Part shown: positions 1 to 64,000 of the stretch, in pieces | How positions within the stretch are numbered: position 1 is the first letter of the stretch | How the letters are laid out: every line of letters begins with the position of its first letter | Source of the DNA: Octopus vulgaris | Lineage: Eukaryota | DNA length: 64,000 nucleotides | Direction: 5' to 3' | Assembly (NCBI GenBank): GCA_951406725.2 | Contig: OX597824.1 | Location: forward strand, 87,110,001-87,174,000 | The notes under the pieces: model-generated | Databases searched by the model: none | The model's input: only the letters and a program-made list of their open reading frames with translations | Told to the model about the DNA's origin: nothing | Position numbers and translations under genes: made by a program

Positions 1-248
1 AGCTTGCTCATGAAATTAACATGCAAGTGGCTGAGCACTCCACAGACGCGTACCCTTCATGTAGTTCTCTGGGACATTCAGCGTGACACAAGATATGACA
101 AGGCTGGTCCCTTTGAAATACAGGGACTACTCTTTTCTATCAGCTGAGTGGACTGGAGCAACGTGAAATAAAGGGTCTCACTCAAGGACACAATGCATCA
201 CCAGGAATTGAACCCGTGACCTTACGATCGTGAGCCAAACCACTAACC
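1..248 (-). mobile_element. Family C tRNA-headed CORE-type SINE, tail type 1 (runs off window edge)
   Basis: Minus strand has a tRNA-like head and the CORE-like block GTGTCCTTGAG...TTTCACGTTGCTCCAGTCCACTCAGCTG; tail matches the copy at 39497-39785. Confidence 0.75.
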
Positions 249-504
249 CACAAACCTAATTTCCACAGGGGTAATAAAAGGAGTTTGAAAGTGCTTTAAA
301 GTATAAACGAAAATTATGATAATTGATTCAATTAAATATTAACCTAAGCGCAACATTTTAAAAACCTGTAAGCATTACACAGACACACAGACTACATTAT
401 TTTATTGACATATTAAAACCAAAATCGATACAGGTTGATCAGATAAATTAAACATTAAAATCATTCAAAAAACAGTTTTTGCAGAATGCTATAAAACAGA
501 AATC

Positions 505-925
505 AATTACTGTTAGAAATAGCAGCCAAACTTCCTCAAATCACACTCTATACCATATTAAATAAAAGTGGAGGTGCATGGCTCAGTGGTTAGGCTGTTG
601 GACTCATGATTGTAAGATTGTGATTTTGATTCCTGGACCAGGTGATGAGTTGTGTTCTTTAGCAAAAACACTTAATTTCATGCTGCTCCAGTCCACTTAG
701 CTGGTAAAAAGGAGTAAAGCTGTGATAGACTGGCATCCCATCCAGGTGGAGAACATACACGCCAGAGAAACTCGGAAACCGGCCCTATATTCCCTCTCGG
801 AGTAATGTGGACTAACCATATTAAATAAAAGACATAAGATAATGTTGTCTCTGAAGGGATGGACACAGCTGGAATGCCTTTGATTTCAGGCTTGCTTGAT
901 CAAAGCTGACCAGGATCTAAACAAA
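505..925 (+). repeat. Unclassified interspersed repeat (family I), interrupted by a SINE at 569-814
   Basis: TTAGAAATAGCAGCCAAA...CTCAAATCACAC recurs at ~27590-27770 (+), ~18590-18930 (-) and ~45940 (+). Confidence 0.55.
569..814 (+). mobile_element. Family C CORE-type SINE, tail type 2
   Basis: A-box TGGCTCAGTGG and B-box-like TTTTGATTCC; CORE-like block; 17-bp TSD ACCATATTAAATAAAAG at 552-568 and 815-831. Confidence 0.85.
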
Positions 926-1262
926 CATAACATGGTAGTCCTGGTTTAGGATGAATGTTGCTGTAATTTAGCCCCAGGAGACATCGTCTCCAGCTGGCTA
1001 TATGACACGATCTGTGTCCTTATATTTTCGAACAAGGGGATCTAGCACCCCCACTCAGCTCAAAACAATATCTGTGTATCGCGAAGGGAATAACCCGGAA
1101 ATCATGATACACAGATATTGTTTTGAGCTGAGTGGGGGTGCTAGATTCCCTTGTTTGAAAATATAAGGACACAGATCGTGTCATATAGCCAGCTGGAGAT
1201 GATGTCTCCTGGGGCTAAATTACAGCAACATTCATCCTAAACCAGGACTGCCTTGTTATGTT
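924..1262. repeat. Foldback element: 157-bp inverted arms with 25-bp spacer
   Basis: 924-1080 is the reverse complement of 1106-1262 with only a few mismatches. Confidence 0.95.
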
Positions 1263-1489
1263 GGCAAACATCTTTACCTTCATTTTGGGGTCGATTAAAT
1301 AAGTACCAGTTACGCACTGGGGTCGATATAATCGACTTAATCAGTTTATTTGTCCTCTCATGCTAACGATTCTGCCAGCTCGCTGCCTTAATTAATAATA
1401 ATAATAATAATGTTAGATATTACTCATTAGAGCTTTGTTGTATCCACTTGAATAATAAATGACCAACATGATAGTGCTGCATCTATGGT

Positions 1490-1790
1490 TTTAGCATCAA
1501 CCAGTTTGACAGAAGCTGACAAGATGGAGGGCTGCATCAAGTTGCAGGTGTCTGTTTTAGCATGGTTTTTATGGCTGGATGCCGTTCCTAATGCCAACCA
1601 CTTTGCAGAGTGCACTGGGTGGTTTTTATGTGGCACCAGCAGGGATTCTTTTTATGGTGGCACTGGCACAAAGGTTTTCTATGTGACACCAACACGGATG
1701 CCCTTTTTATGAGGTACAACTATTTTTTTCTTCTTCCTCTTCTATGTGACTCTGGCACGAGTGCTCTTTTTACATGGCACTGGCCCAAAT
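1490..1790 (-). mobile_element. Family E RTE-associated non-autonomous retroelement, degenerate
   Basis: GGCTGGATGCCGTTCCTAATGCCAACCAC motif plus decayed subrepeats. Confidence 0.6.
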
Positions 1791-1832
1791 AAATAGAAAT
1801 TGATAGAATAAGTACCTGATTGAATTAAGTAC

Positions 1833-2067
1833 CTATTTCTTTATTACCCACAAGGGGCTAAACATAGAGGGGGACAAACAAGGACAGACATAGGTATTAA
1901 GTCGATTACATCGACCCCAGTGCGTAACTGGTACTTAATTTATCGACCCCGAAAGGATGAAAGGCAAAGTCGACCTCGGCGGAATTTGAACTCAGAACGT
2001 AACAGCAGACGAAATACGGCTACGCATTTTGCCCGGCGTGCTAACGATTCTGCCAGCTCGCCGCCTT
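1833..2067 (-). mobile_element. Family B tRNA-headed SINE, full monomer
   Basis: Head AAGGCGGCGAGCTGGCAG, B box GTTCAAATTC, central GCCTTTCATCCTTTCGGGGTCGATAAATTAAGTACC (resembles a conserved SINE central domain, MetaSINE-like from memory); 14-bp TSD ATTGAATTAAGTAC at 1819-1832 and 2068-2081. Confidence 0.9.
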
Positions 2068-2400
2068 ATTGAATTAAGTACTGGGATTGATACAGTCAAC
2101 CAAAACACTGAAAGCAGTGCTCCAGCATGGCTGCATTTCAATGACTGAAACAAGTAAAAGAAGCAACAGAAAATTCCCTCACACAAACAAACATTTGTGC
2201 ATTGATAGAAACACACAATACTATATGCAGACCTAAGAATACTACCTACATATGCATACATTGAAGCCCCTACAAACATACATATAAACACCCATATATG
2301 TGTATATATGTATGTATATGCATGTGTGCATGTATATGCATATTTTGTGAGGAATGACATATAGTTTAAACCAGTGGGGTTTGTGCGTCACCATACTCAC

Positions 2401-2559
2401 TTGACACCTATGTGTCTTAAAAGTGGAAACATTTGAGAGATCATTGCCTCTTAGAATTTGGTTGGGTTCGTTTTTGGAGCGCTTCCCATACAAATAATAA
2501 ATACCATTCCGCTTGTAGGATTTAGACAGTACCAGATACTTAGTAGATCTATAAAGTAC
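2401..2559 (-). CDS. Candidate 159-bp internal exon, phase 0-0 (VLYRSTKYLV...KTHRCQ), unknown product
   Basis: Acceptor TTGCAG|G and strong donor CAA|GTGAGTAT; only frame 0 is open; unique sequence; no recognisable domain; weak polypyrimidine tract. Confidence 0.3.
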
Positions 2560-3204
2560 CTGCAATGGTTCAAATAATTTCATCAACGATATAACACACA
2601 CAAATGAAATACATGCTAAGATAATTCACAAAAAAAAGGCAAATAAAAGAATGTTACAAAATGCAGAGAGCAGTGTACTACCAGGGATCAAATTAAGGGT
2701 TAGGTTCAAAATTCCAATACAACAATTGAATTCAAAACAAGACACTGGAAAATGGCTGGAGCATACAACTTCCAAAATGTAGCAAAAGCAACAATCAAGA
2801 TAAGGACACCAGTTTGACTAAAATAAACAGTATGCTTAATATAAAATAATTTTAAAAATTTTCTATTGAAGTAAAACATAAAATGGAGCAACATTTCCAA
2901 TACAAAGTTTACAAATAATTATTTTAATTAATATAACGTGTCTTGACTGGTACAACAATGCAGAGTGGACTATAATAACTGTTATAATTTAATTATTGAT
3001 AGCCTGATATGATATGATATTTTGGAATATAAAAATTCCTTCTTCAGATATCGTTAGTAATTAATTGAGTCACTGCTATAATCGGTTTTCCAATGGTTAA
3101 TGAAAATTGTTTTGTGGAAGCATCTCTGCAGTTGTCTCACGAAGCTCCTTCCTACGTATGGAGGCTAACAGCTGAGTAATTAGGTACCAATTCATCAAAG
3201 AAGT

Positions 3205-3350
3205 AGGAACGAGTGGAAAGAGGGAGTCCAAGGGAAAGGATCAAAATACTCATGACCACTGAACTTAAGATGCCGAACCTTACAAATGATATGGCAAGGG
3301 ATTGTAACAAGTGAAGAGACACCATATTGGAGGAAACTTGGCTGACCTAA
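3205..3350 (+). mobile_element. Highly decayed RTE-clade LINE ORF2 C-terminal fragment
   Basis: Frameshifted translation resembles G.RGRGRP...DL......MA.DR..W. Confidence 0.4.
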
Positions 3351-3368
3351 ACAAACATCAAGCTATAT

Positions 3369-3947
3369 CAGGGGTTCTCAATTATTTGTTATCTATGGAC
3401 CCCTTTGATTACTATTTTATTTGGGTGGACCCTAATAGCCATTCGATGTTTAAAAACTAGTTTTATAGAAACTTCTAAAATTCCCATTTTGTTTTCGACA
3501 CAATAACTTACGGCAGTTGAACTGTGTCAAATGTTAGAGAGGAAAGAAACCTAGCTGTTTCTTGTGATACATACCAATACATACATCGAAAGCAAATTTT
3601 TTTCAGAGGCCATTAACCCTTTCGTTACCAACCCAGCTGAAACCGCCTCTGGCTCTGAGTACAAATGTCTTGTTTTCATAAGTTTTGAATTAAAATCTTC
3701 CACCAAACCTTAGTCACAATTTATGTTCCTAACACTAGCTTAATGATAACTAAGTTATTTTGCTAAATTCTTTGTTATATTTAAAGTAATTGAAACAAAC
3801 ACGGAGCATCTCAAAATGAATACAGTAACGAAAGGGTTAAAATACCACTGTAGACCCTCACCCGTAATTTACTATTTTGTAACGTCAATCCCCAAAAATC
3901 TTATATGGATCTTCAGGGGCCATATGGACCCCAATTGAGAGCCATCG
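3369..3947. mobile_element. hAT-type MITE hosting a nested piggyBac MITE
   Basis: Ends CAGGGGTTCTCAA ... TTGAGAGCCATCG (decayed TIR); internal TGGACCCC repeats; related decayed copy at ~18943-19690. Confidence 0.6.
3617..3836 (+). mobile_element. Family F piggyBac-type MITE (~220 bp)
   Basis: TTAA TSD on both sides; TIR CCCTTTCGTTAC / GTAACGAAAGGG. Confidence 0.9.
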
Positions 3948-4046
3948 ATCTATCTATCGATCTATATGTATGTGTATATATATTTATTTATATGTGTGTG
4001 TTTGATGTTGAGCTTTTAACACGCACACACACACAATATATATATT

Positions 4047-4446
4047 GGCGTAGGAGTGGCTGTGTGGTAAGTAGCTTGCTTACGAACCACATGGTTCCAG
4101 GTTCAGTCCCACTGGATGGCACTTTGCGCAAGTGTCTTCTACTAGAGCCTCGGGCCGACCAAAGCCTTGTGAGTGGATTTGGTAGACGGAAACTGAAAGA
4201 AGCCTGTCGTATATATGTATGTATATATGTGTGTATATGTTTGTGTGTCTGTGTTTGTCCCCCCAGCATTGCTTGACAACCGATGCTGGTGTGTTTATGT
4301 CCCCGTAGCATAGTGGTTCGGCAAAAGAGACCGATAGAATAAGTACTGGGCTTACAAAAAATAAGTCCTGGGGTCGATTTGCTCGACTAAAGGCGGTGCT
4401 CCAGCATGGCCACAGTCACATGACTGAAACAAGTAAAAGAGTAAAA
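4047..4446 (+). mobile_element. Family A SINE (tRNA-like head, internal TA/TG microsatellite, GTAAAAGA tail)
   Basis: GGCGTAGGAGTGGCTGTGTGGTAAG...GGTTCAGTCCC head; more than 15 homologous copies or fragments in the window. Confidence 0.9.
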
Positions 4447-4626
4447 TATATATATGTTTGGATTTTACAAACTGGAGGTGGGGGTTCACTCACTAAATAT
4501 AGTTGAATTTATTCGTTTATTGAATGCAGAGGATTCCCTCTGTCACTGCAACCATTTTCGTTTTGCACAGCTGTTTAAAACTGAAATGCGAAACTCAGAA
4601 TAGCAATGGAGAGAAACTACACTACT

Positions 4627-4659
4627 GAGAGAGAGAGGGGGGAGGAGGGAGAGAGAGAA

Positions 4660-4692
<33 letters not shown>

Positions 4693-4812
4693 GAAAGAGA
4701 GAGAGAAAGAAATAAAGAGAGAGAAAGAAAGAGAGAGAAAGAGAGAGAGAGAGGAGGGAGGGAGAGAGAGATAGAGAGAGAGAGATAGAGAAAGAGAGAG
4801 AGAGAGAAAGAA

Positions 4813-4870
<58 letters not shown>
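4627..4870. repeat. (GA)n polypurine microsatellite
   Basis: Direct inspection. Confidence 0.95.
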
Positions 4871-5584
4871 CCAAGACTGGTTCATGTGTGTTCTGTGCTT
4901 GTGCACACATACACATATGTAAATTAAATTTATTGATGCAAGTTAACACTAGCAAAACACATGCCAACATTTTAAACAAAGGAAAACAGAATATATGTAA
5001 TATTTACTGTAATGATAATAATACTGCGTGTGAGTGTGTGTGCATATGCATGTGTGCACATGCGCATTATTATGTCTGTCGTACGATATCTGCCTCTGAG
5101 TTTACCAGCACATACACGTCGAAAGATTGATATCATTTTTCAAATGGTGCACCTACACTGCCTGTCTATTGTCTCGTATGGGTTTCGGCATTTCTTTCTT
5201 ATTTTTCTGTTTTGAATCATTAAGGAAGAGCTTTAATGGAATCTATCAGAATTATGGTCAAATGGGAACATAACTATGTTCGTTGAAAAATCAAAAATCA
5301 AAAAAAAATGTCCAAAGAAAAAACAAAAAAGCGATCTAAAAATTTTCTGCATGCAGACATAGAGAGACTGATGTGAAAGGTGGGAGGAATTCTGTTGATG
5401 GCATGTGGCAACGTTGTCATTAAACTGATACGTCACAAGAAATAGAAGGTTTATGTCCTGCCAAGTTCTCATGTTAATATTTCTACAAACATTATTTATA
5501 TCTGTACATTTCTCTCTGTTAGAATGTAAATGTATATGTTTACATTAATATATAGCTCACAGAAGAGATCCAGATATTTTCCAT

Positions 5585-5960
5585 CGGTGGCACATAAGAG
5601 AACCATCCGAACGTGACCGTTGCCAGCGCCGCCCCGACTGGCCTGTGCTGGTGGCACGTAAACAGCACCATCTGATCGTGGCCGTTGCCAGCCTCGCCTG
5701 GCCTCTGTGCCGGTGGCACATAAAAAGCACCATCCAATCGTGGCCATTTGCCAGCCTCGTCTGGCACCTGTGCTGGTGGCACGTAAAAAGCTACCAATAC
5801 ACTCATGGAGTGGTTGGCGTTAGGAAGGACATCCAGCCGTAGAAACATTGTCAGATCAGACTGGGCCTGGTGCAGCCTTCTGGCTTTCCAGACCCCCAGT
5901 TGAACCGTCCAACCCATGCTAGCATGGAAAGCGGATGCTAAACGATGATGATAATGATGA
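5585..5960 (+). mobile_element. Family E element with ~62-bp internal tandem subrepeats and (GAT)n tail
   Basis: GGTGGCAC at 5586, 5650, 5712, 5775; GTGGTTGGCGTTAGGAAGG; 3' end CCAACCCATGCTAGCATGGAAAGCGG...AAACGATGATG. Confidence 0.8.
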
Positions 5961-6934
5961 ATACACTTAGTAGTGTTCAAAAGATTCAAACTAAAATTTT
6001 CTTGAGAACATTCCTTTCTTAGTGGTAAGACCATAGCGGATCTGCTTCTAGCATAATGAATGTCCACGTAGTGGGCATCCCTCTTATATGTATTTTGTAT
6101 TTGATGTATCTAATATATTTCATATATTGATGTGTCTAATGTGCATATCCCCAAATTTCTTTACATTAGTATGTATGCATATTTTAGAAAGTTGCCCCTG
6201 ACGTATATATGTACACACGAGTCTAGGACATTTACCATCCATGGACAACAGATGATTTAAAACTTGTTAATATATTGGAGAAGGGTAATTAACCAAAGCA
6301 GGTGTTGTCCTGATATGGTACATAGACACACACACACAAATTGCATGTATGTATAACTATACAAATTACGAGTGAGTAAATATACGTAAGCATGGTTGAG
6401 TGCAGGCATGGTTGAGTGCTAATCTGATTGACCGTGAACGGATAAAAGCAATGACTTCGGTGGGACTAGAACTCAAAAAGTTAAGACCCGGAAGAAATAC
6501 CACGAAGTGTTTTGTCTGATGTGCTCACGATTCTGCCGCCTGCACACACAAACACACCTGTAAATAAACACATTCTTGCATGAGTGTATGTCGGTTTATG
6601 CTGCTTAAAACCATTTATGTTGTGTGTCTTCTTCTTCTTCTTCTTCCAATCAGGACTCATGCCATTAGTCACAGAGAATAATCTCTAATTCAAGCCTACT
6701 CTAAGCTACTAAGAATGTGTGGGGCAACTTGAAGATCCACCCACCACACGCGATAGACTGGTGGTTGCACGGGCGCAAAAGCTACGTTGTTACCCTCATT
6801 CCGTAAACAGTGGCTTTTAACAGGTGGAGAGCTGAACCATCCTGGGGTACAGAGGATTCGCAATCTAGACTAGGGTCTGAAATTTTACCACACCATAGTG
6901 GGTTACCCCGTGATTCCTCTGCTTTGTGGCAGAA

Positions 6935-7123
6935 ATAGGAAGAAAGAGTGAGAGAAAATTGTGATGAAAGAGTACAGCGGGGTTCACCACTACCCCCTGC
7001 TGGAGCCTCATGGAGCTTAGGTGTTTTTGCTCAATAAACACGCACAATGCCTGGTCTGGGAATCGAAGCCGCGTTCTTACGACAGTGAGTCCGCTGCCCT
7101 AACCACTGGGCCACTGCGCCTCT
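6935..7123 (-). mobile_element. Family D tRNA-headed SINE
   Basis: Minus-strand head GAGGCGCAGTGGCCCAGTGGTTAGGGCAGCGGACTC...TTCGATTCCC; second copy at 54301-54566. Confidence 0.8.
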
Positions 7124-7501
7124 ACGCAACACAGCAAGTAAACACTGATAAAATAAATACCAAATCATAAAAATAATTACTAGGGGTTAATAAACTTGAG
7201 TAAACTCTTGAATGTGGTACCCCAGCAAAGCTGCAGTCCAATAACCAGCGTAAGAGAAATATATATATATATATATATATATATGCCATAGTTAATTTAA
7301 AATATTTATTTAACAGTCTTACAAATAATATAAATGTATTTCTAATAGATTGGGGTCTTTGACTTTGTTGCATAGTTTGGAGAGGGTGGTAGACAGGTAC
7401 TATTGCAATAGTATATATGTATATATGCATGTGTGTGTGTATATATGCATGTGTGTGTGTATATATACGTGTGTAAATATATACATGTATGTATGTATGT
7501 A

Positions 7502-7537
<36 letters not shown>

Positions 7538-7849
7538 CATACATACATACACACGTACTTGAGAAAGTGAGAGAGAGTAATTAATTAAAATAGAGACAAA
7601 GTTAAAAGAAAAAAAGAGCTAAGAAAAAAAAATTAGCAAGTAAGATAAAATAATTGGTAGGAAGCCAAAAATATGGGAGGTTTGAATTGTAGTTGATTTA
7701 TTTGTTAAATTCTCTCTTATTTTGCAGTGCATGTGTGTGTGCGTTTGTGAATGTGCATGTGTGTGTGTGTGTGTGTGTGTATAGACATAATTTGGTTTTA
7801 ATGGTTGAACTCAAAATAGAAAAGCTATAAGTATGACGCAAACAATGTA

Positions 7850-7996
7850 CGCATGCATGTATGAATATATGTATATATGTAATATAAGTATGTATGTATG
7901 TATGTATATATGTATGTATGTATATATGTAATATATGTATGTATGTATATATGTATGTATGTATATATGTAATATATGTATGTATGTATATATGTA

Positions 7997-8092
<96 letters not shown>

Positions 8093-8255
8093 GTATGTAT
8101 ATATATATATGTATATATATATGTATGTATGTAATATATGTATGTATGTATACATGTAATATATGTATGTATATATATATGTAATATATGTATGTATGTA
8201 TAGATATATGTATGTATTAGCGTTTATATATGTATGTATCTATATATACATACAT
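7850..8255. repeat. Compound (TATG)n/(TA)n microsatellite
   Basis: Direct inspection. Confidence 0.95.
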
Positions 8256-8308
8256 GCACACAAACATAATTCTTAACCTGCACTGAGATGGGGGAGTCAA
8301 TACGCATC

Positions 8309-8341
<33 letters not shown>

Positions 8342-8813
8342 CACGCGTGTGTAGTTATGCTATTTGAATTTCAAAAATACTCATTATATATATGTTCACA
8401 GCATGGAGTCACGTATGCTAATACTCTCATATACACACACACACACACACACACACAATCAATATTATACGTTTGTATGTTTTTTTTAATTGCATGTGCT
8501 AAAATTAAAACCGTCTTATTATATCGTTAGCTGTTCTTAGTTATTATCAGTCTACAGAAAAAAAAAACGACAATTATTTTTATTTCAAGATATATTAGGA
8601 TTTCATATTTATTAGAGGATGCATTATTCTGCAGATGGTTATCCATCTAATCTCAGCTTAATAGGTGCCGAAGTTGGCATGCAGTGGGACTGAATCCCAA
8701 AATAACATGGTTTAGAAGTTAATTTCTTAAGTCACACACCTATACCTGTGCCACCTCTCTATATATAAGAGACTAAAGTGTATGTATGCTGCTATATATA
8801 TATATACACGCAT

Positions 8814-9137
8814 AATACAAAATGGGACAAGAACACAAAACATCCGGACAGTTAGGTAATACAAAAAGGAGCAACAAACCATCCAGATAGACGATACAAA
8901 GAAAACAAGGACGGGTCATTCGAAGCCTTTTATCCTCAGTCAAGCACCAGATTATCCTCGCAATTTCGGCTGATTATATCAAGAATAATCAGCTAAAATT
9001 GTGAGGATAATCTGGTGCTTGACTGAAGAAAGAAATGTTTGAATGACCCGTCCTTGTTTTCTATCTGGATGTTTTGTTGTCCCTTTTTGTGTCACCTAGC
9101 TGTCCAGATGTTTTGTGTTCTTGTCCCATTTTGTATT
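8814..9137. repeat. Foldback element: ~155-bp inverted arms with 7-bp spacer
   Basis: 8814-8977 pairs with 8985-9137 with several mismatches and one indel; inserted in (TA)n. Confidence 0.9.
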
Positions 9138-9138
9138 T

Positions 9139-9188
<50 letters not shown>

Positions 9189-9731
9189 ATCATAATAAAT
9201 GGCAAATTCAAGCAAAAAAACGACCATTATGAAGAAAGCTTATCAAGTCATATATATATATATATATATATATAAAGTGTAACAAACAAACTAAAGCCTT
9301 TTGGGTAGATTTCAGAAATAGAAAGACACCATACAAGTGTGTGTGTGTTTTTATATATACACATAGATATGCACACACAAGTACCCAGTACACTTTGTAA
9401 AGTGGTTGGTGTTAGGAAGGACATTCCGTCATTGATACAATGCCAAAACACAGATTGGAAATGCAGTTTCCTGACTTGTTGGATCCGATCAAACTGACCA
9501 GCTTATGGAGAACAGACATTAAATGATAACATATATTGAAATATATACACACACACACACATGTATTTGTGTATGTGTCTATATATATATGTACGTATGT
9601 ATATATAATTGTACAGCTTTTTTAACTAATTGAATAAATATTTTGAAACCAAAATAAACAAATGCTGTCTTCATATGGATAGCAGAGTTAAGTATTTATT
9701 TTATTTATTAAAAATTAGACATTTCCTTTAA

Positions 9732-9953
9732 CCCTTTCATTACCAACCCAGCTGAAACCGGCTCTGGCTCTGTAGTACAAATGTCTTATTTTCATAAGTT
9801 CTGAATTAAAATCTTCCACCAAACCTTAGTCACAATTTATGTTCCTAACACCAGCTTAATGATAACCAAGTTATTTTACTAAATTCTTTGTTATATTTAA
9901 AATTAATTGAAAGAAACACAGAGCATCTCAAAATAAATACAGCAATGAAAGGG
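9732..9953 (+). mobile_element. Family F piggyBac-type MITE
   Basis: TTAA|CCCTTTCATTAC ... GCAATGAAAGGG|TTGA; body matches 3617-3836. Confidence 0.85.
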
Positions 9954-10709
9954 TTGAATTTTCTTGAATATTCAGTTTTATCAAACTGGTATATACACAC
10001 ACACACACACACACATGAGTGGGAGGAGAATGTTCTTCATCGCTTCCATCATATTTTTATAATGGTATGTATGAAGGACAGTAGTTGTGATAGTCAAGAG
10101 TTCAAGCCATACTTCAGTCACAATACTGTATTCCCTAGGCAGGGTTTATATTACTGCTTGCCACAGTCTGCCTGGCTGAGTAAAAAAAAATAATAAAAAA
10201 AAAAAGTCTACTACTACTACTATTACTACTCTGCAGTTACGTAATAAGAAATAGAAAAGAAAAGAAAAGAAAAAAACCCTAAACTGCGTAGTGAAAATAC
10301 TTTCTGAAACAATGTCAATCCAACACAAACCTACTCATATCTGAAGGAAAAAAAAAAAAATTAAAACAAATAGTGTTGTGTTCGGTAATTGGTTGGTTCT
10401 TACAGATAGTAAAATAGTCATTCAGTTGCAATAAGATTGTCTTAGTAGTAGCAGGATTTAGGAGGGCATCTTCACAGTCCAAAACTAACCTAAAACATTT
10501 AGGCACGTAAACATAATCTCTCTTCTTTCTTTTCTTTTTTCTTTTTTTTTCCTCTCTACTACTTTTCATCTGGTAGTGTGAGATGATTATTTGAAAATTC
10601 AGATATTACAATATTGCTGGAGTACTTATGTCTTGGGAATTTATTAAGAAAATAATTATAATAATGATAATAATAATAATAATAAATAATAAAATTTATA
10701 ATAATGATG

Positions 10710-10743
<34 letters not shown>

Positions 10744-10744
10744 A

Positions 10745-10950
10745 TTCTTTACTACCCACAAGGGGCTAAACACAGAGTGGACAAACGGATTAAGTTGACC
10801 CCAGTGCAAGCTGGTATTTAATTTATCGACCCCGAAAAGATGAAAGGCAAAGTCGACCTCGGCAGAATTTGAACTCAGAACATAATGGTAGACAAAATAC
10901 GGCTACGCATTTCGCCCGGCGTGCTAACGTTTCTGCCAGCTCGCCGCCTT
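10745..10950 (-). mobile_element. Family B SINE inside an (AAT)n tract
   Basis: Matches 1833-2067; (AAT)n on both flanks. Confidence 0.85.
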
Positions 10951-10951
10951 A

Positions 10952-10983
<32 letters not shown>

Positions 10984-11094
10984 CTAAAAAGCAACATAGG
11001 CTGAAAAAAATGAAAATAATTTCTTCCTGGTTTCAGATTTCTATATCCTAGAAGATAAGAATAATAATTGTGTATTAATATTAACAGGCACTTA

Positions 11095-11563
11095 TACCCT
11101 GTGCTAGTAGGGTGCTAAGAGCACCATCCGAGTGTGATCGTTGCCAGAGCGGCTAACTGGAGTCCATGCCGGTGGCATGTAAGAGGCACCATTCAAGCGG
11201 GATCGTTACCAGCATCGCCTTACTGGCACCTGTGCCATTGGCGTGTGTAAAAAGATTTGAGCGAGGTCGTTGCCAGTACCGTTGCAGAAATACAGTAACA
11301 AAAGGGTTAAACATCTAACAACTTTTGTCTTCTTGTAAAGATTTTGTAAAGATAATCTTTATCTTCCTCTGGTTCTGTAGTACAAATGTCTTGTTTTCAT
11401 AAGTTCTGAACTAAAAATCTTCCACCAAACCGTAGTCACGATTTATGTTCCTAACATCAGCTGAATGATAACTAAGTTATCTTACTAAATTCTTTGTTAT
11501 ATTTTAAGTAATTGAAAGAAACATGGAGCATCTCAAAAATAAATATGGTAAAGAAAGGGTTAA
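11095..11563 (+). mobile_element. Family E subrepeat fragment followed by truncated family F MITE pieces
   Basis: E-type subrepeats at 11095-11285; F right ends (AAAAGGGTTAA) at ~11310 and ~11563. Confidence 0.65.
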
Positions 11564-11722
11564 GGAGGATGGGAAGTATCTAGTCTTGTCAGACACTCCT
11601 AGTTTGAAAGATTATTCCGGATGTAACAGGATGAAGCTGGATAGAGCTGATGAGATTCAGAATGAAAGGATGAATGTAAATGGTGCAGAAAGAAAAAATG
11701 ACAAACATTCACTCAGTCTCAG

Positions 11723-11756
<34 letters not shown>

Positions 11757-12517
11757 AAAGGTGATGAAAATAACTGATAAGAAGAACTTGCTTTTCATTT
11801 CCATGAATTTGGCTAGATTCATACTTATGGAGGCAAAATAGAGTTAAGGTTCAAATACAAGGATGTGACTTGAGAATCTGTTAAAAGTAAAACATTAAAA
11901 CTACAGTCATCCGTGTATCATACTCAATGTAAACACATTGCGAAAAGTTAATTAACTGCAGGTTTTTATCCAGCAACAACAGTATCTTTTATATACATGC
12001 TGCCTTTAAAACACAGTTAAACACTATATATTGGTGGCAGATGTAAAGAATATTTAACAAGCTTACACGAGTTCAGTCAAGACAAATTAAGCAAAGAAAG
12101 ATCAAAGAACTACTACAGAACTATCCACCAAGTACTTATATAAGAAAGTACAATCCTGCTGTTAATGATACGATTTTATATGTAAAAAACATGTCAAGCA
12201 ATTAAATATATATGTAAACATCAAATGAATTTTACATATGATTATTACATAATTTCTACAACTGTTTCATAGTATACTTAAAATTAAATAATTAACAAAA
12301 AGCAAAAATATCATTCTACGCCAGTTTCTTTTGACACTTAAAATTATAATTAACTTTATTTTAAGAGTGAAGATGAATAGTATTTAAAATGTTTACAGGA
12401 TTTATTTAGTTTCTAGTTTCAAATTGTAATTGAACAGGATAAGATCAAATACAGTCAGAGAAATAATTGGAAGAGATAGTGTTAAACAAGCCATCTCTAT
12501 TACCAATTTTTGCCTAA

Positions 12518-12835
12518 CTCTTTTAACTTGCTTCAGTCATGCTGGGAAATAACCTTGAAGGGTTTCAGTCAAAAAAATCAACACCAGAACTTTTCTGTCA
12601 GTTATCATTACCAAACTGCTAAGTTACAGGGATGTAAAATTAACCACCAACAGTTGTCAAGCAGGGATGGGAAGGGATAAATACACACACACACAACAAC
12701 AAATCTCCAGTTTTCTACCAAATTCACTCAAAAAGAATTGGTTGGCCGGGGGCCATAGTAGAAGACACTTGCCCAAAGTACCACACAGTGTGACTGAACC
12801 CAAAACCACATGGTTGCAAAGTGAATTTCTTAACT
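12518..12835 (-). mobile_element. Family A SINE, old and degenerate
   Basis: AGAAGACACTTGCCCAA...GACTGAACCC motif; CpG-depleted. Confidence 0.7.
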
Positions 12836-13312
12836 ACAATTGTCTCTCTCAATTAAGAAAAACCGATATTTTTCACAGCAGCAAAGTCTTTGAGAGATAG
12901 CTGGTCCTAAAACATAAATGGAAAACACAGACTTTTCCCCAGATATTCTACTGCAGATGGAACTTGCTTATTTTAATTAAGAAGATCGTCAAACAAGAAA
13001 GAGAACAGAGTGTGGAGGGATTAATAAAATGTGCCATAGTTACTTATCTTACCAATAACAAAAAAAAAAAAAAAAAGAAAGAAAGAAAGAAACATTTTGA
13101 AACAATAATAAGCACCAACCATTTAGGAATTTTCTCGTCATAAAATATAGTCATTACAGTAAACTAATTTGTCAGATGAAAACAATTTGAAACATCGAGA
13201 AGAAGGTGTCACAACTTATAAACACTGAGATTAATGTGTTGGTTGTATGTAAGGCAGTGTTGAAATATAATACGAGGCATAATAATAATAATAATAATGA
13301 TGATGATGATGA

Positions 13313-13520
13313 TTTGAAATTTTGGCACGAGGCCAGCAAATTCAGGAGTGGTAGATATAAGTTGATTACATCAACCCTAGTATTCAGCTGGTACTTATTT
13401 TATCAACCACGAGAGGATGAAAGGCAAAGTCAACCTTGGCAGAATTTGAACTCAGAACATAAAGATGAATGGAATGCTGATAAACATTTTACTCGGAGCG
13501 CTAATGATTCTGCCAGCTAA
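13313..13520 (-). mobile_element. Family B SINE (short-tail variant) between (AAT)n/(GAT)n tracts
   Basis: GGATGAAAGGCAAAGTC...AATTTGAACTCAGAAC block. Confidence 0.8.
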
Positions 13521-13525
13521 CTGTC

Positions 13526-13562
<37 letters not shown>

Positions 13563-13588
13563 AAATGATGATGATGATAATAATAATA

Positions 13589-13635
<47 letters not shown>

Positions 13636-13689
13636 TGTGTCAATCACAGCAGACTGCAACACTTCTGTAAAGTTATTTGCAAAAATGAA

Positions 13690-14110
13690 TTAAATATAAG
13701 GACCTTAAAAACAGGTCTCAAAATTGTGGCATCTAAGAACAACTGTATCAGTAATCATTAGAACTTTGGGGACAATACCAAAAGGCACTCTTAAACAAAC
13801 ACTATGGCCAAATACCAGGAAACCAAACGGTAGCAGAATAACAAAAAAAAAAAAAAAGAATCTCATGGGTACTGTCAACGTCCTAAGAAAAGCTTCATCA
13901 ACTTGAAAATGGTTGATTTTCTTAAAATTCTTTCAAAACTGAAATATTACAAATTTAACAGAATCTTAATCCTCAGATTCTGATCTTCCCTTAGAATAAT
14001 ATATTATTGCTAATTATAAATAATACCCATAGTAAAACATTCAACTTGCTGTTATCTGAGGTGTCTGAGTGAAACAGGGACAGTTTGTTTAAGACAAAGC
14101 AACAAAGTAA
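13690..14110 (+). mobile_element. R4/Dong-clade (restriction-like endonuclease) LINE 3' remnant
   Basis: Peptide LWHLRTTVSVIIRTLGTIPKG...LMGTVNVLRKA matches the R4/Dong C-terminus pattern LW....V.P.IIG.LG.IPK...L.GT..ILRK; ends at TAATAA; adjacent to (AAT)n. Confidence 0.65.
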
Positions 14111-14119
14111 TAATGATTT

Positions 14120-14512
14120 CAGATTTTTGCTATAAAGGCAGATTGAGGAAGTGGGGTGGGATTAAGTTGATTACATCGACCCCAGTGCATAACTGATACT
14201 TATTTAATTGACCCCGAAAAGATGAAAGGCAAAGTCGACCTCGGCGGAATTTGAACGTAGAACATAGCAGCAGACAAACGTACCTATTTCTTTACTACCC
14301 ACAAGGGGCTAAACACAGAGAGGACAAACAAGGACAGACAAACGGATTAAGTCGATTATATCGACCCCAGTGCGTAACTGGTACTTATTTAATCAATCCT
14401 TAAAAGAATGAAAGGCAAAGTTGACCATGGCGGAATTTGAACTCTGAACGTAGCAGCAGACAAAATACTGCTAAGCATTTCGCCCGAGGTGTTAACGATT
14501 CTACTAGCTTGC
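14120..14512 (-). mobile_element. Family B SINE dimer (one head, two bodies)
   Basis: Junction ...TACCTATTTC at 14281-14290. Confidence 0.85.
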
Positions 14513-14590
14513 AAGAAAATAATAATGATAATAACAATAATAAGGATAAAAATTTTTAAATTAATAAAAAAAAAATTAAAAAAACCTTAC

Positions 14591-14935
14591 CTCTTTAACA
14601 TATTTTTTTGTATTTGTTCTATTCTTTTGATTATTTTGGAAGAAAGATTTCGTTCTCCAAAAGAATGAATTTTGGGGGTGAGTAACTTTGTTGATTTTTG
14701 CATGTGAGTAGATGGGATCGGTTATTTCTGCCCGATACAAATCCCTTTTCCAAACGGAAGGTTTTAACGAAGATGTCCTACTTTCGAGACATTTATTTTC
14801 TAACTGGCATTGTGATTTTGAAAACGGTCTATCTACAATAATGTTACCATCATAATCAGTTCGAACTACTGCTGCAATCCTAGCGCCTAAGGACAATCTT
14901 TGGTTGCCGTCGACATTAAAATTCACCTGGTTCAT
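14591..14935 (-). CDS. Candidate alternative first coding exon (MNQVNFNVDG...KKYVKE, 115 codons), unknown product
   Basis: CAAC-ATG start with upstream in-frame stop; 345-bp open frame in unique, CpG-retaining sequence; consensus donor GAG|GTAAGG in phase 0. Confidence 0.45.
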
Positions 14936-16566
14936 GTTGGAACACTCAGAGATGTCAATAACTGAACATATTCATTAATAAGCAAACAGATTCTCTTCCC
15001 GCTGATGCTATGGTTTCCTGTTTCAAGAATAGGAAGTACTGATCGATAGTCTAGAATATATTTTTGCTTTTTTACTTTGCTTCCAGATTCGTAGCTCATC
15101 TTTCATCCAAAGTCTTAGCTGAACTAATAACAACATAAAATGGTATATTCCTACATTACCGACTTCTTCAAATAACCATAGAATATAAATATAGTATTTT
15201 TTCTAAAATGCCACATTTTCAGTCGTAATATTTTGATTTTTCATGATGATGATGATAATAATAATAATAAAAATAATTAATAATTTTAATAATAATAATA
15301 ATAATAATAATAGAAATCAACAGAATATGTTTAAAATCCCAAGATTCCACCTGGAAAAATCTCCAGTTACTTTTACAGAATTTACAATAAGCTTCATTTC
15401 GCAACTAATTTGTTAATTCTGTCTTTTTTTTCTCTCTTTAATGAAGCAATAATTTCCTTTTACATTGCTTTCAATATTTTAATGTTTTAAACAAATCGCA
15501 TTATCAATGAAATGTATAAACTATTGATTTAAAGAATTTTTGTTTTTGTAAACAGAAAGATAAAACTCCTCTCTCTACAGAAGATCAATATTGCGCATTT
15601 AACGACAGCTTCGTTACAACATTAGCTTCTATAAATACCAAACCTTACTATTTTTCAACTAACCTTTTTTCCTCCAGGCAGATGGCAAATCAACAAAACA
15701 GAAAACCTCCGCTATTGAATTATTATTTTGTTTTTCACTATCAATTAATTAAAACATTTTAAATCAGGACAAAATATATGAGATTCATGCATTAACATAA
15801 ATATCATTGAAGATTAGAAATTCTGTTTTTTTTTTTTTGTTTCCTTCTTTATCCTAGAGGTTATTGTCAAATAAGGGAAGAAAATGCAGCCGAATAAAAA
15901 ATTGTGAAGGAATGCAACTTTTCCTTAAATTATAGAATAATGATAAAAATAATAATAATGATGATGATGATGGTAATGAATTAATTGAAATTTAACCAGT
16001 AGTAACTTGTGACTCCTATGTTGTAAAAATATCCACTCCAGAGGCAACTTGCTTTCCATGCTTGTTGAATGAATGATTATAGATAATGAATAGATCAACA
16101 GAGCAGCTGCTAAGTGAAATGTAACCAAATTAACAGAAAAAAAAAAAAAGAAAATGTAGTGTTTTCAATGGTTCTTGAACAATTTGTACAATCCGAGAAA
16201 GACAGCTGAAGTATATAAGGACAAAAATAATCAAAACTGGCGACAAATTTAGTAAACATCAAATCAATGACTAGCAAGATTGATTCTGTGAACTCCTGAT
16301 GACAGACAGAGAGAAATAGAGAGTAACAGATGTTTGTTACAAATTCAAAAAAGTTCAATCATATGCTTGTTAAACGGAAAGACAATCCAGAATTTCACAA
16401 GTGGTATGTGGGAAAAAATCTACATTTGTAACTGCTGTTAAAATATTATATAGAATGTTAACTTTTTCCTTATAATATTTCTAAGGAAATACACAGTTAG
16501 TGTGTTTGAAGTTCTTTTGCCGACAATCAATAATTTGTAAAACTTACTATTAAAATAAGTAACATA

Positions 16567-16943
16567 GGTGTAGTAGGAGTGGCTCTGTGGTAAGTAGCTT
16601 GCTTACCAACCACATGGTTCTGGGTTCAGTCCCACTGCGTGGCACCTTGGGCAAGTGTCTTCTACTGTAGCCCCGGGCCGACCAAAGCCGTGTGAGTGGA
16701 TTTGGTAGATGGAAACTCAAAGAAGCCCGATGTATGTATATGTGTGTCTGTGTTTGTCTTCCCAACATCGCTTGACAACCGATGCTGGTGTGTTTACGTC
16801 CCTGTAACTTAGTGGTTCAGCAAAAAGAGACCGATAGAATAAGTACTGGGCTTACAAAGAATAAGTCCTGGGGTCGATTTGCTCGACCAAAGGCAATGCT
16901 ACAGCATGGCCATAGTCAAATGACTGAAACACGTAAAAGAGTA
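16567..16943 (+). mobile_element. Family A SINE
   Basis: Full-length match to 4047-4446. Confidence 0.9.
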
Positions 16944-17090
16944 ACATTTTCAGTATCAAGCTGGTATTTCGAACATGACTCAAAATTGTGATAGATGGTA
17001 TTAATTTAGATATACAGGTAGTTAATTTGCGGTAGCCATGTATCTTCTCTACAGCAAGACACCTGCATGTGTCCCTCTATCATACTTTAA

Positions 17091-17313
17091 CCCTTTTGTT
17101 ACTGTATTTATTTTGAGATGCTCTGTGTTTCTTTCAATTACTATATATATATATATTACAAAAAATAGTAAAATAACTTAGTTATCATTCAGCTAGTGTT
17201 AGGAACATAAATTATGACTAAGATTTAGCGGAAGATTTGAATTCAAACTTATGAAAACAAGTCATTTGTATTCAGAGCTAGAGCTGGTTTCAGCCAGGTT
17301 GGTAACAAAAGAG
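17091..17313 (-). mobile_element. Family F piggyBac-type MITE
   Basis: TTAA flanks at 17087 and 17314; reverse complement of the family F body. Confidence 0.85.
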
Positions 17314-17399
17314 TTAATGTCCTAACACCACCTACAAAGCCATTACTTTCTTCAATACTAACCTCACTTAGTCAAGGATTTTGTTTCCTTTACTTTGTC

Positions 17400-17615
17400 T
17401 GTCTTGCAAGTTATTTGGCAACCTCCCAAGTGCTGGTGGCATGCAAAAAGCACTCGGTACACACTGTAAGTGGTTGGTGTATGGAAAGGCATCCAGCCAC
17501 AAACTATGCTGACTGAAGCTGACATTAGAGCTCAATGTGGCCCTGAGGTTTACCAGATCCTGTCAAGTATCCAATCCATGTCAGTATGGAAAACAAAATT
17601 TAAATGATGATGATG
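17400..17615 (+). mobile_element. Family E element, degenerate
   Basis: GTGGTTGG...GGCATCCAGCC motif and (GAT)n tail. Confidence 0.6.
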
Positions 17616-17829
17616 AAAATTTTAATCCTTTCGTTATCAACCCAGCTGAAACCGGCTCTGACTCCAGCATGGCTGCAGTCACATGACTGAAACGAGTAAA
17701 AGAGTAACAGGGTAGGAGCATGTACCACAGAGTGATGGAAAACCTTCAGCAAAACCATGTCAACGTGATCAAGAAGTTTGCTTCCCAACTGCTTGGTTTC
17801 AGGTTCAATCTTGCTGTGTAGTACATTAA

Positions 17830-18050
17830 CCCTTTCGTTGCCAACCCAGCTGAAACCGGCTCTGGCTCTGTAGTACAAATGTCTTGTTTTCATAAGTTTG
17901 GAATTAAAATCTTCCACCAAACTTTAGTCACAATTTATGTTCCTAACACTAGCTTAATGATAACTAAGTTATTTTGCTAAATATTTTGTTATATTTAAAG
18001 TAATTGAAAGAAACACAGAGCATCTCAAAATAAATACAGTAACAAAAGGG
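17830..18050 (+). mobile_element. Family F piggyBac-type MITE
   Basis: TTAA TSD at 17826 and 18051; CCCTTT/AAAGGG TIR. Confidence 0.9.
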
Positions 18051-18206
18051 TTAAAGTTGTGGGAGTAATATAAAAAAATAACGAGGTATTTGCATCAAAA
18101 TCATTGGCATAAAAATGGTTCATCTTGAGAAGATTAAAGTTGGCTATAAAAAGAGATATTAATGAGACTCCTCATGAGATATTGTTGTAACTTAGGAAGG
18201 TCATTA

Positions 18207-18549
18207 GGAGGAGGAGGAGGAGACCCCCTTCAGTCATGAATGACCATGGGATTGCACCTAGAAAGTTACCCTCCAAGGCACAAGTCCGGGCAAGGTTGTT
18301 TATGGAAGACCAGCAGCCGCCCATGCATACCAGCCTCCCCTTTCCACACCACCGATGTTATCCAAGGGAAAGGCAAAGGGGCCGATACTGCTTGGCACTT
18401 GTGACGTTGCAACTCATTTCTACAGCTAAGTGAACTGGAGCAACGTGAAATAAAGTGTCTTGCTCAAGAACACAACATGCAGCCCGGTCCAGGAATCGAA
18501 CTCACAACTTCATGATCATAAGCTCTACGCTTTAACCATGCACCTTCAC
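18207..18549 (-). mobile_element. Family C CORE-type SINE, tail type 4
   Basis: CORE-like block; 13-bp TSD AGGAAGGTCATTA at 18194-18206 and 18550-18562; (CCT)n tail. Confidence 0.85.
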
Positions 18550-19057
18550 AGGAAGGTCATTACATCAATAATAAACACATTCACAGTTGTTGTTTAAACC
18601 AAGGAAGACCCTGATTGAGCAGACCTTTGAATAGGGCTATGACATCCTATTATTTTGATTATCAGGGAAAACTTTGTCCAATGTAGGGTCTGTCATGACA
18701 AACCCTGAGATTCACGAGGCCAAAAACTAACCTGGTTCCCATGGTATATAAATGACTGAGATTACAACACACTACACAATCCAGGAATTGAAACCATGAT
18801 CTTATGATCACGAGTGCAATACCCTAACCACTAGGCTATATGATTTCATTGTCCAATATATCCTTCCTATTTTTTAAGATGGCGGGGTGTATGATGAGGG
18901 ACATATGACTGCTATTTCTAGCAGGTTGAGTTACCATACAGATCAGTGAGAGAACCATTTTCTGTTTATGGACCCTATTGGTTCCTATTTTATTCTACTG
19001 GACCTAAATAGACATTTGATGTGCATAAAAAATTCTTACTCTATTTCTATAATTAAA

Positions 19058-19570
19058 TCATCATCATCATCAACGTTTAATGTCCGCTTTGCATGCTAGC
19101 ATGGGTTGGACGAATGACTGAGGGCTGGCGAACCAAGTAGCTGCACCAGGCTTCAATCTTGATCTGGCAGAGATTCTACAGCTGGATGCCCTTCCTAATG
19201 CCAACCACTCCGAGAGTGTAGTGGGTGCTTTTATGTGCCATCAGCACGGGGCCAATCAGGCGGTACTGGCAACGACCTCACTCAAATCTTTTACACATGC
19301 CACCGGCACAGGTGCCAGTAAGGTGATGCTGGTAATGATCACACTCGAATGCTGTCTTTTATGTGCCACCGGCACGGAGGCCAGATAGCCACTCCGGCAA
19401 CGATCACGCTCGGATGGTGCTCTTTAAGGCGACGCTGGTAATGATCATGCTCGAATGGCGCCTTTTAAGTGCCACTGGCATGGAAGCCGGTTAGCCGCTC
19501 TGTCAATGGTCACACTCGTATGGTGCTCTCTGCACCCTGCTAGCACGGACACCAGTCATCGAATTTGATT
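19058..19570 (-). mobile_element. Family E element with several internal subrepeats, nested in a decayed hAT MITE
   Basis: (CAT)n tail, CTGGATGCCCTTCCTAATGCCAACCAC, repeated GTGCCAC units. Confidence 0.8.
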
Positions 19571-19931
19571 TTGACCTTTGATTAAAAAATTAGAAATATT
19601 TTGTGTCTCATGGATGTAAATATTTTGTGTCTCATGCAGATAAATTTTAACAACAAAATCTTCTGTGGACCCTGACTGAGAATCACTACTAGAGCCTCTA
19701 ATGTCTGGGTGTGTTGTTCATGTGTTCAAAAGTGTGGATTGAAACACTGACAGCACTTCAAAATCTCAAATTGAACAGGAATGCCACTTATGCAGTACGT
19801 TTAGACACAAAAATATTGTACTTAATAAACCAGGATACACAATGCTATGTGCATCCTGGTTTTAGAATGGGTAGGCTACACCTCTTGTGGGTCATGAGAA
19901 ATAACAGTAAGGATAAATTACTGGTTAGTAA

Positions 19932-20275
19932 TCTTTATATATAAAGCTGAAGTTGTCTGTGTATGGCAGGTTTGGTAGCCTTCAACTAACACAATCTTCT
20001 CCTAGACCCTACAGTGCAAGTTGACCAAAATTGAGAGTATGATAGAAGAAGGCTTGCTCTTCCTTCCATACAAAAAAAATTCAAATCGGATCATGTTAAC
20101 ACCAAAAATTATTTACATCAAAAAGGTGCTTTTTTTCTATGAAAATCCCTATTTTTACAATTTTTTGACTGCTGTGTCATCATTTTTCGGTGTATTTCAA
20201 CCAGAAAAATGTTCATATAAAGAGAATAACAAGCTACATAATGCAAAATTTTTACTTTTCAAAAATTCCAATTCA
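19932..20275 (+). mobile_element. Helitron-like non-autonomous element, 5' part
   Basis: A|TCTTTATATATAAA start, then TGTCTGTG and TTGACCAAAATT blocks as in 43409-43772; no CTAG end found. Confidence 0.45.
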
Positions 20276-21067
20276 GCATATATATGAGACAAGTTTCCAT
20301 TACAGTTTCTGTCAAGCAAATTCACTCACAAGACAATATGTTACACACTGGGAGAGAACCTGAATCCTCATGGTTAGGAAGCAAGCTTTTTAACCACACA
20401 GCCATCTCTGTGCTTATATATAACTGTCTTTTTTTTTTTTTTTTAATTCTCTAGGAATTAACTTAGATTCTCTTTTTTCCACCCACCTCTAGCTAATCTA
20501 TTTATGAAAATAAAACCCATAAGATATTACAAGAAAAAGGAAAATATTCATAAAGATAATTGTTATGCTGTATATATAGTGTTTGTGAAAGTATGAAATA
20601 GTTTTGATCCATTTTCATTGCAATTTGAATTATATTTCTGAAGATCTCAGTGGTCATTTTCGGTATTTTTGAATTCAATATCTATCAGTGTCTATGATAA
20701 ATATTGAATTTTTAGACTTTACTCCAGCATAGCCACAGTCTCTGGCTGAAACTCATATGGTAGGCTAATAGACATAATCATCTTGGCAAGGCAACCGAAG
20801 TACAATAATTAAGACAAGGGAAATAACTCTGCAAACTTTCAGTCAAATGTAATAGCTTTTTTTTTTTATGCTCCCAACGGGTGTTTGGTTCTAAGATTGT
20901 TTGATTTATAGGAAAATGGGATCTCATGAGAATGCAGATAGAATTCTTGAAGAAAAAACGGTTGCCTCAAACTAAACTAATATTTTATTTGGTGGATGTT
21001 TTATTTGGCGAAAATGTTTAAAAGATACGTTGATTTAATAACAGAGTTGGAAAATGGGCGTTTCTGA

Positions 21068-21480
21068 GGATCTTTTCGGTTTGAACGGCAGTTTTTAACA
21101 TAATTTCTAGGTAACTAAAAAATTTTAAACTTCGTATACTGGTACGAAGATGTGTTTATAAAACATCTTTTTCTCTTGGCTTTATTAAGAAAATTCTATA
21201 GTTTGTAAGATATTTGTTGTTTTTTTCTTCAATTTCTGCAATTTCAACCAATCAAATACGTCAATTGAGGTAAAAAACATTCTGTGCCGTATGATTATAT
21301 CCCTCGTTTAAGAAACAGATTGGGTTTATTTACATTTGTGAAGAAAAAAGGATACCCTTCCCCCCACACCTAACCCTAAAACAGATTGAAATGCAATAGA
21401 TCGATATTAGGGTCATAATTATGGGTGACAATTTCATATGACACCACTAGAAAAAACTGCCGTTCAAACCGAAAAGATCT
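21068..21480. mobile_element. Family G MITE (Merlin-like: GG ends, 8-bp TSD)
   Basis: ~29-bp TIR GGATCTTTTCGGTTTGAACGGCAGTTTTT; TSD GTTTCTGA / GTTTCTAA. Confidence 0.85.
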
Positions 21481-21651
21481 GTTTCTAAATGTCTTTGACA
21501 AACATTTACCTGGGGAATTAAGGGTTATACAAATGAATTAAAATAAAATTCAATATTGAAGTAATCTTTTGAAGTGTTGAACTTAGAAAATTCATCATCG
21601 AAAAACATGTTAATGTAATGGTTAATGAAAAAAAAAGCAAAAAGAACTCAC

Positions 21652-22494
21652 CTGGTGTATAATCATGTCATCGGGACTTGGGCTACGTGTATTTCTCCCT
21701 TCAGAGCTGATACTAGGTTCCTTAGGACTAGGACTTCGACACGCTTCTTTATTAATGTCGAATTCTGGGCTTTTACCATGACACAAACTCGTCCTTTTTC
21801 TAGGAGTTGGCGTCGGGACTGGGCTGTGCATCGAGTCACGGCGTGTTTCGCTATCATTCTCTTCCGAAGTAGCAGCTATGTTAGCAGTTTCCTCATCGGA
21901 CATACTTGGGCTTGGGCTATGACAGACATTTGGTTCATGTGGTTCTTCATCGCTAGCTGGAGTCGGGCTTGCAGGCCGCTCCGTCGGACTAGCACTATCG
22001 CTGCGGCTGTGAGATGGAGACTTGCGCTGTCCTTCCTCCTGCGTTTGTGGAATTTCTATTTCGACTTCAGCTTCGATGGCATTATCCTCTTCTGTCACTT
22101 CAGAAGCAGCCTCCTCTGCTGGTTTGCTTTCTTTTTCAATATCATGAACCACCATCTCATCCATTGTATCAGAAACAACAACGATATCATCTTCGTCATT
22201 ATTGTTATCAATTTCTTTCTTCAAGGAAGGTAAAGTGTCATACAAAGGACTGGATTCTTCAGTCTTGAGTGTAACACTTATCTCCTGACCATCACCCGAT
22301 TCTTTCATAACATTTTCGTATGTATCGTCATTGTCCGCTTTACCATTCACACTGACATTCTCATACACGGGATGAGCAAGGGGCTCACTGTTAGCATAGA
22401 TGTGTCCTTCGTTTAATTCAGACATGTCTTCGTCGTCTTTTACCTCATAATCTGTATCAAAATTATTTGAAATACCGTTTTCTTTTGGCTTTTC
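21652..22494 (-). CDS. Internal coding exon (843 bp, 281 aa, phase 0-0): acidic, Ser/Pro-rich disordered segment with clustered tyrosine motifs; gene not identified
   Basis: Branch point TACTAAT at 22533-22527; pyrimidine tract TCTCTCTTTTCTTGTCTTTGCAG|GAA; stop-free frame; raised GC; donor CAG|GTGAGT. Confidence 0.85.
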
Positions 22495-22794
22495 CTGCAA
22501 AGACAAGAAAAGAGAGACAATTTTTAATTAGTACGGAATTAGGAATTAAGTTTTAAATATTAAGCAGGATCAGAAATTAGGTTTTAATTTTAACAATATT
22601 TAAAGAAAAATTTCATGTAAGTAACCCTTATGACACCTGGTTCTATGATGCTAACTTCCTGGTTTAAAGTAATCTGAATTAAAACTCTCCATCAAGATAC
22701 CATGTCAATTTATGATTCAAACACCAGCTTAATAACAACTGAGTTATTTAAATAACTCCATCATTAGTTTCAGAATTAATAAAAAATACCACCT

Positions 22795-23018
22795 GAACGT
22801 GGCCGATGTCAGCGCCGCTTTGACTGCTGGTGGCATGTAAAAAAGCACCCACTACACTCATGGAGTGGGTTGGCATTAGGAAGGGCATCCAGCTGTAGAA
22901 ACACTGCCAGATCAGATTGGAGCCTGGTGCAGCCTCCTGGATTCCCAGACCCCGGTTGAAGTTGAACCATCCAACCCATGCTAGCATGGAAAACGGACAT
23001 TAAACGATGATGATGATG
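22795..23018 (+). mobile_element. Family E element
   Basis: TTGGCATTAGGAAGGGCATCCAGCTG...GGACATTAAACGATGATG. Confidence 0.85.
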
Positions 23019-23212
23019 AAAAGTTTGTCTTTCAACAGAAACATGGTAACAAAAATGTTAAAGAGTTCAAAAATATTATTTTCTCCTTGGTCACAAGTTT
23101 TTTCAAAAATACAACATACAAACTTTGTAATTCGCTTGAAGCATTGTAATAATGTAGAATGTAAAAAAAGAGAAAGAAGAAAGCTTCTGACAATATGGAA
23201 AGTTTAATAAAA

Positions 23213-23250
23213 CCTTTATATTTCAGACGCAAAGGCCCATCTTCAGAAGG
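23213..23250 (-). ncRNA. Candidate minimal type I hammerhead ribozyme (Penelope-like)
   Basis: CCTT-CTGAAGA-T-GGGC[CTTTGC]GTCT-GAAA-TA-TA-AAGG: stem I CCTT/AAGG, wobble-rich stem II, palindromic ATAT stem III, then ATTAAA. Confidence 0.5.
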
Positions 23251-23643
23251 AAAAAACAGTCTAAGAAAAGTCCAATTATGTAGGTTGTGTAAACCCATTC
23301 AAATAAAACATATCTGTATAAATGAAAGCACTGCTGACTGAACTCTCTTCTGTTCTATGTAAGCCACACAAGAACTGAAGGGGTAGATGCTTACAGATAT
23401 GAAAAATGTTCCCTTGTTAAGTGAAATGGTCTTGGGTTAAGTTAATATGAGAAGCTGGTTATAAAACTATTCAGAGAGAGTCACAGGTAACTAAGTTGAC
23501 TGACCAACAAACCACTAGATGAAGATTTGATAGCTTGTACTGCATCGATATCCAAGATATTTAAGCCGTGTAGGTTCAGTTCGGTTTGGTACAATGTGCT
23601 AGGTACAATCAATTGTTATAAGCTGTGTAAGAGCAGTTACAGA

Positions 23644-23824
23644 CTACAAAGAGTTTTTTAAGTTTGTAGTGCTGAGTTTATTCAAGTCCTCACAAGGGAT
23701 TAGATACACATAGCCACAAGAGGTCTCTCTGCCGTTCAAGAATTTGGACCTGGAGATCTCCATTTCCAGCGACTTCGAGGGCAACCTCCCAGTGGTGTTG
23801 AGCATCAACAAAGAGACCTTGACT
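23644..23824 (-). mobile_element. Possible Penelope-like GIY-YIG endonuclease remnant
   Basis: SCGYVYLIPCED resembles the PLE motif G.VY.IPC..C; lies 5' of the hammerhead on the same strand; the YIG half is not recognisable. Confidence 0.3.
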
Positions 23825-24672
23825 ATATTTTGTTGTCTTGGGAGGGTCATTATGACAATAATAAACACATGCACTGGTTCTGTTTCAATTCCTTTACTAT
23901 AATCAGTCGATTTACTCTCTTTTACTTGTTTCAGTCATTTGACTGTGGCCATGCTGGAGCACTGCCTTTGGTTGAGCAAATCAACCCCAGGACTTATTCT
24001 TTGTAAGCCTAGTACTTATTCTATCAGGCTCTTTTGCTGAACCGCTAAGTTATGGGGACATAAACACACCACCATCAGTAGTCAAGTGATGCTGGGGGGG
24101 ACAAACACAGACACACAAACACACACACATATATATACGACAGGCTTCTTTCAGTATCTGCCTACCAAATCCACTCAGAAGGCTTTGGTCAGCCGGAGGC
24201 TGTAGTAGAAGACACTTGCCCAATGTGCCACGCAGTGGGAATGAACCCGGAACCATGTGGTTGGTAAGCAAGCTACTTACCACACAGCTCACTCCTGCGC
24301 CTATGTTAACATTTCATGAATTAACTAATTGATTAACCGTTTTGTCAATCAATCAATCAATCAGCTAGATTCGTTTAAAGTCCTTTTGTCATCATTTGTG
24401 ACATCTTCAATAACCTGAAACAGGGCTGGAAGAGTGAGGGCCTATCATTGATGAAATCACAAACAGCAACAAAAGGACGTTGCTGATTGACTGACTGACT
24501 GATTGAATAATTAATCAAACAACTGATTAGTAAATTTGATAAATGTTAACGAAGTGAAACAGAACCAGTTCGTGTGTTTATTAATAATAGCATTATGACT
24601 CTTCTGAGGCATAAAAAAAAAAACCTGTTTCAATACAAGTTCACATCAAGAATCTTGCAAACCAAACACAAT
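23825..24672. repeat. Old, diverged asymmetric foldback element, left arm interrupted by a family A SINE
   Basis: 23825-23890 pairs with 24552-24612 and 24305-24410 pairs with 24447-24550; homologous to 44901-45133. Confidence 0.75.
23911..24303 (-). mobile_element. Family A SINE
   Basis: Full-length reverse-complement match. Confidence 0.9.
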
Positions 24673-24716
24673 AACAAAAGGAAATAGATTTTAGACATTT
24701 TGTTTTTTAAAAGTGC

Positions 24717-25120
24717 TTACTCTTTTACTTGTTTCAGTCATTTGACTGTGGCCATGCTGGAGCACCACCTTTTAGTCGAGCACATCGATCCCAGGACTTA
24801 TTAAGCCTAGTACTTATTCCATTGGTCTCTTTTGCCGAACCACTAAGTAACAGGGACATAAACACACCACCATCGGTTGTCAAGCGATGTTGGGGGGGGG
24901 GGGGACAAACATAGACGCATAAACACACACACACATACATACATATATACATACACATATACGATGGGCTTCTCTCAATTTCCGTCTACCAAACCCACTC
25001 ACAAGGCTTTGGTCGGCCTGAGGCTATAGTAGAAGACACTTGGTCAATGTGCCACGCAGTGGGAATGAACCCGGAACCATGAGGTTGGTAAGCAAGCTAC
25101 TTACCACACTGCCACTCCTG
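24717..25120 (-). mobile_element. Family A SINE
   Basis: Full-length reverse-complement match. Confidence 0.9.
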
Positions 25121-25214
25121 TTTAGTACAATCTCATTTACTTTCAGCAATGATAGTCTTTTAATGTAGTAACGATGGCTCAAAGCTACAATTTATTTGGG
25201 GATTCTTTTATTTT

Positions 25215-25623
25215 TTTTTACTTGCTTCAGTCATTTGATTGTGGCCATGCTGGAGCATCACCTTGAAGGGATTTAGTTGAACAAATCGACCCCAGATTTT
25301 ATTTTTTTTTAAAAGCCTAGTACTTATTCTATTGGTCTTTTTTGCTGAACTGCTAAGTTACGGGGATGTAAACACACCAACATTGGTTGACAAGCGATGA
25401 CATGGGGACAAACACAGACACACACACATACAAATACATACATATATATGTAAATATATATATAAATAACAGGTTTCTTTTAGTTTCCGTCTACCAAATC
25501 CATTCACAAGGCTTTGGTTAGCCCAAGGCTATGGTAAAAGACACTTGCCCAAGGTGCCACACAGTGGGACTGAACCTGGAATCATGTGGTTGAGAAGCAA
25601 GCTTCTTACCACACAGCCACACC
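25215..25623 (-). mobile_element. Family A SINE
   Basis: Full-length reverse-complement match. Confidence 0.85.
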
Positions 25624-25812
25624 TTATTTACAATTGACGGATATTTGTCATCATCTTGTTTGTTGTTAACACAGTGTTTCGGCTGATGTGCCCTCCAGCC
25701 TTCATCAGGTATATCAGCTGAAACGTGTTAACAAACAAGATGAGGACAAATATCCATCAATTGTAAATAACGTAAATTATGTACATAAGTCCTCATCTCT
25801 TAAATATAGAGC
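25624..25812. repeat. Asymmetric foldback element centred on a hammerhead-like core
   Basis: 25624-25686 pairs with 25713-25770; minus-strand centre CTGATGA-A-GGCTG[10 nt]CAGCC-GAAA; second copy at 26193-26320. Confidence 0.8.
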
Positions 25813-25932
25813 TGTAGTATCTAATCGGTACAGAGCCGACATTAGACTTTAATGGAGACATATAGAGAAACTCCATCAAAAACTAGCTTGTCTTTCAAAC
25901 CATCTAACTTTCCTGTGTAGAAGCTAATACCA

Positions 25933-26190
25933 CATCATCATCATCATCGTTTAACGTCCGCTTTCCATGCTGGCATGGGTTGGACGATTTTGACTGACGT
26001 CTGGCGAACCAGATGGCTGCATCAGGCTCCAGTCTGATCTGGCAGAGCTTCTACAGCTGGATGCCCTTCCTAACACCAACCACTCTGAGAGTGTAGTGGG
26101 TGTTTTTATGTGCCACTGGCACGATGGCCAGTCAAGCGGTACTGGCAATAGCCATGCTCAAATGTTGCTTTTTATGTGCCACCTGCACAA
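25933..26190 (-). mobile_element. Family E element
   Basis: (CAT)n-CGTTTAACGTCCGCTTTCCATGC end and CTGGATGCCCTTCCTAA motif. Confidence 0.85.
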
Positions 26191-27039
26191 AGGACACACC
26201 TGAATGAAAGCTAGAGGGTAGTATATCAGCCGAAATGTGTTAACAACAAACAAGATGAGGACAAATATCCATCAATTGTAAATAATGTACATAATTCCTC
26301 ATCTCTTAAATATAGAACAGCCACACCTGTATCAATTACTATTTTCTAATTTTCCTTTTGTTTTTTTTTGGCCAACAAACTATTTGATTTTCACTGTTTG
26401 CATTTATTGGCAAAAACGAAAAAAAAAAAAGAAAGAAAAATGACCATCCCCATATATAATAACAATATCTGTTTCAACACACAACTTCACATCAAGAATC
26501 TTCGCAGAACAAATACAATTTATCAATTACACACAAACACGAGGAGACGGAGAAGTGGAGGTGGCTTCGAAATAACAACCGAGATGTTTAGAGATGTATT
26601 GGAGCGACAGTTAATCTTCTACAAATTCAAACATAGCTGTACGTTTAACCAGCGTAAGATACACAATAACAGAAAGCACGCCTGAAACAAACAGCAGGTT
26701 AATGGAGCTTAATGAGAATTTCCTGTGTATTGATTAAAACAATGACATATTTACAGGTGTTTTGTTGGTTATTTTGCTTTTTTTTTTTTCGGCTTTTTTC
26801 CCCCCCCCACTTTTTATTGAAACTGGGTTATTGATCTGCATCAGGATGTTTAATGAGATCCTTATCTCATCTACGGAAGGACCGCGCCGATTGATATTGT
26901 AGAGTTTTAAAAGTCATGAGATAGGATTTACAGACGTTCTGACATACTAACATGGATCACAAAGGAATTTTAATTCAACAACATATGCTAATTAATGTTA
27001 ATTGATCCATCAAATGAGGGATTTTCTCTCTAATATCAA

Positions 27040-27569
27040 TCATGGGGCAAACTGCAACCCACACAATGCAACAAAAAAATTACCTATTTCTTTACTACCC
27101 ACAAGGGTAGAGAGGACAAACAAGGACAGACAAACGGATTAAGTCAATTATATCGACCCCAGTGCGTAACTGGTACTTAATTTATCGACTCCAAAAGGAT
27201 GAAAGGCAAAGTCTACCTCATCGGAATTTGAACTCAGAACATAATGGCAAACAAAATACCTATTTCGTTACTACCCACAAGGGGTTAAACACAGAGAGGA
27301 CAAACAAGGACAGACAAACAGATTAAGTCGATTACATCGACCCCAGTGCGTAACTGGTACTTAATTTATCAACTCTGAAAGGATGAAAGACAAAGTCGAC
27401 CTCGGCGGAATTTGAACTCAGAATGTAACGGCAGACGAAATACGGCTATACATTTCGCCCGGCATGCTAACGATTCTGCCAGCTCGCCTTTCTTTTCAGT
27501 AATGCGGCCCCACATGATGTTGAGCAATGACTCATGTGGCCCACTTCTCCAAAAAGTTGCCCATGCCTG
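27040..27569. mobile_element. hAT-type MITE hosting a family B dimer
   Basis: CATGGGGCAAAC ... GTTGCCCATGCCTG ends with GCGGCCC subterminal repeats; related copy at 45248-45437. Confidence 0.55.
27081..27489 (-). mobile_element. Family B SINE dimer
   Basis: Two bodies joined at AAATACCTATTTC (~27254-27266); single head. Confidence 0.9.
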
Positions 27570-28161
27570 CTCTATATGATTGCTTCACCAATTAGAAATA
27601 GCAGCCAAATCTTACTCAAATTACACCATACTATCTTATAATAAAGATAGTACACATTAGATAATGTCTTCCTAGATACACTATGTCTCAATAAAAGAGG
27701 AGAGAAGTTCAAGACAAACATAGTTGATCATAATTCTGCTGGATCATGAATTACTTGGATCTAAACAACACTAATTCCTTCCACACACACACACACACCA
27801 CCACCACTGCCACCACAACCATCATCACCATCCTTTAACATCTGTTTTCCATGCTAGTAAGGTTTGGACAGTTTAACAGGATCCAAAGATCCAGAGGACT
27901 GCACCAAATCCAGTGTCTTCTCTGTTATACTTTCTATGGCTGGATGTCCTTCCTAATGCCAACCACTTTACAGAATGTACTGGGCGCTTGTTATGAAGCA
28001 TCAGCATCAATGAGGTTACCATGACAAAGAAGATGATTCCTCTTCTGAGTGGGGTTGTAGTAAAAAGAGGGGTGGCTTTATGCCAGATGTTGAAAGGCTA
28101 AAGTATGACAAAGGGACTGGTACAACTGTTTTGCTTTAGAGAAAATACCTGGCTACCCTGT

Positions 28162-28495
28162 GAAGACACATGGATCAGTGGTTAGAGCGTTGGGCTCACA
28201 ATCATGATATAGTGAGTTCAATTCCTGGATTGGGCTGCGTGTTGCGTTCTTGGGCAAGACACTTTATTTCACATTGCTCCAGTTCACTCAGCTGTAGAAA
28301 TGAGTTGCGACATCATTGGTGCCAAGCTGTATCAGCATTTGCCTTTCCCTTGGATAACACTGGTGGCATGGAGAGGGGATGCTGGTATGCATGGGTGACT
28401 GCTGGTCTTCCTTAAACAAATTTGCCTGGATTTGCGCCGCAGAGGGGAACTTTCTAGGTGCAATCCCATGGTCATTCTTGACCGAAGGGGGTCTT
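28162..28495 (+). mobile_element. Family C CORE-type SINE, tail type 4
   Basis: Reverse complement of 18207-18549. Confidence 0.85.
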
Positions 28496-28524
28496 TACTA
28501 TTTTGCCTTGTATTATATAAGGAT

Positions 28525-28817
28525 CTTCTCTTCTTGTCTTGAGACAGCATTCACCCGGGGTGGGTTGAGCTGGCTTCATTCATCCTCAATGCTGCATCTC
28601 TCACAAATGCCAACCAGGCCTGGCGATTTGAGGCTAACGACTGCGTGATCTCCAACCACTCCTTATTCCAGTGGCGAACGCAGTGGACATGGGGGCCTAG
28701 GTTGGGTTCCAGATCAGCCTTGACTGTCATCAGCCAGGTTTTTCGTTGTCCACCACATCGCTTTTGCCAATCCTGAAGGGGAGCTGGGGCAATTGCTTCG
28801 TAGATGAATTCTCCAGA
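28525..28817 (-). mobile_element. 5'-truncated RTE-clade LINE (ORF2 C-terminus, frame still open)
   Basis: GEFIYEAIAPAPLQDWQKRCGGQRKTWLMTVKADL...WNKEWLEITQSLASNRQAWLAFVRD...*; 13-bp TSD ATTATATAAGGAT at 28512-28524 and 28818-28830. Confidence 0.85.
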
Positions 28818-29517
28818 ATTATATAAGGATGGGTGGGGGTAACTGGAAAGTAGACAATGATGGTGGTGGTGAAGAGGTGTCAGAGCATACTCTCAAGATC
28901 TGAGGTGAGGGTGAAAGAGAATACAGAAGAGAGGGTGGATAAGTTCATTAGTGTGAGAGGAGGGTGCCGGGGGGGGGGGGATAGAAATGGGGAGTGGTGG
29001 AGGTAAATGTAGTGAAGGATGTACAAAGGTGAAAGTGCAGTTGATGGTAAATATCAATATGGGGTGGGAGTGGGTTGAAATAAATGGGAGTGGCTCAGGA
29101 AAAAAGGAGGTGATAAGTGACAGTACAGGAAGGGTGGAAAGCAGCTGTATAATAAATTTGTAGACAGAGTAGAAAACAAGGAGTTGATACATGGGGTAGG
29201 AGGGGTTAGAGAGAGAGGCGGAGAGAGAAAGGGAGAGTGAGAGAGAAGTAAGACATATGTACTAGTAGCTATAGTTAGTGGTGGACAGGGTCAAAGGTGG
29301 GGTGAAACCATTGACCTGAGATAAGAGAGGGTGTTAAAGCTAGAGGTATGTTAGTCCTAAGATGTGGCTCATAGGAGAGGAAGGGAGAGAGGAGAGAGAT
29401 GATTGATAGAAAATAGAGTGGGAAGGGATGGTATATCCAGAGAGAGAGGGTGAAGTAAATGGTAATACAAAGAGGGAGGGGGGGAAACGAAATATGCACA
29501 GATACTGCTATCATACG

Positions 29518-29893
29518 CTTTTACTTGTTTCAGTCATTTGACTGTGGCCATGCTGGAGCACTGCCTTTAGTTGAGCAACTCTTTGTATGCCCTGTACCCA
29601 TTCCATCGGTCTCCTTTGCCGAACCGCTAAGTTCGTAAACACACCAACATCGGCTGTCAAGTGATGTTGGGGGAACAAACACAGATACACAAACATATAC
29701 ACACACACACACATATATATACATATATACGATGGGCTTCTTTCAGTTTCTGTCTACCAAATCCACTCAAAAGGCTCTGGTCAGCCCAAGGCTATAGTAG
29801 AAGACACTTGCCCAAGGTGCCACGCAGTGGGACTGAACCCGAGACCATGTGGTTGGTAAGCAAGCTACTTACCACGCAGCCACTCCTACGCCT
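29518..29893 (-). mobile_element. Family A SINE
   Basis: Reverse-complement match. Confidence 0.85.
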
Positions 29894-30059
29894 AAACTTA
29901 ATAAAAGAGTGAAGAGAGAGGTATTAGGAAGATGAGTGGTGGGGAGAGATTAGGTGTAGGGGCAGGGCCCAGTGAGTATAAAGACCAGTGGTTCAAAACC
30001 ACCTTTTGCCAATGAATTCCTATTTCACTCTGCTGCACCTCTGTGTTAGGCATGATATA

Positions 30060-30405
30060 TACTCTTTTAGTCTTTTATTTATTTTGGTCATTTTAACTGC
30101 AGGCCATGCTGGAGCACCGCTTTTTGTCGAACAAATCGACCCCCCCAGGACTTTACTCTTTGTAAGCCTAGTACTTATTCTATCGGTCACTTTTGCTGAA
30201 CCACTAAGTTACAGGGATGTAAACACACCAACATCGGTGTGTATATACACACGATGAGCTTCTTTCAGTTTCTGTGTAACAGATCCACTCACAAGGCTTT
30301 GGTCAGCTATAGTAGAAGACACTTGCCCAAGGTGCCATGCAATGGGGCTGAACCCAGAACCATGTGGTCAGTAAGCAAGCTACTTAGCACACAACCATTC
30401 CTGCA

Positions 30406-30410
<5 letters not shown>
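30060..30410 (-). mobile_element. Family A SINE with internal deletion
   Basis: Reverse-complement match. Confidence 0.8.
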
Positions 30411-30441
<31 letters not shown>

Positions 30442-30684
30442 AAGTCCTAATATTTGTTTACCATGATGGCATGGTTTGGGTGGTTTAACCAGAGCTAGCA
30501 AGCTGTAGATCTGCGGGATATTCCAGTCTGATTTGGCTTGGGTTCTAAAGATGGATGCCTTTCCTAATGCCAACCACTTTACAGAGTGTGCCTGGTGCTT
30601 TTAACATGGCACGGGCACAAGGTTCTTGCTGGCCGATCCTCTTTACCAGTGGATGCAGTCTTTACATCTCTGCTGTGGAGGACA

Positions 30685-30886
30685 GGTTCTCTTGAGTACA
30701 GCAAGGCGCTGGGTATCTTGGTCCTTTGTCATCTCACCCAAAAGGGTCAGCATCCTGAGGTTGTCCTCCAACACTTTGTCCCATGTCTTCCTGGGTCTCC
30801 ATCTTCCACGAGTACCATCCACTTTGAGAGATCAACACTTCTTTATGGAGCTGACAGCATCCATCTACATCTCATAACCAAACCAG
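30685..30886 (-). mobile_element. Decayed RTE-clade LINE ORF2 C-terminal fragment, adjoining a family E fragment (30460-30620)
   Basis: WFGYEM*MD...KKC*SLKVDGTRGRWRPRKTWDKVLEDNL...MTKDQ with in-frame stops. Confidence 0.75.
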
Positions 30887-30934
30887 CTCTGAAATATTTA
30901 TCTATACTGACACACACACATCTTGTCTTCCCTT

Positions 30935-30991
<57 letters not shown>

Positions 30992-31209
30992 GTATACAAA
31001 ATTAGAGAATGGAGAAACATATTTAAATCAATAAAACATCAACTATCCGATGATACTCAATCCATACTTTAATACACCATTACATAGGAGTAAAGGCAAT
31101 ATATAAAATGAAATGAAATGAGATATACAGTAATAGTAAAAGTAAAAAGATAAAGAGATATAAGTAAAAAATTACAAATACAATATGCAAATCCCTATCT
31201 CATTTTATA

Positions 31210-31214
31210 ATATA

Positions 31215-31245
<31 letters not shown>

Positions 31246-31340
31246 TCATAACACACCTTGTTGTTTCTCCTTTTATAATCTCTCTCTCACAACACACAAA
31301 TCTACATGTATTTATCTCTCTATTCACACCCATATGCTTT

Positions 31341-31379
<39 letters not shown>

Positions 31380-31401
31380 GTATATATATATATATATTTA
31401 C

Positions 31402-31444
<43 letters not shown>

Positions 31445-31489
31445 ATATATATATATATATTTACGTATATATATATGTATATATATATA

Positions 31490-31533
<44 letters not shown>

Positions 31534-31939
31534 GTATATATATATATATTTATGTATATATATATATATACACACACACGTATATATATATTTACGTATA
31601 TATATATTTATAACACACACGTATATATATATTTACGTATATATATGTGTGTATATATATATATATATAAATATAAATATATATAAATATAAATATATAT
31701 ATCTATAAATATATATATATATATATAATATATATATATAATATATATATATATAATATATATATAAATATAAACATATATATATATATATATATATTTA
31801 TTTATATATATATATATATATATTTATATATGTATATATATATATATATTATTTATGTATATATATATATATATTTATTTATGTATATATATATATATAT
31901 ATTTATTTATGTATGTATATATATATATATATATTTATT

Positions 31940-31985
<46 letters not shown>

Positions 31986-31990
31986 TAGAT
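31210..31990. repeat. Very long compound (AT)n microsatellite
   Basis: Direct inspection; interrupted by recurring TTTACG and TTTATG units. Confidence 0.95.
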
Positions 31991-32834
31991 ATATATGCAT
32001 ACACATACACACATTCACCTAGTTTTATATATTAATGCGTACACGCCTCACCACACACACACACACAGAGCTAAAACAGAAATACGCTTACAGATACGCA
32101 CGCATAGCACTACTTAGTTAAAAAACAACATTAACTTCCACCACGGATGATTTTCGGTGATAAGTCGGTCGTTCGTAACAGCAACAGCAACAACAACGTT
32201 AGGTGGAGAGAAACTAAGTGAACGCGCAACGACCGACCGACCACACCCCGTTCCTATCTGCTGTATTGATTGCCATTAAGAACAATCAATGCTTGTTATG
32301 GTGAACCTGATAATAATGCAGTCCGCAAGCAGTCTGAACCTTGTTTTAAAGCCAAAAGGTCATGGGGTGGTGGGGGTGGAGACGGAAGAAAAAAAAAAGA
32401 CAAACAATAATTTAACATGCATATGTATGTCTTTATACACACAGGTATTATATGCACAGGTATTATATGCACGGTGTTCTTTTTTCCACCCCACCCCCCG
32501 TCAGGTTTTACACTAAATGATGCGTGTGCACATACACACATACGCACACACGCGGAAATTTGATGAAAGAGTAACTCGATACGTGTAATAGGTTTTATTT
32601 ATATTAGTCAATCAAGGTGATGATGACCGACTTCTCTGCACCTCTGAGTTTCTTCTCACCTGCATGAGGTATGTGGTTATTCAGGTAATGGAACGAAGTA
32701 ATCACCACTCACATACAAAGGTGTAAGTATGTGTGCGCATACAGTCAGACAAACACACACACACAAATATATATATATATATAAATAAAATAATAATAAT
32801 GAACTTATTGTATACAGTGCTCAGGTGCACCACA

Positions 32835-33005
32835 AGTAAAAAGCACCCACTACACTCACAGAGTGGTTGGCATTAGGAAGGGCATCCAGCTGTAGAAACA
32901 CTGCCAGATCAGACTGGAGCCTGGTGCAGCCTTCTGGCTTCCCAGATCCCGGTCGAACCGTCCAACCCATGCTAGCATGGAAAACAGACGTTAAACGATG
33001 ATGAT
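32835..33005 (+). mobile_element. Family E element, 3' part
   Basis: Same motif and (GAT)n tail as 22795-23018. Confidence 0.85.
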
Positions 33006-33039
33006 ATATATATGTGTACGTATGTATGTATATATATGT

Positions 33040-33340
33040 CATGGACTCTCCTGTCATTAGACAATGTATGAGAGTTCGGCAATTTCTTACCAAAGAACCA
33101 CACAGATGATGTGTTTGTGGTGATCAAATGTTTCTGTTCACATAAGCTCACTCCCTCCATCAAATCGACATCACCTGTACAGGTGCACTGTGTGCCACAT
33201 GTCAGATGATGAAATGATCGCAGAGCAATGTGAAACGAAGTGCTTTGCTCAAGAACACAGCACAACGCCCAGTCTGGGAATTGAAACCACGATCTCGCAA
33301 TTGTGAGTGCAACACCCTAACCACTAAGCCATGCACTTTC
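33040..33340 (-). mobile_element. Family C-like SINE head with another tail (type 5)
   Basis: tRNA-like head GCATGGCTTAGTGGTTAGGG and GTGTTCTTGAGCAAAGCACTTC, then diverges from the other C copies. Confidence 0.7.
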
Positions 33341-33350
33341 ATATATATAT

Positions 33351-33654
33351 AGGCACAGACATGGCTGTGTAGCAAGTAGCATGCTTACCAGCCACATGAT
33401 TCCCGTTCAGTCCCACTGTGTGGCACCTTGAGCAAGTGTCTTCTACTATAGCCTCGGGCCGACCAAAACCTTGTGAGTGGATTTGGTAGACAGAAACTAA
33501 TAGAAGCCTGTGTGGTAAGTAGCTTGCTTACTAACCACATGGTTCTGGGTTCAGTCCCACTGTGTGGCACCTTGGGCAAGTGTCTTCTACTATAGCCTCA
33601 GGCCGACCAAAGCCTTGTGAGTGGATTTGGTAGACAGAAACTGAAAGAAGCCCG

Positions 33655-33657
<3 letters not shown>
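33351..33657 (+). mobile_element. Family A 5' half, tandemly duplicated
   Basis: Two consecutive head modules (33351-33508 and 33509-33657) ending in (TA)n. Confidence 0.8.
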
Positions 33658-33694
<37 letters not shown>

Positions 33695-33835
33695 TTTACT
33701 CGAATGGGCTACAGAGCCCAAATAATGACTAATACAAAACATCATTAAATGTCTTTTTCCAGGTCATGCTATTAAATTAGACATGGCCTTAGCCAATTCT
33801 GCTGGAACATATCTAAGTATGAAAATTTGTGTGTG

Positions 33836-33881
<46 letters not shown>

Positions 33882-34071
33882 TATCATGACCACCATCATC
33901 ATCATCATCATCTAACATCCATTTTCCATGCTGGCATAGGCTTGACAGAAAACTGGTAACCTGAACTAGGTTTCAATCTGATTTGGCAAGGTTTCTACAG
34001 CTGGATGCCCTTAGTGATGCCAACCACTCCAAGAGTGTGTGTGTGTGTGTGTATGTATGTATACATATACA

Positions 34072-34107
<36 letters not shown>

Positions 34108-34727
34108 TGTAAGATATAATCATTTTACATGTCATGTTTTACATATCTTACATACTGCTGCAGCTCAGAACAATGAATATAGAACAGGACTGACTCGTTG
34201 AGGAATTTTATAAAGAATATTCATGAAGTGCAGAAACATAATGAATAGATTTTTTTAAAAAATCCTTTTTACCAGAAGACAATTCTCATCTCAAAAAAAC
34301 ACAAAAAAACCCCTAGCAGAATGGGTGATTCTTCTTCTTCTTTTTACTAAACATGCCTTAATGTTTTGCATTTTCATTTATAAACAACTGCGTCTTTCAG
34401 ATCAAATATTCCATTTCTTAGTGCAGTCATATTAGCTTTGTGTCTTTTTTGTTCTTCTTCTCTTTTACAAGTTTTTAGACAATGGTAAAAGAACGAAATA
34501 AAAAATGGAATATTTCTTTAAAAGTGGCCAACCTCACATAAACATCTGTTGGTTGGAACTGAATTCTTGTATTATGTAGAATGTGAAAGAAAGAAAGAGA
34601 GAAAAGAAAGGAAAATATGCAACAATAAACACACACACACACATACTCATAAATATGCAAATATGCATCTGATTAGCATATGTGTGGGTTGTACAATCTA
34701 AAACCTTTTCAATATTTATTGACATTA

Positions 34728-35520
34728 AGGGAGCAAGCTGATGGAATCATTAGCATGCAGGGCAAAATGGTTCACTGCATTTTGCCTGTCTTTACATTCT
34801 GAGTTCAAATTCTGCTAAAGTCGACTTTGCCTTTCATCCTTTTGGTGGGGTCGATAAAATAAGTACCAGTTACGTATTGGGTTCAATGTAACTGACTAGC
34901 CCCACCATCTCCCAAAAAGGCTGGCCTTGTGCTAAAATTTAGAATTCATATTTATTCACAGCAAGCTGGCAGAATCATTAACACATCCGACAAAAATGCT
35001 TAGTGACATTACACCCATCTTTATGTACCGAGTTCAAATCCTGATGGGGTTGACTTAGCCTTTCATCCTTTCGGGGTCAGTAAAATAAGTACTAGTTGTG
35101 CACGGGGGAGGAGGAGGGGTTCGATGAAATTAACTATTCCACTCCTTTGAAAAGGCTGGCCTTGTGATAAAATACAAAAACCAATATTTATTCACATTAA
35201 GGTGGTGAGCTGGCAGAATTCTTAGCATATAGGCATAGGAGTGGCTGTGTGGTAAGTAGCCTGCTTACCAATCACATGGTTCCGGTTTCAGTCCCACGCA
35301 TGGCACCTTGGGCATGTGTCTTCAACAATAGCCTCGGGCCAATCAAAGCCTTGTGATTGGATTTGGTAGATGGAAACTGAAAGAAGCCCGTCATATATAT
35401 GTATGTGTGTTTCCCCACCCCCCACCCCCAACATCGCTTGACAACCGATGCTGGGGTTGATGTGATCAACTTACCCCCCTCTGAAATTGCTGGCCTTGTG
35501 CCAAAATCTGAAACCAATAT
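34728..35520 (+). mobile_element. Three tandem family B short-tail SINEs, the third interrupted by a family A head
   Basis: Repeated AGCTG(G)CAGAAT...GCCTTTCATCC...GGCCTTGTG units each followed by ATATTTATTCAC; family A at 35232-35452. Confidence 0.75.
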
Positions 35521-35849
35521 TCACATAGGCATAGGCATGGCCATGTGGTTAAGGAGCTTGCTGTGTAACCTTGTGGTTTTGGGATCAATCCCAGTATGTG
35601 GCACCTTGGGCAAGCGTCTTCTACTATAGCCCATCAGGCAAGTGGTGTCGTTTGTTTGCCACCTTCATTGAAATGTTATCTAACTTGGGAACAGTTGAGG
35701 GTTGAAGATAGAGAGAGGATCCTGATATACCAAATCTGCCTCAATGAAATTTGTCTGACCCATGCAAGTGAATGAAACTGTACATTAAAACAGTGTGTGT
35801 GTGTGTGAGAGAGAGAGAAAGAGAGAGAGTAAGATAGATACACACACAG

Positions 35850-35929
35850 GTAGGTAGGTAGATAGATAGACAGGTAACTAGTTAGATCAATCGACCGATA
35901 GATAGATATACTGACAGACAAACAGACAG

Positions 35930-35986
<57 letters not shown>

Positions 35987-36041
35987 CATACATAGATAAA
36001 CAGATAGATAGGTAGACAGATAGATAGACAGATAAATAGAT

Positions 36042-36072
<31 letters not shown>

Positions 36073-36134
36073 TAGACAGACAGATAAATAGATAGATGGA
36101 TAGAGAGATAGATGTACAGATAGATAGATATAGT

Positions 36135-36171
<37 letters not shown>

Positions 36172-36220
36172 GATAGATGTACAGATAAATAGACAGATAA
36201 ATAGATAGATATACAGATGA
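35850..36220. repeat. (GATA)n/(GACA)n tetranucleotide repeat
   Basis: Direct inspection. Confidence 0.95.
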
Positions 36221-38247
36221 AGAGAGAGAATAGAGAGACAAGGTAACAATGACACAGAATATTGTCTGGTGTTAGTTTTGTAATCTATGAACACTGATGC
36301 ATTTAATATATTTGCTTTTAACATCTTACAACCAGATTCCTGAAGCATTAATTAATGATTGAAAATATTGATTTGTGTAATATGAGATCAAGAGGTTATA
36401 TAATATATTGGCCAAAATTAGGTTCATATTATTAACACTGACAACTTAATGAGACATTTTGGTGCGGAAGTTACTCAGGTTAATTCAAGAAACAGATGTA
36501 AAAAATTTGGGGTAACAACAGAGAAGCAAGGGTTAATTTAGTAACTGTATGACAGAGGCATGTGAGCAAAGAAGAAGGTCACACCAGTTCTCTTTCACTT
36601 GTTTCAGCCAGTGGACTGTGACGGTTCTGGGGGCACTGCTTGAAAAATTCCAGTTGCAAAGTGAAAAAAAAATCAACCTCAGTACTTAGTTCTTAAGTCT
36701 GGCACTTATTCTATCCATCTCTCTTGGCAAACTGTTAAGTCATAGGCATGTAAACAAACAAACACTGGTTGCTAAGTAGTGGCAGGACAAACACTAAAAT
36801 CTACACACACACACACAAACGTACACACTATACATACATAGTCATTCCAGTATGCAGTGATTGTCTAATTAAGACACATATTTCTTTTCTCTCTCTACAT
36901 GAGCATATGCTTGAAATGTAAAAAACTTTTCTTTCTATTTTTCCTGGGCATAAACCTAATACATTTACATTTTTCACCTTGTTTTTGTGGGGTTATATAT
37001 ATATATATACACCCTTTTTTACTCTTTTACTTGTTTCAGTATATATATATATATATATATAACAATGGGCTTCCTCATAATTTCACCCACACACAATATA
37101 TATATCTTTTATATTTTACTTGTCTCAGTCATTAGACGGTGGCCATGCTGGAGCACTGCCTTGAAGAATTTTTAGTCAAATGAATTGACCCCCCAGTATT
37201 TTTTTTTAAAGCCTGGTACTTATTCTATCAGTTTCTTTTTGCCAAACAGCTAAGTTACAGGGACATAAACACACCAACAGCAGTTGTCAAGAAGTGGTGG
37301 GGGACAAACACAGAACAAAGACACACACACGCACACACATATATATATATACATACATATATAAACATATATATATATACACACACACACATATATACAT
37401 ATACATACATATATATACATACATACATATACATATATACATATATATATATATATGTATGTATATATACACACATACACACACATATATATTTATATCA
37501 AAGATTTTCATCTCTTCTCTATTGTAAAACAAAAACTTCTTGTCAGTGAAATAGAAAGATAGATTAAGATTTACTGGAGAAAACACAAGACTAATATATG
37601 CTACACCCACAAATGTGGCTTTGTAAAGAATCTGGAGCAAATGGACGACTACGTTGACCTGTCTAATTAATCTAAGCCAACAACAAAAGGTATTTCAATG
37701 ACAATAATCACGATAAATTATATGCGTTCACACGCACACATTTATTGTAGAAATTTAGTTACTCCTTCAAGGAAAACTTTGGATAAATAACATTAGAAAT
37801 CTAATCAAAAAAATTTTTTGTTCAAAATTACATTTGTGAACTTATAAACAAAGAGCTGAAAGACTGCATTAAGTTATCCATCTTTTAAGTTTAAGCTAGA
37901 CCCGAAGCAAAACAATCTTTATCCTCTTAAATTAGGACAGGTGCTGTAAAGAGGAGAGTCTGTGTAGTTTCATATATAACAAAGGATTACAATGTCCTGG
38001 ATTCCAGTTATTTGAAGAAAAATAAGTTAATGGCAGACAGGTTCACTGAAATCTCTGTCAGTTGATATACAAGAGTTGAACAGTTGACCAAGTTCAGAAA
38101 GTAAGATGGCTGCCTATGATGCCTTGTAGTAGGACCGAACCCAAAGCCATGCCACACTTTAGTGTGTATGTATTATCTATCTATCTATCTATCTATACAT
38201 ATATATATATATATATCATCATCATTTAATGTCCGATGATGATGATG

Positions 38248-38289
<42 letters not shown>

Positions 38290-38302
38290 TACTTTTACTC
38301 TC

Positions 38303-38503
38303 TCTTTTACTCTTTTACTTGTTTCAGTCATTTGACTGCGACCATGCTGGAGCACCGCCTTTAATCGAGCAACTCGACCCCGGTACTTATTCTTTTGTAA
38401 GCCCAGTATTTATTCTATCGGTCTCTTTTGCCGAATCACTAAGTAACGGGGACATAAACACACCAGCATCGGTTGTCAAGCAATGCTAGGGGGACAAACA
38501 CAG

Positions 38504-38544
<41 letters not shown>

Positions 38545-38707
38545 CAACAGGCTTCTTTCAGTTTCCGTCTACCAAATCCACTCAAGGGTTTGGTCGGCTC
38601 GAGGCTATAGTAGAAGACACTTGCCCAAGGTGCCACGCAGTGGGACTGAACCCGGAACCATGTGGTTGGTAAACAAGCTACTTACCACACAGACACTCCT
38701 ACGCCTA
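38303..38707 (-). mobile_element. Family A SINE inside (TA)n
   Basis: Full-length reverse-complement match. Confidence 0.9.
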
Positions 38708-39496
38708 TATATATATATATATATATATATCATCATCATTTAATGCCCAATGATGATGATGGTGATGACGACAATAACGGCAATGATAAAAGATAAAACA
38801 TGATGATGTACAGCTGTGGTAACATAGGAGTGTTGTCTTCGGTCAGATAATATTCTGTTGTCTGTTTTAAAGCTGTGCTCACAAATTCCGCTTTCACCAT
38901 TCCCGGAACTAAAGAACATGCTTACAATCAACAATTTTGACAATTGCTCATGGTCTGTTCATTGTACACAAAGAATACTGTCTCTGAAAATATACCTAAT
39001 TAGCTTGTTTGTTTCAGCCATCATGGCCAAGGCCATATGAAAGAGGCACCGCCGTCAATTAGATCAATGTTTGTTTTGTTTTTTTTAGAAAGGACAAAAT
39101 AGAGTAAACAAATATTTAATAACATTTGGTCAGTGTGCTTTTAAAACAGCATGCCTACAAGAGATGTTATATCATGATGAATACTAGAGTAATTGGCCTA
39201 TTAATGACTTATACATTAAGTATGATACGTATATGGCTATTTCAATACAGCCTCAGTTGCATATACTGGATTTTTATTCAGCCAGACAGCTATTTGCAAC
39301 ATCAGTGAATGTTTTATTCACGGTTTCTGATGTGGAGATAGATATTCATCCAAGCTATTTTGGCAGCTGCAAGTACAAGTCATTGAAAAAGCTGAGATGC
39401 ATCTCGCTGCTGAGATGATTTTAAAAAAAATTTTGTCTCCTTTCAATATTTATTCTATTTTTAACTTAGCAAGTCCATAGATGTTATCCCATGACA

Positions 39497-39785
39497 GGAG
39501 AGCACTCCGTCGGTTACGACGACGAGGGTCCCAGCTGATACGATCAACGGAACAGTGGCTGAGCACTCCGCAGACACGTGTACCCTTAACGTAGTTCTCG
39601 GAGAGATTCAGCGTGATACAGTGTGTGACAAAGCTGGCCCTTTTAAGTACAGGTACAACTCATTTTTGCCAGCTGAGTGGACTGGAGCAACGTGAAATAA
39701 AATGTCTTGCTCGAGGACACAACGTGCCGTCGGGAATTGAACTCACGACCTTACGATCATGAGCCGAATGCCCCTAACCACTAAG
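39497..39785 (-). mobile_element. Family C CORE-type SINE, tail type 1
   Basis: Matches 1-248; flanked by a CCATGACA direct repeat. Confidence 0.85.
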
Positions 39786-39939
39786 CCATGACAAATACCG
39801 CAATAACTGACCTATCAACGTTGGGTATATCTTATGAATGAGATACACTTATGGCTGTTTAATTTAACCCTTTGTCTGTCATGTGTCTCTCTTGTGTGAG
39901 GCAGAGGACATGTTTCCTTGGTGTCCATGCTTTATAACC

Positions 39940-40335
39940 TCTTTTCACTCTTTTACTTGTTTTAGTCATTTGACTGCGGCCATGCTGGAGCACCGCCTTT
40001 AGTCGAGCAAATCGACCCCGGGACTTATTCTTTGTAAGCCCAGTACTTATTCTATCGGTCTCTTTTGCCGAACCGCTAAGTGACGGGGACGTAAACACAC
40101 CAGCATCGGTTGTCAAGCAATGCTAGGGGGACAAACACAGACACACAAACACACTTATATATATATATACACGATAGGCTTCTTTCAGTTTCCGTCTACC
40201 AAATCCACTCACAAGGCATTGGTCGGCCCGAGGCTATAGCAGAAGACACTTGCCCAAGATGCCATGCAGTGGGACTGAACCCAGAACCATGTGGCTGGTT
40301 AGCAAGCTACTTACCACACAGCCACTCCTGCGCCT
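39940..40335 (-). mobile_element. Family A SINE, young (CpG intact)
   Basis: Full-length reverse-complement match. Confidence 0.9.
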
Positions 40336-40668
40336 ATCATACATATTCCAAATTTTTTTTCAGCCATTACAATAATTGGAACTTTGGAAAGCTTTATATT
40401 ACTTAGAACATATAACAATGGGGCTAACTAAAAATCTGAAGACAAACCACGGACGTTTAAGACACTTTTGAAAAATGCCTTGAACAGGAAAAGGATTAAA
40501 ACTGCCTCATTGCGTATATACGAGATTTAAATTTTTATATTCTAACGCTTAATGAATGATCCTGTTGATATGCATGTGGCTATCAGACAATGTGTTTCGT
40601 TCAAGATGACACCATGGGTTTTAAAATAAAAATTACACTTTAGAAAGATGCTAATATACATACATATA

Positions 40669-40902
40669 TTGGGTTGGTGCATAATTATTGCGGCCTTTTT
40701 TCAACAAATTTTATCAAACGAAATCAATAATAACAATATTTAACAAAAACATCTTTAAATGATTATTCCGGAGCATATTCACCATCTACTTCAATTACTG
40801 CTTCCCATTTGCTTGGCAGACGGTCAGACCATCATTCAAAACTGTTTTTGTTAAATATTGTTATTGTTGAAAAAATGCTGCAATAATTATGCACCAACTC
40901 AT
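40669..40902 (-). mobile_element. Mariner deletion derivative retaining the transposase C-terminus
   Basis: TA|TTGGGTTGGTGCATAATTATTGC TIR and its inverse; minus strand 40825-40763 encodes DRLPSKWEAVIEVDGEYAPE* (mariner LP.RW..V....G.Y). Confidence 0.9.
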
Positions 40903-41626
40903 GATATATATATATATATATGTGTGTATGTATATATTACGGAGATGTACTTGCATAGCAAGTGACCTGATCTGAGACCGTGCGCTGGAACGAAAACAAT
41001 TGCAGCGTGGAATTTTGTCAGTGAACAGGTCGCCGTCTCAAAGCAACGACGAAAATATTTTGGCAATTAAATTTAAATGTGTGTGTATATATATATATAG
41101 CGGTTATTGAAAGTGAACGGCCACAAGTTTGATATTTGCCTTACTTTTGAAGGCTATTTGCTAATGTCCCATTAGACTGACAAATTAGCAAGCAATTACA
41201 AACACTATATATTATAGCAATGCTCGCACACTGGCAAGTATTTTAACGTATGTACATCTTAATTTCATGTTTCATATACAAGACATGTATAGAAGCGAAC
41301 ACAAATATGTCACTGTCATTCATTCATTCATACAGACAGGCGCACACACTGGCTTGTTAGTGGAGAGTGAATTTTAGCTGATTATGGAATGTAAAAGGAA
41401 GAATGCAAGAGATGTAGACGGCATGTAGAAGTAATAATAACTAAGCTAGACTGTAAAAAAGGAAACAAGAAGAAAAATAAAAGGAGAGGAACGTCTGTCA
41501 CATAGACGTCCTAGACAGACATATAAAAGCATCCAACATAATTACAACAAAAGAATCAGTGAAAGGCAACAAGAAGCTACAAAGAAACTATAAAATACAA
41601 ATAAGACATACATGCATCGATACAAG

Positions 41627-41690
<64 letters not shown>

Positions 41691-42129
41691 TGAGACATTC
41701 TGAGCGAAAGAAAAGAAAGTACAAAGAGAAGTATGTCAACTACCTAACGTTGCAATCCGAAAGTTAATTTCCTATAACTTACGTTTGTTTGTTGTAAAGT
41801 GATAAAATGATGACGGAACTGGATGTTTTTAAATCATCCAACACCTTTACTGTTGTTGTTGTAGGTTCGAACCCAACTGAAGTCAGCAGTGCTTTTTTAT
41901 ACCCACGGATTCGTTTAAATTAAGTATCAATTATAATTAATAAGTACTTCTACTATAAGGACAAGGCCTGAAATTTTGTAAGGGTGGGGTGTAAGTCGAT
42001 AACATCGTTCCCAATGTTCAACTGATAATTTCTTTTGTAGACCCCAAAAGGAAAGTCGACCACGGCGGAATTTGAACTCAGAACGTGAATAGGGGGGGGG
42101 GGAATACCGTCAGGCGTGCTAACGATTAT

Positions 42130-43095
42130 TATTTCTTTATTGCCCACAAGGGACTAAACATAGAGGGGACAAACTAGGACAGACAAATGGATTAAGTCGA
42201 TTACATCGACCCCAGTGCGTAACTGGTACTTTATTTATCGACCCCGAAAGGATGAAAGGCAAAATCGACCTTCACGGAATTTGAACTTAGAACGTAATGG
42301 CAGACGAAATACCTATTTCTTTACTGCCCACAAGGGGCTAAACATAGAGGGACAAAAACAAGGACAAAGGGATTAAGTTGATTACATCGACCCCAGTGCG
42401 TAACTGGTACTTATTTAATCGATCCCGAAAGGATGAAAGGCAAAGTTGACCTCAGCGGAATTTGAACTCAGAACGTAGCGGCTGATGAAAGACCTATTTC
42501 TTTACTACCCACAAGGGGCTAAACATAGAGAGGACAAACAAGGACAGACAAAGGGATTAAGTCGATTACATCGACCCCAGTGCGTAACTGGTACTTATTT
42601 AATCGACCCCGAAAGGATGAAAGGCAAAGTCGACCTCGGCGGAATTTGAACTCAGAACGTGCGGCTGATGAAATATCTATTTCTTTACTACCCACAAGGG
42701 GCTAAACATAGAGAGGACAAACAAGGACAGACAAAGGGATTAAGTCGATTACATCGACCCCAGTGCGTAACTGGTACTTATTTAATCGACCCCGAAAGGA
42801 TGAAAGGCAAAGTCGACCTCGGCGGAATTTGAACTCAGAACGTGCGGCTGATGAAATATCTATTTCTTTACTACCCACAAGGGGCTAAACATAGAGAGGA
42901 CAAACAAGGACAGACAAAGGGATTAAGTCGATTACATCGACCCCAGTGCGTAACTGGTACTTATTTAATCGACCCCGAAAGGATGAAAGGCAAAGTCGAC
43001 CTCGGCAGAATTTGAACTCAGAACGTAGAGGCAGACGAAATACACCGATAAGCATTTCGTCCGGTGTGCTAACGTTTCTGCCAGCTAGTTGCCCC
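42130..43095 (-). mobile_element. Family B pentamer: one head plus five tandem 181-184-bp bodies
   Basis: Units start (plus strand) at 42130, 42314, 42495, 42678, 42861; units 3 and 4 read as identical; flanked by older B copies (41945-42125, 43110-43325). Confidence 0.95.
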
Positions 43096-43408
43096 ATTAA
43101 TAATAATTCTTTCTATTACAGGCAATAAGGGCTGAAATTTTGGCAGGTAGGGAGTTAGTCGATTACAACGATCTCAGTGCTCAACAGGCTTTTACATCAT
43201 CGGCCCCGAAAACATGAAATGCAATGTCGATCTCGACGGCATTTTAACTCAAAACGCAAAGGCGGAAGAAATACTGTTTTTTTTTCGCCCGGCCTACTTA
43301 AAGACTCTACCAGTTCGTTGCCTTATTTAATATTAATAATTTTAATTCAATCAACTGCGTCTTTTCTCTTCAAAAGTTTGGGTTTGTAATTAATCAGGCA
43401 AGCCATCA

Positions 43409-43772
43409 TCTCTCTCTATATAAACGGCAGTTTATCTGTCTGTGTGGCTGTCAGGTTGTACCCTCACCCTGACCACGGCTTTCAACCGATTCTGATGAAA
43501 CTTGACACACACATAACCTAATGTCATAATTCAAAACTAACGCAGCGAAAATTTTGAAAAGTTCCCCCAGTTCTGAAAAAAATCGATAAATTCGACATGG
43601 GGTCGAGAATCAGAAACACAAACCACAGACTGTCTAGGGGACGCAACTCGACCTTTTTAACTTTTACCATAATTTCCCCCCATTTTTTTGCTATTTTTTG
43701 GCTATAACTCTCTAAAAATGTTTTATAGTTATTTCCCTTACAAATCCGAGCAACGCCGGGCGATACTGCTAG
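43409..43772 (+). mobile_element. Non-autonomous Helitron
   Basis: Inserted A|TC...CTAG|T; subterminal GC hairpin CCGAGCAACGCCGG. Confidence 0.8.
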
Positions 43773-44434
43773 TAATTATTAAACCATCGAACGAATAGCC
43801 CGAGGCATTTATTCCAGTCACAGACACAATCTCAACTAATAAATTTCGACGGAGGAAAAACAAAAAGTGAAACGAAAAAAAAAACGCAATAAAAACAACA
43901 AAAACTTAGACTATTTTTGGTTGAAACTTTTAAATTTAGCTTTGATTAAAATACGACATTGTTTGAGTAGCCTTCTCAGTTGCAAGGTCTGAAAATCAAA
44001 TTCCCACTTGGTTGTGTTGTAGAGATATACGAAGAAGATGATGGCTCCACAAAGATGAGATACGCCTAAAACGTCTGCTACGCGTACTTAGCTGGTGAGA
44101 AAACAAATAACTGAAGACTTTTTATCTTACAAAATACGTATTTTAAGAAGTCTGGCCTTGTTGCTATCATACGGTGAACGTTTCGATTCCTGGATCGCAC
44201 AGCACTTTTTTCTTTCTTTTCTGGTGGTGCTGCAGCATGGCCACAACCTTTGGGCTGAATAATGGATTAATTATACCTAAGTTTTATTTGTGAAATACAG
44301 TTGTTTTGAATTTATTGCAGAAAGTGGTTCTGTGTTTTTGGAGGCGGTGATGGAGAACTAGGAATATGGCCTGCGTGCCAAGGGGACAGCAGCCCCTAAA
44401 AGTTTGGGAACCACTGCTTTAGGGTTAAATTATT

Positions 44435-44596
44435 TCTAAAATCTGCCGGTCAAACCGAAAAGATCCCAGAATTTTCTCAATAAAGCCAAGAAAAAAAGAT
44501 GTTTTAAAAACACATTCTACCAGTATACGAAGTTTAAAATTTTTTAGTTACATAGAAAATATTTTAAAAATCTGCCGGTCAAACCGAAAAGATCCT
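44435..44596 (-). mobile_element. Family G MITE fragment with duplicated TIR
   Basis: CTGCCGGTCAAACCGAAAAGATCC occurs twice; between them is the reverse complement of the G left end. Confidence 0.75.
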
Positions 44597-44900
44597 TATA
44601 TTCCGGTAAAGGGAAATTTATCTTATTAGGAAACCTCTAATGACAATCTTCCCTAAACACACGATTGTGTAAGGCAGCGTTTCCCCAAAGCAGAGCATGA
44701 CGTAATTTTTTGAGTTATCAGTTACTTCAGAATGAGGTGTAACAAATGAATAATTAGATTTGCAATAGTGTTAATTAAGCTGCTTATGTGTGTGTGTGTG
44801 TGTGTGTACGTGTACAGTCATAATGCATTAAAGAATATTCTGCGTTTGTATCGAGCCCTGTAATTAATCACTTCTGGTGAACCAATAAAGATTTACATTT

Positions 44901-45133
44901 CGTTTTTGGATTTGGTTTGCAAGATTCTTCATATGAGTTCGTGTGTTGAAGCATATTCTGTTGTTTCTGGGGAGAGCCATTTTCTTTTTGTGCCTTATAA
45001 TGTAACACACTCACTGGTAAAATTTCCACTTATTTTAGGAAAATAAAAATAAGAAATAAGTGGAAATTTTACCGGCGAGTGTGTTACATTATAAGACACA
45101 AAAAGAAAATGACTCTCCCCAGACACAACAGAA
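44901..45133. repeat. Asymmetric foldback element (~80-bp arms)
   Basis: 44956-45035 pairs with 45054-45133; the unpaired extension TTTGGTTTGCAAGATTCTT also occurs inverted at ~24640-24670 and ~26485-26515. Confidence 0.9.
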
Positions 45134-45247
45134 CAGAGGTTTATATATCTTTCTAATAGGGTTTAGTCCCACAGCATGTCACTTTGGGTAAGTGGATTCG
45201 GTTGACGGAAACTGAAAGGAAGCCCGTTGTATGCGTAATTGTTTAGA

Positions 45248-45437
45248 TCATGCACAGGCAACCTGCGACCCTCGACGAATTTCTAGGTTACTAATTTCAT
45301 TCTAAGACAAATAAAATTAAGAAGAACTGCAAAAATTCAGTGTAAAGTGGGCAAGTAATATTTCATGCATGCGGCCCTCTCCCAATTGGAAACGGTACGA
45401 TGCGGCCCCCAGTTGACGAAAAGTTGCCCATTCCTTG
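45248..45437. mobile_element. hAT-type MITE, degenerate
   Basis: GGCAAC...GTTGCCCA ends and ATGCGGCCC repeats as in 27040-27569. Confidence 0.55.
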
Positions 45438-46587
45438 TTTAGATGTTTGCGTGTCCTTGTCTTGACATCGTGTGACAAAACGATAAAACAATTGTCACCG
45501 TCGTACAAGCAGTGTCGTTCATGTCTAGCCAAGGGGAAATATTACCTTGTTTGGAAACGGGTGAGGGCTGGCGACTGGAAGGGCATCCGACCGTAGAAAA
45601 TCTGTCACAATAAAATCCGTCTCACCCATGTAGAAATGGAAAAATGGACGTTAAAACGATGATACGTGTGCTTTATATTTTGATAAACAGCATACATTTT
45701 AGAAAAATCGAAGTGGGTCACTGGACAAAAAAGACTGAGAAATATTAATGTAAGATCCTCTTCCTTTTAACCTAATCATCCTATTCATTCGAACTTCCTA
45801 GTTATGTCCAGCTTGCTTACTCTCTGCATTTATTGTTTCTCTCCAACCCACAAACAATATGAATAAATGAAAACCAACTTAGAATGACACCCCTTTAACA
45901 GCACGAGCCAATGAAGGGAGTCTGCCTGTAGTCGCTCGACTTGCTAGAAATATCAGCCAAACCTTTCTCATACGCCATCCATTTCAGCTCCTGTGTATTC
46001 CCGCCATTTGGAAGTCTTGAGTTAACCTCTTCTCTTGAACATGCAAGTTACTCGGGCAATATGAGAAACCCTGTTCCCTTTTGAGGATATAAGAAATTGT
46101 AAGGGGGTTATAAGTAATCTAAACAATAAATAAAGCTATAAAACAATCCTGCAGGTATTAGTTAAAGCGGAAAAATGTTCAAATATTAGGTGAGAGTCAG
46201 GGACAGAGATGGCGGAATTAGCTATTTCTGAACGATATTGTCATCAACGAAACTTCAGGTTAACATCTATTTCGCTGAACTTGAAAACATTCATATAAAA
46301 AAAGATCCCGAAGACAATGAGGCCCTGAACTGTGATAGGGGACGATTTTTGGATAGAGCAGAGTACTCGTGGTTAATAATAAGGAATAGAAATTAGGAAG
46401 AAAAAAAAACACCTACCAACGTGAGAAATCTGTTGAGTGAGCGAGAATACATCCATTTGTTGAGATTCTAGAACTTATAAACACTAACAATAAGCTTCAA
46501 GGTATTAGCCGTCACATAATTCTCATTAAAGGATTAACGCAAATAAGCGCGCGCGCGCGTGATTTATTCTCGTTTAAAACAGATCTG

Positions 46588-46588
<1 letters not shown>

Positions 46589-46624
<36 letters not shown>

Positions 46625-46685
46625 AATGATGATGATGATAACGATGATGATGATAACGATGATGATGATAATGATGATGATGATA

Positions 46686-46729
<44 letters not shown>

Positions 46730-46870
46730 AACGATGATGATGATGATAACGATGATGACGATAACGATGATGACGATAACGATGATGATGATAATGATGA
46801 TGATGATAACGATGATAATGATAATGATGATGATAATGATGATGATGATGATGATGATAATAATAGTAAT
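46589..46870. repeat. (GAT)n trinucleotide repeat with higher-order AAC/AAT periodicity
   Basis: Direct inspection. Confidence 0.95.
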
Positions 46871-47399
46871 AGTGAAATTAAGTAGGTGGCTGACTCTGTG
46901 ATCAAACACCGAAATGATATTTAAAGGTTTGCCTGTATGATGGTTGTTGCCAATCTATACCGATTTAAAACAGCTAAAGCTGATAAATACCAGTTTTCAT
47001 TATCCGTTAGTTGTTTGCTCATCCTATCCCGTGTTGCTCGTTATTTTTTTCCTACAGATGCTGACACAAAACAAGGATAGATGAAAACATCCGAGACATC
47101 CATCCACCCACACAGTCAATGTAATGCTGATTGCTTTTTCGAAACAGAAAAAAAAAAAAAATACGGGGAACACGAAAAGATACTGAGACAGATTAACCAA
47201 AATACATCGACGAGAATCATTGTCAGGGAAACAAACAATAGCGAAGCGTAAATGATTTTTATGCTTTTATAAGTTTGTTCAATTGGAGAAAATGTAGGAA
47301 ATATATAAGTGAGCTCACATCGAAAATAAAAATAATGAATAAATTCTAGAGAACAAAACGTTAGTAGTTCCAATCATTTTGATATCACGATGCTTTGGA

Positions 47400-47775
47400 G
47401 ATAGCTTGCTAACCAACCACATGGTTCCGGGTTCAGTCCCACTGCGTGGCATCTTGAGTAAGTGTCTTCTGCTACAGCCCCGGGCTGACCAATGCCTTGT
47501 GAGTGGATTTGGTAGACGGAAACTGAAAGAAGCCTGTCGTATATATGTATATATATGTATATGTGTGTGTTTGTGTGTCTGTGTTTGTCCCCCCAATATC
47601 GCTTGACAACCGATGCTGGTGTGTTTACGTCCCCGTCACTTAGCGGTTCGGCAAAAGAGACCAATAGAATAAGTACTGGGCTTACAAAGAATAAGTCCCG
47701 GGGTCGATTTGCTCGACTAAAGGCAGTGCTCCAGCATGGCCGCAGTCAAATGACTGAAACAAGTAAAAGAGTAGA
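47400..47775 (+). mobile_element. Family A SINE, 5'-truncated and young
   Basis: Very similar to the inverted copy at 39940-40335. Confidence 0.9.
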
Positions 47776-47847
47776 GTAATAATAAAAGTTACGGGTACAC
47801 TTCATATAACCATTGTTTTAACGTTCACTTTTCCACGTACCAAATGA

Positions 47848-48256
47848 GGATCTTTTCGGTTTGAACGGCAGTTTTTAAAAATAATTTCTAGCTAACTAAA
47901 CACTTTTAAACTTCGTATACTGGTAGAATGTGTTTATAAAACATATTTTTCTCTTGGCTTTATTGACAAAATTCTATAGTTTGTAAGATATTTGTTGTTT
48001 TTTTCTTCTTCAATTTCTACAATTTCAACCAATCAGTGACGTCTATTGAGGTGAAAAACATTCTGTGCCGTTTGAATATGTCCCTCGTTTAAGAAACAGA
48101 TTGGGTTTATTTACATTTGTGAAGAAAAAAAAATACCCCTAACCCTAACCCTAAAACAGATTGAAATGCAAATAGATCGATACTAGGGTCATAATTATGG
48201 GTGACAATTTCATATGACACCGCTAGAAAAAACTGCCGTTCAAACCGAAAAGATCC
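47848..48256. mobile_element. Family G MITE (Merlin-like)
   Basis: TIR GGATCTTTTCGGTTTGAACGGCAGTTTTT at both ends; perfect 8-bp TSD CCAAATGA; internal (CCCTAA)3. Confidence 0.9.
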
Positions 48257-48966
48257 CCAAATGAAGTTTATTGAGGTACATTTCCATGGAAATGCATGGC
48301 ATTCATTTACAACAATCACACGTAAAGACACATACACACACACACACAACGGGCTCCTTTCAATTTCCTTCTGGCAAATCCATTGACACGGTTTTGGTCG
48401 GCCCAGGGCTATAGCAAAAGGCATATATATGTCTAAGGTGTCACGCGATGGAATTGAAACCGAAACCATGTGATTTGGGAAGCAAACTTTCTAACCACAC
48501 CCACGCCTGTGCCTATAATGGTAGAGTTTAATTAAGCCATCTCAACTACTCCTAATTATTCTGTTAATTATACTAGTATGTTAATAAAATTACGAACAAC
48601 ACGTTTTGTTTCGTGCGCTCAAGCTTTAGTAGGAATTTTCTAAAAGTAATTATATTTTTTAAGATCTGTAGGGCACCGCATTTCAGACTCACTAGTATGA
48701 GTTACTTAAGCAAAACTTCCTGTTCTATCAATGTCAGAGAAAAAACTGAAAGACAAAGTTGATTCCGACGAAATTTAAACCGATGCAGTGAGCAAAAACG
48801 ATTTCAATCCGACGGCATCCCCGTGGAGTTCTTTGTTTTCTTTTCCTTTTTACAAAAGCATACAGTAAATTAATCTTTCACCAGAATCTGTAGGACCTGG
48901 TACAAGGGTGTAAAATCTCTTTTGTGTTATAGAACTGGGGTTGATCTCACACACACACATACACAG

Positions 48967-49333
48967 AGGGCCGGCTCAGAGTACTGCAACTTGAGCTGTC
49001 GCTTGGGGCGTCCACGTAGTGTTTGGGGGTAAAAAGGGAAAAATAATAAAATGAGACAAAAATATTATGAATGTTGTTTGTGATTCGTTACGTCTGCAGA
49101 GAGATCAACGATACCCTTCGGATTTTCTTTCACCCACACAACTGCCTGTCAGATCATTGCCAGATAGGCTCTCTCTCTCTCTCCAATGTGTGTGTCTGTG
49201 TCTGTGTGCGATTTACAAGAAAAATTTTCTTCGTTTAGTTTTCCCTTCTCTGCCACTGAAATTTAAAACAAAATATTCGAAGGGCGCTGAAATTCGGTTA
49301 GCCCGAGGAACCAGCAAACTAAAGGGCCCGCCT
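48967..49333. mobile_element. Possible hAT-type non-autonomous element
   Basis: AGGGCCGGC ... GGCCCGCCT decayed TIRs and GGGCG subterminal motifs; inserted in (CA)n. Confidence 0.4.
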
Positions 49334-49544
49334 CACACACACATACATACACTTACATTAAAAAGTTGTCAGCGACATCGAAGTTTCAAAATAGCCAGGT
49401 TTGAATAGCGATAATTTGAAGAACCAATATTGACGAAACTCCGAGTCACTAACATATCGATTTTTTTGTCTTTATTCAGCAAATACATATTTTACTTTTA
49501 AGAAATCTGTATTAATACACACACGTGCGCGTATGTTTGTGTAT

Positions 49545-49760
49545 TCTTTTCTACTCTAGGCACAAGGCCCGAAATTTGGGGGGAGGGGGCCAGTCGATAA
49601 GATCGACCCCGGTGCACAACTGGTACTTAATTTATCGACTCCGAAGGGATGAAAGGCAAAGTCGACCTCGGCGGAGTTTGAACTCAGAATGTAAAGACAG
49701 ACGAAATACTGCTAAGGATTTCGCCAGGCGTGCTAACGTTTCTGCCAGCTCGGCACCTTA
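49545..49760 (-). mobile_element. Family B SINE, short-tail variant
   Basis: Head and central block intact. Confidence 0.85.
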
Positions 49761-50201
49761 TGTTTGGTTATTATAGAACGTAAGAAAATTATTTCGGAAT
49801 TCAACAGAAACCAATTACGTGGTTCCGAGATCAAATCGACCATGTTGCTTCTCCTTAAGCAAGTGTCTTCTAATATAGCTTTGTGTTGACCTTATGAGTG
49901 GAATTTGGCAGACGAGAAGCCTGTCGTATATTTGCGTGTAGGATGTCCTCACATTGAAACAGCTACCAACAAAAATCAAAATTCGATGTTTGGGCCATTG
50001 CATTAAGAATTGAACCTATGTTATCGGTAACAGAAGCAGTGAATTTTAATTACTGTGCGAGAGAGAGAAAGAACAGAAAATTATTGAATTGGACAAGTAG
50101 CTTACATATAAATGCATATCATTACATAGGTCTGTCTTTGAAATGGTGAATCTACGAGTGAAGAGGCTTCGGTGGGAGGACATTTCTTGATCAACACCAC
50201 A

Positions 50202-50894
50202 CGTAAGTGTGGGAACGAAATTTACTTAGTGGTGGGGAGGGTGAACCCAGGTCCAAAAGTTTTTACAAACAAGGTCGAGTTTTTTTCAATTTTAGTATCA
50301 AAACAAACAGGTAATATAATAATAATAATAATAATGATGATAATAACGGTTTCAAAATTTTGGCACAAGGCCAGCAATTTCGGGGAGGGGAAAATCGATT
50401 GCATCGATCCCAGTACTCAATTGGTTCTGATTTTATCAACCCCGGAAGGATGAAAGGCAAAGTCGACCTCGGCGGAATTTGAACTCAGAACATAAAGACG
50501 GACGAAATACCTATTTCTTTACTACCCACAAGGGGCTAAACACTGAGGGGACAAACAAGGACAGACAGACGGATTAAGTCGATTATATCGACCCCAGTGC
50601 GTAACTGGTACTTATTTAATCGATCCCGAAAGGATGAAAGACAAAGTCGACCTCAGCGGAATTTGAACTCAGAACATAAAGACGGACGAAATGCCGCTAA
50701 GCATTTTGTCCGGCGTGCTAACGATTCTGTCAACGGCCAATAATGGATAAGTAATGTTTCAAATGAGCCCAGAAATGTTTCTACGCTCGTTGTTCGTTTT
50801 GCCGATAAAGTTTTTCAGGAGGATGTTCAAAGCGTTTTCATTGCCCCTAAAAATTTTAGAGGGTGCATTTGCACCCCCTATTCCCGAGCCTATG
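50202..50894. mobile_element. hAT-like MITE with internal (AAT)n, hosting a family B dimer (50350-50732)
   Basis: TIR CGTAAGTGTGGGAA / TTCCCGAGCCTATG; TSD ACACCACA / ACACCACG; both halves homologous to 55432-57480. Confidence 0.7.
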
Positions 50895-50917
50895 ACACCA
50901 CGCATGTCTATCTGCAA

Positions 50918-51100
50918 AAGGTGGCGAGCTGGAAGAATCGTTAGAGTATTGGACAAAATGCTTAGCAGCATTTCTTTCCAGCTTCACGTACTGAGTTCAA
51001 TTTCCGCCGAGGTCGACTTAACCTTTTTCATCCTGTCGCAGTCGATAAAATAAAGCACCAACCAGGCGCAAAATTTCGAGCCTTGTGCCTATAGCAAGCA
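50918..51100 (+). mobile_element. Family B SINE, degenerate
   Basis: AAGGTGGCGAGCTGG head and CTGAGTTCAA...CCGCCGAGGTCGAC. Confidence 0.75.
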
Positions 51101-54100
51101 GAAAGAATTATCAGAATGTATATAAGCGAAAATATGTATCATAGGAATGAGTCGGAAACAGTGTCAACATTGTGTATCGTGTGAATTGCAGCCCGTTAGG
51201 GTTAGCCTGTGTATGTGAGTGTCTAAAAACGAACACATGAAGTGTGTGTATGAGTGCTTCTCTTGTATTGACTTACAAGCTCGTATTATAACACACAAGG
51301 GGAGGCCTGTTTCCTTTGCTTATGTTTCAGGACTCTAACATTCTTCTGTAACATTCCCTTCCCTATTTTTATTAGTCTTAAAGCCTAGTTTTGTTACACA
51401 AAATTACACATCTTACTCCCTCCCAACCCATCTTAATCGCTATATATTGTCAGATGCAGAAAATATTTTTATATGAATTTAATTTCAAATTAAAAAGGTT
51501 TGATTGTAAAAACTTAAGCTAGTATCTTGTTTTTCTGAGAAAAGAAATACGGCAAATAAAAACAGTTATTTTGCTCTCTTTGATCCTTTTAAAAGTATTA
51601 TTACTACTATCATCATTGTTCCACCGAGATCGACTTTGCCTTTCATCTTTCCGAGCACTGGGGTCGATATAACTGACTAACACTCACCCATCACCCAAAT
51701 TTCAGGCCTAGGGCCTGTAAGTAGAATAATTAGTTTGACAAGATGGACACTTCTCAAGCTCTCTCTCTCTCTTACACATTCCAGCCAAACAAATATGCCG
51801 TCTCATCTTTCCCGCTGCCTTTTTTCTACCACTGATACAGCGGTTTCTGCTTTTCGAAGCTGGATCAATGGTTTCTTGTCACATTCCCCTAAGATACTCT
51901 CGATTTACCTATCTCTTCTCAATCCGTCATCTATCATCTGTCCATCCTAGGCCCCCCAATATGAACCACTGCGGTCAGTTATTCCTCCCAGAAAGTCGAC
52001 CCTCTAAAAATTTCTCCCTTTGTACATGTTTTCTCAGCAGTCGTCGAATAGCAACTGTTCAAAAGGAATGTTAACTATGTCGATCTTTACTGATCTCGGA
52101 GGGTTTGCGAAGGCCATAGACACAACCTCCTTCTGCAGGCCGATCCATTAAAATAATATACTGGTATTCGCGAGTGCGCGCACACCCAAACGCAATTAAC
52201 GAAACGATGATGCGTATAACAGGCAGCGTATCGAACGATCATTTACATTTCTGTTGACGCTTGTGAGCAGTGATGCATGTATACAATGTGTCAGAGATGA
52301 AGGTGTAAAAATAGTAATTTATATGTGAAAGTACGTGTAGCAGGCATGTTTTTTTCTAGACAGCATTTAGACTATAAGACAGACACAACATTCGTGTTAT
52401 TGGCGCTAGGTACACGCACACACACCGATAATGTCTATGAATACCGACTGATAAATATGTAGTAAACACCTGTGTATCATTCATACAACAGCATCACACA
52501 CACACATGAGATCTTGGGTTGTAAATACGACAGAATGAATAGATTAAAGTAAACAAAGCAAGCAGAAACTTAGGGGTTTTTTTCTGTTTGGTTCCAGTAA
52601 GACTTTTTAAAATTAAACATCATATACAAAATTGGAAATACGAATGATTAAACATAGAATTTATATTAGAATGCGTTATTATGGAGAATTACAATTACTG
52701 TTTTAAATCAATTTGTAAAAAAGTAATAAACGGGATTGGAATAAAATCAATACGAGATGATTTGAAAATAAAGACAAAGATATTCTACCTTGGGTTTTGA
52801 TATTCTCTGTTGGTGAACAGAACCCGGTGATGTTGACCTTAAGTGTGATTAAAACCCAGGAATTTTAGAAGCAAAGGCACGATAAAGTCGGGGACAAACG
52901 GGACCTTTTTTTTTTGCGGGATTGCTGTAGATGTTAATTTCGTTTTGTACGTACACTCGTGGAAATTAAAGCGAAATGGTGTTAAAGTTCTCCTTCTTGT
53001 GACAAGAACTGTTCGTGGATGTGGATGGATGTCGATAGAGAGAAAAGTTTTTTCGTTTGTTTTTTTTTTTTTAAATATTGGAAAGTATCTGGTGACAATC
53101 TGTGAATGGAGACAGAAATATTCTAGCAGGCTTGCATTAGTTTGAAATGGAATTGGGAGAGTGATTTAACAATGTCACAACACACTTCCTTATAGTCACT
53201 CCTCTAAGAAAGAATGTGTAACTAAATAAAATAAACGAGTGTATATAGATATGAGTGTGTATGTGTGTGTGTGAGCGCGCGTGTATATGTGACCGTCTGT
53301 GTGTGCGCGCACTTGTGTCCGAGTGTATTTAAACATACATACATACGCATCCCGTACATAAAACCTAACTTTTTTCTCTATTGTATACGGAGGTCAACTT
53401 CTATGCTAAATATATATAAAATGGGATCTTATTTTTTGTTTTATCTGTAATAAATATACGAGAAGAAGCTAAACATCTTAAGACCTATTTATACGCTAAA
53501 ATCAACATGTAAACGACAATTAATGTAAACACTATATGTATGTATGTATATTTATATATACTTTTATGTGAATACAAATAAACATTTATGACACTTGTTC
53601 ACACGAACATACATTCGATTCATAGTCGATTTTATCAAACAATCCAATTTATTAGACACACATACAAACATACATACACATGCTTAAACACACGTATGTA
53701 TATATGTATGTATGTATGTATTTTTAAAAATCCTTCTTACATATGTATACACACATGTGAGTGTATGTGTCCCTCTCTCTATATACACACAAACATACAC
53801 ACAAATGCATGTAGTCATACGCATAGACTACATATCTATATATCATACACACACTCTCACAACACATATATACACATATGTTACACACAAAGACACAACG
53901 CATTGGCGGCCGGATTAAGTCCAACAGATGCCCTAAGCACAAACCAACAATAGTCTCCCCCACCATTACCTCGACCTACCATTGTCTCACTGACAAGACA
54001 TTCTACAGCATTAAGAGATTGTAATGTGAAATAGATTAAAAATTCAGTGTTCTTTAACGCTGTAACCTCACAGCTATATCAAATACAAACTGCTTTTTAA

Positions 54101-54158
54101 GATTTTATTTAATGCTAAATACCAACAAGCAATTATAAATAAAGTATTTTCTTATATA

Positions 54159-54800
54159 GGCGCAGGAGTGACTGTGTGGTAAGTAGCTTGCTTACCAGCC
54201 ACATGGTTCTGGGTTCAGTCCCACTGCGTGGCACCTTCTACTATAGCCTTGTGGAGTGGATTTGGTAGACGGAAACTGAAAGAAGCCTGTCGTATATATA
54301 TCACCGTGACCGACCGGGCCATCAGATGTTGCTACACATCGCTGGTCACAATGCGCTTTGCATTGTTTTAGCCTTCAAATGACGCCACCCCGCTGGTTAA
54401 CAGAAGAAAGAGAACAGCATGGATCGCCACCACCCCCCCTGCCGGAGCATCGTGGAGCTTTGGGTATTTTCGCCCAATAAACACTCACAACGCCCGGTCT
54501 GGGAATCGAAACCGCGATCCTACCACCGCGTGTCCACTGCCTTAACCACTGGGCCATTGCGCCTCCACACACACACATATATGTTTGTGTGTGTATGTGT
54601 TTGTTCCCCCCAACATCGCTAGACAACCGATGCTGGTGTGTTTACCTCCCCGTCACTTAGCGGTTCGGCAAAAGAGACCGATAGAATAAGTACCAGGCTT
54701 ACAAAGAATAAGTCCTGGGGTCGATTTGCTCGACTAAAACGGCGGTGCTCCAGCGTGGCCACAGTCAAATGACTGAAACAAGTAAAAGAGTAAAAGAGAG
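54159..54800 (+). mobile_element. Family A SINE with a family D SINE (54301-54566, minus strand) nested in its internal microsatellite
   Basis: A head 54159-54300; D matches 6935-7123; A tail resumes at ~54580. Confidence 0.85.
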
Positions 54801-55249
54801 TATAAATAGGACAACAACAAAATACGAAATTTTCCATGAATTCTTGTAAAGTCCTTCCTCGTTCAGCTGCACTATTTTGCAGTATAGTAGATCTGGCACT
54901 GGGAAAAACGACTTCCTGGTGCCCCACCTCCACATGCGTTACTACCACAAGAATGTGCTGGTTTTACACAATGGCTGATCTAGACACACACACACACGTA
55001 GGTGCAGTTTCCAAGCATGTGGTCTCAGGTTCACTCCCACTGCACAGCACCTTGTGCAAGTGTCTCCTAATATAAGCCCAGGCCAACCAAAGTGTTGAGT
55101 GGATTTAGTATGGAAACTTAAAGAAACCCATTATGTATGTATGTATGTATGTATGTATGTATGTACGTACGTAGTACGCACGCACGTGCGTGCGTGTGTG
55201 TACATGTATTTGTAATGTGCAAATCAGTTGATTTCTTTTTCTGATAATT

Positions 55250-55337
55250 ACTGCCTGCCTGCCTACCTACCCACCCACTCGCCTACCTACCTACCTACCT
55301 ACCTACCTACCTACCTACCTACCTACCTACCTATCTT

Positions 55338-55420
<83 letters not shown>
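55250..55420. repeat. (CTAC)n-(CTAT)n tetranucleotide repeat
   Basis: Direct inspection. Confidence 0.95.
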
Positions 55421-55421
<1 letters not shown>

Positions 55422-55537
55422 CTTACATACACATAAGTGCGGGAATGAAATTTGCTTGGGGGATTCAAGCCCAGATGCAAAATCTTTTATACAAACAAGG
55501 TTGCTTTTCCCAATCTTAATGTCAAAGCAAAACATAG

Positions 55538-55569
<32 letters not shown>

Positions 55570-55572
<3 letters not shown>

Positions 55573-56120
55573 GTTCTGATGCAGTACCAGGCAGTGGATC
55601 GCATGGCTTCTCAACTGATTGGAAGTGTTATCGTGTACATTGTTTTGTCTTGGTATAAAAGATGGGCTACAGCAAATATTCTGCTCAATACCACAGATTT
55701 GCTTGTCAGTTGTTTGACCTTAACCAGTTGAGCATGTCCCTTAGTGGCTGACGATATGTGCATCTCTGATCACAAGCAGAAGTAGTGGGGGAGCATCATA
55801 GCCATGTGTTGAGAGGGATTCTTTGGGGTTTGAATAATTCACCTCTGGAAACATGGGTGTTTTGTTCAACATCCTTAAACGATCCTTATTCAGGGACCCT
55901 TTGAGCAGAATGGGCTACTCAACTTGAAGAAAACTCTAACTGGGCCCCCACCTGCAAGGTGATGCACTGTTTATCTTGATATGAGATCACCATGTCGCGC
56001 ACATATGGTTGTGATGCATGTGCCTGGTGTACCCTTATCAGACAAGTAGTCATGATGGGTATACTGGGCTTCGTATATTTTACAGCAGTGTCACTTTGAT
56101 GGCATGCACTGCTCTCTGCT
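55570..56120 (-). mobile_element. Probable retroelement 3' fragment ending in (TTA)n
   Basis: GC-richer complex block abutting (AAT)n inside a MITE; no ORF recognised. Confidence 0.35.
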
Positions 56121-56244
56121 CTGGCAACGATCAGGCTCGGATGGTACTTAGCGCTCCACTAGCACGGATGCCAGTTATCGAATTTGATTTCGATTACTTC
56201 AACACTATTATTATTATTATCATTATCATCATCATTATTATTAG

Positions 56245-56420
56245 AAATATTTTTTGTCCAGCTTTTTACATTCTGAGTTCAAATTCTGCCAAGGTTGACT
56301 TTACCTTTCATCCTTTCAGGGTCGATAAAATAAGAACCAGTTAAGAACTGGGGTCAATATAATCGATTATCCCCCTCCACCAAATTTCAGGCCTTGTGCC
56401 TATAGTAGAAGGGATTACTC

Positions 56421-56466
<46 letters not shown>

Positions 56467-57015
56467 GAAGGTGATGAGCTGACAGAATCATTAGCACACC
56501 GGACGAAATGCTTAGCAGTTTTCCATCTCTCTTCGTGTTTTGAGTTCAAATGCTACTGGGGTCAACTTTGCCTTTCATCCTTTCGGGGTCAATAAATTAA
56601 GCACCAGTGAAGCACTGGGGTCAATGCAATCGACTGGTACCCTCCCCACAAAATTTCAGGCCTTGTGTCTTTAGTAAAAAGGATTATTATTATCGTTATT
56701 ACTATATGCCAGGGGCTGCTTAGCTTTCTGGTACAAAGCACTCAGCCGGTATCTGAGAGTTACAGGGTTCGATTCTCTGTAGTTACCCTGCAGGCAACAT
56801 TAAAAAAAACAAAACAAACAAGCTGGCAGAATCATTAGCACACCAGGCTTAGCAGCATTTTATCCGTCTTTATGTTCTGAGTTCAAACCCTACCGAAGTT
56901 AACTTTTCTTTTCACCCTTTCAGGATTGCTAAGTACCAGTTGAGTGCTGGGGGTCAATGTAGCCGACTTACCCACCTCCCCAGAATTGCTGGCCTTGTGC
57001 CAAAATTTGAAATCA
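56245..57015 (+). mobile_element. Three family B short-tail SINEs separated by (TAT)n
   Basis: Copies at ~56245-56415, 56468-56685 and 56821-57015. Confidence 0.8.
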
Positions 57016-57212
57016 ATGATTATTATTCAATTAAATCAGATTAATTTAATTATAGAAAAGTAATGTTACAAATCAGTCCGAAAATGTTTCTACGATCGTT
57101 TGTCTTGGCAATGAAGTTTTTCAAGAGGACACTCAAAGCATTTTCATTGCCCTCCCAAAAATTTTAGGGGGTGCACTTGCAACCCCCCACCCCCACTTTT
57201 TCTGAGCCTGTG

Positions 57213-57455
57213 GAGGCACGTGGCTTAGTGGTTAGAGTGTTGAACTCATGATTGTAAGGTTGTGGTTTCGATTCCTGGACCAGGCGATGCGTTGTGTTCT
57301 TGAGCAAAACACTTCATTTCACGTTGCTCCAGTTCACTCAGCTGGCAAAAATGAGTTATCCTTCGACGGACCGGCGTCCCGTCAAGGTGGGGAATTTCTA
57401 CGCCACTGAAACCGGGAAACCGGCCCTTATGAGCCCGACATGGCTCGAAAAGGAA
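57213..57455 (+). mobile_element. Family C CORE-type SINE, tail type 2
   Basis: Matches 569-814; imperfect TSD TTTTTCTGAGCCTGTG / TTTTTCCGAGCCTATG. Confidence 0.85.
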
Positions 57456-57546
57456 CATATATTTTTTTTCCGAGCCTATGCAAAGATGTCTGTGCACCCT
57501 TATAATGTAACAAGGAAAGTTAATGTTTTTCTCATTTACTTTTTAT

Positions 57547-57710
57547 CACCACCACCACCACGACCACTTCTGCCAACACCACCGCCACCATCATGATCAT
57601 CATCATCACCATCATCATCACCACCACCACCAACACCATCATCACGCCCACCACCACAACACCACCACCACCACCACCATCATCATCCACGTCACCGCCA
57701 CCTTCACCAT
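57547..57710. repeat. (CAC)n/(CAT)n degenerate trinucleotide repeat
   Basis: Direct inspection. Confidence 0.9.
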
Positions 57711-58638
57711 ATTTAACATCCATTCTCATTGCTGGTTAGCATGACTTGTACATTAAAACCAACCCCCATCGCATACACACTGTTAAATTTACCCCTACTC
57801 CCTAAGACCCTTTTTTTTTTTATCAGATATATTATTATTCAATCTACCTAATTAATAATTTAGGACCCCTCCTCCTACATTCCCCTACTTGCTTTCTCTC
57901 CCTTACTCTCTGTCCCTCGTCCCTCATTTTCTATTTTCTGCCCACGATTTGAAAGGGATATATATACGATGGGGATGGGAACGAAAAAGGAAATGTGTGC
58001 TTTAGAGGAAGCGTAATTATTTAAATTCCTTTCAGCTTTTTACTCTGCTATTATCCCAACCACACAACACTACATTGGCCCATCTCTGCTACATCCTGCA
58101 CACCACCACCACTGCCACCACCGCCACCGCACTTACAAATTTCCCTCACTTATCATTATGACTCTCCCCACCACCACCACGACCTCTTCAGTGAATACAC
58201 GGATCAACTGACCCGTTCTGGTCACCATGCACTTTCTACTTTCAGCGATTTTTATCTTTTCTTTTCTCAGCTTAAAATTTACAGAATTATCTTGCCTCAA
58301 CATCATAAGTGCTGCCTGCCATGGCCGAGACATTAAGGGACCTGTTTCACAACTATGTGGTCCCAGTTTGATCCCCACTATCTAACATATTGGGCAAAGC
58401 GTCTTCTGTTATGGCCCCAAGTTGACTTGTGGATGAAATTTAGCAGACAAAAACCCATTATCTCTCTCTCTCTATGTGTGTGTGTATTATGTATGTATGT
58501 GTGTGTATACACATACACACACACATATATACACACAGTGGAGCCTTTATCTATAAATACAATCCATTCCAGAATCCTGTTTGCGAACTGAATTGTTCAT
58601 TACATGAGTAATAGAGATACATGTAAATAAGGAAAATT

Positions 58639-58722
58639 CATTCCAAGCCTCACCCAAACTCCACATAAAAGCATGAAATGATGTTATATTTGTCCAGCTA
58701 ACAATAACATATACATACATAC

Positions 58723-58763
<41 letters not shown>

Positions 58764-58968
58764 ATCCAAACATGAAAACACAACAACGCGAGGACGTAGA
58801 ACAATTATAGTATTATTAGACGCTCAGGAAGGAAGGAAAGAAGGAGGGTTTAACGTTTCGAGTGGAGCTCTTCGTCGGAAACATAGGAGAAGGAGAGATC
58901 CAGAGAAGGGAAGACAGACGAAAAAAAATTGCCAACGGTACACACACAGTCACATTTATGTATATATG

Positions 58969-59015
<47 letters not shown>

Positions 59016-59066
59016 CATTATTGGTGAATTGAAGAAATGGAGCTGAACGCAGATTGAACAGAAATC

Positions 59067-59125
<59 letters not shown>

Positions 59126-59210
59126 CATATGTATGTATTTGCTATTGTTAGGTGGACAAATATAACATCATTTCATGCTTTTATGTGGAGTTTGGGTGAG
59201 GTTCGGAATG
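58639..59210. repeat. ~85-bp inverted repeat enclosing (TA)n tracts and a hammerhead-bearing insert
   Basis: 58639-58725 pairs with 59125-59210. Confidence 0.9.
58848..58882 (-). ncRNA. Candidate minimal hammerhead ribozyme, core variant CCGACGA
   Basis: GTTT-CCGACGA-A-GAG[CTCCA]CTC-GAAA-CG-TT-AAAC: stems I and II pair perfectly; palindromic ACGT stem III. Confidence 0.5.
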
Positions 59211-59277
59211 GATTAATCATATCAAAGGGAAATGGAATTTAATTAAAATTAAAACATATATAGTCTTCTTGACTATA

Positions 59278-59389
<112 letters not shown>

Positions 59390-59481
59390 GTAAAACGCCG
59401 CCCTTTTCAAGACTAGCCAAGGCTCATGGGCCTGGTTTCCCGGTTTCTGTGTTCCCCCTAGCTGGACGGGATGCCAGTCCA

Positions 59482-59523
<42 letters not shown>

Positions 59524-59852
59524 CCATCCATCCATACATACAAATGCAAGTTGTGCGTGGACGCATGTGTGCATTATTCCGTTCGTCTTGCATCTGTTGG
59601 TCCATCTTTAGGATTTCAACAAAAACAAAAAAAAACCATGAAAAATATAATTTTCTATATAAAGTATGAAAATGTGCAATTTACATGAAGCGAATGCATG
59701 GACATTAACGAACCATTTGCACATTGCTCTCTCCCAGTCACTTAGATGCACGTGGTTGTCTGTATCCGAATGTGAGCTATGGTTTAATACAATGAACACA
59801 ACAATAACAACGAGAGTAAAGAACATGGCTATAATAACTTGGTTCTCCTTAA

Positions 59853-60217
59853 TTACCTTCACTAAGGCAGAGGTATTGTTTTCAGTTGTGTTTGTTTGTT
59901 TGTCCGTGGACAAAATATCTCAAGAACCGCTGGATGGATTTGAATGAAACTTCCAGGGATGTTTGGCATCATGACTGGCACAAACTCATTAGATTTTGGG
60001 ATTGATCCAGTACTGGACAAGGATTCTGGATTATTTTTCTGTTTTTTTTCTTTTACTTAATTTTTGAGAGCAGTCAGGTTCATTTTTAGTATTCTCGTTT
60101 GTGAGAGCAGTTGAGTTTATTTCAGATATTCTCATTTTAAAAATCATCTCTGACTAATCGTTGAGAGTATGTTGGTGTTACCTTGGCTGAGGTTTGTGTT
60201 CTCTGAGTGCTCTTGTT
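59853..60217 (+). mobile_element. Helentron-associated non-autonomous element (HINE/DINE-1-like)
   Basis: 5' TTACCTTCACTAAGG is inverse to subterminal CCTTGGCTGAGGT; (GTTT)n; GATGGATTTGAATGAAACTT; short 3' hairpin. Confidence 0.7.
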
Positions 60218-60794
60218 ATGATTGTTACATATGTTTCAGTAATTGACAACGCATGACGTTACACAACAGATGTAACTAGTAGTTGGTTGCATCTATAGCA
60301 TGACATCATGTGTTGCCAAATACTGAACCATATGTATCATCATCATCATCATCATCATCATCATTGTTTAACGTCTGTTTTCCACCAACTGACAACTGGT
60401 GTTGGTTTGTTTAAGTCCCTGTAACTTAGTGCATTGGGAGACGTTTAAAATCTCAAAACAACAAGCAATAGAAATATAACAGCAATAGCATACAATCCAG
60501 ATCAAATGAATAAGTGAAAACAAAAAAAGATGAGATAAAATCAATCAATAAATCAACCAGCATGATGTTTTTCTCATGTCACATATTTATCATCAGAGGT
60601 GATTCACCACATTGTCTTCAGAAGTAGAGAAAAATAAGACTTCCTTGCCTTTCCTACAAACATTGGTGACATAGTTAACGAAAGAACAATACCCAAGGGC
60701 TCTTTGGATTCTTCAGTTTATCAAAAGTTTCATCATCTATTCCAGGGGTCATTAACTTCTCTTTGTAATCAGCCATTTTTGATTTTGTTTACAT

Positions 60795-61013
60795 TTTTCT
60801 CCATGGCCAAATATAAACAACATCAGCCCTTCCTCTGTGTTGTGCTGTATACATACTATCAACCAGGCTCTTGCTTCCAGTCCGTTCTTTGAAGTTGTCA
60901 TTACACAAACATTTTTTATGGCCTCTTACTCTCTTCCCCTTGACACTTCCTGTCAGGATGGTCTTGGGCGATGACTCATAGCACATTGTTTGTCCAAAAT
61001 ATGATAGCTTCAT
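60795..61013 (-). mobile_element. Decayed RTE-clade LINE ORF2 C-terminal fragment
   Basis: KLSYFGQ...PKTILTGSVKGKRVRGHKK...DNFKERTG matches KL.YFGH...KTIL.G.V.G.R.RGR....W.DNIKEWTG. Confidence 0.75.
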
Positions 61014-61771
61014 AAACTATATTATGTCTTACATATAAAAATATACCCACATACCCACACACTATTATTTCCATCACTGACAGTGCTTATGTAAGCAAAA
61101 ATTGAACAAATCATGGCACTAAAATCTATCCGAAAGCCATCAACCACAGAATGACTTGCAAACATTTTTTGAAAATGTCTGAGCCCACAAAGAACATTTA
61201 ATGGCTCACTTGTAATCTGCGGTGATCTGATTATACCATGAATAATCATTTTATCTTTATAAACACCATTGGAATGAAAAGTAAAGTTATCTTACCCTAA
61301 TTTGAAATCAGGAATGTAGAAGTCAACACTTGAGTGGTAAACAATAATTCTGGTTTTATTACCATCGGTGTCAGTTCCTCAGAATAACGATTTCTTTAGC
61401 TAAAGGATATTTTGTTAGGTTAGGAAGGAGTTCAGAATAAATCAAATCAGTCTCACACGCATGTATATCTTCTTGAAGCCTGATTTATCGATCTATATCG
61501 AAACTATATCTCGTTTAATTAGATGTGCACAAAGAAAGTTGAATGAAATATGGTTACATAGTCAAACTTAATATGTTTGTGGATATTCAGACATGGAAAG
61601 ACAAGGCGCTGCATAAATTGTACCAAGACAAGAAATTCTTCTTATAGATAATACTGTCTTATAGATCCATATTGTCTACGAGAATTTCTTCTCTTAAGAC
61701 AACTTGTACAGCAATGTTGCCTTTCTATGACTGAATGACAAGTACGATTGTACATAACTATATTATATATA

Positions 61772-62171
61772 GGCGTAGGAGTGGCTGTGTGGTAAGTAAC
61801 TTGCTTACCAACCACATGGTTCTGGGTTCAGTCCCACTGCGTGGCACCTTGGGCAAGTGTCTTCTACTATAGCCTCAGACCGACCAAAGCCTTGTGAGTG
61901 GATTTGGTAGACGGAAACTGAAAGAAGCCCATCGTATATATGTATATATGTGTGTGTATATGTTTGTGTACCTGTGTTTGTCCCTCAACATTGCTTGACA
62001 ACCGGTAGTGGTGTGTTTACGTCCCTGTAACTTAGCGGTTCGGCAAAAAGATCCCGATAGAATAAGTACTATTCTTCCAAAGAATAAGTCCTGGGATCGA
62101 TTTGCTTGACTAAAGGTGGTGCCCCAGCATGGCTGTAGTCAGATGACTGAAACAAGTAAAAGAATAAAGAG
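61772..62171 (+). mobile_element. Family A SINE
   Basis: Full-length match. Confidence 0.9.
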
Positions 62172-62178
62172 TATATAT

Positions 62179-62497
62179 TCTTTTACTTGTTTCAGTCATT
62201 CAACTGTGGCCATGCTGGAGCACTGCCTATAGTCGAACAAATTGATCTCAGGACTTTCTCTCTGTAAGCCTAGTACTTATTCTATCGGACTCTTTTGCCG
62301 AACCGCTAAGTTGCAGGGATGTAAACATACCAACATTAGTTGTCAAGTGATGGTTGGGGACAAACACAGACACACAAACATGTGTGTGTGTGTGTGTATA
62401 CGTGTATACACACACATGCATAACAGGCTTCTTTTAGTTTCCTTTGACCAAATCCACTCACAAGGCTTTGGTCGGCCCAAGACTATAGTAGAAAACA
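62179..62497 (-). mobile_element. Family A SINE, 5'-truncated, tail-to-tail with the previous copy
   Basis: Reverse-complement match. Confidence 0.85.
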
Positions 62498-63019
62498 CAT
62501 GCAGAACTGTTACTACACAGGGCAAAACACCTTACTGACTGCATTTCATTTGCTTTTCATCCTTTCAGAGTTGATAAATTAAATACCAGTTGTGTACAGG
62601 GGTCGATCTAATTGACAGGTCCAAAAATTTCAGGCCTTGTGCCAAGAGCAGAAAAGAATATTTAACCGAGATGTTCACATCATGTAACTAAAGCATTGAG
62701 CCGAGTGTTTTACTTACTTGGCTATCACCAGCTAAAATATTGCCCAAACAACTGGATTGGCTTAACTTTGGAATCAATATAGTATTATAGAAAACACACA
62801 ATAGACTTGTTTATTTCCATCAATAATGCAAAATCATCAATGAAGAAGACAGACTGGAAGCAGCAGCAGCGCTGCCACTCTTTAAAACATCTCAGTGAAA
62901 GGGGTACTTGGGTGGGGAAAAGCTTTGAAATTTAATGTTAGAGAAAAAAATCTTGGAAGTTAAGATAGTTAAATAAACTAGCTTTGATATCAAGAGTGCA
63001 AACGCCAAAGAACAAAAAC

Positions 63020-63187
63020 GAGTGGCTGTGTGGTAAAGTAGCTTGCTTACTAACCACATGGTTCCGAGTTCAGTCCCACTGCGTGGCACCTTGGGCAAGT
63101 GTCTTCTACTATAGCCTCGGGCCGACCAAAGCCTTGTGAGTGGATTTGGTAGACGGAAACTGAAAGAAGCCCGTCGTATATATGTGT

Positions 63188-63219
<32 letters not shown>

Positions 63220-63433
63220 ATATGTTTGTTTGTCTGCGTTTGTCCCCCGCAACATTGCTTGACAACCGATGCTGGTGTGTTTACGTCCCCCGTAACTTAG
63301 CGGTTCGGCAAAAAGAGAACGATAGAATAAGTACTAGGCTTACAAAGAATAAGTCCTGGGGGTCGATTTGCTCGACTAAACGGCGGTGCTCCAGCATGGC
63401 CACATGACTGAAATGACTGAAACAAGTAAAAAA
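63020..63433 (+). mobile_element. Family A SINE
   Basis: 15-bp TSD CCAAAGAACAAAAAC at 63005-63019 and 63434-63448. Confidence 0.95.
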
Positions 63434-63780
63434 CCAAAGAACAAAAACATCCAGGGAAGATAGTCAGAGCCAGCGAGAAATTGGAGCATAGCTGAGTTTA
63501 CAACTGATTATTATCTCGGACTTGATGCCTGTTCCTCGCATCAAGTCAATTAATCAAAGTGGTAATCAATGTATTGACTTGTGGATAGAATTCAGCAGTC
63601 TTGATTAATTAGGTGAGCTGGTCATTATAACCAATAAAACTGTTTTAGATCGTTGTCTTTCATAGAGATATGATACGGGCCGTAGGAGTGGCTGTGTGGT
63701 AAGTAGCTTGCTTACCAGCCACATGGTTCCTGGTTCAGTCCCACTGCGTGGCATCTTGGGCAAGTGTCTTCTACTACAGC

Positions 63781-64000
63781 CTTCAAATAGACACAGCTGG
63801 CACTGCAATCACCACCACCACCACCACCACCACCACCACCACCACCACCATCTTTGGCTTCGTCATCTTCATCATCCTCATCCTGTTCAAATTCCACAGC
63901 TGCCACTGCAATCATAATCATCATCATCACCAATATGTTCAAATTCCACAGCTAGCACTGCAATCATCATCATCATCATCATTGTGATCATCATCATCAT
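63781..64000. repeat. Minisatellite TTCAAAT....CACAGCT..CACTGCAATCA + (CAC/CAT)n, three units, after a family A head fragment (63678-63782)
   Basis: Units at ~63782, 63886 and 63938. Confidence 0.75.

Follow-up and report, generated by a model that had tools for sequence, protein, structure and literature searches.

How did six long inverted repeats come to lie in one stretch of octopus DNA, and what do the hammerhead ribozymes in them do? Both questions were addressed in the window (the whole stretch analysed, 64,000 nucleotides of Octopus vulgaris). That the ends of Penelope-like elements (PLEs) form hairpins carrying hammerheads is already known, and this architecture has been published (PMC3846280, PMC8557442); the origin of the inverted arms and the role of the hammerhead are stated as open in passages of PMC8557442 and PMC11167929. 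Inverted repeats were present at or near all six places listed in an initial annotation of the window (Table 1). Five of the six hairpins (0.9, 8.8, 23.8, 25.6 and 44.9 kb; E1 to E5) are Penelope-like and belong to high-copy families, with head-to-head arms, a tail at one end, junctions that vary among copies and target-site duplications (TSDs) of variable length (counted in two families). The PLE origin proposed for all six is supported, together with hammerheads, for these five and is not supported for the 58.6 kb pair (E6). The unequal arm lengths noted before are real, and the extra part was identified in family alignments as the PLE tail.

Table 1. Arms and enclosed elements of the six inverted repeats (positions in the window)
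Feature	Positions	Strand	Description
E1 left arm	924..1084	-	5'-truncated copy of 353-nt monomer, ~+152 to -8 relative to predicted cut (BLAST to monomer, family alignment)
E1 right arm	1083..1277	+	-28 to ~+168 (inner start site) (family alignment, BLAST)
E2 tail	8768..8813	-	(TA)n and ~30-nt tail, on left arm only; one-sided tail also at L067, L071, L079, L080
E2 left arm	8814..8978	-	GAAA block 8960-8972; stem I 3' strand and CUGAGGA core 8933-8944
E2 right arm	8979..9137	+	Core 9023-9029 (topology scan)
E3 tail-less arm	23825..24414	-	Old PLE-type family, interrupted by SINE (23917-24304); decayed hammerhead 24378-24413
E3 tail-bearing arm	24415..24680	+	Decayed hammerhead 24445-24479; 3' end common to E5 family
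E4 tail-less arm	25624..25710	-	Complete minimal type I hammerhead 25669-25710; outer end adjoins SINE
E4 tail-bearing arm	25711..25814	+	Begins in loop II, 3-nt microhomology; tail ~25784-25814
E5 tail-bearing arm	44897..45032	-	Tail 44897-44955, about 57 nt
E5 tail-less arm	45033..45133	+	Starts 3 nt before predicted cut 45035/45036 of family minimal hammerhead
E6 left arm	58635..58759	+	Interior piece of old unrelated repeat and (TA)n; no PLE end
Enclosed element	58761..58955	-	Separate single-arm element in (TA)n; minimal type I hammerhead 58848-58881; descriptor hit
E6 right arm	59090..59214	-	Local inverted duplicate of 58635-58759

Hammerheads of the window

Minimal type I hammerheads were scored by a CUGANGA (or U3-A8) core, GAAA, stems I and II, an extra base at 9/10.1 and a short helix III, and these features were present in E1, E3, E4, E5 and the element enclosed at 58.85 kb. 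Helix III was palindromic in all of these except E3, and a G10.1-C11.1 closing pair was present in E3, E4, E5 and the enclosed element. Metazoan PLE hammerheads as described in PMC4209133 likewise have a short stem I, the extra 9/10.1 base and a palindromic helix III, and include a U3-A8 variant, as in E5, and opposite-strand pairs 100-700 bp apart, as in E3. Unlike those hammerheads, E1 lacks the plain G10.1-C11.1 pair, because an extra base lies on either side of stem II (the purine before GAAA faces an inserted A), and E2 does not adopt the type I fold. A strict descriptor matched the window twice, at 58878 and, unrelated to the hairpins, at 23246, vs 0 in reversed controls; it missed the 25.7 kb hammerhead, and helix III of that copy is mutated. 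An Rfam search of the window gave no hammerhead family among the best 150 of 169 matches at E<=5.

Among the hammerhead cores pointed out earlier, the CTGATGA..GAAA core at 25.7 kb proved to be a minimal type I hammerhead, complete and encoded by the minus strand, but several others had been misread. The sequence at 1.09 kb is hammerhead sequence, but comprises only the 3' two-thirds of the family hammerhead, and the supposed half-site at 8.97 kb supplies the GAAA block to a hammerhead that is rewired and pseudoknotted. At 24415-24428, CTGAAACAGGGCTG was mistaken for a core; the decayed hammerheads of E3 lie on either side of it. A core was said to be missing at 45 kb, where the E5 family does have a hammerhead: 6 copies besides that of the window show stem II and GAAA, with the U3-A8 core in one. 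The minimal hammerhead at 58.85 kb is complete, but it belongs to a separate (TA)n-inserted element, off the symmetry centre, of which 14 more single-arm copies were found in the fetched loci.

The E6 inverted repeat itself (58635-59214, 125-nt arms, 92%) results from flanking DNA having been duplicated locally, in inverted orientation, at a (TA)n tract. Its arms are 92-93% alike, vs 77-93% (mostly 80-86%) for other family copies; the repeat family continues past both arm ends, and an inverted second arm was present at 0/28 other loci, contrary to a PLE derivation of this foldback. SINE pairs within the window also form chance inverted repeats.

Five Penelope-like families

E1 and E4 were sampled by tail sequence alone; E2, E3 and E5 were sampled with whole-element queries only, which favour similar junctions. 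An optional tail and two fixed 3' ends were found in E1, E2, E4 and E5 (tails of about 35 nt in E4 and about 55-57 nt in E1 and E5), and the same was read for E3 from the window copy and one family alignment. The proposed link between arms and Penelope ORFs was confirmed for E4; an autonomous partner or ORF was looked for in the fetched loci of E1, E2, E3 and E5, and none was linked there. The E3 pair (23825-24680) is degenerate and split by the SINE. In E5 (inverted repeat 44956-45133), TSDs of 7-22 bp were found in 23/30 copies vs 24/870 in the control; the strict test recovered none for the window's copy.

E1 (inverted repeat 924-1262, ungapped 157-nt arms, 97% identity) has a head-to-tail, ORF-less monomer of 353 nt by tandem period, with one type I hammerhead per unit; tandem junctions were seen at L246, L247, L253, L254 and L256. 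In the window its arms overlap by 2 nt, and the right arm, in which the cut is predicted to fall between 1109 and 1110, contains stem II, GAAA and the palindromic helix III. Arms crossed the monomer seam in 14/151 cases, and 3/88 insertions ran past the tail. The earlier description of the families as non-autonomous and retrozyme-like fits E1, but not E4, which is joined to an ORF. The 353-nt monomer lies within the 150-450 nt applied as the retrozyme range, and E1 resembles metazoan non-LTR retrozymes (PMC7229834; bioRxiv 10.64898/2026.07.22.740005) as described there in its non-coding head-to-tail monomer with one type I hammerhead, low GC, highly paired predicted circular fold (a rod, z ~ -6) and TSDs >4 bp. 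Unlike those retrozymes, E1 occurs mostly as dispersed truncated pairs, not arrays, and has a PLE tail and inverted-arm scars, unreported in the available parts of both sources. Adjacent inverted arms were found in 63 of 88 tail-selected insertions and were absent from 25. Outer ends were fixed at +222..237 in 80/88 tail arms and at +164..183 in 43/63 inverted arms. TSDs of 7-15 bp flanked 23/43 insertions vs 32/1806 mismatched control pairs, and by the same test 20/43 had none.

E2 (8778-9173) carries a predicted hammerhead with the block order cleavage site, GAAA, CUGANGA and all three stems paired. Over 11 copies, 93% of cells were paired with 3 compensatory pairs, a weak result against shuffles (18/500); a topology scan gave 8 matches (6 of them E2 copies) vs 0 in the reversed control. 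The cleavage block, GAAA block, CUGANGA core and pseudoknotted stems are those of type-SGC non-circularly permuted hammerheads (PMC10085705). Unlike in that type, the 5' strand of stem II sits at the 5' end of the motif, upstream of everything, so that CUGANGA is not directly followed by a stem II strand and a chain break separates A9 from 10.1, a link assumed uninterruptible in the text of PMC10085705; an additional 7-bp helix also braces the fold, and the host is an animal retroelement. The family match of the right arm begins 0-3 nt from the first base after the predicted cut. TSDs were obscured by (TA)n. E2 is likely a (TA)n-targeting Naiad-type element, a label based on the (TA)n targeting and on the published Naiad_Obim consensus, whose 3' end is wired identically; the E2 motifs were not found in the supplement with the Naiad consensus.

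E4 (25621-25773) derives from a PLE that encodes an RT, of which it forms the end repeat. The complete repeat opens with a tRNA-type head that lies 35 nt behind the ORF stop codon and is missing from the window copy; since this head is within the end repeat of an autonomous, ORF-bearing element, E4 was rejected as an independent tRNA-derived SINE. The 569-aa ORF matched RVT_1 (E 2.7e-6; score 27.7, below the curated cut-off of 29.6), and Pfam GIY-YIG gave no match to it; its nearest Atlas clusters were animal RT/HTH_animal proteins, one set with GIY-YIG at 47%. The endonuclease and the Poseidon label are putative, read by eye from characteristic motifs. Downstream of the ORF end, 42 anchor hits contained a tRNA-type A box in 33, a B box in 32 and a hammerhead in 23 cases, the boxes being read by eye against the tRNA-promoter consensus; ARAGORN reported no tRNA. 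Arm 5' ends were concentrated at the head start (31/143 within 10 nt, p=9e-8 vs flanks), consistent with a template that is likely a Pol III transcript from the tRNA-type head. The tail-selected sample comprised 90 insertions, 53 with an adjacent inverted arm and 37 without, and the ORF was reached in 6/90; TSDs were visible by eye in the family alignment, uncounted. A tRNA-derived Pol III promoter in a terminal repeat or copy head is shared with tRNA SINEs and with the Helenus, Ajax and Cassandra TRIMs as presented in PMC10886601; unlike in those elements, the E4 head stands behind an autonomous PLE ORF and the integration scars are those of a PLE, not of a LINE or LTR element.

Formation of the hairpins

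The five PLE hairpins are single insertions of two short, 5'-truncated PLE 3' ends, probably made as separate cDNAs, one per target strand, and joined. The enzyme of the element would cut both strands of the target DNA, and the RNA would be copied from two fixed start sites, with one cDNA primed by each strand; short microhomology would then join the cDNA ends. This reading draws on the two fixed outer ends of each family, the variable inner junctions with overlaps mostly of 1-4 nt (34/63 in E1), the TSDs that bracket the whole two-armed unit, and, in most two-ended insertions, arms of which neither could have been copied from the other. Priming on both strands is suggested by likeness to the purified anole Poseidon protein (PAc), for which PMC11167929 describes reverse transcription in vitro that begins at two internal sites, which span the tail, with both strands cut and extended, a dimer model, and a hammerhead upstream of the start sites and unnecessary for insertion. 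In the sections of that study at hand, the inverted arms are unexplained and no RNA ends were found at the cut, where octopus 5' ends are modestly in excess; E4, unlike PAc, has a tRNA-type promoter in its repeat. The templates would differ by family, with the ORF-less monomer in E1, likely a Pol III transcript in E4 and likely a Naiad-type element in E2. Insertions of the EN+ PLEs Pen2a/Pen2 of Adineta (PMC3846280; scheme in PMC8557442) as described also show a head-to-head inverted 5'-truncated copy, an extension at one end, 8-10-bp TSDs round the unit, and junction microhomology and palindromes; unlike there, the octopus arms are so short that end-repeat sequence alone remains.

Self-priming had been proposed for the inverted arms in PMC3846280, and fold-back reverse transcription at the ribozyme in the initial annotation: one cDNA, or an antisense template, would snap back on a local palindrome or a stem of the hammerhead, so serving as its own template and giving a hairpin with the ribozyme at its centre. 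Some junctions in stem II or local hairpins do resemble snap-back products (L017, L028; E1 pairs at ~+38/+55), two E4 joins sit on a 6-nt palindrome, and 4/5 PLE copies of the window have one or both inner ends in or at the hammerhead. Although the tail arm extends further and contains the other arm in 12/43 (E1) and 12/40 (E4) two-ended insertions, as fold-back could also produce, each arm has private sequence in 29/43, where the tail-less arm of E1 extends further 5', and in 22/40, a geometry that argues against self-priming. The inverted arm stops at a fixed second start site, not randomly. Nor does the hammerhead generally form the centre of the hairpins, as had been claimed: both ends lie within it in just 3/63 (E1) and 3/53 (E4) junctions, and 18/63 E1 junctions do not reach it at all. 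In a young ORF-bearing PLE family of the same genome, palindromes of 3.1 and 4.4 kb (L214, L215) are joined within the ORF, distant from any ribozyme. Hammerheads lie near many junctions mainly because short cDNAs tend to end within the range, 60-230 nt from the start sites, that the hammerheads occupy. Fold-back as a general route is already contradicted, and we regard it as an unlikely source of these hairpins.

Multiplication as fixed palindromes, by MITEs or foldback DNA transposons, could be expected to leave thousands of candidates per family with long terminal inverted repeats, as found here, but is scarcely credible. It is excluded by junctions, arm lengths and TSD lengths that vary among copies; many copies are also single-armed or tandem, and instead of the fixed terminal repeats and TSDs without PLE linkage named earlier as signs of such an origin, E4 was found fused to an RT ORF. 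Two independent insertions side by side in opposite orientation, or later recombination or deletion, would draw on the high copy numbers and on chance inverted SINE pairs such as those of the window. This, too, is very improbable and is refuted for E1, E4 and E5: a single TSD encloses the two-armed unit, the arms are directly adjacent in 63/88 (E1) and 53/90 (E4) insertions, and a tail-bearing end is systematically matched by a tail-less one. Such an origin may still apply to single old copies like E3.

Template ends and hammerhead cleavage

With integration from two cDNAs as the preferred reading, arm 5' ends may report on the ends of the RNA template. They were in excess at the predicted cut in E1 (17/151, p=9e-5) and E4 (11/143, p=1e-4), which suggests that a minority of cDNAs likely ran off a cleaved RNA end. 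Alternatively, integration would be the same but the hammerheads would never cut the template in vivo, and the excess would reflect RT pausing at RNA structure and palindromic microhomology. That alternative is doubtful but has substantial points in its favour. Most arms read through (111/127 in E4 and 40/71 in E1 among cDNAs reaching the hammerhead); the E1 excess is several bases wide, centred at +2..+4, not base-sharp; and 4 of the 11 E4 cut-site ends stem from the two joins on the palindrome, just 3' of the cut. A larger E1 peak at +21..+60 (53/151), away from the ribozyme, falls in the 3' strand of the predicted rod. Minimal hammerheads are also described as poor cleavers, and insertion in vitro as able to proceed without them (PMC4209133, PMC11167929). 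Counting against this alternative are the local excess in both families, E2 arm starts at -4..+1 of the predicted cut in 7/41 cases (a biased sample that includes the window's right arm), and the E5 window arm that starts at -3.

Taken jointly, the foldbacks could be a genome-scale record of two-strand PLE integration, of hammerhead cleavage in vivo (including that of the pseudoknotted E2) and of Pol III-driven E4 copies mobilised by the PLE, with cDNA 5' ends mapping RNA template ends and the E4 promoter spawning thousands of SINE-like copies; we hold this combined reading only tentatively, at a little under even chances. Arm geometry provides a countable test, whose outcome speaks for two-strand priming rather than self-priming, and particular RNA template ends are indicated by the 5'-end maps. 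A PLE origin of retrozymes had been proposed, in the parts of PMC7229834 and bioRxiv 10.64898/2026.07.22.740005 that bear on it, from co-occurrence and pLTR sequence similarity; E1 adds integration scars as evidence that a retrozyme-like repeat may be moved by PLE machinery. With E2, natural hammerheads would have a further topology beyond the six permutations described, and no counterpart of its predicted wiring was found in the literature searched. E4 suggests a route by which a PLE end repeat may become a SINE-like element.

Hairpin families and their insertion sites

All six inverted repeats of the window, E1 (0.9 kb), E2 (8.8 kb), E3 (23.8 kb), E4 (25.6 kb), E5 (44.9 kb) and E6 (58.6 kb), were confirmed by repeat detection. 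The genome (2.8 Gb, 227 contigs) was searched for relatives. First-look candidates numbered 2,912 for E1, 5,082 for E2, 853 for E3, 4,719 for E4 and 2,455 for E5 (40 scored per family), and 35 for the E6 arm. Alignments of 20–30 loci per family gave one build for E1, E2, E4 and E5: two element 3' ends (arms) lie head to head, the inner junction varies from copy to copy, and a single outer end is extended by a tail. E3 is old, and a SINE interrupts it; E3 relatives are 68–82% identical, some have a second arm, and the 3' terminus is common to E3 and E5. The tail sequence is ~75% common to E3 (window:24610-24680) and E5 (window:44897-44970), which otherwise belong to different hammerhead families, suggesting related mobilising enzymes.

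TSDs of 7–15 bp surrounded 23 of 43 two-ended E1 insertions (control, 32/1,806 mismatched pairs), and TSDs of 7–22 bp, a few of them in TA runs, surrounded 23 of 30 E5 copies (control, 24/870). EN+ insertions of Penelope-like elements (PLEs) are described in the available parts of PMC3846280 and PMC8557442 as having an inverted truncated copy, a tail and a variable TSD, and the window families follow the same pattern. For five elements (E1–E5), the PLE origin and the hammerheads proposed in the initial annotation are borne out. PLEs are reported as active in Octopus vulgaris in PMC13282606, whose available part makes no mention of these structures; further literature, likewise available in part, comprised PMC10886601 and PMC6962438.

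E6, previously taken for a hairpin of the same type, is a different kind of structure. The E6 arm derives from the interior of an old repeat, which has an inverted partner at 0 of 28 other loci. The two arms match each other at 92–93% and other family copies mostly at 80–86%, which makes the duplication a local event, younger than the old repeat. Enclosed in E6 is a distinct element inserted in (TA)n, which carries a hammerhead of its own (window:58761-58955). The arms may have arisen at the self-complementary (TA)n, through snap-back or a template switch, perhaps while the enclosed element was inserting. A 54-nt non-repetitive insert (window:59015-59068), unmatched among the loci compared, separates two (TA)n tracts within E6.

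Further repeats and candidate reading frames in the window
Feature	Position	Strand	Remarks
Second candidate frame	14579-14971		
Exon-like frame, 301 codons	21625-22527	minus	Acidic, Ser/Pro-rich; plausible splice sites; Pfam and Atlas searches without match
Open frame, ~45 codons	23690-23830	minus	Begins exactly at E3 outer end; exon or old element
Second E4-family copy	26198-26316		Single arm, tail, decayed hammerhead; 400 nt from E4; inverted relative to E4 left arm
E3/E5-related family, short 3'-end fragment	26432-26519		
SINE-like unit, 183 nt	42130-43043		Five head-to-tail copies, 93% alike; two more at 27109-27443
Two adjacent abundant-SINE copies	61853-62502		Tail to tail; strongest further inverted repeat in the window

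Hammerhead motifs and the E4 reading frame

E4 carries a full minimal type I hammerhead (stem I of 4–5 bp, a core followed by an extra A, stem II of 5 bp, palindromic helix III), matching the minimal type I description in the available text of PMC4209133. The E1 hammerhead has a stem II of 3 bp with one extra base at either side. Several cores named in the initial annotation had been misread, among them that of E3, which has a decayed hammerhead copy in each arm and no core at the position first assigned. In the E5 family, six copies have stem II and GAAA immediately 5' of the usual junction, one of them with a U3-A8 core; the right arm of the window copy begins at -3 (positions are distances from the predicted cut, +0 being the first base 3' of it). 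Among the matches listed from an Rfam scan of the window, only microsatellite or hairpin matches to miRNA models appeared, and these were taken as chance. Two hammerheads folded as single sequences did no better than shuffles, as expected of minimal motifs.

E2 had no core upstream of GAAA in the family loci. The putative E2 hammerhead is arranged as stem II 5' strand, extra helix, stem III, predicted cut, stem I, stem II 3' strand, GAAA, stem III', extra helix', stem I', CUGANGA. In 11 aligned copies, 93% of the cells of this rewired fold are paired, with 3 compensatory changes; covariation in these copies is weak, 18 of 500 shuffles scoring as high. A scan of 1.47 Mb for the E2 topology returned 8 matches, of which 6 are E2 copies; reversed sequence gave 0. 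In the published Naiad_Obim consensus, compared by eye from the available part of its source, the 3' end has the same motif order with different stem sequences. The predicted fold resembles the type SGC hammerhead as described in the available part of PMC10085705; unlike in that type, the chain is broken between A9 and 10.1. Assignment of E2 as an HDV-like or twister ribozyme was dropped after inspection by eye.

Upstream of its hammerhead, E4 has a tRNA-type head in which an A box and a B box were recognised by eye; ARAGORN was negative for this head. The link of E4 to a PLE is direct. The initial annotation had proposed, as a check, linking the arms to Penelope ORFs; this link was made for E4, where the ORF stop codon lies 35 nt upstream of the head. 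For E1, no autonomous partner was found in the loci examined. The ORF anchor gave 42 hits in a sample of 40 loci collected through searches with the ORF or retrieved on its account (two loci included twice, two without a hit); downstream of it, the A box was present in 33, the B box in 32 and the hammerhead in 23 of the 42. A 569-aa open frame matched RVT_1 with a score slightly below the cut-off and adjoined animal RT/HTH_animal clusters in Atlas. From motifs read by eye, not from a database match, the ORF is putatively assigned a GIY-YIG domain and the Poseidon type.

Arm ends and the joining of arms

The 5' ends of E4 arms fell within 10 nt of the start of the tRNA head in 31 of 143 cases (p=9e-8 against flanks), as would be expected if cDNAs ran off the end of a putative Pol III transcript. 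An E4 cluster at about -116 is a mapping break at a (TAA)n tract and was left uninterpreted. Most E4 arms that reach the hammerhead read past it (111/127), as do 40 of 71 in E1, where 53 of 151 ends lie at +21 to +60, in the predicted rod. Ends within 5 nt of the predicted cut were in local excess, at 17/151 for E1 (1.5 per nt against 0.33–0.42; p=9e-5) and 11/143 for E4 (p=1e-4), and 7 of 41 E2 arm starts, from a biased sample, were at -4 to +1. Counting against cleavage, the E1 peak is centred at +2 to +4, and four of the near-cut E4 ends come from two palindrome joins. On balance we lean towards occasional hammerhead cleavage in vivo.

Samples for the joining mechanism were picked by exact tail patterns (E1, E4) to counter sampling bias. 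For E1, 90 of 198 hits were taken (the first 30 and 60 of the next 70 listed, the omitted ones being 7 already collected, which included 2 known foldbacks, and the final 3), leaving n=88 after 2 second hits within one insertion were dropped. For E4, the first 90 of 1,964 hits of an exact-pattern search were taken, all on a single contig. An adjacent inverted arm was present in 63 of 88 E1 insertions; outer ends were at +222 to +237 in 80/88 tail arms and at +164 to +183 in 43/63 inverted arms.

Fold-back reverse transcription at the ribozyme, the origin first proposed, does not account for most of these arms. Among two-ended insertions, the tail-less arm was longer toward 5' in 29 of 43 for E1 (nested the opposite way in 12, equal in 2) and in 22 of 40 for E4 (12 and 6, respectively); since in these insertions the tail-less arm extends further 5' and its partner has the tail, neither arm could have been copied from its partner. 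Few junctions had both ends inside the hammerhead (3 in each family), those with either end inside it numbering 25/63 for E1 and 11/53 for E4; another 18 of the 63 for E1 stop short of it. Overlaps of 1–4 nt were found at 34 of 63 E1 junctions. In a young Neptune-like ORF-bearing PLE family, used solely as a control, palindromes of 3.1 and 4.4 kb had their junctions inside the ORF. Annealing of two E1 cDNAs via the monomer rod was also considered, and by eye it misfits the junction pairs. The best model is that one cDNA would be made per target strand and the two joined head to head, given the arm geometry and junction data together with the finding, in the available part of PMC11167929, that anole Poseidon protein in vitro cuts and extends both strands, with two start sites spanning the tail.

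The Neptune-like copies (L211-L215 and L226-L228, e.g. L214:859-5234) are ~99% alike, with frames of up to 717 codons, multi-kb head-to-head palindromes and a CCGA-type hammerhead-like core in the 3' region. A tie between the six window elements and this family was rejected, there being no DNA match to its pLTR.

The E1 monomer and related structures

The PLE-end hairpin architecture is already known. Three variants are described here: a putative core-opened hammerhead, a candidate tRNA-type promoter inside the end repeat of a PLE, and a retrozyme-like monomer with PLE scars. Among the titles and abstract openings listed in literature searches, nothing was found on any of the three or on a two-cDNA origin of inverted arms.

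In a search with the E1 3' end alone, several E1 copies continue from the tail into sequence upstream of the hammerhead, which gives a 353-nt head-to-tail monomer without an ORF; the suggestion of a retrozyme-like family was correct in this case. As a circle, the monomer is predicted to form a rod with the hammerhead at its tip (the consensus and one real copy each have z about -6 relative to 40 shuffles). Contigs assembled from four sequencing runs cover the monomer and cross its seam; a large unlabelled run does likewise, so these contigs are no evidence for E1 circles or expression. Within the monomer (L235:1263-1615), the hammerhead flanks -89 to -33 and +0 to +58 are complementary, as if the master copy had fixed an old ribozyme-centred foldback. 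Another retrozyme-like repeat, ~340 nt long and 71% related to E1, lies in (TA)n at a different locus (L207:2780-3250) and, like E1, has an extra base at both sides of stem II.

In sequence and predicted fold, E1 fits the retrozyme definition in the available part of PMC7229834. A PLE origin of retrozymes has been argued, in the available part of bioRxiv 10.64898/2026.07.22.740005, from co-occurrence and pLTR similarity; to that argument E1 adds PLE integration scars.

Follow-up and report, generated by a model that had tools for sequence, protein, structure and literature searches.

How does a SINE come to stand in tandem with every later unit beginning at the same internal point? We addressed this question in the window, i.e., the whole 64,000-nucleotide stretch of Octopus vulgaris DNA analyzed here, and in the 2.8-Gb genome that was searched. 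An earlier note on the window had described a pentamer, three dimers and a monomer, and had proposed two possible origins, either rolling reverse transcription of a ~183-nt circular RNA or site-specific insertion of the SINE into its own earlier copies. All five loci exist, on the minus strand; however, the pentamer continues into a sixth unit, old and B-tailed, which the fifth unit meets at position 15, i.e., at a second restart point. The arrays arise by self-insertion of young SINEs into older copies and not by rolling-circle copying. Our main reading, to which we give a probability of roughly 0.65, is that young SINEs were inserted at a fixed position in older copies of the same orientation through target-primed reverse transcription (TPRT) with L1/Tx1-type enzymes, while run-on RNA paired with the site.

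The element is a 232-nt tRNA-type SINE, and its window copies are all on the minus strand (five loci compared). It consists of a tRNA-like head with a B box (positions 1-47), a body up to position 166 and a tail, which is either tail A (ending in GAAATA) or any of four B tails. The copies in the window are as follows.

Unit 1, 42860..43097, minus strand: tRNA-like head (1-47; first ~10 nt diverged), body and LINE-derived tail A of the GGGTAGT variant.
Unit 2, 42677..42859, minus strand: no head, restart at 48/49; 5' end like unit 4, remainder like unit 1.
Unit 3, 42494..42676, minus strand: same sequence as unit 2.
Unit 4, 42313..42493, minus strand: no head; carries the GGGCAGT tail variant and differs from unit 1 at 9 of 161 nt.
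Unit 5, 42130..42312, minus strand: no head; tail variant GGGCAAT; meets the next unit at position 15.
Unit 6, 41945..42129 (start approximate), minus strand: old B-tailed SINE from position 15 on, overlooked in the earlier note.
Separate old B-tailed SINE, 43104..43325, minus strand: 74% identical to the window monomer; abuts the array head.
Dimer 1, proximal unit, 14284..14512, minus strand: tail A.
Dimer 1, distal unit, 14115..14283, minus strand: B-type tail; 16/100 differences from the proximal body.
Dimer 2, proximal unit, 27260..27488, minus strand: tail A.
Dimer 2, distal unit, 27084..27259, minus strand: tail A; 11/100 differences from the proximal body.
Dimer 3, proximal unit, 50511..50732, minus strand: head and positions 48-67 old and of B3 type, followed by a young body and tail of type A.
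Dimer 3, distal unit, 50345..50510, minus strand: old, B3-tailed; starts GGTA, where the head copy of that site reads GGCA.
Free A monomer, 1833..2065, minus strand: 14-bp TSD at 1819-1832 and 2068-2081.

TRF reported a period of 183 with 5.0 copies at 42130-43043, and each later unit restarts at 48/49, in agreement with the ~183-bp units and single restart point described before. Past its 5' end, unit 2 has 1 difference from unit 1 in 165 nt. In the assembly, unit 3 repeats unit 2 without any difference over 183 bp; both are hybrids with the start of unit 4 and the remainder of unit 1, and unit 2 was probably made by local unequal exchange. Unit 6 shows 16-20 differences in 91 nt from units 1-5 and is probably the original target of the array. 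In two dimers (14120 and 50350) the distal unit carries a different tail, as had been noticed, and these tails are older. The proximal unit of dimer 3 is best read as a homology-resolved insertion. The monomer is TSD-flanked, again as noticed, and its TSD starts GTA, like the junction continuation. Three other features were recorded in passing. Another SINE-like repeat forms a two-copy tandem of period 144 at 33365-33652 and may build arrays similarly. SINE pieces in inverted orientation, resembling twin-priming inversions, occur at window 1280-1390, L110 1417-1700, L119 1473-2030 and L149 1401-1720. A stop-free frame of 301 aa (21622-22527, minus strand), acidic and Pro/Ser-rich, is probably a host-gene exon.

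The SINE head contains a B-box-like GAGTTCAAATTCC and an A-box-like stretch by sequence reading, ARAGORN predicts no tRNA gene in the SINE, and there is no open reading frame of at least 120 aa across the window array. Judged from its letters, therefore, the element has the A/B-box head, short length and non-coding nature of a tRNA-derived SINE. It also has the variable TSDs (score of at least 8 in 21/40 monomers versus 2/150 null pairs) and the LINE-related 3' tail of that class. The Pol III terminator TTTT is absent from the SINE consensus and from the dimer, and folding of the monomer gave an uninformative z = -1.6. The SINE may resemble the MetaSINE superfamily, in which a 66-bp Meta-domain directly follows the tRNA head.

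A junction census had been suggested in the earlier note, and we carried it out genome-wide. The position-48 junction is tail A followed by a restart at 48 (GGTATTTC). Its 27-nt sequence has 23,606 exact matches in the genome and the reversed control pattern has 0; that is, the junction does not occur by chance. The main tail variant, GGGTAGT, has 65,991 matches and the second, GGGCAAT, has 18,083. Among the matches listed, hand counts gave restarts at ~48 for 70/100 GGGTAGT tails and at 15 for 0, versus 8/100 at 48 and 16/100 at 15 for GGGCAAT tails; this linkage of tail variant and junction is significant (p = 2e-12). The position-15 junction has 2,376 exact matches. The loci listed lie within the first few Mb of contig C1, and pattern matches served to choose several of the samples. 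B1-tailed copies followed by position 15-17 of another SINE were also seen (L072 3391, L101, L133), where the natural end AGAAA matches the site.

We then counted units in the window and in L001-L120, the least-selected loci, chosen by tail or junction (285 elements). Among 104 arrays, 68 have 2 units, 19 have 3, 8 have 4 and 6 have 5, and the remaining three have 6, 7 and 11. Restarts fall at 48-51 in 164/171 cases, and a head starts 89/104 arrays. The last unit ends in tail A in 42 arrays and in a B tail in 47, and is truncated in 15. A rough extrapolation (65,991 x 0.70 + 18,083 x 0.24 junctions, with 1.6 junctions per array) gives ~30,000 arrays, which makes self-insertion one of the main ways by which the SINE has multiplied in this genome.

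The junction had been described as an inverted repeat with minor variants. The 6-bp repeat is intact at 4/7 position-48 junctions in the window and not at the rest, and it is absent from the position-15 junction. Therefore, the palindrome is not required for arrays. It occurs at this single place in the SINE body and may have helped found the position-48 junction.

We examined whether one circular template could have supplied all units. Rolling reverse transcription of a 183-nt RNA circle, the mode of copying proposed for retrozymes, would account for the constant junction, for one headless four-unit array (L025) and for a unit length within the 170-400 nt given for metazoan retrozymes in the available text of PMC7229834. 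However, the two units of AA dimers (n = 33) differ by 10.4%, like random pairs of A copies (10.0%), and their tail sites agree at 0.42 versus 0.46 when permuted, although body sites agree somewhat more (0.63 versus 0.49). Dimer units thus come from different templates, which bears on the suggested comparison of units by relatedness or age: dimers are as unlike as random pairs, and long arrays are partly local copies. In addition, 47 of the 104 last units are B-tailed, and a headless circle cannot supply the head present on 89 arrays. A search of the array for a hammerhead or any other Rfam family returned three chance-level matches only. The hammerhead core CUGANGA is found on neither strand of the consensus or the circularized unit, and its 6 window matches all lie outside these loci. 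That is, the SINE has neither the hammerhead per unit nor the single template per insertion of a retrozyme, and we consider the circle hardly credible at all.

Local duplication, in contrast, has a real but secondary share. Longer arrays lengthen by it: in arrays of at least three A units, 26/90 neighbouring units are within 2% of each other and 37/90 within 4%. Meanwhile, 87/104 arrays hold 2-3 units and only 3/104 hold six or more. The argument that ordinary duplication would not reuse one junction was therefore half right, since local unequal exchange in an existing dimer does reuse it. A four-unit array without a head (L025 1290-2240) has a ~55 bp duplication on its flanks and adjoins an old headless copy. 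The local copies, including the identical units 2 and 3 of the window, would fit a single dimeric master that spread the junction, with unequal crossing-over making all longer arrays. Such a master is contradicted by the two junction types, by nested insertions and by distal units of four tail subfamilies that form no clusters. It is refuted as the sole origin and very improbable as a general account, whereas local exchange holds as a secondary growth step.

The age of the last units was compared by tail subfamily. Mean pairwise divergence is 14.9% for B1 (n = 59), 18.8% for B2 (n = 19) and 21.5% for B3 (n = 30; minimum 12.6%). Free copies diverge by 16.3-27.7%; the last units are close to or somewhat below this range, without close clusters. 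The top counts of shared variants in this comparison reflect alignment gaps in common, and we set them aside. Two old distal units were searched for a sibling or source; among 40 candidates scored each, of 2,853 and 4,357, none exceeded 81% and 87%, respectively. Some distal units end near position 106; the idea that these are Pol III ends was rejected, as no TSD follows them.

The type case of the nested form, L012, has a diverged head (1-63), a young full copy and a 75%-identical remainder from position 48, enclosed by an outer TSD. The pattern of the nested 5' joint (position 48-58, then a new head) has 130 exact matches. We inspected 29 distinct loci by eye: 23 show nesting at 48, with a duplication of 11-22 bp and the old head upstream, and 2 are ambiguous. 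The other 4 have a head fragment inside the insert and lack a restart at 48, suggesting template jumps. Nested cases were also found at L012, L059, L126, L127, L155, L157, L159, L165 and L211. Both copies of the duplication carry rare or subfamily-specific variants at L264, L274, L275, L127 and L059. The nested form is a minority, ~5 in 100 less-selected arrays. It can expand, as at G000:C10:17996023-17996501 (L266), where the 64-bp head plus duplication stands eight times in tandem.

Most arrays have one head. In 30 single-head arrays, the heads before old distal units are off consensus at 46/619 sites of positions 16-47 (7.4%), compared with 66/1402 (4.7%) in A monomers and 177/1142 (15.5%) in free old copies; the proximal bodies are young. 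The intermediate value indicates a mixture, in which roughly a quarter keep the old head of the target and three quarters look young. An old head on a young body is seen at L179, L203, L207 and window 50511. We read such arrays as in-place insertions in which the cDNA would have replaced the target's head partly or fully. Together, the nested old heads, the diverse old last units and the old heads on young bodies support the second proposal of the earlier note, i.e., site-specific insertion into earlier copies with the 5' end resolved by homology.

A composite made at the RNA or cDNA level and then inserted at a new site could also look like an array. The reverse transcriptase would jump from position 48 to the 3' end of another SINE RNA, aided by GAAAUA/UAUUUC pairing, or read-through composites would be retrotransposed again. 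Such chimeras agree with the inverted repeat at just this body site, the predominance of young heads, the head fragments within inserts (L263, L268, L273, L280), the multi-unit blocks (L083, L127) and the young-looking TSDs of A-B1 arrays (18/340 mismatches). TSDs of A-B3 arrays look old, however, with 15/167 mismatches versus 12/286 in A monomers (p = 0.04) and 18/148 in free B3 copies (p = 0.36). A chimera would need a source locus for every old distal unit, and none was found for L189 or L153 among the 40 candidates scored for each. It would also not produce old upstream heads with the duplication from position 48, and the position-15 junction lacks the inverted repeat. We therefore regard chimeras as quite unlikely to be the general explanation. 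Some observations do weigh against in-place insertion: about three quarters of the heads before old distal units look young, and in A-B dimers rare distal-unit variants are seldom shared with the unit's own proximal unit (9/177 cases; permutation ~1.5). Some composites may also have moved as blocks (L083, L127; L153 and L189 have perfect 15-16 bp TSDs). A search with duplicated flanks gave no usable empty/filled pair among the matches listed. When reads were aligned to window 49800-51500, the signal was swamped by other copies. At L207 the empty allele was not seen in the reads, and one contig of run X8 has the filled junction and may be a paralogue.

The top RVT_1 matches were rejected as helper LINEs: most belong to one young LINE with an (ATT)n end, there are some others, and none has the shared tail. 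These are presumably CR1/L2-type and RTE-type LINEs. The (ATT)n-ended family (L228-L250) is very young, with many near-identical copies and frames up to 949 aa. A search with zf-RVT found tail-sharing LINEs with APE-RT-zf-RVT ORFs of 1131-1132 aa, which we take from their domain architecture to be Tx1. Their ORFs match Pfam Exo_endo_phos, RVT_1 and zf-RVT, and the top PDB match is human L1 ORF2p (2e-69); ESM Atlas gave no clade name for them. The last 45-48 nt of these LINEs match SINE tail A, including the GCCC-loop-GGGY hairpin (43/48 at L327). That is, a partner LINE with APE, RT and a shared 3' end exists, as in SINEU-type elements. SINE position 48 or 15 follows the LINE 3' end in 0/44 readable tails (70 zf-RVT loci). 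When we used a pattern designed to favour LINE tails at SINE sites, 48/49 loci proved to be SINE variants, and one ORF1-bearing relative lies at SINE position 15 (L382, 1 among 49 loci). Each tail-sharing LINE family has its own recurring downstream sequence (L316/L325/L329/L331/L347; L323/L337/L344; L327/L328/L330/L352), suggesting other preferred targets. Separately, an RTE-like LINE 3' end at L224 (~3020-3050) runs directly into 16 nt of SINE tail A, which may represent a template switch or a very short SINE insertion.

We next considered what sets the site. Free flanks start GG in 18/30 GGGTAGT copies versus 7/76 GGGCAAT copies (p = 2e-7), while the AGA flank bias of the second variant was non-significant (11/76 versus 1/30, p = 0.17). 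In 25/33 free insertions the TSD starts at most 1 nt from the tail end, often with GGTATT and sometimes with (A)GAAA(C) or TATAT. Free copies thus appear to land at sites resembling their own variant's junction. Unselected distal B2/B3 units start GGTA in 10/10 cases, compared with 11/67 free copies. Next-unit sequence lies inside TSDs at L015 (29 nt in a 22-bp TSD) and L018 (26 nt in a 12-bp TSD), indicating that some templates ran past the tail. The latter locus (1222-1742) also has two A copies tail to tail across 57 bp, each then part of a position-48 restart. The variant-linked second junction and the free copies on junction-like sites suggest a role of run-on RNA. That is, run-on RNA seems to help choose the target; an endonuclease preference is possible too, and both may act.

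Self-insertion could also be real with the site set solely by the helper's endonuclease, two Tx1-type helpers having cut at 48 and at 15 at different times. This would explain why free TSDs start GGTATT at a constant offset, why LINE families have recurring downstream sequences of their own and why L382 lies at position 15; in addition, tail variants may differ in age, and the available text of PMC4494074 treats the endonuclease as the main setter of target choice. An endonuclease alone does not account for the extension inside the TSDs of L015 and L018, or for the three classes of free flank, each of which resembles one of the contexts seen behind the tail. GGGTAGT tails are sometimes at AGAAAC sites (L041, L066, L068), position 50 at window 50511 reads C in its own head copy where the distal copy has T, and a LINE occupies site 48 in 0/44 cases. 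On balance we consider an endonuclease acting alone unlikely.

In our preferred reading, insertion guided by run-on RNA, Pol III would read through past the tail, as TTTT is absent from consensus and dimer, and would give an RNA that runs on into the next unit. The first 3-12 nt of the run-on would anneal at the nick, and enzymes of the tail-sharing L1/Tx1-type LINE would perform TPRT. The cDNA would then meet the homologous head of the target and either pair within it, so that the old head stays, or replace it with a young one; the second head would be absent for this reason. In a minority the cDNA would not pair with the target head, and the nested form would persist. Each success would be a new template with the same junction, giving positive feedback. 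Going further, the SINE may carry a heritable RNA guide, in which a borrowed L1/Tx1-type enzyme is steered by a few post-tail bases acquired at a previous landing site. One such tag would have matched the SINE's own head and led to runaway homing, with young promoters overwriting decayed ones and old copies revived as donors. We hold this extension tentatively, at somewhat less than an even chance.

The arrays represent thousands of natural experiments on RNA 3' end versus endonuclease in setting the TPRT target, and also on the joining of 5' ends in cases where the cDNA is homologous to its target. They offer a retrotransposition-first route to SINE-derived tandem repeats, which are usually ascribed to recombination. 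Caution is needed with annotation, as single annotated repeat copies mix ages and subfamilies. If the tag alone retargets an L1-like enzyme, this would bear on programmable insertion.

Finally, we compared the arrays with known systems, in each case with the available text of the source. L1-Tx1 and SINE families were recently active in an octopus, and that text makes no mention of nesting (PMC13282606). Metazoan non-LTR retrozymes are similar in unit length and tandem order, but the SINE has no hammerhead, has a tRNA-like head and forms heterogeneous units (PMC7229834). The squamate sSat likewise has tandem units shorter than the SINE and arrays ending in SINE parts. It is explained mainly by unequal recombination and reaches up to hundreds of units, whereas here most arrays have 2-3 units and retrotransposition comes first (PMC10702118). 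The octopus arrays thus share its tandem sub-SINE units with SINE ends and not its satellite-like state of at least 4 middle monomers, given that so few reach six units. The TSD-(SINE)n-TSD arrays of the blood clam resemble ours in a head on the first unit, head-truncated repeats, outer TSDs and mixed families; they comprise ~3% of SINEs, unequal recombination is proposed for them, and neither a fixed self-target nor a helper tail is described in the text available (PMC11481361).

Two systems come closer. SINEU-3 of crocodilians prefers a target that lies within another repeat, a preference ascribed to the Tx1 machinery, and forms tandems by sequential insertion, as here (PMC4494074). It targets a Mariner DNA transposon, and the TSD is sandwiched between full copies, whereas the present SINE targets its own head and a single head is the rule in its arrays; unlike Tx1-Mar, no LINE was found at site 48 in 44 LINE ends. 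In R2Ol, RNA that extends into the target anneals there and raises accuracy and efficiency, like the run-on priming proposed here (PMC6795142). R2 is autonomous, uses a restriction-like endonuclease and inserts into 28S rDNA, whereas in the octopus the tag would be borne by a passenger SINE and varies by subfamily, and the target is dispersed. In the open-access literature that we searched, we saw no account of a SINE with its own head as the target. By analogy, the mechanism would be like SINEU/Tx1-Mar targeting combined with R2-like read-through priming, but with the SINE's own head as the target.
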